Under the pieces are notes generated by a model, which did no database searches, was not told where the DNA came from, and saw only the letters and a program-made list of their open reading frames with translations. Made by a program: the position numbers and the translations under genes. This document shows positions 1 through 64,000 of a DNA stretch of 64,000 bases, one piece after another. Location: positions 1-64,000 of the forward strand of contig CDRNVI010000028.1 of assembly GCA_977017575.1 (NCBI GenBank), given 5' to 3'. The first letter of the stretch is position 1. The number at the start of each line of letters is the position of its first letter. Origin of the DNA: Paramoeba atlantica (Eukaryota > Protista > Discosea).

Positions 1-232
1 AAATCACTCGCAGGCATGAATGAAAGCCTACCGAACGTATTGGGTAGAGAATGCGACTCCAACCATACCATTCTTTCGACACAAAAATGCCCCTTTAGGT
101 CCGAAAAATACTTTTTCACCTTTTTTAGTCAAAAATGGGTCATTTTGGGGGGCGCACCACAGTTCGAAGAAGTGATACCTTGCGAAAACAACTGCGTAGA
201 AAGCTAGTGTAGGTCCCAAACTATCAAAATAC
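1..232. repeat. Dispersed repeat, inverted copy of 25852-26093
   Basis: The reverse complement aligns to ~25852-26093 (e.g. aaaatgacccatttttgactaaaaaaggtgaaaaagtatttttcggac). The spurious ORFs 28..234(-) and 25867..26058(+) are near-identical. Confidence 0.85.
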
Positions 233-269
233 AATAGGGGAAACGATTTTGGAAAAATATTTTTTTTGT

Positions 270-685
270 CATTTTTTTCGCCAAGTTGAAATTTTTTTCA
301 AAAATTTTTTTCCGAAAAAATCCGAACTTGGCGGACCCGTCCTGCGGATACGCGGGGGGGTCACCCCCGGGTAGGGGGGTGGAAAATGCGCGCCAAGACC
401 CCGGCTACCCTTTCTGCGGTTTTTTTTCGAAAACTAATTTTTTCGAAAAAATTTGCTCGACCATGACCCCCCCCTGGACCCCCCCCCTGGATCCCCCCCC
501 TGGACCCCCCCCATGGACCCCCCTTTTTTTTCAAATTTTTTTTTCAGTTTTGGACCACCGGAGCCCCCTTTTATATTTTTTTCTTCTCTTATATTACTGT
601 GTTCCTCTTTATTTTTTCACTGTTTTTGTTCACTTTTTTTTCAATAATCGAGTGTAGAGCGGTAGTTTTACAACCACCGCAATAT
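270..685. mobile_element. Dispersed repeat family A (unclassified non-autonomous element)
   Basis: Homologous, inverted copies at ~41585-41670 plus 42540-42760 (split by a Tc1 remnant) and at ~43790-43960. Shared blocks include tggaccaccggagccc and the terminal gagcggtagttttacaaccaccgc. Has internal (ccccccctgga)n repeats. Confidence 0.7.
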
Positions 686-899
686 ATACTGTATAATCAA
701 ATAAATATGCAATATACTATTTTATAATAGGTATATAAATATGCTTAGAATCAAAAATAAGGATGGACGGAATGACTTTGTTGCACACAAATGTTGTGTG
801 ATACATCTCCGTAGTCGGTATTTCGCACAATGCTAAACTACATACTAAGCACCGTACCATTAGGGTGAGGTAGCGTAGTTGGTAAGAACACAAAGTTAA

Positions 900-1186
900 C
901 ACCCTGGAGTAAGTGGCTTGTAAGTTAAGGGGGGGTACATTAAAGGGGGGGTCACAGTACATGTACTATTACAATTGTAGTTACAGTACATGTACTATGC
1001 CCCCCCCCCCCCCCAATAATTTGCAAAAAAATAGGTACGCTTTTTGGTTGTAGCCTACAATTGAGGGGCTGCGGGTGAGGCCCAATATGAGATCACGCGA
1101 GATCACGTGAGATCATACGAGATCACGTGAGATCATACCCGCAGCCCCTCAATTGTAACCCAATTGTAAGCCACTTACTCCAGGGT
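900..1186. repeat. 20-bp inverted repeat enclosing nested element ends
   Basis: caccctggagtaagtggctt (900-919) and aagccacttactccagggtg (1167-1186) enclose a TIR end (taaagggggggtcacag|TA, ending at 957) and the 1056-1157 mini-element. Confidence 0.6.
1056..1157. mobile_element. 102-bp palindromic mini-element with internal 10-bp tandem repeats
   Basis: Perfect 21-bp inverted ends tacaattgaggggctgcgggt / acccgcagcccctcaattgta enclose about 5 copies of GAGATCA(C/T)(G/A)(C/T). Partial inverted copies at 1645-1693 and 5243-5320. Confidence 0.8.
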
Positions 1187-1329
1187 GCGAAAGTTTGGAG
1201 CAGATGATCTCAGACGTCGAGTTCGAATCCCGACTATCGTATACTACCGGGCGGCCTCACTCTAAGCTGGGCTGATATCCGACTAGGCTCAGTACTCGGA
1301 GGAGCATCCCGGACACACCTCTCAGGAAA

Positions 1330-1660
1330 CCAACTCCCTTACCCGACTTACGCCTCTTGCGTAAGTTGTGTTGACGTACAAGTCGTCGACGCAGCGTGTT
1401 GGTGACAGCACGTTGGTGCGTCCTTGGAAAAGCGGAAACTGGTAGAGGACGTTGACCTCGAAACATGCTTACTTTACAGGCCGTTGATGATGGCCAGAAG
1501 GCCGTCACTCGTGACTCGAGCGAGTCAAACCACAAGTTTCAGAAATCGAGTAAGCATGCGCAGGATTTTGAATACTGACCAAGTGTCGAGTCCGACAAAA
1601 GTGAGACGAACGATATTAACGAACAAAATCCTAGGAATGCAGAAGTATGATCTTGCGTGA
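1330..1660 (+). pseudogene. Degenerate restriction-like endonuclease (RLE) end of a non-LTR retrotransposon
   Basis: With frameshifts and stops it reads PLPDLRL...CVDVQVVDAAC...LEKRK...YRPL...FRNRVS, matching the PD / DVxV / K / FxxRxS pattern of CRE/R2-type RLE domains. Confidence 0.4.
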
Positions 1661-2152
1661 TCTCGTCTTGGGCCTCACTCGCAGCCCCTCAAGTAATGAA
1701 TTTCGAATGAAAAAGACGAACTTCTGAGAAGGGGAGTATCACACCTTAGCAGTTAATTAATTAATTTACTATTAACAAATTAACACAATTAATTTACAAT
1801 TAATTAACAAATTAACTTTCATCCCCATCGCTATTTGCATAGTGAGAGAGTCATCCCTGAGAGAGAGCAACACATTGGAACTCGCATGGGGCTCATGGAA
1901 TGTAGAGTTCGTGCCGTAGGTTCGTGCCGTAATATAATCCGCGCGATTCGCGGACTATATTGCAAGGCGAATTCGGAGCGGGAGGAGTCACTGGGAAGCT
2001 ACCTATTTTTGAGTGGGCATCTATAATACAGTACATAAATGTTTTATAATTTTTCTCAGTATAATCCTAGACAGCTACATGTATCACTAGACAGTTACAC
2101 TGAAATAAGTATATCCCTTACTCTACCCTTACAACTGTTACTTACTACTCTA

Positions 2153-2956
2153 TTAATCTCCCGTATCATCCTCCACAAGCACTATGGCTGTATCTCGCAC
2201 ATCAAAGGCATGCGTACCCACCCATGAGTAGTATTCCACCGCCGGTTTGCCCCAATCCAAGGAACGTGGCAACCGAGATCGACGAACGCTGCCGCACAAC
2301 CCGGAATTGTATCGAGCAGAGAATGCCGTAAGTCTGCTCGGGAGACATTCCAACATGACTTCCCCACTAAAACGATTAGTATCCAGAAACAGGTTCCGCA
2401 AGGATAAGGGGAGTCGGGTCAAATCCAACGACCCGGTAAATTTATTCTCACCTAGATTCACATAGGTGATTTGAGAAGGGAGTTGTGTGAGGATAATTTC
2501 TCCGTGCAGGTGATTGGCATATAGATGTAAAGTTTGCAGAGTTGTGGGCAAATATTGCAGGGCTACGGTACCTTGTAGACGACGAGTACTCCATGCCATA
2601 GAGACAACATGAGGGAAGGAACGACAGTGTACACCATCCCATTGGCAAGCCGGAGTTTCTGTATTCCACGAACGATGCAGATCGTCTATTCCTCCAACCA
2701 CTCGCGTCAGATCGTACTCCTGCGGCAGAGATGCACCTCGAACTTTTCCTTTTCGAATAGATGAAACATCCGCGAATGTCAGAAGGTTGGAGACGCGAAC
2801 GCCGCGAACAATGTTTTCATCAGTTTTCATGTTCAGTGATACTACGATAGATTTACATATAAAAAACATTTCTTTTTCTATTTTAGTGCTCCCTGTCAAA
2901 GAGATGGGATTCACTGGTAAAAGTGCCAACACGCTCTGGTGGCAAGCGTGTTTCAC
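2153..2956 (-). CDS. LRR family protein (23-aa LPxxLxxLxLxxNxxxG repeats)
   Basis: GKVRGASLPQEYDL, then a WxxxxPACxWxGVxC cap and 4-5 LRRs. The true start may be downstream of 2956. Confidence 0.85.
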   Translation of the reverse strand: MKHACHQSVLALLPVNPISLTGSTKIEKEMFFICKSIVVSLNMKTDENIVRGVRVSNLLTFADVSSIRKGKVRGASLPQEYDLTRVVGGIDDLHRSWNTETPACQWDGVHCRSFPHVVSMAWSTRRLQGTVALQYLPTTLQTLHLYANHLHGEIILTQLPSQITYVNLGENKFTGSLDLTRLPLSLRNLFLDTNRFSGEVMLECLPSRLTAFSARYNSGLCGSVRRSRLPRSLDWGKPAVEYYSWVGTHAFDVRDTAIVLVEDDTGD

Positions 2957-3151
2957 GTTTCTTTTGAAAACTTTTTAAAAAAGAGATTGTACCGAAGAAA
3001 AAACGAAACAATATTTCTGTAGAGCACTAAAGTAGTATGTGAAATTTGAAAACATATTTACAATGTTAGCTATTCCGAACCTTAGGCTGTCAGTTATTTC
3101 CAAACTTATTGAGTTCAGTGTAAGATGTATGTCATCGTTTTTCGTACTTAG

Positions 3152-4222
3152 TTAATTATTGTCCTCCACCGCACTCTCTGCTCCGTGCGGAAGCAAGTGT
3201 TGCAATAGAGTGACTGTTTGCTGATTTACTCTCGCACGTAAAAGACGCATATTGTTTTGAAGCAGAAAATCATTTTCAGGACTGCGAGTGACATTAAGTA
3301 GTCCATTCGTAGAAGCGCAGCCTTCTTTTTCTAGTGTAGCTTGAGTTTCCATATCATTAAACTGTTCGTGAGGCCCAGTATTACTCAAGACTTGGATGTT
3401 GTGTTCGAAAGAATACATTTTTGTTTCGTCGACTAGAGCATCTTGCCTTAAAGACGTTTTCACTTCCAAAGAAGACTGCGGCGTGTCGTCTTCCGTTAAA
3501 AAACTCTGTTGAACACATATTTTGGGCAACGGAAAAAATATTCTAGGAATTTCATTCGTTGCAGAAAAATGACCTCGCACCATAGACTTGCCTGTTCTAT
3601 TGCCTGGCATTATTCCGTCTTCCGGAGCGGTGTTGGTCAATAGATTCTCTATACAAATCTGGGGTGTTTTTTGCGAAAGAGAACTTTTAATGTATGGGGT
3701 TGATTTTTCTTGAGATTTAAGAAAGCAATTCGCTACTAAAATATCGCCACACAATGTGTGGAAAAGTGTTCCTTGGTTCGAGTGATGTATATAATCTTTG
3801 AGTATTGCAGATTGTTGACGAAGTGTACCTTGAAAATCCTCGCAGAGCATTTTAAAAATACTCTCTTTATCAATACTTCGAAGAAGTGGTTCTGCTTCTG
3901 CTTCGTACGCGGCTATCTTTCCTTGCCTTTTCTCTAAAGTGGCGTCAAGACGAGTTCTTAACACATTGTTCTTGTTCTGCATAATCTGGAGGCGTGCTTC
4001 TCGATCTTCCTTGAGAAGAGAAAGCGTTTCCTGAAGACGCGTAACCTTTCGATCGGATTTGATACTTCCTTCCATCGCATTGTTGACGCGACCCCATATC
4101 TCTTCGTACATGCCTAAAATTCTCTGAAAGAATGGCTCCATAATTAAAACAATTCTTCGTAGTTGGATTTGTTCATTGACAGAAAAAATATTTTTTTTGT
4201 TCCTAAAACTAAGAATGAACAC
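3152..4222 (-). CDS. Hypothetical protein with N-terminal coiled coil
   Basis: 356-aa ORF on the gene-bearing strand with a heptad-like segment (RKVTRLQETLSLLKEDREARLQIMQNKNNVLRTRLDATLEK). Likely start MEPFFQ at 4141. Confidence 0.55.
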   Translation of the reverse strand: MFILSFRNKKNIFSVNEQIQLRRIVLIMEPFFQRILGMYEEIWGRVNNAMEGSIKSDRKVTRLQETLSLLKEDREARLQIMQNKNNVLRTRLDATLEKRQGKIAAYEAEAEPLLRSIDKESIFKMLCEDFQGTLRQQSAILKDYIHHSNQGTLFHTLCGDILVANCFLKSQEKSTPYIKSSLSQKTPQICIENLLTNTAPEDGIMPGNRTGKSMVRGHFSATNEIPRIFFPLPKICVQQSFLTEDDTPQSSLEVKTSLRQDALVDETKMYSFEHNIQVLSNTGPHEQFNDMETQATLEKEGCASTNGLLNVTRSPENDFLLQNNMRLLRARVNQQTVTLLQHLLPHGAESAVEDNN

Positions 4223-4697
4223 CGATCATTCAATTGCGATTCAAAAGAGCTAACCATTCCTAGATTGTATTTACTAAAGCGGTCCACGTACGTAGAGCTA
4301 AATATGCAGCTCGCAAAAAATACTATTGCAAACTAAGAATGCTTTTTTTATTAATAGAATTGCGCTTCTTTTCCAATGGGTGGTCAAGGTGGCCTAGGGG
4401 AAAAATTGTTTCCAATCATCCTTCATTACAGTTGACCACCTCAGCACCTTGCCATTCGCAGACAAAGCCAGTTATAAGCACCGACAGGATATAAATCAAG
4501 TGTTCGGATCGTTCCCGACCCTTTCGAGAACCTCTCGCTGGCCAAATAAACCATTGCGTCCTCAGTCCCGGCAGTACATCTTCAACAAATCAACAATAAG
4601 TTCTCCCGTCTCTGGCAGCAAGCCCTGGCCAACCGTGCGGAGTGCTTAATGCGGGCAGAGGAATGGAAAGTGGGATGCGCATGAGGTATTTCATCGC

Positions 4698-4926
4698 CCC
4701 AACGAACGCATATTCACTTGTTTATGACGGGACGCAGCAGAGCTCCCGTTGACTCTTTTGCAATCTAGAGAATGTATCATAAAATTGTCGTTTTCGAACG
4801 ATGCACAGTGCGCATGTGGAAAAACATTCGAAAACTGTAATTTTGTGATACATTCTCTGGCTTGCAAAAGAGTCAACGGGAGCTCTGCTGCGTCCCGCCA
4901 CCAACAAGTGAAATACGCGTTCGTTG
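4698..4926. repeat. Fold-back inverted duplication (~100-bp arms, 28-nt loop)
   Basis: 4698-4798 is a diverged reverse complement of 4827-4926. ORFs 4691..4876(-) and 4749..5009(+) both encode HSL(A/D)CKRVNGSSAASRH. Confidence 0.9.
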
Positions 4927-5238
4927 AACTCCTTCGACGTTACGGTTTTCTCCCAGACGTACAGGAGCCACGGTTTTATAGTGGAAAAGGACCCGACCTT
5001 TGTTTCTAGTTGAGGGACAAGTTAGCTCTTCTTGACGTCACCGTGGTAAACCCACTTGCCCATTCCTTTGTCGAGAAGGAAGCGCGAGCTCCGGGTAGCA
5101 CGTTAGAAAGAGTGGAGGTCATGAAAATAGCCAAACATAATGAACTGGCCTCCACCCGTGGTATGCATTTTTCTTTCAGTAGCACTCACTTGTTTCGGCA
5201 TACCGGGCAATGTCACTCTCGATTTCCTCCGGAACTGC
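4800..5238 (+). pseudogene. Non-LTR retrotransposon remnant: CCHC knuckle plus RLE domain (CRE/SLACS-like)
   Basis: CACG...HSLAC (CCHC), RH, EPR...GPDL, LLDVTVVNP, KIAKH and, after a frameshift, VALTCFGIPG..LDFLR. One in-frame stop at 5007-5009. Confidence 0.8.
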
Positions 5239-5538
5239 GGAGTATGATCTCGCGTGATCTCACGTGATCTCGCATGATCTCACATCATCTCGCGTGATCT
5301 CATATTGGGCCTCACCCGCAGTGTATTAGTGTACAATCCAACAGAGGAATGTATGGATGAGTGACGTCCACTGGATGGATGAGTGACGCCTATTTGAAAA
5401 CAAATACCGCGTTTAACGAAGCAACTAAAAAAGAAATTTAATAAATTTTGCAAACATTGTTCGAATTATACTGCGGGCAACCGAGCTAAAAATTTCGTAC
5501 AGAGCAAATTTGATAAGACCTTTTTATGTGGATTAATA

Positions 5539-5826
5539 CTATACCCCGCCTGCTTATGAGTTCCGTCGTTTTGAGAAAAAAGAACTCATAAGCGCATCAG
5601 ACCAGAAATCGGGCCATAAAAATGGCACTAAATAAAATGCCACTAAAATGCCACTAATTAGCTTATCCGCTTAGTGTGCAAGTCTGTACAGCAGCTTTTA
5701 CAGCAGATTTTATATTTACCTCAAAAAAATCCCTTAGCGAAAAGTGGGTGCAAAAACGTTCGCCTTAAAAAAAGGAACTCATAAGCGCACCAGAATTGGG
5801 GGAACTCATAAGCAGGGGGGGTATAG
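5539..5826. mobile_element. MITE, TA target duplication
   Basis: TA|ctataccccgcctgcttatgagttcc ... ggaactcataagcagggggggtatag|TA, with internal gaactcataagc repeats. A related right end lies at 54631-54689. Confidence 0.85.
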
Positions 5827-5830
5827 TAAG

Positions 5831-6559
5831 TTATTTTTCCAATATTTCAGTTCCTTTCCAGTCATACTGTTTAAGGGATGATATCACGCTTTCTGAAACG
5901 ACACCCCTAACCTTAGGATTATTTTGTATAAATAAGCCATTGAGAGTTGTAGGAAATCGCGAAAAATCAATTTCTGTATCAAAATCGTTTCCATCCAAAT
6001 ATAAAAAATCGAGCTTTTCTGGAATACTATCGAAATTCAATGATCCAGTGCATCTGTTATTCGAAATGCCAAAGAAATATAGCTCGGGTGGAAGATTAGT
6101 GAGATCAATGTCAGATGAAAAACGATTGTCCGAGAGGTCAATCATTTTTAACAGAGGGGGCAGAGCATGAAGAGTAACAGATCCAGAAAGCATGTTTGCG
6201 CTCACATCAAATCGATCTAGTCCCGAAGGGAGACAAGTCAGATCAAGTGACCCTTCTAGTTGATTGGAGGAGACATCTAAGTCATTTAAATACGACGGCA
6301 AATATTCCCAGCGCGCCTCCCCGGAAATTCGACGTTCAAACCACTTAATTTTGATAATACGCTCGTCTTTGTCACATTTTACTCCACTCCAACTACAAGC
6401 CGTTGTGCTTGTATTCCAAGAGTTATGTAGATTAAGCATGCTGCGCGTAAACTGTGCGAGTTCATACTCTTGCGGCATTCCTACTCCTCGTGTCTTTCCA
6501 GGACGAGAAATGCAAGAGCGATTCATAGGTAAAATAATTTTTCGCTGATTCAAGTACAC
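5831..6559 (-). CDS. LRR family protein
   Basis: GKTRGVGMPQEYEL, Cys cap, about 6 LRRs. Confidence 0.85.
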   Translation of the reverse strand: MYLNQRKIILPMNRSCISRPGKTRGVGMPQEYELAQFTRSMLNLHNSWNTSTTACSWSGVKCDKDERIIKIKWFERRISGEARWEYLPSYLNDLDVSSNQLEGSLDLTCLPSGLDRFDVSANMLSGSVTLHALPPLLKMIDLSDNRFSSDIDLTNLPPELYFFGISNNRCTGSLNFDSIPEKLDFLYLDGNDFDTEIDFSRFPTTLNGLFIQNNPKVRGVVSESVISSLKQYDWKGTEILEK

Positions 6560-6750
6560 GAAGACAAACTTCTTATAAAATTAGTTGAAAAATGAGCAAA
6601 ATGTTACTGTGACCAGAAAAAATATTTCCGTCAATGTATAACTACCGCTCCAGTAAGCTCTTAGTCTCTAAAAATTGATTTACGAAGGACGAATCTAAAT
6701 TAATCAATTTAAAACTCTATTCCACAAAAAAGCCTTGTCGAGACCCTAGA

Positions 6751-7700
6751 GGGGAAGGTGAAGGAGAATTCGCTTTTTCATAAAAAAATGGGAACTTGCC
6801 TCGGCGTGTACGACAAGAAGGGGCACAAGTTGTCCAGACCATCGTAGTCAAGAAATAACAGCATCAAGGAAATCTTTATGCATGTACCAAACCGTAGTTC
6901 AGAAGCACTCATCCCGAACATTGCAGCACAAGAATGTCTGTTTGGGATGATTATGAGACCACATATGCCGGTTTTGAATATGAATAACATGCGTATCATA
7001 CAGTGATACCAACATGCGTCAGAGTAAAATTTGTAAGATTGTACCTTTCGCCTCGGTAGGGTAACGAATGCTAACGGCTTTTGTATCAAATAGTGAAGGT
7101 ATAGCTTCACGTTGCTGATATTTTGGGCTGACGTCCAGGTCAATGTAACAGAATGGTGATGCTGGGCAAAAAAAAGTGGATATACAGTGGTTTCAAGATA
7201 TCTCCCCCCCCTCCCACGCGGAATTTTGAGTTTTTTATCTGTTTTTTCTCATTTTTGCAGCATTAGATAGATTTCGTTTCTCTGGTGAAGCGCTTTGATG
7301 CACTTTTTTTGTAGGGACCCCCTGGTACCCCCTGGGTCCAAAACACATGGTTTTAGACTTCCTTCCAAGGTTCGCATTTATCAAAAATCTTGTTTTGGCT
7401 GTTTTTCGGGTCGTCATATGAGCACTAGGGGGTCCCTATGAAAAAAAGTGCCAAAGCGCTTCACTAGGGGAACGAGATGTCTCGTTCGCAACAAAGATGA
7501 GCAAAAACGGACAAAAAAACTCAAAATTCCGCGGGGGGGAAGTTCAATTGAAATTTAGCGAAGAAGTATGAAGAGCGAGTGAATAAAGGCGTAAGGAGAT
7601 CATAGAAGCAACGATAAAGACTTTTTTGTATCTTTTTAAAATATTGTTTCGGGAAAACTAATATTTTTTCGGAAAAGGCAAATTTTCCTTCACTTTACCC
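6751..7700 (+). mobile_element. Degenerate Merlin (ISXO2-like) DNA transposon with 8-bp TSD ACCCTAGA
   Basis: ACCCTAGA at 6743-6750 and 7701-7708. Imperfect ~29-bp TIR ggggaaggtgaaggagaattcgctttttc / rc gggtaaagtgaaggaaaatttgccttttc. Remnant translation KEIFMHVPNRSSEALIPNI and YHTV matches ISXO2 VxxRxxxTL..I and HxxVNH. Confidence 0.75.
7185..7541. mobile_element. Tc1-type long-IR MITE nested in the Merlin element
   Basis: Starts TA|cagtggtttcaagatatc. Imperfect ~140-bp inverted arms, right tip missing. A second left end is at 48638-48750. Confidence 0.7.
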
Positions 7701-8174
7701 ACCCTAGACAATAAAAGTTCTCTGAATAGAGCCGATCTAGACTACAAATCTCGTAGTTGTTTGACCCTCAGCACGCAGAGAAACGATTAAACTTTCTCAG
7801 GAGGAAACACGTCAACTTCTTTTCTATTGTTTTTCTTACTTCTCAAAATATTTCAGAACCTGAAGTGTAAACCAACTTGTTTTTTGCGAGGAAAACATTT
7901 GAAAGGTTTTTAACACTTATAACATGCAACACAAGCTTTCGATTCTACGTACTTGTACACGTATATTTTTGTGTCGAAGTATTTTCTGTATACTAACAAT
8001 ACGTATCATACGAATTATAGTTTGACAGCTTGGACGCATTGTAATTCGACTGAAATTGATCAAAAAATGAAAAGAAAAAAAGTTCATGCTATACAATGTA
8101 TGATGTAAATTGTTCAAAATTCGTGTTTCTTATTGAGAATTGATAATTTTTCGATCATTTATCTTGTATTATTC

Positions 8175-9648
8175 TTACTTCCACTTACCTTCATCGTTCC
8201 ACAAGATACCATCACTCACTGAAATTTTCGTACCGCGAACGTCATATCTTAAATATTCCAAATTCCCTCCCACGACCAGCTTTCCTTCTAGCTCCATATT
8301 CCACGATAGATACAAAAGATTTAGCGATGATGGAAGAGAATCTAGAACTACATGACCTTCAAAATAATTATTGGCAATGTGAAGTTCACACAAATTTTGC
8401 GGCAAATGACGAAAGTCAGGGTGGCCGGTGAATCGGTTCATGCAAAGTTGTTTGTTCATACAGGGCAGTACCTGTAGAGATAATTAGGTCGAGCAGGGGT
8501 AAGCGCAATCAACGTTCCCTGCTGGACCTTTTCGCCTTCCGAGGCAACACAGGGAAAAGCGCGGGATATCCTCCCCAGGAAAGCGAAAAGAGAAGGCCTC
8601 ATCGGGATAAGATGTCCCGAGATGTTTTGTAAGCGCAGTGCGCCAGGAAAAATATACGGATTTGTGGGACGCGGATGATATTCCCATCGTACATGCTACA
8701 AATGACTTCCATGGTTCATGATACAACATGGTCAGGGCCATGGATGCATGCTGGCAAATGGAGTCATGGTTCATGAAGCATCATGGGTATCGGGGTCCCA
8801 CAGAATCCGCCACGGCTGGTGAGCAAGAGAGGTGCATAGAACATCCTCTAGAACACGCATACAACGTGTTTGCTCGCCGTGTGGGAGACTTACGGTATGT
8901 GGAAGCCTCCTACGCGCAGAAGTACCGGTGTCGCCGGATAGTGAAGGCACGCCGCGTGGTCCCGTAGTAGGGTCCTGCAGCGCATGGGGACTCGGAACCG
9001 TGTTCCGAGCGGGGTGCTGGGAGATGAGGGAAGGGAGGCGCACCCCTACTTTGCGACAAGAGGGACAGTTCCTCTCCTAGCGCCATCCGGAAACGGGCAT
9101 TGACATTGTAAAAATATGCCCGTTTCCGGGAGAGAAAAGATGAGCTAGGAAAAAAAAGTACCAACAAGGTAAAGAGCGGTCAACTCAGCGGGTAAATTAT
9201 TAAAAGAAACTTCTCCCGACAGTTCGTTTCGATGAACAATAAGCACTTTTAATTCGCTGGATAAATGATCACAATTAAAAACCCCACGGAGATCCATAGA
9301 ATCCCAACTAATATCAATCACCTTTCCTGCTTCATTACATTTTACACCACGCCATTCACATGCGGGTGTACCTGAGCTCCACGTAGCATGAGGATTTTCA
9401 ATGCCATTTACAAGTTGCATCAACTGGTACTCTGTTGGTAAAGAAAGTGCGCCGACTTTGGCAGGACGTGAGACGCCCGACACCGAATCTGTCGCACGAT
9501 ACAAAAACCTCATGGATAGATAAATAAGAAATGTGCAAGGAAAGAGTTTTTTATCTACTACTGAACCACAGTTTTTTAACACGTGATTTAACCACGTCAA
9601 AGCTCCAAGAAAATAGTTGGGAGTAAATACCGGGGGGACAGTTGACAT
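8175..9648 (-). pseudogene. LRR family gene split by a ~680-bp insertion
   Basis: The N-half (9167-9648) has AKVGALSLPTEYQL, the cap and 2 LRRs. The C-half (8175-8487) resumes at LQVLPCMNKQLCMNRFTG. Confidence 0.75.
8487..9167 (+). mobile_element. GC-richer insertion, possibly a tyrosine-recombinase (DIRS-type) remnant
   Basis: Interrupts an LRR gene. Translations include VFARRVGDLRYV (RxxD/E-like) and SAWGLGTVFRAGCW (IxxxGxW-like). Perfect 14-bp stem at 9087-9129. Confidence 0.3.
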
Positions 9649-9786
9649 AACGATTTTTGGGGCCCAAAATAATTTTTTGTGACTTTTTTTTATAATATAC
9701 GAAATTTTTCTTTCGGTGTGGGACTGCTTCCTTTCTGGTCTACGATGCTCTTAGGCCCGGAACCATACACGTTTTCTCTTCTCAGT

Positions 9787-10746
9787 TCAACTTAAGTTCA
9801 AGAGGCTATTTTCTTCATTTAAATTGATGTACGTGATATTAGTTTCAGCGAAACAATAGAAATACATGTATGATACCTTTTCTAAATCCACCTCACCGGT
9901 GAGTTTCGAGTTGTTTGAAACGTTAAGGATCAGCAGAGATTCGGGAAGTGATTTGGAAGTTATCCATCCTTCTAGATCGTTGTCATTCAGGTACAGAGTT
10001 TTCAAATACTTTGGACATGATAATGAACCAAGGTGAATCTCTCCATTGAAGTGATTGTGATCAACGTGAAGCTCGACTAGATTACTTGGAAGTTCTGTCA
10101 AAGTCACCTCGCCGTAAAATTCGTTGTAGGAGAGGTGAATTTCTTCTAGTGAGTTGGGAAGCGAGTCCCACTTCACATCTCCACTTAACACATTTCCATT
10201 CAAGTATAAAGTTACCAAATAGGGAGGAAGGGAAGAAAAGTCTACAACACCCGAAAAATCGTTTTCCTCTAGACGCAAGTGATTCAGCGTATCTGGAAAA
10301 TGAGCGAGATCGGGAGTTCCTTCCAGTTCATTATACGATACCGTAAATTTCTCCAAACCTGGAGGTAACGCCTCGACAACTACGGTGCCACTCAGATAAT
10401 TTTCTTTGAGGTGTATTTCTGTAATTGTCTGTGGCAAGTGACCCCAGAGTAAGGGTCCTTTCAGTGCATATTTACTCCAATTAATTTCATCAATCACGCC
10501 GTCGTAACACACAACTCCGGGCCACTTATCGATGGGTACAGAACTATTCCATTCGGGCAATGGATTCTCCAGACGCGAGATGACTTGCTGCATGGCGAAC
10601 TCAGGGGGTACATTTACGGCTTGAATTCGACCAAGTCGAGTTTTGGTAGATCCCGGTGGAGTTTCCAACTTTTGAACTTCCGTTTGTGATTCCATGCATC
10701 GCTTTTTTTGTGGAGGACTGCTGTCAACAGCTAGAAAAATAAGCAT
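9787..10746 (-). CDS. LRR family protein
   Basis: LGRIQAVNVPPEFAM, WPGVVC cap, about 8 LRRs. Confidence 0.9.
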   Translation of the reverse strand: MLIFLAVDSSPPQKKRCMESQTEVQKLETPPGSTKTRLGRIQAVNVPPEFAMQQVISRLENPLPEWNSSVPIDKWPGVVCYDGVIDEINWSKYALKGPLLWGHLPQTITEIHLKENYLSGTVVVEALPPGLEKFTVSYNELEGTPDLAHFPDTLNHLRLEENDFSGVVDFSSLPPYLVTLYLNGNVLSGDVKWDSLPNSLEEIHLSYNEFYGEVTLTELPSNLVELHVDHNHFNGEIHLGSLSCPKYLKTLYLNDNDLEGWITSKSLPESLLILNVSNNSKLTGEVDLEKVSYMYFYCFAETNITYINLNEENSLLNLS

Positions 10747-10989
10747 GACGAAGCGTAGAAAACTAAATTTGATATGAAGAACCGAACTTGATTAAGTCAC
10801 CACTGGTCTAGAATATTCCCTTACTTGAACGACACTTGTGATACTTTTGGCATTATCACTTGCGACAATCTTGGCAATGGATATACTTGTGATAATTTGG
10901 GTAATGGAATAGAAACATGCTGAAAATCAGCACGGTTTTCGAAAAAAAGTAGTCCCAAAACTGCGTTTAAGTTCAAATTGCCATAAAAG

Positions 10990-11901
10990 CTACTCAACCA
11001 CTACGTGAACTCCTGTATTTGCGACTGAAAACTGCAAGTTCAGGTACCGAGAGGGTGCAATCTCGCCTGTGATTCTCTCATTGTCCGATACATCAAGCCA
11101 GCGCAACGTAAAGGGGAGACGTCGAAAGTCAACGACACCACAAAAGTCATTATTACGCAAAGACAACCCCAGGAGATTTTGCGGGAGCTGACTTAGAGAT
11201 ATCTCACCTGAAAGCAAGTTGTCCCGTAAACCAAGTTGTTTCATACTCTGAGGCAGAGAAGTCAAATCGACCGATCCCGTAAGATTATTGGAGGAAAGAT
11301 ACAACCCCTCCAGAGCTGGAGAAAGTCGCGTCAAACACACGCCTTCTGTAAACGAATTGTCGTAAATATCCAGTTCTGCCAGCTTCTGCGGGAGCGAGGT
11401 AAGATCCAATGCGCCCACAAATCGGTTCTCACTGAGGCAAATATAACGCAAGGATGAGGGCAAGTCGAGGAGATCGATTTCACCCGTCAGCGCGTTTCGC
11501 CCCACGTTGAACCGTTTCATCGTTTGCATGAAATGAGACAAATGGAGTGAGCCGTGGAGGTCGCGGCCTGTCCAGCGGATACGCGTGACGACGTCGCCCT
11601 GGCTGCAGCCGACACCGTCCCACTCGCAGGCTGGAGTTTTCGCATCCCATGTCTCGTGCGGATTTAAAATATCACGTACAAGACGTACGAGTTCATATTC
11701 TTGAGGTAAATTGGCCATGCTTACCTTTGCCCCACGCGATCGGGTGCTTGGAGGGATCTGTACGGTAGCATCGTCGGGAAGGGAAACGTTAAACTTTCGG
11801 CGCTTCTTCAAAGGAGACTCTGTGGGATCATGAGAAGAAAGCATTTTCAACTCAAGAAGAGCAAGGAAACCCATATGACAATTTTGTATTAGTAGCAACA
11901 A
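10990..11901 (-). CDS. LRR family protein
   Basis: AKVSMANLPQEYEL, cap, about 7 LRRs. Basic KKRRK (NLS-like) segment in the N-terminal extension. Confidence 0.9.
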   Translation of the reverse strand: MLLLIQNCHMGFLALLELKMLSSHDPTESPLKKRRKFNVSLPDDATVQIPPSTRSRGAKVSMANLPQEYELVRLVRDILNPHETWDAKTPACEWDGVGCSQGDVVTRIRWTGRDLHGSLHLSHFMQTMKRFNVGRNALTGEIDLLDLPSSLRYICLSENRFVGALDLTSLPQKLAELDIYDNSFTEGVCLTRLSPALEGLYLSSNNLTGSVDLTSLPQSMKQLGLRDNLLSGEISLSQLPQNLLGLSLRNNDFCGVVDFRRLPFTLRWLDVSDNERITGEIAPSRYLNLQFSVANTGVHVVVE

Positions 11902-12018
11902 TCAAATGCGTAACAGTAGAAAAAACGTATCGCAGGAAGTTTAGAAACGAACTGAATATGATTCGTTTATTAGAATAATAAATTCTAATGAATAATTTCA
12001 ACAAAGTAAGCGGAAACT

Positions 12019-12540
12019 TCAAGATAGCAGAAATATACTGTCATCAATATGTTGATGTAAGGTTTGACATTTTTCTAGCGATGAATCTAGTTCCAGGTAA
12101 CTAAGAAACGGTAGTGTAATCGTCAAAGCTGAATTATCCCTTGAGATAAAATGCATCCGACCCATCAACACAGTGTCATGCAGATTTTCCTCGACGACAT
12201 CGACTTCTGTAGAACGATAGATATACCGAGAATGATTCTTCATTTCCAAAGTACGCCGTAGCATGTCGTCATAAGAGCACAGCTTACACGAGTTAAAGAA
12301 TTTGACATCTGGTGTACACAGTTCCTCCATCTCTTTTCGAATTTCCATCCCCTTTTCGCTATCGTGCACGGCGATACTGTGTGATGCGCCTGAATCATTT
12401 TTCAGTAGTCCGTGTAATCGTCGACATATACGAAGTGCTTGCATAGTACTACAATCAAGCCGAAGGTTTCTAGAATATAGAAATAAAATAAAATAAAATG
12501 CGAAGACGATGCACCCCCATTCGAAAATGATGCAACACAC
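12019..12540 (-). CDS. Hypothetical protein
   Basis: 173-aa ORF on the gene-bearing strand. Plausible start MQALRICRRLH at 12444, resembling a short basic presequence. Confidence 0.45.
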   Translation of the reverse strand: MCCIIFEWGCIVFAFYFILFLYSRNLRLDCSTMQALRICRRLHGLLKNDSGASHSIAVHDSEKGMEIRKEMEELCTPDVKFFNSCKLCSYDDMLRRTLEMKNHSRYIYRSTEVDVVEENLHDTVLMGRMHFISRDNSALTITLPFLSYLELDSSLEKCQTLHQHIDDSIFLLS

Positions 12541-12752
12541 TTATATTTGTGTCCTTCAGCCGATTCAAGTCATTTAAAAGGCAGAATGGACGTACACCAT
12601 AGAGAATGTCGGAAAATTGTTTTATACTCGTGATTCTAAGCTTTATGAGCATAGTTTCAATTTTTGACTAACATGATGAAGTTTTTTTGAAGTCTTCCTC
12701 TTTTAACTCATTTTTTTTGACATGCCATTAGGTGACGTAATCCCTGTGACAC

Positions 12753-13514
12753 TTGGACTTCTTGATTCTGAATCGGAACAGAGTCGCGTTGCCTTTTCCG
12801 ACGTATCCTATGTCATCTAGTGACTTGGATACGAGCTCTGAACTTGCCCTCTCCGCAAGTGACGATCCCGACTGGGAGCCAAGCGATGAGTCAGGTTCCT
12901 CGATCTGTGAGGAGGAGTGGAGTGAGGAAGAGAGCATAGCCGCATACGCTTCCCTGAAAGGCGTTGAGCGTCACAAACAAGAAAATCGTGAGGACTTAGC
13001 CAAGCGTTTTTGCACGGATACAGAATCGTTACCAGTACCCAGAGATAATCCCCTAGTTTTAAAGGATGCGTTAGAAGCTAAAAATAACATGCAGTCGAAT
13101 ATTGCGGCTCCGGATTTGTTTGAATCAGATGTCGGTAACTCGCTACATGAACCGCTTGATTTCGCTGTTGAAGCAAACTTTTGTATTCTGCCCAATCTCT
13201 CTGTACGTCTGAGAATAGTTGAAGAAGAACTATTAGTCCACAAAAAAGAGCTTCTTAGTGTAAAACGAAAGTATTATTACCTTCTTCGCAAGTTCCACGA
13301 CTCCGAGAAGAAGCTCGGAGTTTATTCGGAGTTGTTGATCGGCCGCGGTTCGATCGACGCCTATAAGGGCGCCGACCCCGAATCCGCAGGGATTTGTAGA
13401 GTTTCCCACCGTCGTCTTTGTCTCGTGGGGAAAAAGTTGGGGAAAAAAAGGGAGATTCCACCAAATTCCCTTTTCAGTAGAGGAAGTCGCTCTCTGGAGC
13501 ATTCCACAGACTAG
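12753..13514 (+). CDS. Acidic/coiled-coil ORF, probably transposon-associated
   Basis: Opposite to the host strand. Its DDPDW...EEEWSEEE..AY block is homologous to ORF 42615..43001(-). Confidence 0.4.
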   Translation: MDFLILNRNRVALPFPTYPMSSSDLDTSSELALSASDDPDWEPSDESGSSICEEEWSEEESIAAYASLKGVERHKQENREDLAKRFCTDTESLPVPRDNPLVLKDALEAKNNMQSNIAAPDLFESDVGNSLHEPLDFAVEANFCILPNLSVRLRIVEEELLVHKKELLSVKRKYYYLLRKFHDSEKKLGVYSELLIGRGSIDAYKGADPESAGICRVSHRRLCLVGKKLGKKREIPPNSLFSRGSRSLEHSTD

Positions 13515-13959
13515 TATTATGATGGTAAGAGAACGCTTCCATCCGAAGATCACTCACTCTACTCAGGTATACGCCTGCCTTTATTATGCGCATCATTTTA
13601 TTCTTTTGCATGTTCGTGAGCATTCTCTTTCAGTGTACGACAGCTTTCGCGGTTACGCTACACATTCGGCCCAAAACAACATAGAAAAGTTCCGGCATAG
13701 TCTGTCGACCATGCTAAATTGCCATTCACCCAAAGTGCATTCCATCGTGTATGTGACTTGTATTTGAATATTCCACTGTATGCATGTTTTTAATCCTTTT
13801 AATAAGACGTGTCTTGTCTAAGGTCAATCAGTCCAGTATCTTATCCACCGTAAGCGCTTTCACACTCCTCACCACATCCCTTACCACATCCCACAACATC
13901 TTCGGCTTATTCTTGGGGTCCTGTTTTTGACCCCACCCCTCCTAGCGTTGCTTTTCACC

Positions 13960-14175
13960 AAAACCAGGCAACTCTAAATAGGGGGGATAGTATGTATGAT
14001 TAAAATAAGCACTAGAAATCGCTAAACAATCACAAATAATAAGCCACGATAAGAAAAAAAGTTTTTAGTAAAAAAAATAAGCGCCGCTCTGCGGCGCTTA
14101 TAGGCACGGAACCCAAAATTCAACTCTAAATAGGGGGGTTTGAGCGCTCAATAGTAAATAGGGGGGGGGACAGTA
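13960..14175. mobile_element. TA-type element right end with GC hairpin
   Basis: Repeated ctctaaatagggggg, terminus taaataggggggggggacag|TA, hairpin gcgccgc-tct-gcggcgc. Related termini at ~9622-9641 and 54692-54708. Confidence 0.55.
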
Positions 14176-14279
14176 CCTTTCCTCCCAAGGTTCAACTTTA
14201 GTACATCTCGAAAATCCAGCTTCCCCTATTATAGCCCTATTATTGTACTATCTTATTCCTTCCCGAAGTGAAAATAATA

Positions 14280-14975
14280 TCAAGAATAAATGCGTGGTTT
14301 ATACCCTGAATGCGTACCTTGAATAATAAATGAATTGCCATGTAAGATAATATCCATTCCGCAAGGCAAAATTGATACATCTAACTCTCCTTCAAAATTA
14401 TTGTTTTGTAGGTAGAGCATCCTAAAGGTAGAAGGTAGATTACGTAAAGATATCTCACCGGAGAACTTATTCTCGTGAAGCCACGCATTACGAATTTCTG
14501 GTGGAAAGTCCTGCAACACAAGGGTCCCGCTTAGTTCGTTGCGATATAAGGACAGAGTATCCAGGTTTCGCGGAACAGAGTTCAGAGGCAGTTCTCCGTA
14601 AAAGCGGCATTCACTACCGTATAAAATCTGCAAGGAATCAGGTAGCGCCGTGTACTCTATTGTCTGACTAAATTGGTTCTCAGAAATTTTGAGTGTTGTG
14701 AGCTGGTGTGGTAAGAAGCTCCATGAAAGTGCGCCTTTCAAGAACTTTGCTGTCCACGCAATTTCCTTGACTTGCCCCGATTGATCACAGGTGACTCCAA
14801 TCCATTTATCTATTGGAGTTGTCAGATTCCAATTGTACTCTGGGTGAGTCACATTTTGCAAAAGCATACAAAGCTGAAGTTCGGGAGAAAGCGTAATTTT
14901 GTTTATTCTACCAAGGCGTGAGACGGAAGATGAATCCGCAGATTCCCACGTGGGTAGCATGCTGGAAATAATCAT
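14280..14975 (-). CDS. LRR family protein
   Basis: ADSSSVSRLGRINKITLSPELQL, WIGVTC cap, about 6 LRRs. Confidence 0.85.
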   Translation of the reverse strand: MIISSMLPTWESADSSSVSRLGRINKITLSPELQLCMLLQNVTHPEYNWNLTTPIDKWIGVTCDQSGQVKEIAWTAKFLKGALSWSFLPHQLTTLKISENQFSQTIEYTALPDSLQILYGSECRFYGELPLNSVPRNLDTLSLYRNELSGTLVLQDFPPEIRNAWLHENKFSGEISLRNLPSTFRMLYLQNNNFEGELDVSILPCGMDIILHGNSFIIQGTHSGYKPRIYS

Positions 14976-15737
14976 ATCGGTAAAAAACCTGGAAACAAAA
15001 TTCTACCAAACTCGTTGACAACACGATAAAAACTCTAGAAAATTTGCTGTGCTATCTGTACTGCAGACTGAAATTAGCTAAAAAAATGTACTATCGGTAC
15101 TGTACTATTTGCGTTATAAGTTTATTTGAGGTACAATTATCCTATGATGCCCCTGGTACTCGAGGAGTTGTAGCATTTAGGCTTCCTATGTCAATGTTGT
15201 TGTGTATTCAGCTAGCATTTGGACGTGTTTTATTTCAATAGTTGAAGGGAGGGACAGTTGTACGGTGATGTGTGCACAGTTGCACAAATTAGAAATACAC
15301 ATATTTTTGAAAATTAAACTCTGTAAACTGTATATCAAGATAAACACGATTCCATTAACAATATCTGATTAATTTCGCATCCAATCAAAGTTGGATAGGT
15401 TCATAACTCTCCTTTTGTGATCTTCTGGGTCAAGATGATTTTGACTCTTCGGGGATAGCAATAGGAAAAAATGTTCTGTGTTGATTTGAGCTTGAGCCTG
15501 ATGAATACAGCTCGAATCGGACCAATAACTTCTAGCATAAAGATGCTTTCTCGATTTCTTCCTCGGTACGATAAGCCGCTGGCCAACTGCCAGACCTTAT
15601 CAATTTAACAACCTATTACCCTCAATTGACTGTGATATTACCCAGTAAAGGGATACTACCTACATGCATCTCCTAGATCACGAAAGTTGATATCCAAAGG
15701 AGGAAAAGCTACACATTTTTATTTTATACATACATTT

Positions 15738-16481
15738 CTATGAAGAGCGGGAAATCAACTCTGGAGGGACCCGCCCCCCTCTATCTGTTACCACTCCTTC
15801 TTCTTTTAGCCTGTGTCGAAAGCGACGCTCAAGGCAAGGTTGATCACATAAATTGTAAAGCGAGTGAAAAAGAAATGTGTTGCTTGTCGACATGGGGAAA
15901 AGACTTGTGACATGAGGCTCACAAGAACTCGAAGTCTCATGTATGCCCTGTTCGGATATGTCGTTTATCAGTAAGTTTTGTTCCACGATATTTTCAAGGG
16001 ATTCGGAGTCCTCTTTTTGCGGTGGAGATCTCGTGGGCTGCCAGCTTTTTAAAAATGCCTTGACGCGCATTTTAGCCAGTTCTTGGGCCTCTGAAGTAAA
16101 ATTACGCAAAAGCACGTTGAAACGATCCTCCAAGCGAAGAAGCATGGCGCGCAGTCGAGCGTGGTAATCTTGTTCCAGATTTTGTAGTAGATGGCTCGAG
16201 AGATTGTATGAACAAACGTCTTCGGCATCTGCATCCCTGTTATTCGCTGGGTCTTTCCATTCTAGAGGTTTGAAGTGATCTACATGTAACTTCTTTACCT
16301 TTTGCTGCATATGATTAAAGAGATTGCCAACGTGTTGTTTCGTAATAATTCTTTCACCTGCTTTTGTGACAGAGATATCATGTGATTCTGGAACTACTCT
16401 GTTGTACAACAGTCGAAAGGCTTCGACCTCAGCCTCAGAAGCAGGAAAACCCGAATCTGAGTTCGATGCCTCAGACAACAT
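15738..16481 (-). CDS. Hypothetical protein
   Basis: 247-aa ORF on the gene-bearing strand with a helical mid-section. No motif recognised. Confidence 0.5.
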   Translation of the reverse strand: MLSEASNSDSGFPASEAEVEAFRLLYNRVVPESHDISVTKAGERIITKQHVGNLFNHMQQKVKKLHVDHFKPLEWKDPANNRDADAEDVCSYNLSSHLLQNLEQDYHARLRAMLLRLEDRFNVLLRNFTSEAQELAKMRVKAFLKSWQPTRSPPQKEDSESLENIVEQNLLINDISEQGIHETSSSCEPHVTSLFPMSTSNTFLFHSLYNLCDQPCLERRFRHRLKEEGVVTDRGGRVPPELISRSS

Positions 16482-16674
16482 TGCTGCAACGATAAAGTAT
16501 CTAATACCCTAATACCTAAAAATTATAATCCAACGAAATTTAAAATCTTCCTATAGCTACACATTACATCTCCAACTCCCCTTGGATAAGAAGCAAGTAA
16601 AGTTTATAAGAAAGCTAAAACCCAACCCATCCATTTATACCCATTGAACGGGAGGGATTATAAGATACTCTCCC

Positions 16675-16770
16675 TCACACATCCACATTCTCACGCCTCC
16701 CCACATACCACCATAGAGGTGGGGGCGGGGTACCGTAACGCCGGGGGGGAGGGATAACAGAGAGATTACA
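16675..16770 (-). pseudogene. Orphan C-terminal fragment paralogous to the 26456-27262 gene
   Basis: Reads SLCYPSPRRYGTPPPPLWWYVGRRENVDV* versus PLSYPARHYGTPPPPWRYVGRSEDVDV*. Confidence 0.8.
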
Positions 16771-16843
16771 CCTTAAACGGATTAAAGGGTATTCACCTCA
16801 TTTCTAGGATATACATACAGGATGTACATATGGGATGTACATA

Positions 16844-17410
16844 CAGGGGTGGGCACGAAAATGTGGGGGGGGTCAAAATTTCTATAACTTGGCCAATTTT
16901 GGAAAGTAGCACCGCATTCGAGAGCTCTCGCAGAGTTACGTGTCATGTGATAATGCGTTTCCCGCATGTTTTAATTTTTTAAAAAAATACAAAAACTTTT
17001 GACTTTTCAAAGTGCAAAATTCTGCAGTTAGGCCACTTTTTCGCTTTTTCCGTCCTCCTTTTTATTGGACGGGTCAGAAAAGAGCATTTTCAAATGACAG
17101 AAAGGTACAGAAACGTGACATGGGCTGTTACAGTTATTGTGGACAAATAAAAGCCTCTCATAGTATCTTCTAAGTAAAGAAATATGGGGAATCTGATTCT
17201 TTTTCCGGTGCCGCACGCCAAGCAGGTTGTCATGAGAAAATCGGAGGGAATTACATGTTGCACTACATTCAGACATTGAATTATTAAAGGGAGAACAACA
17301 TGGCGTGTTCTTAAGTGCTTTACAGAGCATGCCTAGGTGAATTATGATTGTACTTGAAAACAAATGAGGATCCTTGCGGATATTATTCATTTGACCCCCC
17401 CCCCACATTT
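16844..17410. mobile_element. Tc1/mariner-type MITE whose right TIR is cut by the tandem array
   Basis: TA|caggggtgggcacgaaaatgtgggggggtcaa on the left and ttgaccccccccccacattt on the right (17391-17410). The TIR resembles that of the 39100-39834 element. Confidence 0.65.
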
Positions 17411-17413
17411 CCT

Positions 17414-20187
17414 TACCACCGCCCCAGCATTCGTGCTGGGAGGCCCATGGGCTCCGTGTCCTTCGGGGCACACTTGCCGTTGCATTTATACATCCTCTGT
17501 AACGAGGCCCATGGGCTCCGTACCCTTCGGGGCACACTTGCCGTTGCATTTATATATTCATCCTCTGTAACGAGGCCCATGGGCTCCGTACCCTTCGGGG
17601 TACCACCGCCCCAGCATTCGTGCTGGGAGGCCCATGGGCTCCGTGTCCTTCGGGACACACTTGCCGTTGCATTTATATATTCATCCTCTGTAACGAGGCC
17701 CATGGGCTCCGTACCCTTCGGGGTACCACCGCCCCAGCATTCGTGCTGGGAGGCCCATGGGCTCCGTGTCCTTCGGGACACACTTGCCGTTGCATTTATA
17801 TATTCATCCTCTGTAACGAGGCCCATGGGCTCCGTACCCTTCGGGGCACACTTGCCGTTGCATTTATATATTCATCCTCTGTAACGAGGCCCATGGGCTC
17901 CGTACCCTTCGGGGTACCACCGCCCCAGCATTCGTGCTGGGAGGCCCATGGGCTCCGTGTCCTTCGGGACACACTTGCCGTTGCATTTATATATTCATCC
18001 TCTGTAACGAGGCCCATGGGCTCCGTACCCTTCGGGATACCACCGCCCAAGCATTCGTGCTGGGAGGCCCATGGGCTCCGTGTCCTTCGGGACACACTTG
18101 CCGTTGCATTTATATATTCATCCTCTGTAACGAGGCCCATGGGCTCCGTACCCTTCGGGGCACACTTGCCGTTGCATTTATATATTCATCCTCTGTAACG
18201 AGGCCCATGGGCTCCGTACCCTTCGGGGTACCACCGCCCCAGCATTCGTGCTGGGAGGCCCATGGGCTCCGTGTCCTTCGGGACACACTTGCCGTTGCAT
18301 TTATATATTCATCCTCTGTAACGAGGCCCATGGGCTCCGTACCCTTCGGGGTACCACCGCCCCAGCATTCGTGCTGGGAGGCCCATGGGCTCCGTGTCCT
18401 TCGGGACACACTTGCCGTTGCATTTATATATTCATCCTCTGTAACGAGGCCCATGGGCTCCGTACCCTTCGGGGCACACTTGCCGTTGCATTTATATATT
18501 CATCCTCTGTAACGAGGCCCATGGGCTCCGTACCCTTCGGGGTACCACCGCCCCAGCATTCGTGCTGGGAGGCCCATGGGCTCCGTGTCCTTCGGGACAC
18601 ACTTGCCGTTGCATTTATATATTCATCCTCTGTAACGAGGCCCATGGGCTCCGTACCCTTCGGGATACCACCGCCCAAGCATTCGTGCTGGGAGGCCCAT
18701 GGGCTCCGTGTCCTTCGGGGCACACTTGCCGTTGCATTTATATATTCATCCTCTGTAACGAGGCCCATGGGCTCCGTACCCTTCGGGGCACACTTGCCGT
18801 TGCATTTATATATTCATCCTCTGTAACGAGGCCCATGGGCTCCGTACCCTTCGGGGTACCACCGCCCCAGCATTCGTGCTGGGAGGCCCATGGGCTCCGT
18901 GTCCTTCGGGACACACTTGCCGTTGCATTTATATATTCATCCTCTGTAACGAGGCCCATGGGCTCCGTACCCTTCGGGATACCACCGCCCAAGCATTCGT
19001 GCTGGGAGGCCCATGGGCTCCGTGTCCTTCGGGACACACTTGCCGTTGCATTTATATATTCATCCTCTGTAACGAGGCCCATGGGCTCCGTACCCTTCGG
19101 GGTACCACCGCCCCAGCATTCGTGCTGGGAGGCCCATGGGCTCCGTGTCCTTCGGGACACACTTGCCGTTGCATTTATATATTCATCCTCTGTAACGAGG
19201 CCCATGGGCTCCGTACCCTTCGGGGCACACTTGCCGTTGCATTTATATATTCATCCTCTGTAACGAGGCCCATGGGCTCCGTACCCTTCGGGGTACCACC
19301 GCCCCAGCATTCGTGCTGGGAGGCCCATGGGCTCCGTGTCCTTCGGGACACACTTGCCGTTGCATTTATATATTCATCCTCTGTAACGAGGCCCATGGGC
19401 TCCGTACCCTTCGGGATACCACCGCCCAAGCATTCGTGCTGGGAGGCCCATGGGCTCCGTGTCCTTAGGGACACACTTGCCGTTGCATTTATATATTCAT
19501 CCTCTGTAACGAGGCCCATGGGCTCCGTACCCTTCGGGGCACACTTGCCGTTGCATTTATATATTCATCCTCTGTAACGAGGCCCATGGGCTCCGTACCC
19601 TTCGGGGTACCACCGCCCCAGCATTCGTGCTGGGAGGCCCATGGGCTCCGTGTCCTTCGGGACACACTTGCCGTTGCATTTATATATTCATCCTCTGTAA
19701 CGAGGCCCATGGGCTCCGTACCCTTCGGGGTACCACCGCCCCAGCATTCGTGCTGGGAGGCCCATGGGCTCCGTGTCCTTCGGGACACACTTGCCGTTGC
19801 ATTTATATATTCATCCTCTGTAACGAGGCCCATGGGCTCCGTACCCTTCGGGGTACCACCGCCCCAGCATTCGTGCTGGGAGGCCCATGGGCTCCGTGTC
19901 CTTCGGGACACACTTGCCGTTGCATTTATATATTCATCCTCTGTAATGAGGCCCATGGGCTCCGTACCCTTCGGGGTACCACCGCCCCAGCATTCGTGCT
20001 GGGAGGCCCATGGGCTCCGTGTCCTTCGGGACACACTTGCCGTTGCATTTATATATTCATCCTCTGTAACGAGGCCCATGGGCTCCGTACCCTTCGGGGT
20101 ACCACCGCCCCAGCATTCGTGCTGGGAGGCCCATGGGCTCCGTGTCCTTCGGGACACACTTGCCGTTCCATTTGCGCTATACATCCT
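17414..20187. repeat. Modular hairpin tandem array with higher-order structure (55/68-bp units, 123- and 314-bp periods)
   Basis: 44 copies of aggcccatgggctccgt, each followed by tail Y (55-bp unit, 18 full copies), X (68 bp, 19) or hybrid Z (68 bp, 7). Mostly ordered (YXYXZ)n, then (YX)5. Confidence 0.97.
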
Positions 20188-20325
20188 CCTCTTCAGCATG
20201 TTTTTTTAATGAAGTGAAAACAGAATAAAAACAGAAGGGAGAGGGTGGGAAGTTGTGACGTGCTATGGCATGCCTGGGACCTAGGGCTTGGTCCCGGTAA
20301 CATGGTGCTTACGAAGGAGTGATAA

Positions 20326-21949
20326 TGAGGGAGTTGCTATGCCCTGTCCATGGTATCATGTTCAGGGGAACAGCAACTCCCCATTATCTCGGCGTAGTAA
20401 ACTCGCCTTGGATTGCCTGGCACTACGATTGCCGAAAAAAAAAATAGTTCCTTAATCCTCACTTGAGGCATGGTAACGGGAGTCCTCCCCCCTAAGAAGA
20501 TTTGAAGTTGAAAAATATGGAGTGTTCGGGGGAGAGAAAACAAAGGGGGGGGGAGTATTGTTGGTGCGTTATAGATCCTCCCATATGGAAGTGTCGAGGC
20601 ACACACCGGTCGTCTCGGGTTGACGCTCGGAATACGGCTTTTCAGGATATCTCGCCTAGTAGGAATATTGAATCAGAAATTCAGACCGACGATAGTGAAC
20701 GCGTAAGTGCTTATTCGGTGGAGAAAAAAAAAGAAAACTAGAAAAAAAAAGCAAACGGTTGCTTTTCTTGATGCATTTATACCCGAATTCTTTGTTAACG
20801 AAGATTCATCATAAATACTGAAGGAACAACTTGGATTCTTTACATCAACACACCTAAACAATGGTTTACCATGGGGTATCAAATGTTGCACGGCATTGAA
20901 AAGTACCCAAAATTTTATTGAATAGATAAATTGTCCCCCTTTTCACGGGAAAATAAGGAAACTATCCTCCGGGGTTTGGTTACAACATTTAGTAGAACTC
21001 GTGGAATGCGGGGTGCTACGTGTGGCACACGACTCTCGATCATCATCACGTTTATATTTACGTTACTTTGAGGCATCAAAAGGGGAGGAATTGTCAAGAA
21101 GTATTGCGGATGGAACACCACCAAATGAGATGTGCAATCGCCCTCCTTGCTTGAATTTTCCAGCTATCGCTGAAATTATCCATGTAATAGAGAATTTCCC
21201 CAACGTAAACTTTTATCCGTTGATATGCGACACTGGTTTCACCAGAGTGAAATACCATCAGAATCGGGGAGTACATCAGTTAGGAGATCGATGTGTAATG
21301 AGATCACGGAAATGGATGAACAGATAGGGAAACATGGACATTCTTTTCGAATTTTCCATATTAAATCTAAAGAAAACCCAGCGGACGGGTTGACTCGAGA
21401 AGAGCATAATTATGACAGAAAAGAAGCACTCCTGAACTCAGCTCTAAGAGCTGGCGATGTACATGTAGACCCTATGTAAGAATTATAGAAAGCGTAACTG
21501 GAGGAAACAAACACACGAATCTAGAGTAATTAGTAAAATTTATGAGTGGATAGCATGAGGAATGGCAAAGAAAGTAAATCCCCCCCAAAAGAAAAAACGT
21601 TAACCAAAGGTTTACGCCAACCCTTTGTTCTATTGCACTCAAAGTTTTCTACTCCATTATGCAGTAAAATCTCCTTCGTATTTCTTCTTCCGAAAATTTT
21701 CTACAAATGCACCCTGGTTTCACACCCCAGCCTTCTCGACGCATGAGTAAAACCGTGCTGCCGGGGAGATCACTCGGTTGTGGGAGCGGGCCCCTTAAGT
21801 GGGAAGCAACTTGGTGCGAAATGAACCGAAAATATTTTTTTTTCGGCAATCGTAGTGCCAGGCAAGCCAAGGCGTGTTTACTACGCCGAGATAATGGGGA
21901 GCTGTTCCCCTGAACATGATACCATGGACAGGGCATAGCAACTCCCTCA
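20326..21949 (+). mobile_element. Internally deleted DIRS-like (tyrosine-recombinase) retroelement with ~120-bp inverted terminal repeats
   Basis: 20326-20446 and 21833-21949 are inverted and highly similar. Internal remnants: LVECGVLR...RSIADGTPPNEMCNRPP.LNFPAIAEII (RT N-terminus-like) and GSTS...FRIFHIKSKENPADGLTR (RNase H C-terminal motif). Confidence 0.65.
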
Positions 21950-22188
21950 ATTAGTGTGAGGAGAATACAGGAAAAATACTCAAACTTTTTGCAAGATAAG
22001 ATATACTGCCTTTACAAACGGTGAAAATTCATAAAAATGAGAAAAGTTCGACCAACAAAAAGCTCTGTAGAAAGCCCTTTTTACAGGAAAATGTACGACT
22101 TTTTCTTCAAAAAATAATTGGTATGGACTAATAAGGACTTTGCGTGGAACAGCATGCGATAAGGGATTAATTTTACTAGAATGAGACC

Positions 22189-22533
22189 TTAATAAGGTAG
22201 TTTCCGTCCCTCAGCCTCGATACACAAGCATAGACGTCGTTTGAAAGATGCATGCAATTTTTCAGAAAATTTCTTTGAGTCACTACTTTTTAGATATTTT
22301 TCACAGCTCTCTTCTATCTCTCTTATGGAGGACGGGTTCGCCTGATTTTTGATTTGTTTGAGACGGCACAATAAATTCTCAATCGGATTCAAATCCGGGG
22401 AATCCGCAGGCCAAAAAGGCAGATGGGTCCCATCGACAGAAACGTATCCCCTCAAGCAAGAGGAAGTTCTCGATCTGGCGATCATACTTTCCCACCACAA
22501 AGAAGTAAGCTTGCCATAGTTCGGAAAGATCAT
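22189..22533 (-). pseudogene. Tc1/mariner transposase C-terminal fragment
   Basis: WPADSPDLNPIEN motif and a RRLCLCIEAEG...Y terminus. Confidence 0.8.
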
Positions 22534-22827
22534 TGACTTTATAAAATGAATTAAAAGATCATTGACTTCTACAGAAAGTAACTAACATCATGAAAATACG
22601 CTACGCCCAAATTTATTTTCTAATGTGCGGGCTTAAATACATAAAATGAAGACAGAAAATATGATACCTATAGAGGCTTTGCAAGGCACTAAGTAAAACC
22701 ACAGAAAAACTTAGATACGACGAATATTAAAAATGGTGCTGTGGACGTAAAAAGCTGGGGAAGGTGAGGTGCGCTAAGCCCCAACACTGCCGAAAATATA
22801 TGCAGTGGCCCTGACCTGCGGCCATCG

Positions 22828-24758
22828 TTAATGCTTTGCGCAGAAATTGTGATTCTCTTCCCCCTTTTCTTCAATTGCACACATGTGATGAAATTTCGTT
22901 AAACACCCAGGTTCACTACACTCCCGTAGAGTTAAATTCACTCGCGTGCAATAACAACACTCCTGTACTGGGGTTGCGTTAAGCGCTGAGTTCCTGTTAC
23001 GCGCTGACTCTATCGCGGACTTCATGGCTTTCGCTGCGATTGTGGGACTAATTCGATTTTTTACAGGAACGCGCGTTGGCAGACGAGGGACCTGATTTGG
23101 TTCAAGAGATTCCTCGACAATGCTCAGTTGTGATACGCGTGAAGCGATGGCTGATGCATCCACCATCGATTCCGTGATAACGCTTGAGGAGAGGCTGAGC
23201 TCGGCTCTGGATTCTATGGGAATCTGTGCGAGATTTTTGGTAAGTGCTGGAACAAGCAACTTATTAAATTCGATTTCGTATTCTTCTGAATTCACTTTTG
23301 CCAGAGCCTGGGTGGCAAATTTTGTTATAAGACTTCGCGTTGGCCGGACAATTTCATGATGCGTCGACGCACGCCAGGAGGCAAAACATTCCTTGTAGTA
23401 CTTTTTAAAAGGCTGGTTGATGGCCATATCCATGAGCTGTCCTTTGGAAGTGCAACCTCCTGGAACGAATTGAACATCGATTTCTCTCTCACGAAAGAAC
23501 AATAATAATTCCGCTGTCCGATGAGCAGCGTACAGATCCAAAATAATAAGTGTCTTCCGCGGAGGATACTTCATTCTGTCAAAGAATTCCGCTTCAGCCC
23601 ATTTTTTAAATGACTCTCCTGTGTTCCACTCGCTTGTTGTCGTTGTTGCCGTACAATTGTACTTTTCTGCCGCCCGGAGCACCTCTTTGGAAACCTTCCC
23701 AGAATCTGAATGGGCTTCCCAAATTAAGTGCGGAGGAAACACCTTATGCTCCCACGTGCTTTCTGCATGCCGTTGGTTCGTAGCAGAGCGGCCCCAAAAC
23801 CACGCAGTCAGTGTCTTCTTCTCCTTACCTGTAGTTAAAACCTTTACACGCTTTGTCCCTTCAGTGTCGTATGTGATTTCATTGACGGGCTCCCACACAA
23901 CACAGGTCTCGTCCCCTGTTACAATTACAGCGTATCCTCCGCGATCACAATTTCGCAGAGCTATCATATTCAAAAAGGCTTCTATACGCTCGTCCATGTC
24001 TTTTGGGACCATTTGGGTTGCTCCATTGACTCTTCGTCGCGAAATATTGGCGAAGGTGCAAAAACGAATCCAAAATTTTTCTTTTCCCTTGTCGGTAAGG
24101 GAACAGAAGTGCTCTGAAATTTCAGCAAAGTACCCCAACATTGTCGGTTTCGTGACTGCCGAAAGAGACCCGCGTAGCAAAAGCAGTTGCGTCAACCCTT
24201 TTTCATATAATTCTTTCTTTGCTCGGGGGGGATGATACTGAAACAATTTCCCGAAGCCAAGTTGAGTAAATTTATACCAATCTTCTTTTTTCCGATAAAC
24301 TCTATGTACCGTGCTTACCTCGACCTTGTAATCTCGGGCGGCCACGCTTACAGACTTGCCGGCATCTATACTAGCACATAGGTTGTTTTTTTTTGCTGTA
24401 TGGTAAGATCCACCCGAACCTTCCGCGGCTGCTCAGCAAGCTGGTTAGATGCATTCAATATTAATGCGGTGGATGGCGTAGCTGAAGTATCATCGGGGAA
24501 GGGCAGTACGGCAACAGTTTCGTGTGGCAACGGTGAGGATAGAGTCACTTGGCTCGCGTTAAAGAATAGAAGTGGTGGGGCCATCGTGCATTGAATAAAT
24601 ATTGAAATCAATGAAAATTTACAATTTCTGACCTGGGTTAACTATCATCACAGAGTAGGAATCGGGGGAAAATTCTGACACCCCCCTTACTTCACCACAT
24701 ACGGAGTGGCTAAATGTGGTGAAGTAAGGGGGGAGGTGAAGTAAGGGGGGGGTAACGG
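22828..24758 (-). mobile_element. pogo/Tigger-like (DDE_1) transposon, ORF broken by one frameshift
   Basis: GDET, LIILDLYAAH, VPGGCTSKGQLMDMAINQPFK. A CENP-B-like HTH is restored across an A9 run at 24386-24394. Terminus TA|ccgttacccccccccttacttcacc at 24758, with the same terminus at 63841. The other TIR was not found. Confidence 0.85.
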
Positions 24759-24762
24759 TAGG

Positions 24763-25697
24763 TTGATTTTTGGATTTTTCGTGATTTTGTTATGCCTTGT
24801 CAAGGGTGTGCTGGGTTTTATTGTCGGGGTGGCCTCACATTACACCCCCGCCAAAAAGTATTGTAATTTATTAGTATCGACCACGAATTTTTGGTCGATA
24901 CTAATAAATACAATACTTTTTGTCGATTTCCACGAGTTGCCACTGGCCTCCAAAAAGTTGGACATTATCATATCGGTTCTGTGTAAACGTATAGTGAAGC
25001 ATAAAAATAGGAGAGAAATCACTCAGCTTCCCTAGAGATCAAGTGGCCGCGTATATCAGAACTCATTATGCTAATTTCCTGAAAATTCGAAAAAAGCAAC
25101 TAAAATTCTGGTCAAAACTCAAAAAAATGGTCGATACTAATAAATACAATACTTTTTGTGTCGGCCATTTTTGTGAACAATACTTTTTGGCGGGGGTGTA
25201 AGCAAAGTTGCACTTTGGACCGAGCAGGAATGTGCCGAATGGATGAAAATCCACAAGCTGGTAGCCCAGAAAGTTGTGTGCTACAGGAATGTACACAAGT
25301 CACCCCAACACATGAAGCTCATTGGCGCAAAGTGGTGGTGTACCAACGCTCGTTCAAAAAATTGATGAACATGCTTCTTCATAGCACCCGTCCGCTTCTT
25401 GGCGCCCGTCATAATCTAAAATTTCGGTCCAAGTACGAGTGGCGAAGTGTAAATCATCGTCAGCAATGGGTCACCCCAGACGGGGTACATACAAACACTG
25501 TCGAATGTGCTAGCTTTATGGCTAAGAAGCGTTTGAAGCGTGAAGGAAATATTTTGGGGAGCAAGCCAGGGAAAAGATCAGACCGAGTTCAAGCAATTGC
25601 TGAAAAATGGAACGGAAGTTTGAAGAGGAACGGCGGGGATGTCATGCTGAGAATCCTCGAGAACTTGCAGACTCATTGCACTTGTATTCATCTTTAA
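24763..25697 (+). pseudogene. Internally deleted Merlin transposase remnant
   Basis: WTEQECAEWMKIHKL (alternative frame) and VNHRQQWVTPDGVHTNTVE, homologous to the 54990-55967 transposase. Confidence 0.75.
24843..25198. mobile_element. MITE, TA target duplication, nested in the Merlin remnant
   Basis: TA|cacccccgccaaaaagtattgt ... acaatactttttggcgggggtg|TA (perfect 22 bp). Subterminal tttattagtatcgacca repeats form a hairpin. Confidence 0.9.
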
Positions 25698-26223
25698 GTT
25701 CGCAGAGTTATGCAAGAAAGTATTAAGATATTGAAGTAAGAAAGAAATCAATTTAAATTCATTGTATTGGAAGAGAGTAGCTTCGAAGTAGAGCCAGGAT
25801 TCATCGGAAATATCAAAAAATATGAAAAATGCTAACTTTGCTTCAGTTTAACCGTATTTTGATAGTTTGGGACGTATACTAGCTTTCCGCACCGTTGTTT
25901 TCGCAAGATATACATTATGCGAGCCATGGTGCGCCCCTCAAAATGACCCATTTTTGACTAAAAAAGGTGAAAAAGTATTTTTCGGACCCCAAGGGGCCTT
26001 TTTGTGTCGAAAGAATGGTGTGGTTGGAGTCGCATTCTCTATCCAATACGTTAGATAGGCTTTCATTCATGACTACGAGTGATTTCCCACGCGCAAATAT
26101 CAGATTTAGGATTTCTGAGAGCAAAAATACGCAAAAATCATCCCATTTTTACCCGAAAATGGACTATTTTTGGCTATAATCTTTCCGTTTTCTCCAGCTT
26201 TCCGGGCCAAATTTTCTTTTTTA

Positions 26224-26318
26224 GGCTCTTCGTTAAACGCGGTGGTAGTTTTCAACGCGAAGCGCGCAGCATGAGTGACTTCTAAGTTGAAAACAACCAC
26301 CGCGTTTAACGAAGAGCC
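26224..26318. mobile_element. 95-bp TA-flanked palindromic mini-element
   Basis: 33-bp arms ggctcttcgttaaacgcggtggt(a/t)gttttcaac with one mismatch. Related half copies at ~5394-5430 and ~43592-43660. Confidence 0.75.
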
Positions 26319-26455
26319 TAAAAAATAATTATACAACAAAGGTATATTATTTATTAAAGGTAGATTATACAAAAAGGTATTATACAACAATAGGGGTACA
26401 TACCGTATGGGTATGGTGTGCAGGGGTATCTCCCCTCCCCCCTCGCCCCCTTTCC

Positions 26456-27262
26456 TCACACATCCACGTCCTCACTCCTCCCCACATACCTCCACGGCGG
26501 TGGGGGGGTACCGTAGTGCCGGGCGGGGTAGCTCAGCGGGTCGCGTACCCGCGGGCCCGAGCCCACGCAGGGGTCGTGGCTGGTCCCGGGCAGCGGGCCC
26601 CCCCCGGGGCGGGACACGGCGGTGGCCACCGCGCGCCCCGCCCCGGGGTCGTAGTCCGGGGTGAGCTCCAGCGTCATGCCGACACGGAGCGCGGGGAGGG
26701 GGCCGTGGTGGGCGATGTGGGAGGGGAGCAGGGGGAGCAGCAGGGAGGGGGAGGCATGGGGGGAGGGGGTGGGGGTGAGGGGAGGGGGCGGAGAAGAGAA
26801 AGAAGAGGGAGGAGAAGAAAAAGAAGAAGAGGCGACCGTAGGGGTCGTGGGGAGGGGGGAGGGGGAGGGGGAAAAAGAGGGTGGGGGACGGTGGGGGTTA
26901 GGGCGGGGAGGGGTTCGATGAGGGGGAGAAGGGGTGTGGGGGGTTAGGGAGGGGGGAGCGTTTGTGGGGGAGAGAAGAGGGTGTTGGGGGGTGGGTTGAG
27001 AGGAGTAGGGTAGGGTGGAGGCGAGAAAGGGTTGTGTGGTGTGGTGGGAAGGGTGACTGTCGTAGTAGGTAACATTCGGGTTGGAGTTTTGTAAGCGAGG
27101 TTGGGCGAGAGAGGTAGATTTAATGGTGTGTGAGAAAAAATTAGGCTGGGGATCGAGGACACGTACCAGGCCTGTACGACGAAACTTATTCCACTCTATG
27201 ACGGTCGCTAATACGCGTCGAATATATTTTCCTGTTTTGACGTTTTGAGTCCGTCTACCCAT
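26456..27262 (-). CDS. Cold-shock-domain/OB-fold-like protein with a long Pro/Ser insertion
   Basis: ATVIEWNKFRRTGLV...FFSH [insertion] LRVGMTLELT...GRAVATAV follows the CSD pattern (VKW..GxGFI..VFVH..L..G..VEF..G..A.NV). Confidence 0.65.
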   Translation of the reverse strand: MGRRTQNVKTGKYIRRVLATVIEWNKFRRTGLVRVLDPQPNFFSHTIKSTSLAQPRLQNSNPNVTYYDSHPSHHTTQPFLASTLPYSSQPTPQHPLLSPTNAPPSLTPHTPSPPHRTPPRPNPHRPPPSFSPSPSPLPTTPTVASSSFSSPPSSFSSPPPPLTPTPSPHASPSLLLPLLPSHIAHHGPLPALRVGMTLELTPDYDPGAGRAVATAVSRPGGGPLPGTSHDPCVGSGPRVRDPLSYPARHYGTPPPPWRYVGRSEDVDV

Positions 27263-27519
27263 TGTAGAATAGATTGTATAAATTTAGGAAACAAATAGGA
27301 GATCGAAAAAGTAATAAGGAATGGGTCAAGTGACATGAAAATGCACCCATTTTTTAAACTGCTGATTTCGGTATTGTACGCATCCGGTATCGCAATTTTA
27401 CGGTCTTGTCATAAGTCATAAGAACTTGTCATTTACGGTCATACGAATAAGTCATTGTTCACAGTCTGGGCAGAAATTTCCTACCATTCGCAGCTGTTGG
27501 AGTACAGTTATAAAATGAA

Positions 27520-28280
27520 GTGGTGTTCAGCCTCTTTTACCCCCCGACAGGTCCTGCATTTTGTCCGATTTTAGAAATATTTTGTATGTCACAATCGCTC
27601 GCTCGTTTTGAAAACAACGTTACGAACGCCGAAACAGTGTTTCGCCAGTCGTACCTTGGCCTTCGAGAAAGCTGTCCTGTGTCTTGGTTGAAGAATCTTG
27701 AATCACAGCTACTAGAGTGCTTGTTAACTCCGAGAAGTGTGATTCCGGATGAAGTAGCCACTGTATGCGACAAACTTGAAGGTATAGAAAAGTTCGAGGC
27801 GAAACGAGATGTAATTGCAAAGTACTGCTTCTGCCTTAGAAAAGGCGCGAACGGCTCGTGTTGTCGTCACACCAAAGCTTGAGGGGTAACTCGGTGTTGC
27901 GTGAATAAATTTACCTCCATGGAATTTCTAACTAAAAACTTGAAGCCTGTCGAAAGGTATGTTGCACATGATTGTGTGATGCATCGGCTCAGCAGGCTAT
28001 CGCTGAGACATAGAGTTTCCGTTTTTGAAAACCTCTGTTTTCAATATCTGCAAAAGAATGGAATGAGTATGTGGCTTGTCGGGACTATGAGTGGAACCCC
28101 ATGAATCACAAAAACGACTATGATTGGTGGACATCAGTGGGTCGTAACATGTTTCCCTTCGTTTTTGTCGCACCACAACATTATATTTGGACTCCACCTG
28201 TCGTCACAAAGTGCGACTTGTGGCTGTCTACGTTGGGGTACATGTACAACTCGCGCCCAGCTTCCTTGGCTCCATAAGTA
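27520..28280 (+). pseudogene. Fragmented plus-strand ORFs with a SWIM-like CxC-x8-CxH motif, possible transposon remnant
   Basis: YCFCLRKGANGSCCRH. Several short broken ORFs against the host strand. Confidence 0.3.
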
Positions 28281-28647
28281 ATTGCACAGCAGCTTTTCAT
28301 TCGTAGAAACATGGACAAATTAGGATATGCTTCGCTTACTGTAAGCGAAGATGAAAACAGTGAAAGTTCACCTCGGACAGACTTCCTAGACATGGTGCTG
28401 GAGAAAAGTGAATGAAAATTGAAAACAAAATGTTACAGGTAATGTAATAATAAACTCGTTTAAGTAATGCGATCCCAATAATGTTTCTCAATAAGAAGGA
28501 TAAGTTTTTGTTTAATTGAGATCGATTGTCAAGATTCCACTTTGTCGCAAAACATTTTTTTAAAATGTATGAAATACGGACTAAATATTTTATAGAATAT
28601 AGCGCGTAAACTACTTTAAAAACTTCTTTTAAAAATTAATTTTGATA

Positions 28648-29617
28648 CTGTGACCCCCCCTTTAATACGGACAGATTTTTGGACATTGTCCGTATTAAAG
28701 GGGGGTACTAAAGATAAGAAAATGACCCTGTTTTTAAGCTAAAAAAAGCGACAAAAAAAGTTTCGCGCCGCTTTGCGGCGCCTGTTTTTTTTGATGAAAT
28801 TGGTGAAGGGGGGTGATCTGTAGGGGAAATAAATTTTACGAGCACAACCAGACTAAAGTGGACGAGGGAGATACTAAACCACAGTCCGGTTTAACATTCC
28901 GGGGAGAGTGTTAAGTAGCTACAGGAACGTTAACTTTTTTTAAGTTTGGTAATCATATTCTTCAAAACAATGATGGCATAAAAGTTAACATACCTGTAGC
29001 AAGATATCTGTAACAAGATAACATACCGGGGGGTATGTTATCCTGTAACACCATTTACAGGATAATGAGACGTTTCCTTCAGGAAGTAAAAAGTTCGATT
29101 TTTTTGAGTCGCCTTTTTCCGACATACCGTAGACCCACCAGTAATAGACCCCCCAGTAACAAGGATTTGGCTCGGGAGGGTGGCTCAAGGGGGGAGGGGG
29201 ATTTGGGCGGGGTGAGGGCGGTTGCGCGAGAGCGAGTGTTCTTCTTTTACCCTAAATGGGTAGACAAGGTCAATGAGCCACGGGTACGTACTCTTAAGGA
29301 AGATCATTGGTTCGATATAAAGTGCCGCGGTAAAACTTATTTTTGGGGACCTCTTCTGACGGCCGCACATGGGCGCACCGCAAACCAGGTTTTTAAAGTC
29401 TTATACGGTATCACTTCTGTAGCCGGCTACTGATCTCAACGAAGAGTGGACTTGGGGCAAAAGCGATCACTCGGCTGACAAACATCCCTTTGAGTCGTGC
29501 TCTCGAACAATGAAAATCTAAAAAATAAAAATCGAAAAATTTCCTTCCAAAAAACTTCAAAAAATTCCGTATTAAAGGGGGGGATCAGGGGGGTCCGCAT
29601 TAAAGGGGGGGTCACAT
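28648..29617. mobile_element. TA-flanked non-autonomous element carrying a Merlin N-terminal fragment
   Basis: TIR ctgtgacccccccctttaatacggac matches at 23/25 positions, TA on both sides. Internal KEDHW..KCRGKTYFWGPLL...NQVFKVLYG is homologous to the Merlin N-terminus. The same TIR end occurs at 957 and 49254. Confidence 0.8.
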
Positions 29618-29775
29618 TAAATGAATAAATACATTACTGATTTGGCTCAACTCTTGTTTGAAAAAACAAATCTTGTTTTTCGAACCCTGTATCAAACACT
29701 GTATCTACCATTGATATTTGACACTCATATAAGTGGTAAATTTTGTTCAGACGTGTTCCTTTCAGCTGATATACT

Positions 29776-30633
29776 TCACAGATTCTTCAAACGTACTTTG
29801 GTATGCGCAAAGCGAACATCCGTGTTCAAGAGAAGAGATTTAGGTATTTCCCCATAGAGTTCAGCGTTGTCGGAGATCCGCAGGGAATCTAATTTCCAAG
29901 GAAGCCGACCGAATTCAACGAATCCGGAGAAACAATTGTTTTGGCAACAAAATTTCGTTAAGGAAGGTGGCAAATGTTGCAACTCGAGCGATCCTGTAAA
30001 TTTATTACCCGACAAATCAAGGTATGTCAAGCTTGCCGGCAAGCCAGTGAGATTGACTTCGCCAGAAAAAAAGTTACTGCGGAGGCTTAGCTTAGACAAG
30101 CGGGGAGACAAATGTGTCAAATCCACATTTCCGTGGCAGTGATTTTCATCCAGTACAAAATCTTCCAGTGAGAGAGGCAAGCAAGTAAGATCTCCCTGAT
30201 TCGTAAATCTATTGACGGATAAGAGCAAGTACCTAAGTTGCGGTGGCAATTTTTCAGTATGTATGTGTCCTGTGAGTTTATTTCTCATCACATTACACAA
30301 GACTACTGACCGAGGTAGCCAATCCCATCGGAGAGTGCCTGTAAGACTGAAAGAATCCCAATTAAGCCCTGTGACGTATCCGTCCGTATTGCAATGGGTG
30401 CCTTTCCATTCACACGCGGGCGTTGACGCACTCCAAGTGGTAGGCAAATTCTCATTGTCTCCGAGCAATCGTGCGAGTTCATATTCCTGTGGTAAGTTCG
30501 CTCCACGTACCTTACTAGGACGAAAACTTAGTCCCTTGTCACGTGCTTTTGGTTCTAAATTTATATCGTTTGTTTGCGTTTGTTGTCCTTTCGTGTGCTG
30601 TTCAATATCGGAAAGGTGAAATGGAAGTAGCAT
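29776..30633 (-). CDS. LRR family protein
   Basis: SKVRGANLPQEYEL, cap, about 7 LRRs. Confidence 0.9.
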   Translation of the reverse strand: MLLPFHLSDIEQHTKGQQTQTNDINLEPKARDKGLSFRPSKVRGANLPQEYELARLLGDNENLPTTWSASTPACEWKGTHCNTDGYVTGLNWDSFSLTGTLRWDWLPRSVVLCNVMRNKLTGHIHTEKLPPQLRYLLLSVNRFTNQGDLTCLPLSLEDFVLDENHCHGNVDLTHLSPRLSKLSLRSNFFSGEVNLTGLPASLTYLDLSGNKFTGSLELQHLPPSLTKFCCQNNCFSGFVEFGRLPWKLDSLRISDNAELYGEIPKSLLLNTDVRFAHTKVRLKNL

Positions 30634-31499
30634 GATGGTAAATATTTGAAGAATATTACTACTAAACCACTGTTCGGGTTAATACTCCTGGTAGGAATAT
30701 TAAGAGGGTACTTAAGAGTATAGGAATATTACGAGGTATAGGAATATTAAAAAAACAACAACGAAGGACCGATTTTGTTTCGCGCCGCTTGCCCTACAAG
30801 CTTTTGACGCACTTTTGTATTACGTAGAAATTGCAATGTCAGACTCCGTAACGGACGCTTTTGTTATGAACTCTATCGAAGGAGAAAATCAAGTCCTGAA
30901 AAACTAACGTCATACTGAAGATCTTAGAAAAACGAAAGTGGACGCCTCTGTTTAAAGCTCTGCATTCAAGTTGGGATAACGATACGCACTTTATACAGGC
31001 GACACTAACGGCCATTGGCGAAACTATCCCGGACACGGAAAAGCTGGACAACGTCGCACTAATCCAAGAAAATAAATGCGATGAGAAAAAAATAAGCGGA
31101 AAGCTTCTACTGGAAATTGCTTCCCGTTACTCCGCCCTGAAAAAAATGAGAAAAGTGGCGCCAAAGAAGAAGGGGAAACAGCGCTTCCGGAGACGCGAGT
31201 AAGGAAGAAAATACAAGACCTGTAGGGGGGGGGTAAAAGACGATGATCACCACTGTACATATCCTAAAGCACACAACTGGAATTGATTCTCTTGTTGGCG
31301 TCAGGCATTTTCTTGCAAATTTTGCCTTTTATGCATCATGAGGACGAAGATTTGTTTTTTCAGGGTGTGTAAAGGTTGTTTGCGCGGTTTCTTGCGGCAA
31401 TCGAACATACAGCTCAACAGCGGGATGATAATGAGCGTGGTGTGATTCAGGAGCGTCCCGTTGAACCTGTTGCAACACAACGCCGTACGTGGCGAAATC

Positions 31500-32280
31500 T
31501 TGAGATTTAGCCTGTTTGAAGAGGGTGTCCGCGGTGCGCATGCGTGAGACTTTGGGGAAGCGTTGTTGTTATTACACAAGGTAAAGATGCGGAGAAATGG
31601 ATGAAGGCACATGGTCTCTTTACCATTCCCGAATACCTTGATCAAAGGAACCAGTTCATGGTTGACATCTCGGGGAATGATCGGATGCGACTTTGTGTGC
31701 ACCGATAACCTGCTGATCGGAAATTTTGCCAAATGCACGTCAGCAGTTTTCTCCCACACTTTTCGATCCGCATTTTGTTGACCCCTAGCATGCTTCTCTT
31801 AGTGTGGGCTGACATTGCGAACCATTCGTGTACCGGGCAGGTTTGCATAAACCGTGGCATTGGACGAAAGATCGTAAGCGACAACTTTCTGCACCTCGGA
31901 GGCTGCATTTGATCAGGCTTCTCAGATCGTATCATCACGGCAAGTTTCAAAATAAACGGCGCTACCCCAACTTAGAGTGGAGGCTGATCAGGGGCGAAAT
32001 TTTGATCACACATATTCCCTGATTCATACGTAAGCAAAAACATAACCGAGGTCGTCGTCAACGACAGCGGGGTTCGTGGTTCGCGACATTTAGTTGAGAA
32101 AGAGGGGCGGAAAATGGGTCTTACCCGTTGGAAGCTGGCGAAGCGCCGCGACCTCGAAACACTGAAAATGAAACATGCTTTCATTCTCTCCCATTTGGCT
32201 GTTGTCCAGCGATTGCTGGAAAGGTTATGTAAACCTCGGCGAGTATCGCCGTTTACGTTGTGAATCAAAGAAAAGAGTTT
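31500..32280 (+). pseudogene. Degenerate Merlin transposase
   Basis: AEKWMKAHGL, GIGRKIVS and RKQKHNRGRRQRQRGSWF (ISXO2 KxKYNRGR...W motif) in shifting frames. Confidence 0.6.
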
Positions 32281-32704
32281 TGTTGCGTATCAAGGATACC
32301 ATACGCAGGACGTCCACGGTACCATAAAAAGAAAACGTCGGAAAACATTAAGGTAACATCTTCAAAATTTCGCAAAAAAACATTATTTACCAATTTATGT
32401 AAAACATTTTTCTAAAATGAAAATGGAATTCAGGAAAAAAGCATTTTAGGACAATTTGTTCATTTTCTACTCCACACTACATACCGAGTTAGAAGAAAAA
32501 TAAGTATCTGATTCTCCGAATAAAGTGATCTATTCTACAAGGTTGCTCTACAAGCATAAAGCCGAATTCAATTACTTTCACAATAATAATAAATATTTCT
32601 TTTAGACGTCCCATTGAAGTATATTTACTTACAGAAACCTAATGTTGTGTTAAAGTAAAAACGGGATTTAAAGTCTGCAAAGAATAAACCACCATTCCTC
32701 TGCA

Positions 32705-33736
32705 TTATCCCAATTCCAGTGAGGGAGGTGGACGGATTAGCGGGGAACTGTAATGTCCGCTGATATCACCATATGGAAAAGCTTGGGCCGCTTTTTCCGA
32801 GTTTGATGTGTTTGTATTCGTCTTTGCAACCCGCTCGTTTGTTTTTCCCAAACCAACCGTATGGGTTTGTACCGTCTGATTCGTATAGGTTACACGGAAT
32901 CGAGGCGATTGGATTACTTTTTCAATATCTTGTTTGTTTTCGCCAAGAAGGTTACTTGGAGAAATTTCGGGTTCTTTTTCTTGTCGTGTAGTAGAGGTCA
33001 AAAACTCCATTCCGGAACCCTCAAACTCGTTTTTTCTCTCCATTTTTTTTGTCGCGTACCCATACGGGGATAGATTGAGTTCCCACAACGCTTTGGTGCG
33101 TTCGTATTGACTTACTTTCGCAGAGAACGGGGAGGAAGTGGTCGGGGTGGTGAGTTGTGCGGGATGGTTAAGATTTGTGGTGTTGTAGCCATTGTTAACA
33201 TTATTATTATTCTCCGGACTTTGTGAAAAACGTAAAAATGAACCCCCAGGAAGGGAAGTAGAAGTTGTCCGCAAAGGCGGAGTTAAAGGCAGCCCCAAGG
33301 AGTTCATGTGACCGTTGTTATTATTATTGGGCTCTACAGGTGTCGAACGGTTTATGTTTGTCGAGCGTGTGAAAGATCCGGGAAGGTGTTCCGGAAGAGT
33401 GGGTAGAGAAGATGTCATTTTTTCGAGAACGATTTCGGAGGCGATGGGCGAGTTTGTCACAAAGTCGGGTGGGGGTATAGGTGCGAGAGAGGGACTTCCT
33501 TGGGTGGGTAGAAACATTGGAGGGGGTCTCGCGGCGTAGGCCCGGGTGGTATGCGGCTTGGGTTTCAGAGGAAATTGCCAAGGGGAGTTGGGACCGTGGC
33601 GGCGGGAAGGCGAGGAACGGGATGGCATATGAAATGGAACAATGGTGGCGTATAAACAAAAACTAGAAGATAAACAGAAATAATGTAAGGAGTGGGGCGC
33701 TAAAAAGGGAAAAAAATCGGCGTATAAGTTGCACAC
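32705..33736 (-). CDS. Hypothetical low-complexity (Pro/Ser/Asn) protein
   Basis: 343-aa ORF on the gene-bearing strand. Likely start MPSRSSPSRR at 33628 after a pyrimidine-rich stretch. Confidence 0.55.
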   Translation of the reverse strand: MCNLYADFFPFLAPHSLHYFCLSSSFCLYATIVPFHMPSRSSPSRRHGPNSPWQFPLKPKPHTTRAYAARPPPMFLPTQGSPSLAPIPPPDFVTNSPIASEIVLEKMTSSLPTLPEHLPGSFTRSTNINRSTPVEPNNNNNGHMNSLGLPLTPPLRTTSTSLPGGSFLRFSQSPENNNNVNNGYNTTNLNHPAQLTTPTTSSPFSAKVSQYERTKALWELNLSPYGYATKKMERKNEFEGSGMEFLTSTTRQEKEPEISPSNLLGENKQDIEKVIQSPRFRVTYTNQTVQTHTVGLGKTNERVAKTNTNTSNSEKAAQAFPYGDISGHYSSPLIRPPPSLELG

Positions 33737-34093
33737 CTTGTCACAATATGCTTAGGTTGGACAATTTTTTTTTGTAAAAATTATCAGGTAGGCGAGTAAA
33801 GTAGGATAATATGGAGAGGATGACACGGAGAAGTTTAGGAATGAAGGAATAGTAAATTTCTTATTTGTACAGGCATACACTATTAGAAACATACTCCGGC
33901 TGCTATAGTCCAAGTTTGCACTAAAGTATTAATTAAAATGAAACATACATAACGGCACATTTCTGAAGCATGTACATGATATCAAAATCAGCGACGAAAA
34001 AACGATAGTGGATTAAAATCTTGAAACACATACACTTGTATATACTTAGATCCTGACTGCTGACGACTCTTCTTTTTTCAGATTTTCATTATA

Positions 34094-35587
34094 TTACATT
34101 GCTAGTGGAGAGGACTTCATACTGCGATCCCTATTTTTGAATCGCGCAGGTGTACGAGCTGGGCTCACACTTTCTAGTTTTGCATCAACCGCTTTGGCAT
34201 CTGTTTCTGCACGAGCAAGCACCACTTTCTCCTGCAGGTCACTAATCTGCGCTTCTATTTCCGCCCTTTCGCTTGCCAACGCGCGCTTTGACTGAATGTA
34301 CTTTTGGTAAATAGTGAGAAGCTTTTCCTGTAACATTTCCATAGTTTGCGTCTTTTCTTCGATCAAGACCTCCTTGACGGAGTACTCATGCAACAATTTC
34401 AACTTCGCACGTTGAAACAACTCATACAGACTGATATCTACATCGTCATTTAGTTCTTCCACCTGGTCATCGGAGACGACCACGCTCGTACTTTGTCTAC
34501 TGAACGTGGACAGCTGCTTGTCGAGTCCTAACTCGCGCAACGCAAGCAACATATTCGACCAGCGACGAGTCAACACACGTAGACGTTGTTGCACAACACT
34601 CATCTTTTCGCGCTGCTTCTCGGCGATCTCCTTTTGTCGTTGCAGCTCTTGCTGCAACAAATAAACGTCTTCCTCTACGGCTTGAAACGCTACCACATCT
34701 CTGGAGCGCTCCAGATCTTGTAGAGCAGCATCAATTTGTGCATCCTCCGCTTTGACACTCTCTATTGCTTGACGTACCTTTTCACATTCTTTTTCCACAC
34801 CCACTATCTTGTTTCGAGTGAGGCCAACCTTTTCATACACTTCACGACGACGACTCAACTCCTGGCCAAGCGTCGTGATCAGCTCATCTTTTTTATGCAT
34901 CAATGTGCTGTGTGCCTTTCTCTCCGCCTCAAGCTGCGCCACGAGTTCCCGCATCGCCTGTACTTGTTCCATTTTTTGTTGAAACGAGACCGCGTGGGTT
35001 TCACTCCCATGGGTTGTGCTTGTTGTTGTTTTTGTTGTCGTCGCCGGTGCGCACCACCCCGTCCGTGTCTTCACCTTCTCCAGCGCCCGCCGTTTCCCCT
35101 CCAACCGCTCCCCCAGCCTCCTCTCCTGCAACGGGAGCCCGTGGCGCACCGCGTGCCGCAGGGCCTTGATCGAGCACGCCATTTGCTGCAGACGCAGCGC
35201 TCGACGTCGTAGCGCATCCGAGGCCAGCTCCTGGGGCATCCCGTGGTAGCGAAGAGAAGAAGAAGAAGAAATAGAAGAAATAGAAGAAGAAGAAAAGCCT
35301 TTTCTGTTTTCTTTACTTAACCCCAATCCAGGCGAAGACGTGGCTTCTGTTTTGCCCCCGATTGTATCGACACGGGACTCGAATTCCTCCAGCTGCTGGT
35401 TTTGAAGCGCGACGGTTTGCTGCAGGGCGTGGAGCTGGGTGAGGAGGGCGTGGTGGTGGTGGGTGAGTGCGGTGTGGGTTGGGGTGAGACGGGTTTCCAC
35501 GGGGAGGGTGAAGTCAGGAACGAGTTCATGGGTGGAGGGTTCGGGTTGAGGGGGAGGAGTGGAGGTTGCGGAGGGGGAAAGGCTCAT
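34094..35587 (-). CDS. Long coiled-coil protein
   Basis: 497 aa with extensive heptads. Preceded on the minus strand by a polypyrimidine tract. Confidence 0.8.
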   Translation of the reverse strand: MSLSPSATSTPPPQPEPSTHELVPDFTLPVETRLTPTHTALTHHHHALLTQLHALQQTVALQNQQLEEFESRVDTIGGKTEATSSPGLGLSKENRKGFSSSSISSISSSSSLRYHGMPQELASDALRRRALRLQQMACSIKALRHAVRHGLPLQERRLGERLEGKRRALEKVKTRTGWCAPATTTKTTTSTTHGSETHAVSFQQKMEQVQAMRELVAQLEAERKAHSTLMHKKDELITTLGQELSRRREVYEKVGLTRNKIVGVEKECEKVRQAIESVKAEDAQIDAALQDLERSRDVVAFQAVEEDVYLLQQELQRQKEIAEKQREKMSVVQQRLRVLTRRWSNMLLALRELGLDKQLSTFSRQSTSVVVSDDQVEELNDDVDISLYELFQRAKLKLLHEYSVKEVLIEEKTQTMEMLQEKLLTIYQKYIQSKRALASERAEIEAQISDLQEKVVLARAETDAKAVDAKLESVSPARTPARFKNRDRSMKSSPLAM

Positions 35588-36112
35588 GGGAAAGGGGGAG
35601 AAAAGGGAGGGGTTGGCGAAAATAGGTTTAAATCTTTTTTAAAATTTCCTTTTTTTGTGTGTTTTGGCGGGCTACTAGGGTGAGAGGTAGGATGGCATAG
35701 AGTTATGAGATCGCTCTTTTCAAGGTTGATTTTGTAAGAACGAAGAGGCATAATTTATGCCTTCGTTATAAATTATATAGAAATTTTCTTTATGATTTCT
35801 TTATGATACAGAAGGGATGAACGCCGTGTAAGTAAGGACAAAAATAAAATCAGAAGTCTTGTAGGAAAAGTTCAGGTGCGTAAAAATACAATGACCTGGC
35901 TTTTTCTTCGGAAGTTCAACTGAAAGTTCCTTAGCACTGTAAAACTACCATTGTAGAAGCTTTACAGTGTTCAGGAATGACAGGGCACTGTAAAAACATC
36001 TATTTTTAAAGAGACACTTGTATACACGCCGTGTAGTATGATTTAGCAGCATGTTTGGATCTGAAGCAGGACGTTTCGGTGTGACGTGCATGTTTCGGAT
36101 GTGATGTCTCTA

Positions 36113-36895
36113 TTACTTCCGAATAAAACATGGTACAGTGTGCCCCACAGCAGCCCCTTGGCCCACCGGAGGTAAAATTATCTTCGAAAACATGTTTCTT
36201 TCTACGTGCAATGCCAACCTGGCAGAGAGTGCGCGACAGTCTAACTCTCCCTCGAACCTGTTGTCAGAAAGATAGAGGTGTAGCATTAACGAAGGCAAAT
36301 TATCTAGTGAGGGATTCCCAGTAAGTTGATTCCCACGCAGATCTAATACGAGTAGCGAAGACGGGAGGGAAGTTAGGTTAATAGTCCCCTCAAATTTATT
36401 TTTTGAAAGCCAGAGAAAACTCAGTTTAGAGGGGAGAGTAGAAAGTTCGAGAGCACCTTCGAACGCGTTCGCTGTAAAGTCGGCACGTTCTAGCGCATTC
36501 GGAAGTGACGTGAGAGATATTCCTCCGCTAAGATTGTTTTCTCCAACAGAAATGTGCTCCAACTTCTCAGGGAGATAGGCGACTTCTAAGGAGCCTTCCA
36601 ACAGATTTTTGTATAAGAGGAGCTCGCGTACGGTGCTCGGAAGAAACGATAAAGAAAGGTTCCCGTGGAGTTTGCACCAGTTCCACCGAATTCGAACAAT
36701 AGTATGCTCCTCACAGTCTACCCCATTCCAGAGACATGGATGCTTATTTGAATCCCATATTAATTCTTCATTATGCGTATGCAAAGAGGCGACAAAACGC
36801 TGCATCATGAGCTCATAGCTCATTTCAGCTCCGCGAATCTTGCTAGCGCTATTTACCCGGTCGCGTACGTCAGCAAGGGAAACAAGCAATGTCAT
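36113..36895 (-). CDS. LRR family protein
   Basis: SKIRGAEMSYELMM, CLWNGVDC cap, about 7 LRRs. Confidence 0.9.
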   Translation of the reverse strand: MTLLVSLADVRDRVNSASKIRGAEMSYELMMQRFVASLHTHNEELIWDSNKHPCLWNGVDCEEHTIVRIRWNWCKLHGNLSLSFLPSTVRELLLYKNLLEGSLEVAYLPEKLEHISVGENNLSGGISLTSLPNALERADFTANAFEGALELSTLPSKLSFLWLSKNKFEGTINLTSLPSSLLVLDLRGNQLTGNPSLDNLPSLMLHLYLSDNRFEGELDCRALSARLALHVERNMFSKIILPPVGQGAAVGHTVPCFIRK

Positions 36896-37435
36896 GATTA
36901 AATTTTAATTAAAAGTGAAAAAGAAATCTCGAGTAACAATAAAGATCAAATAATCATATTTTGTACAAAACAAATTTGCCGGATGAATGAGAAGAATTTG
37001 TCCGTCATTTAATTACTTATTATGTATCATCATACATAATATTATCACAGCTGCGTATTTCCAGATTGAGCCCCAGCACATTATTTCGGAATATGCTATT
37101 GGGGATAAGTTTTCTGGATCAAGCTCTCCAGAAGGCATATTTAATCGGAGATATTAGAAAACTAGATAACCAGACAAAGAAACATACATGTAGAGCCGAA
37201 GACCATTCAAAACGATTTTGCACAAAACATGTAAACTCTGTAGGCGAATGTTCTAAGTCATTTTTTTCCACCATCTTGCTAAAAGAATTATTATGATTCT
37301 TTTTGCCGTTTATTTGAATTATACTTATTACTTTGTAAAGCCAACAACAAAAACAACAACAACAACAACCAAAAATAGCCATTTTTTATAACCCCTAACA
37401 CCTAGCCCCTCTTTGTAGATATTTATCAAGTAGAA

Positions 37436-38218
37436 TCAATCTACGATAGGATGCTGCGCTCCAACATATACGAAATTCGGTACGGGGTCTGGTGTTATTT
37501 GAGCCAGGCAGTTCCATGATAGATTCAACTCCAGAATATTGGGCGGCAAATTTACGAGTTGTACCGCTCCCCCGAATCGATTTCGGTCCAGTCGTATTTC
37601 TTGAATTCCGTGAGGCAAGGAGAGAAATTCTAACGGGCCACTGAGAAGATTTGAGCCCACATCCAGGCGGCGCAACGTTTTGGGAAGAGAGGCAATATTT
37701 AGCCCTCCACGAAATCGATTCCGCGCGAGTTGTAGCGATTCAAGTTGAGGGGGCAACAAACTAAGACACAATTCTCCTTCCATGCGGTTATGAAACAAAT
37801 TAAGTGTGCTCATCTCTGCGGGTAGTGAGCACAGCGAAATGGGACCTGAAAAAAGATTCGTAGAGAGCACAAGACGAAAGAGTGAAGGGGGGAGTTTATC
37901 AAGCCGTGCCGCACCTTCTATCTCGTTTTGCATCACATCCAGAAAAGTTAGGGTGTGGGGCAACAGGTCAAACCGCAGAACCCCTCGGAGACTCAAAAAA
38001 GACCAATCAATGCGCGTGACTTGACGATCTGTGTTACAGGTAATACCCAGCCAGGAACAGACTTCATTGTGTGCACTCCAGGATGGATGAGTTTGGGTGA
38101 GATTTTGAACGAGGAAATGTAAATTGTATTCTTGCGGGTGAGGCACGCCGCGCACCTTCCCTGGTTTGCTTTGTGAAGGATCCGCTGCCAGGACAGTGTT
38201 AAATATGCGAATCATCAT
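37436..38218 (-). CDS. LRR family protein
   Basis: AADPSQSKPGKVRGVPHPQEYNL, cap, about 7 LRRs. Confidence 0.9.
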   Translation of the reverse strand: MMIRIFNTVLAADPSQSKPGKVRGVPHPQEYNLHFLVQNLTQTHPSWSAHNEVCSWLGITCNTDRQVTRIDWSFLSLRGVLRFDLLPHTLTFLDVMQNEIEGAARLDKLPPSLFRLVLSTNLFSGPISLCSLPAEMSTLNLFHNRMEGELCLSLLPPQLESLQLARNRFRGGLNIASLPKTLRRLDVGSNLLSGPLEFLSLPHGIQEIRLDRNRFGGAVQLVNLPPNILELNLSWNCLAQITPDPVPNFVYVGAQHPIVD

Positions 38219-38704
38219 TACGTGAGCTCAAGAAAAAGAAATTTATGGTTAAAAATCAAAGTTCAAAATCACGTTGTATACAGTATGCTGCATGCGAGTG
38301 TTGCGTGCGAAATATAAAATGTGTTTTTCATTATTTTTTAATTTATTGTTTCCCCCCATACCCCCATGTGACAAAACAAGTCTAGTGGTAAGTAACAAAT
38401 ACTAATCCTAGCCATATGCCAATGTGTATTTTCTTTGGAATTATAGCAAGAAGTTTAAAGTCGTAGAAAAATTTACATTGGCTTTATTTCACATCAGGAA
38501 GCAATCACCGCTAATTTCCGCAGACTTCAGCTTATGAGTAAGTAGAAAAGTACTACCCACAATGATACTTGGTGGAAGCTTACTTGGATCATAAATTCCA
38601 AGGTCTTAATTATAGTCCAGATAAAGAATTGAGAGACGTTGCGGAAGAACATCGAAATGTAAAGTGCGCCGGAGTTTATTCCTAGTGAAATGCGGCCCGG
38701 TTTA

Positions 38705-39052
38705 GCATACCTGTGACCTCGTATCATACCGGGGGGGATATGGTATCATTACCCAGGGTCGATAGCATACCCCCCCTGGTTTTTCAGGCAGAAAAAATGT
38801 GATATCGACTTCTTGTTCGAGGTGGCCCATGTAGATTCTAACCCTACAGAGCGTTATTCGTTTTTCTTCACTATTTATCGCGTTTTTTCACTTCTATGAT
38901 TTTTACTGGTGAACATCCACTGGTAACTTTTGCTGTTAATCACTGTTTTAAAATTTTAGCCAAACAACTTACCGTACCTGTGACCTGCTACCATACCTGT
39001 GACCTGCTACCATACCTGTGACCTCGTGCCATACCGGGGGGGCATGCTAAAC
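38705..39052. repeat. Dispersed repeat with 19-bp tandem catacctgtgacctgctac
   Basis: Three tandem units at ~38977-39035 ending ataccggggggg. Inverted relative at ~63438-63540, trace at ~28990-29040. Confidence 0.6.
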
Positions 39053-39099
39053 CGGACCCCCGTTTAAGTTTGATGTTCATGCGCTCGTTGGCGCATATA

Positions 39100-39834
39100 C
39101 AGGGGGGGCCACGAAAACTGACTAGCTTCGCATTTTAGCCTCGTGAGGCCGTTTGAGCTAATTTTTGTTGCAAACGAGAGAACTCGTTCTGAATATCGTG
39201 TCTACGCTATTTAGAACTCGTTTGTATAAACCTGATATTTTGCATTTCGAAAATACTGAAATTTAAGACGATTTATTTTGCAAAAAGCATAAAAAATAGT
39301 AAAAAAGTTGGTTTTCTCTTCTTTTTTCTTCACTATGGGCAAGCGGCATAGATTAAACCGTCGCCAATTGTCCCCAGAGCAGTCTTCGTATTCCATACGC
39401 ATTGTTTGCGCACACGAAAGACATCGTGGTACAAGTATTGAAGACACGGCACGAATGATGAACTGTTCTGAGAGCTCTGTCTATCGGTACAAGGCACGTT
39501 TTGATGAGTCAGGTGAAGTGGCACGTGCGAGCTACTCGCGCGATAATGCCGTTGATACGGAGGAATTCCGTGCTATGCTCTGTACCCTTGTTGATGATGA
39601 GAAAGACACGCCATTCGGGTGTCCGGGGTTTAAATGGGTACACAAGAGAGTGGACAAGACAATTTATCCTTGTAGTCTGAACACCGTAAAACGGAGTTTG
39701 AAAAGGATGGGATACGTCATTAAGACTATGTCACACAAACCTTTCTTAACTGCTGAGCACAAGCAACAAAAATTAGCTCAAACGGCCTCACGAGGCTAAA
39801 ATGCGAAGCTAGTCAGTTTTCGTGGCCCCCCCTG
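39100..39834 (+). mobile_element. Internally deleted Tc1/mariner element with perfect 72-bp TIRs
   Basis: TA on both sides. 39100-39171 is the exact reverse complement of 39763-39834. ORF 39308..39799 encodes a bipartite HTH region ending at KPFLTAEHKQQ and running into the TIR, with no DDE domain. Confidence 0.92.
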
Positions 39835-39839
39835 TATAC

Positions 39840-39985
39840 AGCCCTTGATGCGATAGCCGATATCATCGGCGCACTCCGCGACGACGGATGTCGCACCAAG
39901 GACCCGACTAGCGACTACACGTGTGGAAGATGTGCACTAACCCTTCCAAGGGTATTTGTCTTTGTGTCAGAGCAATACAAAATGC
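39840..39985 (-). pseudogene. LRR family N-terminal remnant
   Basis: LYCSDTKTNTLGRVSAHLPHV*. Ends next to the Tc1 element. Confidence 0.55.
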
Positions 39986-40188
39986 GTTTGCAACTCATCC
40001 TTTCGTACAGAAAAGTTCATCTACATTTGTGCATTGTACTGAGATAAGACACGGAAGGCAGAGCAATGAAATACTAATAAATCACGCTAAAGAAAATATG
40101 CCATACCCCCTCGTTTACGAGTTTTTGGATTTACTTGGTAAACGAACGGAAAACAACTGATTCATTGATATGGACAAATGGCCGAAAT

Positions 40189-40620
40189 CTAAGGTCCCGA
40201 AAAACCCATGTCCGGAGGCAATCCAGTGTCATTTTTCCATTTCCGGAGGCAATCCAGTGTCAGTGGTAGTACCACTAGAGGAACCTCACCAGCAAGATCG
40301 TGATTTTCAAAAGGCCCCAAATAGACTAGGGCAGAAAGCAAATGCTCCCACCTTGGGAGTCCCCGTAAGCCGATCCCAGTACCCATTCCATAACCAAATT
40401 CAGAGTGTAATGCATCTGCCATATTGCTCCAATTGATAGTTTTCTCATTTCTTTCTTCCTCCCAGTCTACTCCATACTACCTACATGTCTACTCCTACAT
40501 GTCTACCACTACATCCTATTAAAAGTGTCTATCCGCGGTAAAGAGATATTTTGGATAAATAGGATTAGCGAGCATTTGGGTGGAAGATGTGCACTAACCC
40601 TTCCAAGGCGGCTTGCACAG
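40189..40620 (-). pseudogene. LRR family pseudogene
   Basis: SRLGRVSAHLPPKCSLILFIQN, a stop, then INWSNM...GLRGLPRWEHLLSALVYL...DLAGEVPLVVLP. Confidence 0.65.
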
Positions 40621-40799
40621 TAAATTTTTCCCCAAAAAAGGGGCAAAAAAATTGCACCTTAAACTTGACAGTGGTTTAGTAAACAATGGAAATTTGTGAG
40701 GTTAACGTACATGTGAGGATTTCGTAAAAAACGAATTTAGAGGGAACTGTAGGGCAAATGAATCATCACAATAAAAAGATGAACATGAAATAAGCAGCA

Positions 40800-41447
40800 T
40801 TACATCACGCGGCACATTCGTCGCTGCTCTATTTTTGTACTTCGAATACTAAACATGTTCATTGAGAAAAGCTTGGGAGGCAATTTTTCTGGATCGTAGA
40901 CTCCGCGCAAATTCATGTTAAAACTTAAAGACAGTTCCTCAAGACCGCTCGGTAGATTCCCAAGACCAACAACATTTCGAAACAAATTATGAGTAAGTGC
41001 AATCTTTCGCATTGCTCGGGGTACAAGAGTGAAATCGAGTGTCCCGTGTAAGTTGTTCGCAGAAAGACGCAACACTTCCAGTTCTGTTGGCAACAAATCA
41101 AGTGGGAGTTCACCAGACAGGCAATTATTATACATGAGAAGTGATGTGAGCGTAGGAGGCAAGTGTTCCCATTGCAGAGGCCCCTTCAAACCTTTTGCAG
41201 CGACCCCACACTGTTCCCCCATACTTGCCCATTTAATCGCAGTCACATAATGATCGGCATCGCAAGTCACCCCATACCACTTGCAAGCTGCTATGTCAGT
41301 GGAGTTGAAATTTTCAATCAATACTGGCTTCATTTTTTCTAAAACTTTGACGAGAGCAAATTCCTGGGGAAGGGCCGCACCCACCCTTCCAAGTCGACAA
41401 GGTGTAACGTCAGAGCTATGCAGAGATGCCAAATATACTAAATACAT
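40800..41447 (-). CDS. LRR family protein
   Basis: RLGRVGAALPQEFAL, ACKWYGVTC cap, 4 LRRs. Confidence 0.85.
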   Translation of the reverse strand: MYLVYLASLHSSDVTPCRLGRVGAALPQEFALVKVLEKMKPVLIENFNSTDIAACKWYGVTCDADHYVTAIKWASMGEQCGVAAKGLKGPLQWEHLPPTLTSLLMYNNCLSGELPLDLLPTELEVLRLSANNLHGTLDFTLVPRAMRKIALTHNLFRNVVGLGNLPSGLEELSLSFNMNLRGVYDPEKLPPKLFSMNMFSIRSTKIEQRRMCRVM

Positions 41448-41670
41448 TTTCGTAAGATAGTAAGTAAAGGAGCGAGAGAATGTGAATTGGCGTTCTGCAG
41501 TGATAAACTCATTTTATTTTGTTGATTCAAACTTGACTTAAAGTCCCATGTTGCCGTTATAGTATTTGATAACAATAATAATATTTGCGGCGGTTGTATA
41601 ACTACCGCTCTACCCTCGATTATTGAAAATAAGGTGAATAAAAACAGTGAAAACAAGAGGAAAAATGAAT

Positions 41671-42537
41671 AAGTGACCCACCCTTATTTTTCGCACAGAG
41701 GCGCGTAGGGGGGTTACGGCACCACATTATCAAAATTTTGAGATCTATACGTTCCCGCTATTTTAAGCTCTGTGTGCTCTATGTGCCAAGGCCTCACTGA
41801 ATTACAAAAAATAAAAAGAGTAAACTTTGCAAAAATTTACAGTATGGATACATCTCGTGTTGTATTTACAGACGAAAAAACATTTGAAACGAATGATAGC
41901 CGAAAGAATGTGTGGGTAGCACCCGGTCAAAAAGCAGCCCCGCGTCAAAAATTACGCTGGGCGCCAAGATGTCAAGTTTGAGGTGCCACAGGAGTAGGGT
42001 GGAGACACTTGGTTATTCTGGATTCTGACTCGTCTATCACGAGTATGTCCTGCATAGAGACGCTCAAAAAGGTAACATTCCCCATGAATTGTATTTTTCA
42101 ACAAGATGGGGCCACGGCACACATCGCCCACGCCTCTAAGGACTACATTACAAGTAGAATGAAAGATGTATTAAAAAATTGGCCCCCAATTCACCAGACC
42201 TTTCCCCCATAGAAAACGTCTGGTCTATGGTTCAAGAGGCAGTAGACGAACAAACGCGATCGGACAAACCTTCACTTATCCGATGTGTACGTAAAGCATG
42301 GTCTTCTTTGCCTCAAAAAGTGATCGACAAAACGGTCTTAAGCTTTGACTCGCCTTAAGCAGTGTATAAAATTGAACGGCGAAAAAGTGAAAAAATGGTA
42401 ATCTCTCTCTAAATTATACTTATTCGCTTCTTTTAGTTTCATTCCTTCTCGCGCAAAGTCTTTGTGTTGAGATCTGCAAAATGCAACAAAAATCAGCTCA
42501 AACGGACACTTGTACGAAAAAAAGGGGTGGGTCACTT
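41671..42537 (+). mobile_element. Degenerate Tc1 element nested in repeat family A
   Basis: TIR aagtgacccaccc..tttttcg(c/t)aca at both ends. VVFTDEK and FQQDGA fragments. Same family as 46610-47558, with a further left end at ~44891-45000. Confidence 0.8.
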
Positions 42538-42614
42538 TTTCTTGGGGGGTTTTATAATAGAAAAAATATAGGGGCTCCGGTGGTCCAAAATTGAAAAAAA
42601 ATTGAAAAAAATGT

Positions 42615-43001
42615 CTAGGGAGGGGGGTCTAGGGGGGGGCATACGTAGTTTTTTGAAAATTTCAAAATCGTGCGCAGGGAAGTGATAGAGTATGCCGCGG
42701 CGATGATTTTCCACCCCCCCACCTGGGGGTACCCCCCGGTACGCGTCGGAGGGGTCCGACAAACTTCACCGCGTTCGATGTTACAAGCTACTTGGCCATA
42801 TGCTACAAGACCCTCCCCATCACTCCACTCATCTTCACCAATAAGAGAGTTATCGCTTGAATCTACCAAGAAATCACTCAAAGTCCAATCGGGGTCATCA
42901 CCAAGTGAGGATGGTGTTGATACGCTCAGATTTGAGATTGAGCTAGCATCAGAGCGAAGGGAAGTACAGTAACTTGACTCCTCGTCCAATTGCAATGACA
43001 T
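42615..43001 (-). pseudogene. Acidic ORF remnant inside repeat family A
   Basis: GDDPDW...EDEWSDGEGLVAY, homologous to 12753..13514. Confidence 0.4.
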
Positions 43002-43119
43002 GTTCCAAGAAACTTTTTTACTTTCTTAGAAAGTAAAGGAAAAAACGAAAATTGGAAACTCTACAACAAAACACGTTTTGCGTTTGATAGTATCAAATTC
43101 TTACTCTATCGGATGTTTC

Positions 43120-43560
43120 GGGGAAAGTAAAGGAAAATTCGCTTTTTTATGACTTTTTAGCTTGACAATTTTCTTTTCAACAAAAAGACATTATCTACGT
43201 AGGGGGTCATTTTACACCTTTTCCGTTATTTTCCATGGTATGCCAGGGGTGTCGGGGGTTTGCTTGTCGAAAAAAGTTCACCCTCAGCCGCATATCACGC
43301 TGGACCGAAGCACAGTGCGAGCAGTGGCTTCGAAGCCACGGGCTTGTCGCGAGAAGGGTTGTCTGTGGAAAACGGACACACTCATCACCAAAAGAAATGG
43401 AATTAGAGGGTAGTGCGTGGCACTGTACTAAGAAATGCAAGGGTAGATACGGTGCCATGGGGCCTCTTTTGACTGGGAAGGCGAAAAAAAGTGCAAGACA
43501 AACTCTGCACTTCATCCTGCTGTACTCTCGTGGCGAAGCTCACGCGGGTTTTCACCCGAA
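43120..43560 (+). mobile_element. Merlin left end plus N-terminal transposase fragment
   Basis: ggggaaagtaaaggaaaattcgcttttt resembles the 6751 TIR. WTEAQCEQWLRSHGL...WHCTKKCKGR..MGPLL. Confidence 0.65.
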
Positions 43561-44019
43561 AAAATTGTTTATCCATGATGCTTTTTTTTTAGTGGCTTCG
43601 TTAAACGCGGAGGTAGTTTTCAACGCGAAGCGCGCAGCACGAGTGACTTCTAAGAGGGTTGAAACCTATGAAAGGCAAAACCTGGCAAAACCTGCTTATT
43701 CCTGATTGACGTGGCGAAGAAAAGTACTTTGTCAAAAATAGTGAAGAACATACTTGGTCTCCATCGTGCGCTGCAAAACATTTTTGCGCCACAAAAAATG
43801 AAAATTTTGAAAAAAATATTTTTCGAAATAAACCCCCAGAAAGGGTAGCCGAGGTCTTGGTGCACATTTTTCACCCCCGTACTCGGGGACGACTCCCCCT
43901 GGTATCAACAGGACGGGGCCGCCAAGTTCGGTTTTTTCTGAAAAGAAAATTGAAAAAAAGTCAACTTGGCGAAAAATATGGCTTTAAAATACTTTATGTA
44001 TTCTTTTTCAATTGCCGTC

Positions 44020-44540
44020 ACGACCATGATGTCATACACGTTGACGGCATGGGGCATGAATCTCATTATAAGACTCGTAATCATTATCAGCAACATCGTA
44101 AGCACTGCGATCTTCGAATTGATAAGGAGAAAATTGACGCTGTTCAAATGGCTATGTCGTGTGAAAGGGAAGCCGAACTTTACGCAACACGAATAGTACC
44201 CAGAATGCATGCTCTCATGAGCACTCCTTCTCAGCAATTTCATACTTTTGTTCGGTCGCTCCTGGAGCAATGGCCTCCAAATGTCACCATCGAACAGTTT
44301 CTAGCCTTTATCCACAAAAAGACCGGAAAACTTCAAGAATGTGAATCTGTTCTCGCGGATGAGCTATGGGAGATTCTCAAGTCGGACATCGATAAGTATG
44401 CATACGTTGGGGCTGCCGTTGACACTCGTATTGATCGGATGAAGGGAGAACATATCCTATTATGTGTGGTATACAGTCCAGCCGCATGTCGGCCCTGTGG
44501 AATATGTATGCTGACCGATTTTTTTTGCGTGGAAACTTGA
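44020..44540 (+). pseudogene. Possible hAT-like transposase remnant
   Basis: His/Cys-rich N-part and AAVDTRIDRMKGEHILLCVVYSP, resembling the first-Asp region (D.WTD...LVYSP) of DUF659-type hATs. Confidence 0.3.
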
Positions 44541-46381
44541 GGTGAAAATGAGATGAAAAGAATGACTCATAGCTCGAAAACGCAGCATAAACCACCTGTA
44601 ACAGGTGCAGTACGTCTTTGCTTGGAAACCCAAGCGTGGGGGTCAATCACGCTTGAGAAGTTACGCCTCCTAACAACGCATTGTACTAACACAGGAAACG
44701 ATATGTCAGCGAGGCGTTTTACTGTAACGTACTACGTACTCCTGACATACTGAACTCGTTGCATTGCGTACGAATCATGGAAAATGTAAAAGTTGCGGGT
44801 AAAGTCTTCACCCGTAAGTTTTACTAAGATCTGTGCGTAAACGACCAAGGGAGCCCTGGCCACCAAACAAAGAAAGCCCTGGCCACCAATAAGGCACCCC
44901 CTTATTTTTTGCATGAGGGGGGATGGTAGGGTTATCATAACACGTTTTCGTTCACAATTTTGAGATCTGTACGTTCCCGCGGTTTTCAGCTCATAAAAAA
45001 GAAAAGAATAAAAAAATATTGGGTAATATGCAGTCAAACTGTACCCTAAATTTCAATTTTTTTTCAATTTCTTTAAAAATTTAAACGAAAAAGGCTTTTC
45101 TTGATAGCTTTGAGTCATTTACACCCACTTTTTGGCTTTGTTTACGTCTTTTACTTTTACTTTTGTTATTATGGACATCTCAGGGTGCAGCACTTTTGCA
45201 TGTATGACGATAGTGATGTCAATTTTGCAAATATAGTTGGAGAACCTTGCCGTTTGTCTAACGAACCACTCTTTCGGAGCCGATGCGCCATAACCTAGCT
45301 GCGGAGAGAAACCTAGAAATAAGCAATGTTTCGAATTGCGGTTCGAAGTGCCGCCCAAAAATTCCGGAGCTCGGTCTTCCTCTTCAGAAGGTCTATCTAA
45401 CTTGTTAACGAGGTGGAAACCATCGGCAAATTGTCTTATTTATGTCGAATTGCACCTTGTAAGAACCTAAAAACAAGAAACCAAGTCGCCTCTGATGCAA
45501 ATATGCTTTTGTGAAAAAATATTTTTTTAGGGTACATTTTGACTGCAGTTGACCCAAAATACATTACCACTTTAACATTAGGGTCGATTTATGAAAAAAT
45601 CATCCCGCAGACTTCCAAAAGGCGGTCTCAGCCCCCTGGGAAAGGAACGCATGCAATTAAGGTTTCAAGACGGCACGGGAATTCAACACGAGAATTGAAT
45701 ATACGCGGGAAAACACATTCGAAATACCTCCGTGATCCCCTCAAAGTTGAGGTGAAAAAAGTCTAAAAAAATCCCCTTAAAAACAAAGCCTCGTAAAAAA
45801 AGGGAAAAGTAGTACTTTTCCCTTTGTTAGAAATTTCCCCTCGTCAGTTTCGTTTCGGGCATCTGTTTCGGTTTTAAAATGAAGAAAAATTAAGAAAAAA
45901 AGGGATAAAAACACATTTGCATATGACTAGGATGGGTCAAAGGGCTTAAAAGCACCTTGAAATACGAAGTAAAAAAATATAGTTTTTTATAGTTTTTGAA
46001 AAAAGTTTATAGTAACTATATAGTACTATATTGATAGTTTTATAGTTTCTGCGAACCCTGAAAAATACCATTATTTCCAAGAAGGATGCGGCAGGGGTGA
46101 CAAAGTGCAACAGTTCGAAGCGTATTTCTGTTGTTTTGTGAAAAAGGGGTGTTACTGCATGTCATCGAACTGTTCGTCGAGATATGAGGCAGACAGGGCA
46201 CCAATATAGGCGACGCACATTTTCACTAGGGCTTACCGCTGTACAAAAAACGCGTACACTTTTCTTTAAATTACAAAGAGATCACATCGAAATTAATATT
46301 CTTAGATGAAGAGGTGTTTGCTACAAACGATAATAAACTGTGTTCCGGGTTATTGTGCCCCCCCCCCCGGGACAATAACTA

Positions 46382-46500
46382 CTGTACCCCCCTAGTTATC
46401 TGTTGCTACTTTTCTAGAAAAGGTGACAGATAAGTAGGGGGCGTAGGGGTGTGACCGATAACTAGGAGGGGTCAAAGTGCGACAGATATCTAGGGGGGTC
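46382..46500. mobile_element. TA-type element left end
   Basis: TA|ctgtacccccctagttatctgt followed by three inverted subterminal copies (acagataagtaggggg etc.). Confidence 0.5.
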
Positions 46501-46609
46501 CGTCGCCAAAAAAAAGCGAGGGAACGAAATGTTACAGAAACGGTATCTTTATTGCCTAGGAAGATTCCTTTCTACCCCAATGGGGTACTAAACCCCCGCT
46601 CACGAAAAG

Positions 46610-47558
46610 TAACCCCCCTCTTTTTTTTCGTACAAATGTCTGTTTGAGCTGATTTTTGTTGCATTTTGCAGATCTCAACACAAGGACTTTGCGCGTGAAA
46701 GAAACGAATACGCACAATTTAGAGAAGAATTACCATTTTGTCACTTTTTCGCCCTTCAATCTTATACAGTCCTTAAGTTGAGAATCAGAACTTAATACTG
46801 TTTTGTCGATCACTTTTTGAGTTAAAGAAGACCATGCTTTACGTACACATCGGATAAGTGAAGGTTTGTCCGATGGCGTTTGTTCGTCTACCGCCTCTTG
46901 GACCGTATACCAGACGTTTTCTATGGGGGAAAGGTCGGGCGAGTTGGGGGGCCAGTTTCTTAGAACATCACTCATTCGATTCTCAATATACTCTTTGGAG
47001 GCACGGGCAGTATGTGCCGTTGCCCCATCCTGTTGAAATACACTATTAGGTGGGAAATCTACCTGTTTTAATGTTTCTATGTAAGTCTCTCTTGTAATAG
47101 ATGTGTCATTTCGTAGAGTAACCAAATACCTCCACCCCACTCCTACAGCACCCCAAACTTGGCATCTTGGTGCCCAACGTACTTTTTGACGCGGGGCTGC
47201 TTTTTGACCGCGCTTTACCCACATGTGTCTTCTGCTATCGTTGGTATCGAATATCTTTTCGTCCGTAAAAATAACACGGGCAGTATCCAATTTGTAATTC
47301 AAAGCAAATTGAACTCTTTTTTTGCTTTCGTCGTTCGGTAAGCCCTTGGCATACTGGCCGAGCGGCATAATTGTAATCCAGCGATGCTAGATCTCGCTTT
47401 ACAGTGCTTTGCGAAACTTGTATACCTTTTTTACACAGTTGGCCTTTTATACGCCTTGAAGAATTGAATTTTGGTACCCCAGCGGGGTCGAGGGGAGCCA
47501 ATATCTTTTCACTTTTCTTTTTGCGAGATTCGATTTTTTTAATGGTCACAGGACTCAA
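46610..47558 (-). mobile_element. Tc1-like transposase (DD35E) with a single frameshift in an A7 run
   Basis: HTH ORF 47235..47558 plus DDE ORF 46730..47368 (IFTDEK, QQDGA, SPDLSPIE, 35 residues between D and E). One extra A at 47317-47323. Confidence 0.88.
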
Positions 47559-47740
47559 AGTGTATTCCCCGCTACATTTTTTTTCGTTCAGATATTTTTT
47601 GATTATCCTTCTAGAGACGTTAAATGGGATTATTGTTTTATCGGAACACCTTCTCCCTGTCTCATCTTCAGAAGAACCTTGCCACTATCCGTAAGCCCCC
47701 CTTTTGGGAGCCGATATGATGAGCGGCACATTCACTCATA

Positions 47741-48491
47741 CACTGTCGTTCAGCTATAAGTCCCCCCCCCTTTATTCTTCGGTCGCTCGTCCGTTTGACC
47801 TAATTCCTGCGGCAAACGAGAGATCTCGATCCCTAGCCTATCTTTGTGGGTCTTCTTGTAAGAACTTAATATACGCTTTTGGCACTCAAAATACTGTTCA
47901 AAAATGAGATTTTCCAATGTACAGTCAAATTTTCTCTTTTTTTGTCATTGACACTACCCTTTTTATACCCATGGTGAGGAACCACAGGCCGAGTTACCTC
48001 AACTCGGATCGTACGACGCTGGCAATGCGCATTTCGTTTGTTATTGAACGAAAATGCGGTGCTTCCACCACTTCCATTTCTAAAAAATATAAAATTGATA
48101 AAAAAACGGTACGAAAATGGGTAAAAAGGTACGATGGAAAAATAAATGTGTTCTCAGAGTATTTAAAAAGTATGAACAAGGTGTTGGAGAACGGGGGGTG
48201 GCATATTGGATATTAAGCTTGTCTTTGTGTTATCTTCTTTTCCTGCAGTGATTGTATTTATGGGGTTTTACCCGGTAAATATATCAAAAAATGGAACATT
48301 TTTTTAAAAAAATCATTTGTTCGGCTCCTTTTTTTCAAAAAATAATTCGACCCTAATGAGTCGAGAAAAACCAGTTTAAACAGCGGGAAACGCACCTATG
48401 TAAAATTCTCTACACGTTTAAAAAAAAGATTATAAAAAACAGACCAGTCTTTCAAAATTCGATGGGGGGGACTTATAGCTGAACGACAGTG
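47741..48491 (+). mobile_element. Internally deleted TA-flanked element with HTH remnant
   Basis: Perfect 28-bp TIR cactgtcgttcagctataagtccccccc, TA on both sides. ORF has SISKKYKIDKKTVRKWVKRY (HTH). Confidence 0.9.
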
Positions 48492-48959
48492 TAAGTGTAA
48501 GTGTATATAAAGTGTATATAAGCGAAAGTAGCAAATATGTGTATAAAGATATTTATAAATTATAAATATTTACAATATACATGTATGTGTATAAGTGTAT
48601 GTCTACATACAACCTTGTATAACCGTAAGTGTATATACAGTGGTTTCAAGATATCTTCCCCCCCGCGGAATTTTAAGTTTTTTTATATGTTTTTTCTCAT
48701 TTTCGCAGCATTGGATAGATCTCGTTTCTCTGGTGAAGAGCTTTGCTGCTGTGAAACTGCTCTGTGAAACGCTTTTTTTCTGCTATAAGCTATTGCGGAA
48801 CGTGAGATCTAAGGCCCTTGTCGAAAGTGAGGGTCAAAGTTTTCTGTGATGTTCTCCCCTCTATCCTAGTTTTTCCTGTTTTTTTCTTCAAAAACATAAT
48901 TTTTTGAAAATCTATAATATTTTTCTGAAAAATTAGGAATGGTATTTATAGAAATTAAT

Positions 48960-49254
48960 GAGAAGAGGAGTATATAAAGGGGGGGTCTGAATTTTTCCCC
49001 CGCTGTGAAAAAGTGTAAAAACAAAGGCCGCGCCGCTTCGCGGTGCGGCTCATCCAGTTTTCCTGCCTTTCCTTCTATATCACCTCCCATTTCTAGAAGA
49101 AAAGGCTTGGAACGTTCCCGTTTTTTTCCTAAATTTTTCAGAAAAATTACTAAAAATTGAAAAAAAAATGCCCCCCCTTCGGGGGGGGGCACACACGAAA
49201 AACGAAGTATAAAGGGGGGGATCTGACCAGCGAAGTATAAAGGGGGGGTCACAG
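48960..49254. mobile_element. Right end of the ctgtgaccccccc TIR family
   Basis: Repeated tataaagggggggg ending gtcacag|TA. Hairpins gccgcgccgc-ttc-gcggtgcggc and ccccc-ttcg-ggggg. Confidence 0.65.
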
Positions 49255-49394
49255 TACTTAAAAAAAGAGAAAGAACGGACACGCAACAAAAAATGAAAAA
49301 TTCCCAGGAGGGGCAAGATCAATGCCCACCTGTACATGTGTGTGTATGTATTTACCCCGCCCTACGTGCCTGGGTTAACTTACACTGATCTATT

Positions 49395-50001
49395 TCAGTA
49401 TTTACGTATGCCTGTTCCAGCGACGCTCAAGCTTCCGGATTGCAACCCCCAAGGTAACGTTGACACGAATACATTGCCCGAGAGCCCTACATTCCGAGAC
49501 AAGTAAACACAAGTTAAATTCGGCGGTAAATTTGCGAAATACACAGGACCTGAAAGATTATTATCACCAACAAAAAGTCGCTCCATTGTTTTTGGAGCGT
49601 CCTCAAGGTAACTAATGCTTCCGGAAAATTGGTTTGTTCCCGCACTGAAGTACTTCAACTTGCGAGGTACACTGTATGTCTTTGAGAACAATGCTACCTG
49701 ATAACCTGTTCGCATCGAGACGCAGCTCAAGAAGACTTTCCGGCAGACTTTTCCAATCAAGAGTTCCCTGTAGTTTTCTCGATGCCCAGTCGATACTTGT
49801 TACTTCTCCGTCCTCATTGCAGCTCACGCCATCCCACTGACACGCAGGAGTGTGTGATTCCCACGAGGGATGTAGAATAGACACGTTCTGAAGAAACAGT
49901 AAAAGTCGATATTCTTGCGACGTTGCAGCACTTACGCGACCCAACCGTGCAGAGGTGTAACTTGGGTCTGCGGCAAACAATCCCAGGCAATAATCATACA
50001 T
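49395..50001 (-). pseudogene. LRR family gene with a one-base frameshift
   Basis: AADPSYTSARLGRVSAATSQEYRL in ORF 49612..50001. LRRs continue in ORF 49395..49760, with the shift near 49680. Confidence 0.8.
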
Positions 50002-50256
50002 TGGTACCAGTGGCTATGAAATAATAAAAAAATATTCCAAAAAAGGAGGTACAAGGTTAATTAAGACTTCTGCATGAGTGTGTATGGGAAATCATTCAAA
50101 TCAGTGATCTCTAAACATGTAGCGAACCGCACTAAGAATAATAGTTCGATAGCTCGTAGGCGTAGTTTGTTAAGAGTAAGCGAAACTTTTAAAGGAGGCT
50201 GGGGCTATAAGACAAGTGCGATTTCCGAAGGAACACAATCTACCCGGACCAACGTT

Positions 50257-50865
50257 TCAGGAATTCGTACAAACAAGCATTGTTTCATGCGTACTGAGAC
50301 ACAATACGGGCGAAAGCTTTGCGACATTGACGTGCCCTTGGAGCTCTTTATTGCAACTTAAGTCAAGTAGTGTCAACTTTAGCGGTATTTTTTGAAGATT
50401 TACGTGACCAGAAAAACGATTCCGAGAAAGATCCAGATCTCTCAACGACTGCGGTAATAGATTTAAATTTAACGACCCCGTAAATCGATTTAGACTTAAA
50501 TTTAAACAGGACAACTTGGGAGGGAGTTCCTCGAGTTGGATCTCTCCACCCAATTGGTTCATGGACAAATCCACATGAATAAGCGAGCGAGGGAGCGCGG
50601 ACAAATTTACTGTCCCCTTCAGCGCAAGGTTTAACCAGATAAGAGATCTCACCTGATTACTTTGAAAGCAAATTACACCATTCCATTTTCCGGGGGAGTT
50701 GTGGATATTCCACGAGGGAGGAGTGTTTCCCATGTCTTGTACAAGCTTCTCGAGTTCATATTCCTGGGGTAAATTCGAGTGGTGCACTTTGGAGGCACGT
50801 GAAGGTGATGATGATGCGTCACTTGAAGAAGCTCTGGAGATGCCACCTAGAGATGAACATGGCAT
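50257..50865 (-). CDS. LRR family protein
   Basis: SKVHHSNLPQEYEL, WNGVIC cap, 4-5 LRRs. Confidence 0.85.
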   Translation of the reverse strand: MPCSSLGGISRASSSDASSSPSRASKVHHSNLPQEYELEKLVQDMGNTPPSWNIHNSPGKWNGVICFQSNQVRSLIWLNLALKGTVNLSALPRSLIHVDLSMNQLGGEIQLEELPPKLSCLNLSLNRFTGSLNLNLLPQSLRDLDLSRNRFSGHVNLQKIPLKLTLLDLSCNKELQGHVNVAKLSPVLCLSTHETMLVCTNS

Positions 50866-51364
50866 GATATGCGTTCCTCAAAATGAAGAAAAATGAAGGA
50901 CAAGGAAAAAAGTATATTAAATGTGTTAAAAAAGTTAATCATAAAGTTCTGCATCATTTCATCATATTCAATGCATAAAGGACGTTCAATAATCTCCCGA
51001 ATGAATATAGCTTGTCAGTTTGGTAGTTCGAAAAAGTTTCGAATGATCGTAAAACAAGAAAGAGAAAAATAAGATTGTTTCATCTCTATTTTATCCACTA
51101 CAATTTTTCGAGCTTTAAAATTTACAACATTGGTCTCTACTTTGACGCTATTTGGAATAGCGTTTATGAAATAATTTCATAACACTTTTTGCAGTCACAT
51201 CTGCTGTTTCCTCCCCATCTTAATACATTCGAGTCCTTTCTATTTCTTATTCCACTTTCCCACCGAATTTATTGCAAACCGAACCCCACCCATACGCTGT
51301 TCAAACATTTACACAAGCGAGTAATTCTTTTCCTTCTAAAACCCCCTTTCTTTTTGAAACATTT

Positions 51365-53908
51365 CTACGACCCACACGCCAGGCACTCCCCCTCCTCCTC
51401 GTCAGCTGCACTACGAGCGGCATCATCCACTGTCGGAGGTCCGGGCCGGAGAGGAGAACGAATATCACTTCTTTCTCCCCCCTCCCTCTCCTGCTGCGTA
51501 CGCTTCGAGCCTACTTTCGAGGGAGAGGTCGTGGCTGCCACTTTTTTTTTCTCCACAGATCCTTTCCCCTCGAGTCGCGCGGTATCGACGGTAAACTTAA
51601 TCGCATCCACGGCCGGACGGGAGCGCAAATAATACATCCCTGTCTTCAGCCCTTTCTTCCAGCCGTAAAAGTGCATCGAGGTGATTTGCGCGCTGCTGGG
51701 GGTCTCCAAAAACAGATTCAGTGACTGGCTCTGGCAAATGTACTTCCCCCGGGCCACGGCCATATCGAGAATGTCCTTTTGTTTGATTTCCCACACGGTG
51801 CGGTAGAGCTCCTTGTACTCCTGTGGGAGGCTTGGGAGAGTTTGCACGCTGCCGTTGGCGGCTATAATGGCGTTCCGCGTGTCCTCATTCCAAATCCCCA
51901 GTCGGATAAGATCCCGTACCAGATATTTATTCACCACAGGGAACTCGCCGCTGAGTACACGACGCACGTAGAGGTTACTGGTAAAGGGCTCAAAGCACTC
52001 ATTGTTTCCAAGGATTTGAGATGTCGAGGCCGTAGGCATGGGAGCTAGTAGCAGAGAATTTCGCATGCCATGCTGTTGGATTCGGACCCGCAGCGCATCC
52101 CAGTCCCATCGACCACTGGGAGGTTTCTCCCCCCATAAGTCAAACTGGAATTGTCCCTGACTCATAGGACTACCCGGGAACGTCTCATACGGGCCGAACT
52201 GCTTAGCGAGTTCACAGGAGGCTTCGGCGGCGCCAAAATAAATAGTTTCAAAAATTTCATCGTTGAGTTTTTGAGCCTCAGCGGAGGCAAAGGGGAGTCG
52301 GAGGCGAAGAAAGGCGTCTGCGAGACCCTGGACGCCAATCCCAATCGGACGGTGTCGTAGATTACTCCGACGTGCCTCCTGGACGGGGTAGTGGTTGCGG
52401 TCAATGATACGGTTCAGGGAGATGGTCACAAAGGCGGCATCGTTGCGCAGTTTTTCAAAATCAAAGTAAGGGAGAGGGGTGGCATCTTTAGTACTCTCAC
52501 CTTGAGCTGGTTCCTGTTCTCGCACGTACATGGGGAGCGCAATGGAAGCAAGATTGCACACTGCAACTTCCTCCGGGCTGGTGTACTCCACAATCTCGGT
52601 GCACAAATTACTACACTGGATAGTGCCAAGGTTTTTCTGGTTGGATTTCCGATTGCACGCATCCTTGTATAACATGTACGGAGTACCAGTCTCAATTTGA
52701 CTCTCCACAATCGTAAACCACAGCTCCTGGGCTTGGACCGTACGAACCCCCACCCCCTCCTGTTCGTACTTCTCATACAGCTTTTCAAATTCCTCGCCGT
52801 ACGTCTCAGGAAGCCCTGGGGCGGTGTTCGGGTCAAACAATGTCCACGTTCCCTTCTCCTGCACCCGTTTCATAAACAGATCCGGAATCCACAACCCGTA
52901 GAACAAATCCCGCGCACGCATCTCCTCCTTCCCCGTGTTACGCTTCAACGAGAGAAAGTCAAAAATATCCGCATGCCAGGGCTCGAGATAAATCGCAAAC
53001 GCCCCTTTCCGCTTCCCCCCTCCCTGATCCACATACCTTGCCGTGTCATTAAACACCCGCAACATCGGCACCAGCCCATTCGAGGTCCCATTCGTCCCTT
53101 TAATATACGACCCCGCGGCCCGGATCTCATGCACATGCAACCCAATCCCCCCGGCACTCTTCGAAATCACCGCACACCGTCGCAACGTGTCATAAATCCC
53201 CGCAATCGAATCCGACACCGTGGAGAGCAAAAAACAACTGCTCATCTGCGGGGCCGGGGTTCCCGCATTAAACAACGTCGGGGTGGCATGGGTAAACCAC
53301 CCTTGGGAGAGTAACCCATAGGCCTTCACCACCCCCTCCATGTCCTCCCCGTGAATCCCCAGCGCCACACGCATTAGCATGTACTGCGGGCGCTCCACCA
53401 CAATCCGCTTCCCCTGTTTTTCAACCCGAAGCAGATAGCTTCGCTCCAACGTCTTGTACCCGAAGTACTCGTAGTTGAGATCATTGGAGGGCAGTAGAGC
53501 GTTTTGCAACAGAGCTTCATTTTGTTTTGCGAGATTATAAATAAAAGGGGAAATAATGGGGGAGGGCTCACCGGTGACGGGGTTGGTGTAGTTGTAGAGC
53601 AGTGTCATGGCTTCCAGGAAGGTATCCGGTGTCGTTTTATAGAGCGCCGTGAGAGCGAGACGACCCGCGAGTTTGCCGTAGTCCGGGTGCTGGGTGGATC
53701 GGGAGGCGGCGGTTTGTGCCAGGAGCTCATCCAGGGCCTCGGTGGAGATGTTGGGGTAGGTGCCGGCGAGGACGGCGTCGACCAGGGAGGGGGTGTCGAG
53801 GTAGCGGGTGTCGAGATCGGAGGTGAGGAGGGCGACCCGGGTGAGGAGTTTGGTGCGTTCGAGGTGTTGGGTGGAGTGGTTGCGTTTGACGACGGAGACG
53901 ATGGTCAT
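51365..53908 (-). CDS. RRM1: Ribonucleoside-diphosphate reductase large subunit (class Ia)
   Basis: [55 protein letters not shown] and a C-terminal CLACGS. Start placed at [10 protein letters not shown] after a polypyrimidine tract. Confidence 0.98.
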
Positions 53909-54440
53909 GGGAGAGGAGAGGAGAGAGGGGGGATGTGAGGACGGGGGATAGAGAGGTGTAGGAAAGAAAGGAGAAATTTGACGAGAGCGATGTGTGTATG
54001 TGTGGGCTTGTATTTCTTGGTGAAGGGTGAGAGTTTCACCAGCGAAGAATGATGAGAGGGGGTCTGATGATCTAGATGACAGCAAGAGAGTAAAAAACTG
54101 AAAGTTACGCACCAAAACTCCCGCTATTGAACGATAAATACTACTAGTATTTTGTTTTATCAGACTGCGAAAAAATTACATAATTAATCTTATATGCGCC
54201 ATAGTGCCTGGTTGAGCCTCGTAGCTCGTTAGTTCTTCTACTGAACTTGAAGGTGGGTGGAGCTCGTAGCCGTTCAATTTACGCTCTGCGTATGTTGCGT
54301 AAATTGCGGGTGTTGTTTACAACCTCTGCCTCTCCCTTCTTTATGGTGTCCGGGGTAGGGTGGATCCAGAAGGGTGAGAAAAGAAGGCCCAGTCCCCCCT
54401 CTATCCTCGATTTGGGCACAAACCACGGTGTTTAAAAACG

Positions 54441-54530
54441 TAGGTCCCGGGACTCGAACCCAGGTAGTCCAGTGGGTAAGACCTGACCTTCATAATCTAG
54501 TGGTCGAAGGTTCGACTCCCTGCGGTTACA
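54441..54530. pseudogene. tRNA-derived remnant (Met-like) fused to an inverted T-arm
   Basis: Plus strand: TAGTCCAGTGGGTAAGAC (A box), TTCATAA (CAT loop), GGTTCGACTCC (B box), but the stems are broken. Minus strand: CTGGG-TTCGAGT-CCCGG T-arm at 54441-54464. Confidence 0.35.
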
Positions 54531-54870
54531 TTTTCAGCCATACGCGGCGTCGTTAGTGAGAAGCAATTTGCGAAGCCGAAGGGGGGGCATGGCGAGGGCC
54601 CACGTGAGCGGGCCTCAGAAAAACCTTAGAAAAAGGAACTCATAAGCGTACCAGAATTAGGGGAACTGATAAACAGGGGGGAGGTATAGTACTGTCCCCC
54701 GTATTTACAAAAGAAATATATGAACATCCTAGTACTACCCACTACTACTAGTAGGTAAACTCTACTAGTAGTAATACTGTATAAAGCAAGACACAAGAAA
54801 CCCCGAATCGTCATTTCGGAAGAGACGTTCTTTCAAGATCACATTCCAGAGCCCATGGGTAAGCAGTTGG

Positions 54871-56090
54871 GGTGAAAGTCAAGCATTATTTCACAAAAAA
54901 AAACTTTTTTGTTGATGTTCTCATTTGATCATATTTTACTTACAAAGTGTTTTTTAGGATATTTTTCGCATATTTCTGCACCATTCTCGATGGATTACTC
55001 GTTTTGCCCCAATTTCCAATGTACAGACAGTATTAGCTATAGTGTGCTCGCCCGCGCCCCCGAAAATGATATTGTCGAGTGGTTGAAAGGCCACAAACTT
55101 GTTTTCCAGAGCGTCAGCTGTAGCAAGCGGCATGAAACTCGCATTTGCTTGCGGAAAGGCGATCATTGGGTCTGCCCCGATCGTTTGTGTCGGAGTCGTA
55201 CATACCACATGGAGCCACTCTTAGGTTCCTTCGGTCGCCGAACACCAAGCCAAATTCTTCAAGTTCTATATGGTATGGCGAACGGCAATGGTCGTGATCA
55301 ACTGACTCTGGAAACACTTTTAAGTAGTCAAACTGTCACAGAATTGACAAAAAAGTTGGAACGTATTGTTGCTTCCGTTTATGAAATGCGAACTGCGGCT
55401 GCACGAGGAACTGTTACTATCATGCAGAAGGACGAAACTTGCTTTTCTAAGCCAAAAAGGGGGGGTAATAACCGACCAGCCCGCATTCGCCAAGGGGGAT
55501 CAACCTGGGCAAACGTCCTGACACAGACCTCTCGTTCTCGGAAAGCTGAGCAGATATTTGTAAGCACGCTGGAAGACCGCCGTAGTTCCTCGACTAATGA
55601 CCCTGTGTTTGAACTGGCCGCAAGCGAACGTACCATTGTTCACACGGATGGATGGAGAGGCAGCAATGCCTTGGGCAACAGACTCAACCATGGAACAGTA
55701 AACCATCGCCGTCACTGGGTTGATCCTGTCACCGGGGTGCACACTCAGACTGCTGAGCGCATGAACGGGATGTTGAAAAAAGAAGTCCGCATACGGGGCA
55801 ACGGCACACTTGGTAGTGGAGTAGAAGCGCGAGACAACCGGCTGAAGTTCGCCGGAGAAGTTGTAAACGGCAAGCTGAAAAGAGGAGAACAAGACGGTCA
55901 TGCCCTCCGTCGCCTGTTTCAAGACGTGAAGTGGTATTGCGAGAACGTGGAAATCGTTCTAGAATAAGTTTAAGCTAGCGTTTAAGATAACTCGAAGAGA
56001 GGTTTAAGGTGCTATAAATTTTATAAAAGTCAATATGACCAGTCAATATGAGATTTTTCTGAAAGTGTGAAATAATGCTTGACTTTGACC
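54871..56090 (+). mobile_element. Apparently intact Merlin DNA transposon
   Basis: 8-bp TSD GCAGTTGG (54863-54870, 56091-56098). 25-bp TIR ggt(g/c)aaagtcaagcattatttcaca with one mismatch. Single uninterrupted ORF. Confidence 0.95.
54990..55967 (+). CDS. Merlin/ISXO2-like DDE transposase
   Basis: N-terminal Cys/His zinc-finger region, KDET (D), HTDGW (D), VNH..WVDPVTGVHTQTAE (E). The ORF is open from 54909. Confidence 0.92.
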   Translation: MDYSFCPNFQCTDSISYSVLARAPENDIVEWLKGHKLVFQSVSCSKRHETRICLRKGDHWVCPDRLCRSRTYHMEPLLGSFGRRTPSQILQVLYGMANGNGRDQLTLETLLSSQTVTELTKKLERIVASVYEMRTAAARGTVTIMQKDETCFSKPKRGGNNRPARIRQGGSTWANVLTQTSRSRKAEQIFVSTLEDRRSSSTNDPVFELAASERTIVHTDGWRGSNALGNRLNHGTVNHRRHWVDPVTGVHTQTAERMNGMLKKEVRIRGNGTLGSGVEARDNRLKFAGEVVNGKLKRGEQDGHALRRLFQDVKWYCENVEIVLE

Positions 56091-56188
56091 GCAGTTGGTT
56101 CCACAGAGGAACCAACTTGCGGGAGGGATGCCCCACGCACCCGAGCCGCTTTAGGCATATTATCCGCCGCATCTAAGAAAAAAGCCAT
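56091..56188 (-). pseudogene. LRR family N-terminal remnant at the Merlin insertion site
   Basis: MAFFLDAADNMPKAARVRGASLPQ. Only traces (CDLERTSLPK) remain on the far side of the Merlin. Confidence 0.65.
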
Positions 56189-56512
56189 TATGATAGTAGC
56201 CTTGAAAACAACAAAAAATGCGATGATTTGGATCACGATGATTCATTATGAGACTCCCTTTTAAGCCTTGATTGTGAGAACACACATGTATTCATGTGTC
56301 ACATACAGATGCATTCACGTGACACGCCGCATTACTAATGTCATTAGTAAGGTCTATCATTAGGATAGAAAAAAACCAGTTTGGGTTGTGAAAATCCCCG
56401 AAAAGTTATCAAAAAGAAATTCATGCCATGGTTACCCCGCTTCATTTCATTTAATATCTTCCGTTTCTATTCCTGAGGGGGGAATATTATGACGCAGACT
56501 GTATGTGCAAGC

Positions 56513-57145
56513 TCAATCCAACACTGTAATTTTTGTGTTCGTAAAGGTCTTGTATCTTATGCTTATCGGCAACAAATGCAAGTGTACTGTACCAGTAAGT
56601 TCGACGTTGTTGCGCAATGAAAGACTTACGATTACAGAAGGAAGATTGGTAAACGTTACGTGGCCATATAACTCATTCTCCGAGAGTATCAACGCATTTA
56701 GTGTCACTGGAAGGTTGCAAAGATCAACGTTACCAGTAAAACGATTGTACGAAGCGTTTAACGAGCTGAGTTTTGGGGGGAGATTTTCCAGTTCAATGTC
56801 TCCACTGAGTTTGTTACTATACACCGATAATCGAGTTAGCGATCGCGGGAGTGTACTCCATGAAAGTGTCCCGCGCAATAATTTGCTCTCAGCTTCAAAT
56901 TTTAGTATGGCGTCCCCGGAACAGATAACTCCTTTCCACTTGTGTGCAGGTACAGATGCATTCCAAGAGGGAAGAGGATTCTCTATGTTACTTACCATGC
57001 GTTCAAGATCGTACTCTAGAGGCAGTTGCATACCTCTTATTTTTCCAGCTTTCGTAATTTTACTAGTTGTGTCGGAGCAGTCAAGTATCTTAGGGTACTT
57101 ATGACCATACAGCAACTGCAAATCACACATGAGGATACGACACAC
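56513..57145 (-). CDS. LRR family protein
   Basis: GKIRGMQLPLEYDL, WKGVIC cap, 4-5 LRRs. Confidence 0.85.
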   Translation of the reverse strand: MCRILMCDLQLLYGHKYPKILDCSDTTSKITKAGKIRGMQLPLEYDLERMVSNIENPLPSWNASVPAHKWKGVICSGDAILKFEAESKLLRGTLSWSTLPRSLTRLSVYSNKLSGDIELENLPPKLSSLNASYNRFTGNVDLCNLPVTLNALILSENELYGHVTFTNLPSVIVSLSLRNNVELTGTVHLHLLPISIRYKTFTNTKITVLD

Positions 57146-57568
57146 GAAATGGTAAAAATATTTAGAAGGCTAGTTGATAAAAATGAATCGTCAATCCTGT
57201 ACACGCCTGTACACGCATGAGACAGAAAAGTATGCGTTTTTATACAAGCATACCTGGCGAATTATAGATTTACGCAATGAAGCGGGATGCTTACCTATCG
57301 TCACCAGTATTTCCATATATTTTGATTTGAACTTATTGTATGGTAACTCATCACGATTAGAATATTCATCTACATGTACATGTAAAATGTACAAGCAAAA
57401 TTTTTTATGTACAGGAGCTAATTTTTTAGTCGGGGTACAATATGTACAGGAACTTCCCTGATAGAATTGTCTCTAGTAGCCACAATGACTTTCATACACC
57501 ATTTCCGTCAATCTTTGTACAACCACCCCCATTTCCTTCCTCCCATTTCTACCCCCCCTTTCCCCACA

Positions 57569-58807
57569 CTACACCCACCTAGCCCCCTTCGCCACCTCTC
57601 CCCACCCCTTCCCCCCCACCTCCATCATCTCCCCCACCTCCATCGTCCCCTGCAACTGTGGGGAGGCCAGCAGCGCCCCAAACAGGGCCACCCTCGCGAC
57701 CTCCTGTGCGGAAATCGGAGGGGTCAGGGCGCTACACCCGTTACATTGGGCGTACATCGGGGACAGCACCGCCCGCAGTGGCCCCCCTACCCACTGCAGC
57801 GGGATCTCCCACCCGGATTCCGTAACTCTACGCCTCCCGTAAATCATCCCGGGTCGCAGCACTAACCCCTCGGCGGGGCCCAGTGTCCTCACCGCCGCCT
57901 CCGCCTCTTGTTTGCCCTCGTAGTAACCCCGCAGGATTTGGAGAGGGGGGAGAAGGCGAATCCCTAAGACAGGGTGAAGCGGACGGATGAACTGGACCGC
58001 AGAGATGTAGACCATTTTACGAAGATGAGGAGGACCAGCACTATCGTGAGCGCTCTCCTTTTCTTTGTTTTTCTTTACAAACATATTCTCTTTCGTATTT
58101 TCAATATTCTCTTTCGTATTTTCAATTCTCTCTTTCGTATTTTCAATATTCTCTTTCGTATTTTCAATACTCTCTTTCGTATTTTCAATATTCTCTTTCG
58201 TATTTTCTTTATTCATTTCTTTAGCCTTCTCTTCGTTACCTTCTTTATTCTTATCATTATTCTTATTCTTATGATCTACACAACGGCCCAGCCCCTGTGT
58301 GTAGATCGCGCGTGCGAGGTTCACATTGGGGAGCGCGTTGCCCTGCCGGGTCGCGGACGCGGTGGAGGCGAAGCACCCGATGCAGGAGATCACCGCGGAG
58401 GCGTCGGGGTGACGGGAGAGGGCGGCGTGGAGGTCGGGGGGGTGGCTGGCGTCACAGCACTCCCAGGTAAGGGAGAAGGCAGCGGGGGGAGAAGGGGAAG
58501 AAGGAGGAGAAGAAGAAGAAGGAGAAGAAGAATCGGAAGAGGCAAAGGGCGGGGTAGTGAGGGGACCGGAGCTCGGTGCGCCCCGTCGGCTTAACCCGAC
58601 GAGGGTGAGCGGGGGGAAGGGGAGGGTGGGGGTGCCGGGAGGGGTAGGGTTTCGAGGGGGTGTTTTTTCGGAGGGTGCGTTTTCGGAGGGGGTGGGAGGA
58701 GGGGATGTGGGGGGTGGGGTCATGCAGGAGAGGCGGTGGGCTTCCTGAATAATGTGGGAGCCAAGAAAGCCGTTGGCGCCGAAGACGAGAATTTTGCGGG
58801 GTAGCAT
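57569..58807 (-). CDS. NAD(P)-binding Rossmann protein, atypical SDR/epimerase (Coq11/NDUFA9-like)
   Basis: KILVFGANGFLGSH, LVGLSRRG, AVISCIG, VYISA, YYEGKQEAE (YxxxK), VLRPGMIYG. Three in-frame low-complexity insertions. Confidence 0.85.
   Translation of the reverse strand: MLPRKILVFGANGFLGSHIIQEAHRLSCMTPPPTSPPPTPSENAPSEKTPPRNPTPPGTPTLPFPPLTLVGLSRRGAPSSGPLTTPPFASSDSSSPSSSSPPSSPSPPAAFSLTWECCDASHPPDLHAALSRHPDASAVISCIGCFASTASATRQGNALPNVNLARAIYTQGLGRCVDHKNKNNDKNKEGNEEKAKEMNKENTKENIENTKESIENTKENIENTKERIENTKENIENTKENMFVKKNKEKESAHDSAGPPHLRKMVYISAVQFIRPLHPVLGIRLLPPLQILRGYYEGKQEAEAAVRTLGPAEGLVLRPGMIYGRRRVTESGWEIPLQWVGGPLRAVLSPMYAQCNGCSALTPPISAQEVARVALFGALLASPQLQGTMEVGEMMEVGGKGWGEVAKGARWV
58085..58215. 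repeat. 21-bp coding minisatellite (ENTKENI)n
   Basis: About 6 copies of gtattttcaatattctctttc inside the epimerase ORF. Confidence 0.9.
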
Positions 58808-59157
58808 TTTGGGGTGGGGAAGTGATGTATGAAGATTAGAAAGCACTTCAAGGTACATCTTTTTTAGGATTGAAAAGACAAAAAGATGAGGACTTACCGT
58901 ATCATTGCTTATGAAAAAAACCAAGACATGACGGACTTCGTGGTGAAAAGACCTTCAAGGTAAAGGGAAAAGGCAAACATGCAAGCTCTCAACCCAAAAA
59001 GAGTGTAAAATGTAAAGAAACGATGTGCAGATCGTTGAGCTCGCTTCGCGCCTGTGTTTGAGTAGAATAAGATGACGTTACACAGTGTACGCACGGATGG
59101 TAGCCTTTGCCGCAACACAGAATCTGAAAGTGTTACCCATCTTGTCCTATGTTGCAG

Positions 59158-60159
59158 TCATTCTAGATCTTGTTGTTCCGATATTGCGCCCATGCTCATG
59201 CTCTCATCTTCTTTCCCATCATTCCTATCGTCACCGATAGGATACTGGGGAGAAATAAACTCAGTTTCTGTAGTTTCCGGGTCTTCTATAACCGGAAGAC
59301 AGTAAATATCATTTTCAGGACTTACCTGCACCTTGAAATGAGGAAATGCACACAAAGCGTCCAGATAAAGATGAGCTTCGTACTTACAGCTTGCGATTTC
59401 TCGGATTTCCATCGAGCGGTCCGCATGTGCAATCTCCCCAATACGGGAACAGAAAACTTGAAGCTCACACATTCGCGGCTGATGGGTGAGTTCACAAAAA
59501 TCACCGTACGCTAAGGTGTAGCGAAGATATCCAGGCTCCGCGGCATCCGGTGATGGCACGTACTGCGGTAGGGCTTCCTCTGTGTGGTTGGACGACGAAA
59601 ACCTTCCAAGACAGTATTCGGATTGCCGCACGGTTCGATTCTTCGCGTCCGGGTGGTATTGGAATAGACCGGAGTCCCATTGCAGATCAAAATTCCACCA
59701 TCCCGCAGATTTGCGTATACGTTTCCGAGACAGCGTGTCCTGTAGGATGCGATGAAGCTGCATTCGCCCTTCGGTGCTGGTAAAGTTGTAGAACTCAGAC
59801 ACCGTGGTCGATCGAGAGCCCGAGGATGTGTCCGGCGTGGTGTCCTCTTGATCTGACAGGGGTAGAAAGCATTGATAAAGTGTGTGGTCGACGCCAGAAC
59901 GGATTCGTAAACTTTCGTAATGTTTCTGTAGGGTCTCACGATCCAGTGGAATGTCTTCAGAGTGCTCAATAAAGCGTACGGAGTATTTCGGCTCCTTTGG
60001 AAATAGACTCCCATGGGGGGTTTGGGCATGAACACTTGGCAGGAAAACGCCCAAGAAGAGAAGCCCAATGCTAGCAAAACACTGGAAAAATATCTTTAGA
60101 GTCGACCCGTTCCATATTTGAAGCATTTTGGCGATCAATTCGAAAAATGGTGATTCCAA
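59158..60159 (-). CDS. OS-9/XTP3-B-like ER lectin (MRH domain)
   Basis: Hydrophobic signal ending ...LPSVHA, then GWWNF...QYH, YCLGRF, YGDFCELTHQPR...FC and EIASCKYEAHL...LC. Confidence 0.82.
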   Translation of the reverse strand: MESPFFELIAKMLQIWNGSTLKIFFQCFASIGLLFLGVFLPSVHAQTPHGSLFPKEPKYSVRFIEHSEDIPLDRETLQKHYESLRIRSGVDHTLYQCFLPLSDQEDTTPDTSSGSRSTTVSEFYNFTSTEGRMQLHRILQDTLSRKRIRKSAGWWNFDLQWDSGLFQYHPDAKNRTVRQSEYCLGRFSSSNHTEEALPQYVPSPDAAEPGYLRYTLAYGDFCELTHQPRMCELQVFCSRIGEIAHADRSMEIREIASCKYEAHLYLDALCAFPHFKVQVSPENDIYCLPVIEDPETTETEFISPQYPIGDDRNDGKEDESMSMGAISEQQDLE

Positions 60160-60635
60160 TATTTAAGAAAATACACAGATTTCAGTATTTACACTATATT
60201 TTTCGAACAGTATCCGCTATGATTGGCACCCCAATAAGTGTAAAGAGGGTGGAGCGGTATTGTATACCCCCAGTAATAGAATCGGTTTTGGACCAAAAGA
60301 CCACCCCCCGTCCAGCCACCCTACCGAGCCAAATCTTTGTTACTGGGGATAAAATGTGTCAGATCCTTGTTACGGGGGGGTACACCGTAGTTACACGGTA
60401 CTTACACAACCACCGCAATTTTTTACCCGCTCCAACTCCTTTTCTTTTGCGAACACATCATGTGCTCCTTTACTTCATTATGACTGCTTTTTGAGAAAAA
60501 AGACAATTAATTGAATTAATGGAAAAAGAGGTGTCGGATCCGTATGTGAATTGAAGCCTGCACCTTGCAGGTGCTTTTGATAGGGTGTTTCTGGGCTGCG
60601 TATATCGCGCAATGTCTGTCATGCCTATGAGTGTT

Positions 60636-61191
60636 TTACCAACTTACATTGGTAAATGAGCTCTTACTTTCTCTGGGGGGAATTTTAAAGGGGTGTAAAA
60701 GGCTGCAACAAGGTAGAACGGCGGTAATAAGCCTTCGTATAAGCCTTCGTAATAAGCCTTCGTAAAGGAGCGATATTTCGGACTTGAAAAGTGCTTCTTT
60801 TCGCTCTGTGTACGAATTCTGTGGGGCGCAAATTATCAGAAATATTATTTCCGAAGTTTTTTTACTGCCCAGGAAGCGTATGAACTCCATGATTTTCTTT
60901 TTCCGACTTTCGAATTTCCGATCGAGCTAACTCCACTGACTGCCGCAATAATAGGGATGAAGGCTGATACCACGTCAGATCCTGTTGATGGTAATCCAAA
61001 AGGAGATTCCGAAGTAATATTTGCCCCACTTGTTTTTCCTCTGGCGCTGGGTGAGATAGAGCCAAAATGGTAGTCTCTATACGTTCCTCGTAATCTTTGA
61101 ATGCACGACTATTAGTGAAATGATTACAAGTAAGTCGCAAAAGCGGCTGTAATTCTTTCCGAATTTGGAGCTCTTCTGCTAGCCATTGCAT
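60636..61191 (-). CDS. Hypothetical, two overlapping ORFs possibly joined by a frameshift
   Basis: ORFs 60862..61191 and 60636..60890 overlap near an A-rich run at ~60895. Confidence 0.3.
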
Positions 61192-61669
61192 TTTTAGTAT
61201 TCTTGTTCAGAAAAGCATTGAAAAGTAGAAAATATCAGCCTGCAGTAGCAGAATATCATTGAACGCAAAAATCCACCCAGTGGTGGAAATCGAGTAGACG
61301 TAATAAGAAAACGCCAATAACCTACAGTACAAATTAGATTTATATTTTTCCGCTACTGTCCTAACACTACGAAAAACTTACTACGAAAAAGAATAAAATC
61401 AAAAGCTCTCTCCATGATTTCAAACCCTTTATAACAGTTTTTCTGATTAGGGGTGTAGGATCATCTTGAGCATCGAAAGTTTATGAGAGTACAATTTGGT
61501 GTGCCGCTGCGCCTCAAAAAGAGCCACTAAACTTGAGCTCCGAACCGGTAAGGTAACTGATCGATCGATCGCATTTGAATTCTGTCATACTGAGGGACAG
61601 AATAAAACGTATGACTAATTTTGGACTGTACAAAATTTAAAGTCAATCAAAAAGAATTGCTTTTGACAG

Positions 61670-61933
61670 TTATGTCATGATATTCTCATACCACCTTCGC
61701 AGTTGAGTACACTGTTCTTCAAGCTTCTTCAGTGTTTTAGCGTATTTCTCACACTCCTTTGTCAAGCTTTCTTTTTCGAGTTCATAAAGTCCTATTATTT
61801 TCTGTATTTGCGAACGATCGCCTTTTCCGGCTGCACTGCGAAACTGCTCGAAAAGTTCAACGTCGCGTTGAAGTTCGTTTACCACACGCCCCTGGTCATC
61901 GCGGGCCGATGTCGGAGGTGTCAACGTATCCAT
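61670..61933 (-). CDS. Small coiled-coil hypothetical protein
   Basis: 87 aa, heptads LELEKESLTKECEKYAKTLKKLEEQCTQLRR. Confidence 0.4.
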   Translation of the reverse strand: MDTLTPPTSARDDQGRVVNELQRDVELFEQFRSAAGKGDRSQIQKIIGLYELEKESLTKECEKYAKTLKKLEEQCTQLRRWYENIMT

Positions 61934-62421
61934 AAAATTTTAAATGTACCTTCGAAAAACGTGTACAGAATCACGTGTCCTATAAAAAGCCACAACTGCA
62001 TACACGATTTTTACACTAGAAAATCAAGAATAGAGCAGTCCTCGTGCAATGGGGTTCTATAAGTGCACTCTTTCCCAGAAACGTACAATAACATGTAACA
62101 TTTATACATATTTTTGTACCAGGTGAATGTAGTACAAAGTGAATGTACACCAATGTAATGTAAATTTACAGCTAATTTATACTGCTAATTTATACAATAT
62201 CCAAAATCGATTAACTTAATGTTCGAAAAGGATCAGGAAAATGAAATAGTATAGCAAGTTACTATGTTTAAAGTAACTTCTTAAAATAACAGCATTTTTT
62301 ACACCCCCCCCTTAAACCCTTCGCCAGCAAAACAAGCATTATCATACAGCAAAAATCCTGTATTACGGCAAATATAATATAATATTATACATTTGTATAA
62401 ACAGTAAAAAGCATCATCATA

Positions 62422-63261
62422 TTAGAGGGTAATGCTCAGCGCTAGAGTGTGATCGATATCAAGAGGATTGCCTTCAGAGGCGAGTTCGTCATTGTCGTGC
62501 ATCCACAAGACTTCCAAGCTTTCTGGAAGATTATCAAGCCTTGCTAACCCAGTGAAGTGATTGTTGTTAAGGTACAGTGCTTTCAGCGTCGCGGGCAACC
62601 GGCGCAGCTGAACTGGTCCAGTAAACAAATTTCGCGATAGATTGAGACAGGTCATGCCGCTAGGCAAACTAACAAGATCGACATGCCCGGATAACTTATT
62701 GCTACTAAGAGTTAACGCTAACAAGCTCTGAGACAACTGCGTCAAGTCCACACCATCTTGAAAATTATTGTAATCCACCCAAACCTTCTCTAATGTGTTT
62801 GGCAAAAATTGTAAATCCAAACCGCCCGAAAATTGATTTAGAACCAAATTTAAAACACGTAATTTCGAAGGAAGCGTCTTGAGAGGGACATTTCCAGACA
62901 ATTTCTGTTTTGCGACATCAACCACTAAGATTTTCTGGGGGAGCCACTCCCATTGAATGGACCCGGATAGGCTATTCAGCTCGGCAACATTTTCCCAATC
63001 AATCTTAGTGACATGTAGGCCATCCTCACAAGTTACACCTTTCCATTCACACGCCGGTGTCGATACGTTCCATGTAGGGTGTGGATTTTCTACTAATTCA
63101 ACAAACCGTGCGAGCTCGTATTCCTGAGGTAAATTCGAACCTCCCACCCTTCCTATTCGAACATTGTGCTTGCCTTCTTCATTTCCCTCGTTGTGCGAAT
63201 TTCGCGGGGCGTGCGGCTTCTGAGCGTCGGAGAGGGACATCGCAAGTATTGTTATGCTCAT
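62422..63261 (-). CDS. LRR family protein
   Basis: IGRVGGSNLPQEYEL, cap, about 7 LRRs. Confidence 0.9.
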   Translation of the reverse strand: MSITILAMSLSDAQKPHAPRNSHNEGNEEGKHNVRIGRVGGSNLPQEYELARFVELVENPHPTWNVSTPACEWKGVTCEDGLHVTKIDWENVAELNSLSGSIQWEWLPQKILVVDVAKQKLSGNVPLKTLPSKLRVLNLVLNQFSGGLDLQFLPNTLEKVWVDYNNFQDGVDLTQLSQSLLALTLSSNKLSGHVDLVSLPSGMTCLNLSRNLFTGPVQLRRLPATLKALYLNNNHFTGLARLDNLPESLEVLWMHDNDELASEGNPLDIDHTLALSITL

Positions 63262-63539
63262 GTGGTGGATGCCAAAACAAATTTACGAAAGTTAGAGGTA
63301 AGTTATATAGATAAAGTATTGGTTTATAATAAACCAATGGTTATAATAAACCAATGGTTCCAATAAATTATTAGAATCCATGGTTTGCAGTCCACTGATA
63401 AATTAAGGAAAACAAATAAACGGGTCCGGCTTAATATACACCCCGGTATTGTACGAGGTCACAGGTATGTTAGAAGGTCACAGGTGTGATAAGTTATTCT
63501 TGCTAAAGTGTTAAAAAAGTGATCACCAGTAGAAGTGAA

Positions 63540-63810
63540 AGTGAAAGTGAAGCATAATTTTACGAAAAAGTGATATTTTGCTTTGATGTGGTCTAAACGT
63601 TTTCTTGTCATATTCTACTCGCAAAGTGTTTTTTGTGAACACAATGTCAAATTATCCAGGTTCTATAACGTATGGCGAATGACAATGGCCGTGAACAATT
63701 GGCACTAGAAACACTTTTAAGCAGTCAAACTGTCACAGAATTGACCAAAACGTTGGAAGCAAAGTTGTTGCTTCTGTCCATGAAATGCGAACTGCGGCTG
63801 CACGAGACAC
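63540..63810 (+). mobile_element. Deleted copy of the 54871-56090 Merlin family
   Basis: Left TIR agtgaaagtgaagcataatttt, a homologous leader, then MANDNGREQLALETLLSSQTVTELTK. Confidence 0.85.
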
Positions 63811-63840
63811 TGTTTCTATCATACAGAAGGAATTTATATA

Positions 63841-63930
63841 CCGTTATCCCCCCCTTACTTAGCCCCCACTTTTTGGTCCAAAACCTGTACTTTGTGGTGA
63901 AGTAAGGGGGGTGGTGAAGTAAGGGGGGTG
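63841..63930. mobile_element. pogo-family terminus
   Basis: TA|ccgttatccccccc ttactt with inverted ggtgaagtaagggggg copies, as at 24682-24758. Confidence 0.7.
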
Positions 63931-64000
63931 AATAAGTGATTCAAAGTTCGATCAATCTATATTTCTTTCGGAAATCCTCAAATTATTGAAGTACACTATG

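What the first reader, a model, noticed from the sequence alone, without database searches (positions are those of the whole stretch)
2153..63261. 17 loci of one small LRR family sharing a conserved N-terminal tag: candidate diversified effector or receptor repertoire
Seen: 12 open and 5 disrupted loci in 64 kb, all co-oriented and intronless, 200-320 aa, with 4-8 repeats of 23 aa and no obvious signal peptide or TM segment. A variable leader carries a recurring bipartite motif, hydrophobic-(A/S)(A/V)D-x(3-9)-G[KR][VI]xx-x-LPQEYxL, before a plant-like WxxxxPACxWxGVxC cap. Exposed xxLxLxxN positions differ widely between paralogues. Established: such positions form the LRR binding surface. Inference: a birth-and-death binding repertoire whose conserved tag acts as a sorting, export or partner-docking signal. 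I recall similar ADPS..GRV LRRs from Perkinsela-like endosymbionts but cannot verify this.
Basis: partly seen in the sequence, partly recalled or inferred. Interest (0 to 1): 0.75.

Follow-up and report, generated by a model that had tools for sequence, protein, structure and literature searches.

The report
Perkinsela small LRR gene family
This stretch of the genome of Perkinsela, a trypanosome relative that lives inside Paramoeba amoebae, carries 12 intact and 4-5 decayed genes of a very large family of small leucine-rich-repeat binding proteins first noted in 2017; half of the conserved 'tag' is simply the cap of the protein fold, and the short leader in front of it is real but still unexplained.

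Summary
The window has 12 open and 4-5 disrupted loci of one LRR family. All are on the minus strand, show no introns, and encode 202-319 aa with strictly 23-residue repeats.

The window is ENA ERZ24900291 ctg3997l. That contig also carries a kinetoplastid-type fused DHFR-TS, and exact protein matches lie in Paramoeba atlantica transcriptomes. It is therefore a Perkinsela-like endosymbiont genome.

The family is already on record. Tanifuji et al. 2017 (Suppl. Note 1.4) report 462+ 'leucine-rich proteins', significance unclear. The passages I could read there do not describe the tag.

The tag splits into three parts:
- LPQEYxL is the N-cap helix of a plant-type LRR fold (two AlphaFold models; Z 26 to plant receptor ectodomains, aligned from that residue on).
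- G[KR][VI] sits just before the fold. Its basic residue is present in 73 of 73 members and is unexplained.
- The hydrophobic-x-Asp leader lies where plant homologues have a signal peptide. It is usually too short to be one, and some members lack it.

About 13% of members carry a PPxKRRK NLS-like cassette.

Concave-face positions are the most variable. Recent evolution is purifying: pN/pS 0.11 between strains, and dN/dS 0.42 in a young tandem pair.

My favoured reading, which is unproven, is a standing repertoire of host-facing binding proteins.

The parts
62422..63261 (-). Open LRR gene, 279 aa (first AlphaFold model)
   Evidence: on ctg3997l
56513..57130 (-). Open LRR gene, 205 aa, short form (about 4 repeats); first cap Cys replaced
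50257..50865 (-). Open LRR gene, 202 aa, short form; weak leader
49398..50013 (-). Disrupted copy: the N-terminal piece (49615-50013) and the next repeats (49398-49799) are in different frames
40800..41447 (-). Open LRR gene, 215 aa, compact leader
   Evidence: strain differences 5 synonymous, 2 nonsynonymous
40118..40658 (-). Decayed pseudogene in three pieces and different frames (tag, cap, first repeats)
38609..38701 (-). One-repeat relic
   Evidence: E 0.002
37436..38218 (-). Open LRR gene, 260 aa, short leader; covered by a probable RNA contig; second AlphaFold model
   Evidence: (X1 contig 37381-38196, 0 differences)
38180..38218 (-). Leader of 37436-38218: Met, hydrophobic stretch, A-A-D (residues 1-13)
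   Evidence: residues 1-20 have mean pLDDT 63-69 and no secondary structure
38147..38161 (-). G-K-V-R-G element (residues 20-24), just N-terminal of the shared fold
   Evidence: basic residue 73/73; residue block 21-30 mean pLDDT about 81; most structural alignments start at residue 27-28
38120..38140 (-). (L/H)PQEYxL element (residues 27-33), the start of the N-cap helix
   Evidence: (helix 29-36)
38036..38080 (-). Cap strand WxxxxxxCxWxGhxC (residues 47-61), LRRNT_2-like
37481..37963 (-). Seven 23-residue repeats LPxxLxxLxLxxNxFxGxhxLxx (residues 86-246)
36113..36895 (-). Open LRR gene, 260 aa, divergent tag (SKIRGAEMSYELM)
   Evidence: strain differences 8 synonymous, 2 nonsynonymous
29776..30633 (-). 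Open LRR gene, 285 aa
14280..14975 (-). Open LRR gene, 231 aa; first cap Cys replaced
10990..11874 (-). Open LRR gene, 294 aa, with the NLS-like cassette
   Evidence: P0064 is a near-identical strain variant
11794..11820 (-). NLS-like cassette E-S-P-L-K-K-R-R-K (residues 19-27 of 10990-11874)
9787..10746 (-). Open LRR gene, 319 aa, degenerate basic cassette (PPQKKR)
8178..9750 (-). Disrupted copy: N-terminal part 9148-9750 and C-terminal part 8178-8483, split by an insertion of about 690 bp (about 8480-9160) that carries a perfect hairpin; middle repeats missing
5831..6526 (-). Open LRR gene, 231 aa, no hydrophobic leader
2153..2869 (-). Open LRR gene, 238 aa, short form with a long leader
56033..56242 (-). 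Marginal tag-region relic (weak)
   Evidence: E 0.6

Best explanation
These loci belong to the lineage-specific small LRR protein family of Perkinsela, the kinetoplastid endosymbiont of Paramoeba.

Architecture (shown). Each gene encodes one soluble domain of 22-35 kDa, a plant-type LRR solenoid:
- an N-cap made of the LPQEYxL helix and the CxWxGVxC strand;
- four to eight 23-residue repeats, LPxxLxxLxLxxNxFxGxhxLxx;
- a small C-cap.

The 'tag' (shown) is composite:
- Its C-terminal half is the cap helix.
- G[KR][VI](R)G is a strictly conserved element at the boundary of the fold.
- The part in front is a short, variable leader: Met, 5-20 mostly hydrophobic residues, a small residue, then Asp. 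The leader occupies the place that the signal peptide has in plant homologues.
- A minority of members carry a PPxKRRK basic cassette in the leader.

Evolution (shown). Paralogues are old. They differ most on the concave beta-face, and each is kept by purifying selection. This is a standing repertoire of different binding specificities, not a fast arms-race family.

Where they act (inferred). I favour delivery through the secretory route to the Perkinsela surface or into the amoeba cytosol, at about 45-50%. The published genome paper raises secretion of Perkinsela proteins into the host cytoplasm as a hypothesis, and from my own knowledge no symbiosome membrane separates symbiont and host. On this reading the proteins act as adaptors or decoys for host proteins, and the cassette-bearing subset goes on to the host nucleus.
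For: Identity:
- The window lies on ENA ERZ24900291 ctg3997l. That contig carries a fused DHFR-TS whose best PDB match is the T. cruzi enzyme, and the match extends into the DHFR half.
- Exact or near-exact family members occur in the Paramoeba atlantica and P. aestuarina transcriptomes.
- The 2017 Perkinsela genome paper reports 462+ such proteins. The sequences it prints share the repeat type and the compact leader.

Fold:
- Two AlphaFold models have mean pLDDT 87 and 92.
- Foldseek and VIA-align top hits are all plant LRR ectodomains: Z 26.5, 1.8 A over 229 residues, model range starting at residue 27-28.
- Pfam LRRNT_2 matches 35 of 73 members.

Tag conservation.

Repertoire:
- Concave x positions have entropy 3.53 against 3.12 for other x positions (p 2e-5).
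- Window neighbours are not each other's nearest relatives on the tree.

Selection: 14 synonymous against 5 nonsynonymous strain differences, pN/pS 0.11. The young tandem pair has dN/dS 0.42.

Expression: transcript contig L002 for P0006; probable RNA contig over 37436-38218; further MMETSP transcripts.

Host-facing inference:
- The fold is of the extracellular type, and both cap cysteines are kept in 59 of 73 members.
- Some members have full-length signal-peptide-like N-termini that end at the same small-residue|Asp junction (P0027, P0002, P0076, P0086).
- N at repeat position 9 is associated with S/T at position 11 (OR 2.7, p 0.001).
- The genome paper itself proposes secretion into the host cytoplasm as a hypothesis.
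Against: - No window copy has a canonical signal peptide. Many leaders have only 5-9 residues before the Asp, and about 7 of 79 members have none.
- For the one family member with a full entry in the 2017 supplementary targeting table (c3259AC), all prediction columns are negative and it is listed as 'cytosol'.
- The total N-glycosylation sequon count is at chance, 177 against 187 +/- 12.
- The first cap cysteine is lost in about a fifth of members.
- An NLS-like cassette also fits a protein that stays inside Perkinsela.
- No spliced-leader junction was seen, so the start codons rest on ORF structure and on one transcript contig that spans the ATG.
- No localisation or interaction data exist.
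Confidence: 0.5

Rival explanations
1. Dedicated export tag. The hydrophobic-x-D plus G[KR][VI] elements form a lineage-specific sorting or processing signal, in the way PEXEL or RxLR motifs do, that marks the whole family for export from Perkinsela into the amoeba. Processing would occur at the G[KR][VI] boundary.
For: - G[KR][VI] is as conserved as core residues (basic in 73/73).
- Most structural alignments start after it, at residue 27-28. It keeps its position across two deeply diverged subfamilies and in the published species.
- It sits exactly at the domain boundary, where a propeptide cut would leave an intact fold.
Against: - The LPQEYxL half is part of the fold.
- The spacing does not fit PEXEL (RxLxE/Q/D) or PTS2.
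- The distance between the leader Asp and G[KR][VI] varies from 1 to about 60 residues, and some members lack the leader.
- GKVRG lies in a residue block with mean pLDDT about 81 in the deeper model, which fits packing on the cap rather than a free linear motif.
- No protease or receptor is known.
Confidence: 0.2
2. Intracellular adaptors. The proteins stay inside Perkinsela (cytosol, or nucleus for the PPxKRRK subset) and serve as interchangeable protein-binding modules in its own cell biology. The leader is a non-cleaved N-terminal extension.
For: - The targeting prediction columns are negative and the protein is called 'cytosol' in the 2017 table, for the one member with a full entry.
- Leaders are short or missing.
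- There is an NLS-like cassette.
- Sequon count is at chance.
- There is no TM segment, and by my reading of the C-termini no hydrophobic tail of the GPI-signal kind.
Against: - The fold type and the conserved cysteine pair are those of extracellular LRR domains.
- It is hard to see why a reduced genome of about 5,000 genes would keep hundreds of diversified internal adaptors under purifying selection.
- From general knowledge, the largest lineage-specific families of intracellular eukaryotes are usually host-exposed.
Confidence: 0.25
3. Largely neutral expansion. The family's size reflects duplication and turnover, possibly driven by retroelements that target LRR codons, and most copies have no individual function.
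For: - 4-5 of 17 loci in the window are decayed.
- One copy is split by a hairpin-bearing insertion.
- Earlier notes of this scan report retroelements that land in LRR codons.
Against: - The three genes tested show strong purifying selection, including two with no RNA contig.
- Paralogues are old yet keep open frames and intact caps.
- Several copies are transcribed.
Confidence: 0.05

Closest known systems
Perkinsela sp. CCAP 1560/4 'leucine-rich proteins' (Tanifuji et al. 2017, Sci Rep 7:11688, Supplementary Note 1.4; PMC5601477)
   Same: - Same kind of organism.
- Hundreds of small paralogues, many with RNA-seq support.
- Same 23-residue repeat.
- The printed sequences carry the compact leader (hydrophobic-x-D-x-S-L-G-R-[LV]-D ... 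L-[SP]-Q-[QE]-A-L-M-E), which matches the sister subfamily found here.
   Different: - The window comes from another Perkinsela lineage, most likely that of Paramoeba atlantica.
- It is dominated by the GKVRG..LPQEYEL subfamily, with longer linkers and a PPxKRRK cassette.
- The passages of the 2017 note that I retrieved do not mention the leader, the cap, the fold class or selection.
Plant LRR receptor ectodomains and PGIP (LRRNT_2 cap plus plant-specific LRR), e.g. ERL1 5xjx, PSKR 4z63, FLS2 4mn8, PGIP 1ogq
   Same: - Same fold including the N-cap helix and the Cys-containing strand: Z 22-26, rmsd 1.8-2.4 A over about 229 residues.
- NxFSG-type repeat core.
- LRRNT_2 matches.
   Different: - Repeats are 23 residues, not 24. 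They start with LP and lack the 'IP' of the plant consensus.
- No TM or kinase domain and no C-cap cysteines.
- The canonical signal peptide is replaced by a short leader.
- Sequence identity is only 20-25%.
Host-targeting motifs of eukaryotic intracellular parasites (Plasmodium PEXEL RxLxE/Q/D, oomycete RxLR) - from general knowledge
   Same: A short conserved N-terminal element shared by a large, otherwise diversified family in an intracellular eukaryote.
   Different: - Those motifs follow a bona fide signal peptide and lie in disordered regions.
- Here half of the motif is a folded helix, the spacing does not match, and the signal peptide is doubtful.
Expanded LRR or other large families of intracellular eukaryotes (Leishmania PSA/GP46 LRR surface antigens; microsporidian LRR and Nematocida large gene families) - from general knowledge, not tested here
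   Same: Lineage-specific expansion of small repeat or binding proteins in an intracellular eukaryote. PSA is also a kinetoplastid LRR family.
   Different: No sequence relationship was tested. PSA proteins are reported to be GPI-anchored or secreted with clear signal peptides, and the Perkinsela proteins lack both features.
Bodonins of Bodo saltans
   Same: A large lineage-specific family in an early-branching kinetoplastid.
   Different: The 2017 authors found no BLAST similarity. Not re-tested here.

Membership tests
Perkinsela leucine-rich protein family (Tanifuji 2017, Suppl. Note 1.4) | Encoded in the nuclear genome of a Perkinsela-type kinetoplastid endosymbiont of Paramoeba | tested here: met
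   The window is on ctg3997l. The same contig has a fused DHFR-TS closest to the T. cruzi enzyme. Genes are co-oriented and show no introns. Exact matches occur in the P. atlantica transcriptome.
Perkinsela leucine-rich protein family (Tanifuji 2017, Suppl. Note 1.4) | Hundreds of small leucine-rich paralogues, some in clusters, with widely varying similarity | tested here: met
   There are 12 open plus 4-5 decayed loci in 64 kb and three more elsewhere on the contig. Dozens of clusters below 50% identity carry the tag. The genome-wide count was not made.
Perkinsela leucine-rich protein family (Tanifuji 2017, Suppl. Note 1.4) | Same repeat and N-terminal region as the published sequences | tested here: met
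   This was checked by inspecting the sequences printed in the supplement (c3259AC, c3160AC) against P0177, P0179 and P0181, which fall in one profile and tree with the window copies.
Perkinsela leucine-rich protein family (Tanifuji 2017, Suppl. Note 1.4) | Transcribed | tested here: met
   L002 transcript contig; X1 contig over 37436-38218 (that X1 is RNA is the tool's guess); MMETSP entries. In the one 5.6-kb stretch laid, one of three open window copies had RNA contig support.
Plant-specific LRR with LRRNT_2 cap | LRRNT_2 N-cap: helix followed by a CxWxGVxC strand | tested here: met
   Pfam LRRNT_2 matches 35/73 members, at scores near the cut-off and only over model positions 22-41. The helix and strand superpose on plant caps.
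Plant-specific LRR with LRRNT_2 cap | 24-residue repeat LxxLxLxxNxLSGxIPxxLGxLxx | tested here: not met
   The period is exactly 23 in all members. The consensus is LPxxLxxLxLxxNxFxGxhxLxx, with no IP.
Plant-specific LRR with LRRNT_2 cap | N-terminal signal peptide (extracellular protein) | tested here: inconclusive
   Some members have long hydrophobic N-termini. Most leaders are too short and about 9% of members have none. The published prediction columns are negative for the one member listed in full. No predictor was available here.
PEXEL / RxLR-type host-targeting motif | Linear motif in a disordered region downstream of a signal peptide, not part of the folded domain | tested here: not met
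   LPQEYxL is the N-cap helix. For G[KR][VI] alone the test is inconclusive.
PEXEL / RxLR-type host-targeting motif | Sequence pattern RxLxE/Q/D or RxLR | tested here: not met
   The conserved pattern is [KR][VI]x(3-5)LPxE, with Leu 5-6 residues after the conserved basic residue.
PTS2 glycosomal signal | [RK][LVI]x5[HQ][LA] near the N-terminus | tested here: not met
   The spacing varies (x5 or x6), and the residue after Q is E in 57/73, not L or A.
Classical monopartite NLS (for the cassette only) | Basic cluster K-[KR]-x-[KR], often preceded by Pro | tested here: met
   A strict pattern is present in 10 of 79 members, including 10990-11874. Whether it works as an NLS cannot be tested with these tools.
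Bodonin (Bodo saltans) | Sequence similarity to bodonins | not tested
   The 2017 authors report no significant BLAST hits.

The most novel reading that the evidence does not exclude
The short hydrophobic-x-Asp leader together with the invariant G[KR][VI] boundary element is a new kind of export and processing signal. On this reading a eukaryotic endosymbiont delivers hundreds of diversified LRR binders, about 9% of its genes, into its host's cytosol. The PPxKRRK subset is then imported into the host nucleus, next to which the symbiont sits. That would be a eukaryote-to-eukaryote effector system with its own targeting code.
Probability: 0.15. Interest if true: 0.8.

Novelty: new member of a known kind. 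Interest (0 to 1): 0.38.

Why it matters
Perkinsela in Paramoeba is a rare case of a non-photosynthetic eukaryote living permanently inside another eukaryote, and how the partners communicate is unknown. The 2017 supplement counts 462 such proteins, and from my recollection of that paper the genome has about 5,250 genes, so the family would be roughly 9% of them. The authors left its role 'unclear'.

This work gives three things:
- a fold class: a plant-type LRR solenoid with an N-cap;
- a dissection of the conserved N-terminus into a structural part and a non-structural part;
- evidence that individual copies are kept by purifying selection.

This turns a curiosity into testable hypotheses: leader-reporter fusions, N-terminomics and fractionation proteomics. 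If the proteins reach the host, they would be the first candidate effectors of a eukaryotic endosymbiont. As it stands, the family itself is not new and the function is still inferred.

Tried and rejected
1. The hydrophobic-(A/S)xD element as a translated polypyrimidine tract plus AG acceptor. Rejected: several copies have no AG there, both Asp codons are used, and there is no downstream Met before the fold.
2. G[KR]V as a 5' splice site (AAG|GTRNG). Rejected: K/R and V/I use many codons, and the frame runs on into the cap.
3. PTS2 and PEXEL readings. The spacing and key residues do not fit.
4. Leader as a beta-hairpin folded on the cap. The deeper AlphaFold model shows no secondary structure in residues 1-28.
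5. Mapping spliced-leader sites. The only RNA-like data are assembled contigs. L002 is colinear with the genome for 53 nt upstream of the ATG with no leader. The X1 contig stops 22 nt inside the ORF, at a polymorphic site. Starts are therefore not fixed by RNA.
6. Site-wise dN/dS among window paralogues. Not attempted: at 30-45% protein identity, synonymous sites should be saturated (my judgement). I used strain differences, one young pair and column entropy instead.
7. Giant multi-stretch hits of the profile search. The one checked (P0021) is a metagenomic PKD+LRR protein that scores by summed repeats and is not family. The 57,078 hits are therefore not a family count.
8. P0087, the only NCBI-sourced close hit. 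It lies on a metagenome contig for which no DNA is served, so its origin is unresolved.
9. N-glycosylation sequon enrichment as a proxy for secretion. The total is at chance, with one modest association.
10. NLS-like members as a single clade. They are scattered on a leader-free tree, for which no branch support was examined.

Full report
**1. What is there**

I built a family profile from the open copies and scanned every stop-to-stop segment of the window in six frames. It finds 12 open genes, all on the minus strand, encoding 202-319 aa from the first ATG: 2153-2869, 5831-6526, 9787-10746, 10990-11874, 14280-14975, 29776-30633, 36113-36895, 37436-38218, 40800-41447, 50257-50865, 56513-57130 and 62422-63261.

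It also finds decayed copies at 8178-9750, 49398-50013, 40118-40658 and 38609-38701, and marginally at 56033-56242.

The repeat period is exactly 23 residues in every member. The consensus is L-P-x-x-L-x-x-L-x-L-x-x-N-x-F/L-S/T-G-x-V/L-D-L-x-x. The other genes of the window lie on the same strand, including a ribonucleotide reductase large subunit at 51365-53908.

**2. Whose genome**

- The window protein at 62422-63261 is encoded on ENA ERZ24900291 contig ctg3997l (132,507 bp) at 64,234-66,073.
- Another part of that contig (L001) carries three more family genes. It also carries a 460-aa thymidylate synthase fusion whose best solved relatives are the bifunctional DHFR-TS of Trypanosoma cruzi, and the match extends into the DHFR half.
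- One family protein of this contig (P0006) is identical to an MMETSP transcript. Others are identical or over 90% identical to Paramoeba atlantica entries. More distant members come from P. aestuarina.
- Co-oriented genes with no introns seen, plus a kinetoplastid-type fusion gene in a Paramoeba data set, point to the Perkinsela-like endosymbiont.

**3. Already reported**

The Perkinsela sp. [quoted passage not shown] It makes these points:
- There are hundreds of hypothetical genes: 462 by BLASTP and hundreds more by tBLASTn.
- Many are supported by RNA-seq.
- They have no similarity to Bodo bodonins.
- Their significance is 'unclear'.

Neither the main text nor the other papers I could search discuss the family further. 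Sequences printed in the paper's targeting table carry a compact form of the tag. One full-length example is marked negative in every prediction column and called 'cytosol'. The passages I retrieved do not describe the leader or the cap.

**4. Anatomy of the N-terminus**

Alignments of 20 and 73 members and a listing of 79 leaders show a modular head:
- (a) Met, then 5-20 mostly hydrophobic residues, ending in a small residue and Asp.
- (b) A linker of 1 to about 60 residues. In 10 of 79 members it holds a conserved (E/S)-P-P-x-K-R-R-K cassette directly after the Asp. Window copy 10990-11874 has it, and 9787-10746 has a degenerate version.
- (c) [RK]-x-[GS]-[KR]-[VIL]-(R)-(G), in which the central basic residue is present in 73 of 73 members.
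- (d) Three to five residues later, L-P-Q-E-Y-x-L.
- (e) The W...C-x-W-x-G-V-x-C strand.

A sister subfamily has the same order in compact form: hydrophobic-[IV]-D-P-[ST]-L-G-R-[LV]-D-x-x-S-L-S-[DQ]-Q-x-x-M-E. It includes the published Perkinsela sequences and the P. aestuarina transcripts, and it forms a clade on a tree built without the leader.

About 7 of 79 members, including window copy 5831-6526, start at or after the Asp with no hydrophobic stretch.

**5. Which parts are fold**

- Two AlphaFold models are confident from the LP of LPQEY onward: 62422-63261 with 20 sequences, and 37436-38218 with 73 sequences. The only element before the first strand is a helix formed by Q-E-Y-x-L-x-x-F/L, at residues 46-53 and 29-36 respectively.
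- Foldseek returns only plant LRR ectodomains.
- VIA-align gives Z 26.5 at 1.8 A over 229 residues for ERL1. HAESA, PSKR, FLS2 and PGIP score similarly. Nearly all alignments begin at model residue 27-28, paired with the first ordered residues of the plant ectodomains.
- LPQEYxL is therefore the N-cap helix.
- GKVRG (residues 20-24) lies just outside the shared core, in a residue block with mean pLDDT about 81.
- Residues 1-20 have no secondary structure (pLDDT 63-69).
- The leader occupies the place of the signal peptide in the plant precursors.

**6. Is the leader a signal peptide?**

For:
- The junction small-residue|Asp resembles a cleavage site.
- A few members have long hydrophobic N-termini that end at the same junction (P0027, P0002, P0076, P0086).
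- Both cap cysteines are kept in 59 of 73 members.
- N at repeat position 9 is associated with S/T at position 11 (OR 2.7, p 0.001).

Against:
- No window copy has a canonical-length signal peptide.
- In the sister subfamily only 5-9 residues precede the Asp.
- Some members lack the leader altogether.
- The published prediction columns were negative for the one full-length member listed.
- The total sequon count is at chance.

I could not run a predictor here. The question stays open.

**7. Readings that failed**

- Polypyrimidine tract plus AG acceptor, or a 5' splice site, hidden under the motifs. The codons vary in a way that only protein-level constraint explains.
- PTS2 and PEXEL patterns do not fit.

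**8. Diversification and selection**

- Across 73 members the five concave x positions of the repeat have higher entropy than the other non-scaffold positions: 3.53 against 3.12, Mann-Whitney p 2e-5. Pairwise identity there is 0.10, close to background. This cannot separate positive from relaxed selection.
- Where rates can be measured, selection is purifying.
  - Contigs of three DNA-like runs of the same organism differ from the window at 14 synonymous and 5 nonsynonymous sites inside three LRR genes. That gives pN/pS 0.11. Only the differences listed by the tool were used, and nine further differences across the stretch laid were not shown.
  - The one young tandem pair on the contig has dN/dS 0.42: 13 nonsynonymous against 9 synonymous differences, dS 0.045.
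- On the tree, window neighbours are not each other's nearest relatives, so the array is old (supports not examined).
- The NLS-like cassette is scattered over the tree. It was either often lost or moved between 5' ends.

**9. Expression**

- A 952-nt transcript contig for P0006 is colinear with the genome from 53 nt upstream of the ATG to the 3' flank. It shows no intron and no spliced leader at its end.
- A small 2015 contig set, probably the transcriptome (RNA status is the tool's guess), covers only 37381-38196 plus the 3' flank of that gene, out of the 5.6 kb laid. It covers none of the intergenic DNA or the high-copy transposon, which looks like RNA. The two other open copies in the stretch have no contig there.
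- Several other members are MMETSP transcripts.
- Start codons are thus supported by ORF structure and one transcript, not by mapped trans-splice sites.

**10. Limits of the family**

- The exhaustive profile search reports 57,078 hits at E up to 0.001, but these include generic LRR proteins. The one giant hit checked is a metagenomic PKD+LRR protein.
- Members that carry the cap and leader come from at least four ENA assemblies. Each time they sit in compact, co-oriented gene arrays, or they come from the Paramoeba transcriptomes.
- I saw no tagged member from a named organism outside Paramoeba holobionts among those examined. One close hit from a metagenome (P0087) is unresolved.

**11. Verdict**

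- The family is real, large, transcribed and selectively maintained, but it was already reported in 2017.
- The new points are the fold class, the split of the conserved head into a structural cap and a non-structural leader with an invariant boundary element, the NLS-like cassette, and the selection estimates.
- I favour host-facing binding proteins, at about 45-50%. This rests on the fold type, the cysteine pair, the position of the leader and the general rule for intracellular eukaryotes.
- The rivals are a dedicated export tag and purely internal adaptors. Only localisation or N-terminal proteomics can separate them.
- Earlier notes of this scan on other pieces of the same genome describe retroelements that insert in LRR codons. 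The split copy at 8178-9750 fits that picture.

Noticed in passing
window 8480-9160 (minus strand reading): An insertion of about 690 bp splits LRR copy 8178-9750 inside an LxxLxLxxN unit. It carries a perfect inverted repeat (CCGGAAACGGGCAT ... ATGCCCGTTTCCGG) near one end, and both junctions read GGTACT. The middle repeats of the gene are missing. It resembles the hairpin-ended elements that earlier notes of this scan report in LRR genes.
   Followed up: partly
window 38990-39930: A high-copy element. Contig depth in DNA-like runs is 20-30 times that of the flanks. It has a plus-strand ORF at 39335-39799 that looks to me like a transposase helix-turn-helix region (not scanned). The DNA runs also hold a form lacking about 740 bp (joints 39095 to 39836/39842), which suggests non-autonomous derivatives.
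   Followed up: partly
window 22828-24141 and 46730-47368: Two ORFs with DDE transposase domains: DDE_1 with a weak PHD-like zinc-finger match, and DDE_3 (Tc1/mariner type). A 2021 paper (PMC8101967) presents Merlin as the first DNA transposon reported in kinetoplastids, so other superfamilies in a Perkinsela genome may be worth recording.
   Followed up: no
window 17400-20200: A tandem array with a period of about 314 bp (ORF starts at 17620, 17934, 18248, 18562, 18876) and raised GC (0.52). It was already noted on this window by the first stage as a hairpin array.
   Followed up: no
family-wide; window 11794-11820 and about 10700-10720: A conserved cassette D-x-x-(E/S)-P-P-x-K-R-R-K lies directly after the leader Asp in 10 of 79 members. 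It is scattered over the domain tree, which suggests repeated loss or exchange of 5' ends between paralogues.
   Followed up: partly
L001:18186-19568 (same contig, outside the window): The DHFR-TS gene call is only 460 aa. It aligns to the T. cruzi enzyme from residue 130 of 521 onward, so the N-terminal part of the DHFR domain is either strongly diverged, shortened, or missed by the gene call.
   Followed up: no
P0022 (855 aa, ENA contig of 118 kb) and P0027 (678 aa, L005:2702-4738): Some relatives string two to four complete cap-plus-repeat modules in one ORF. P0027 also has a long, canonical-looking signal peptide that ends at the same small-residue|Asp junction.
   Followed up: no
L001:7338-8228 and L001:8544-9434: A young tandem pair of family genes (dS 0.045). 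Their 280-bp upstream regions do not align without gaps (36% ungapped identity), so the duplication unit or later turnover seems confined to the coding part.
   Followed up: partly
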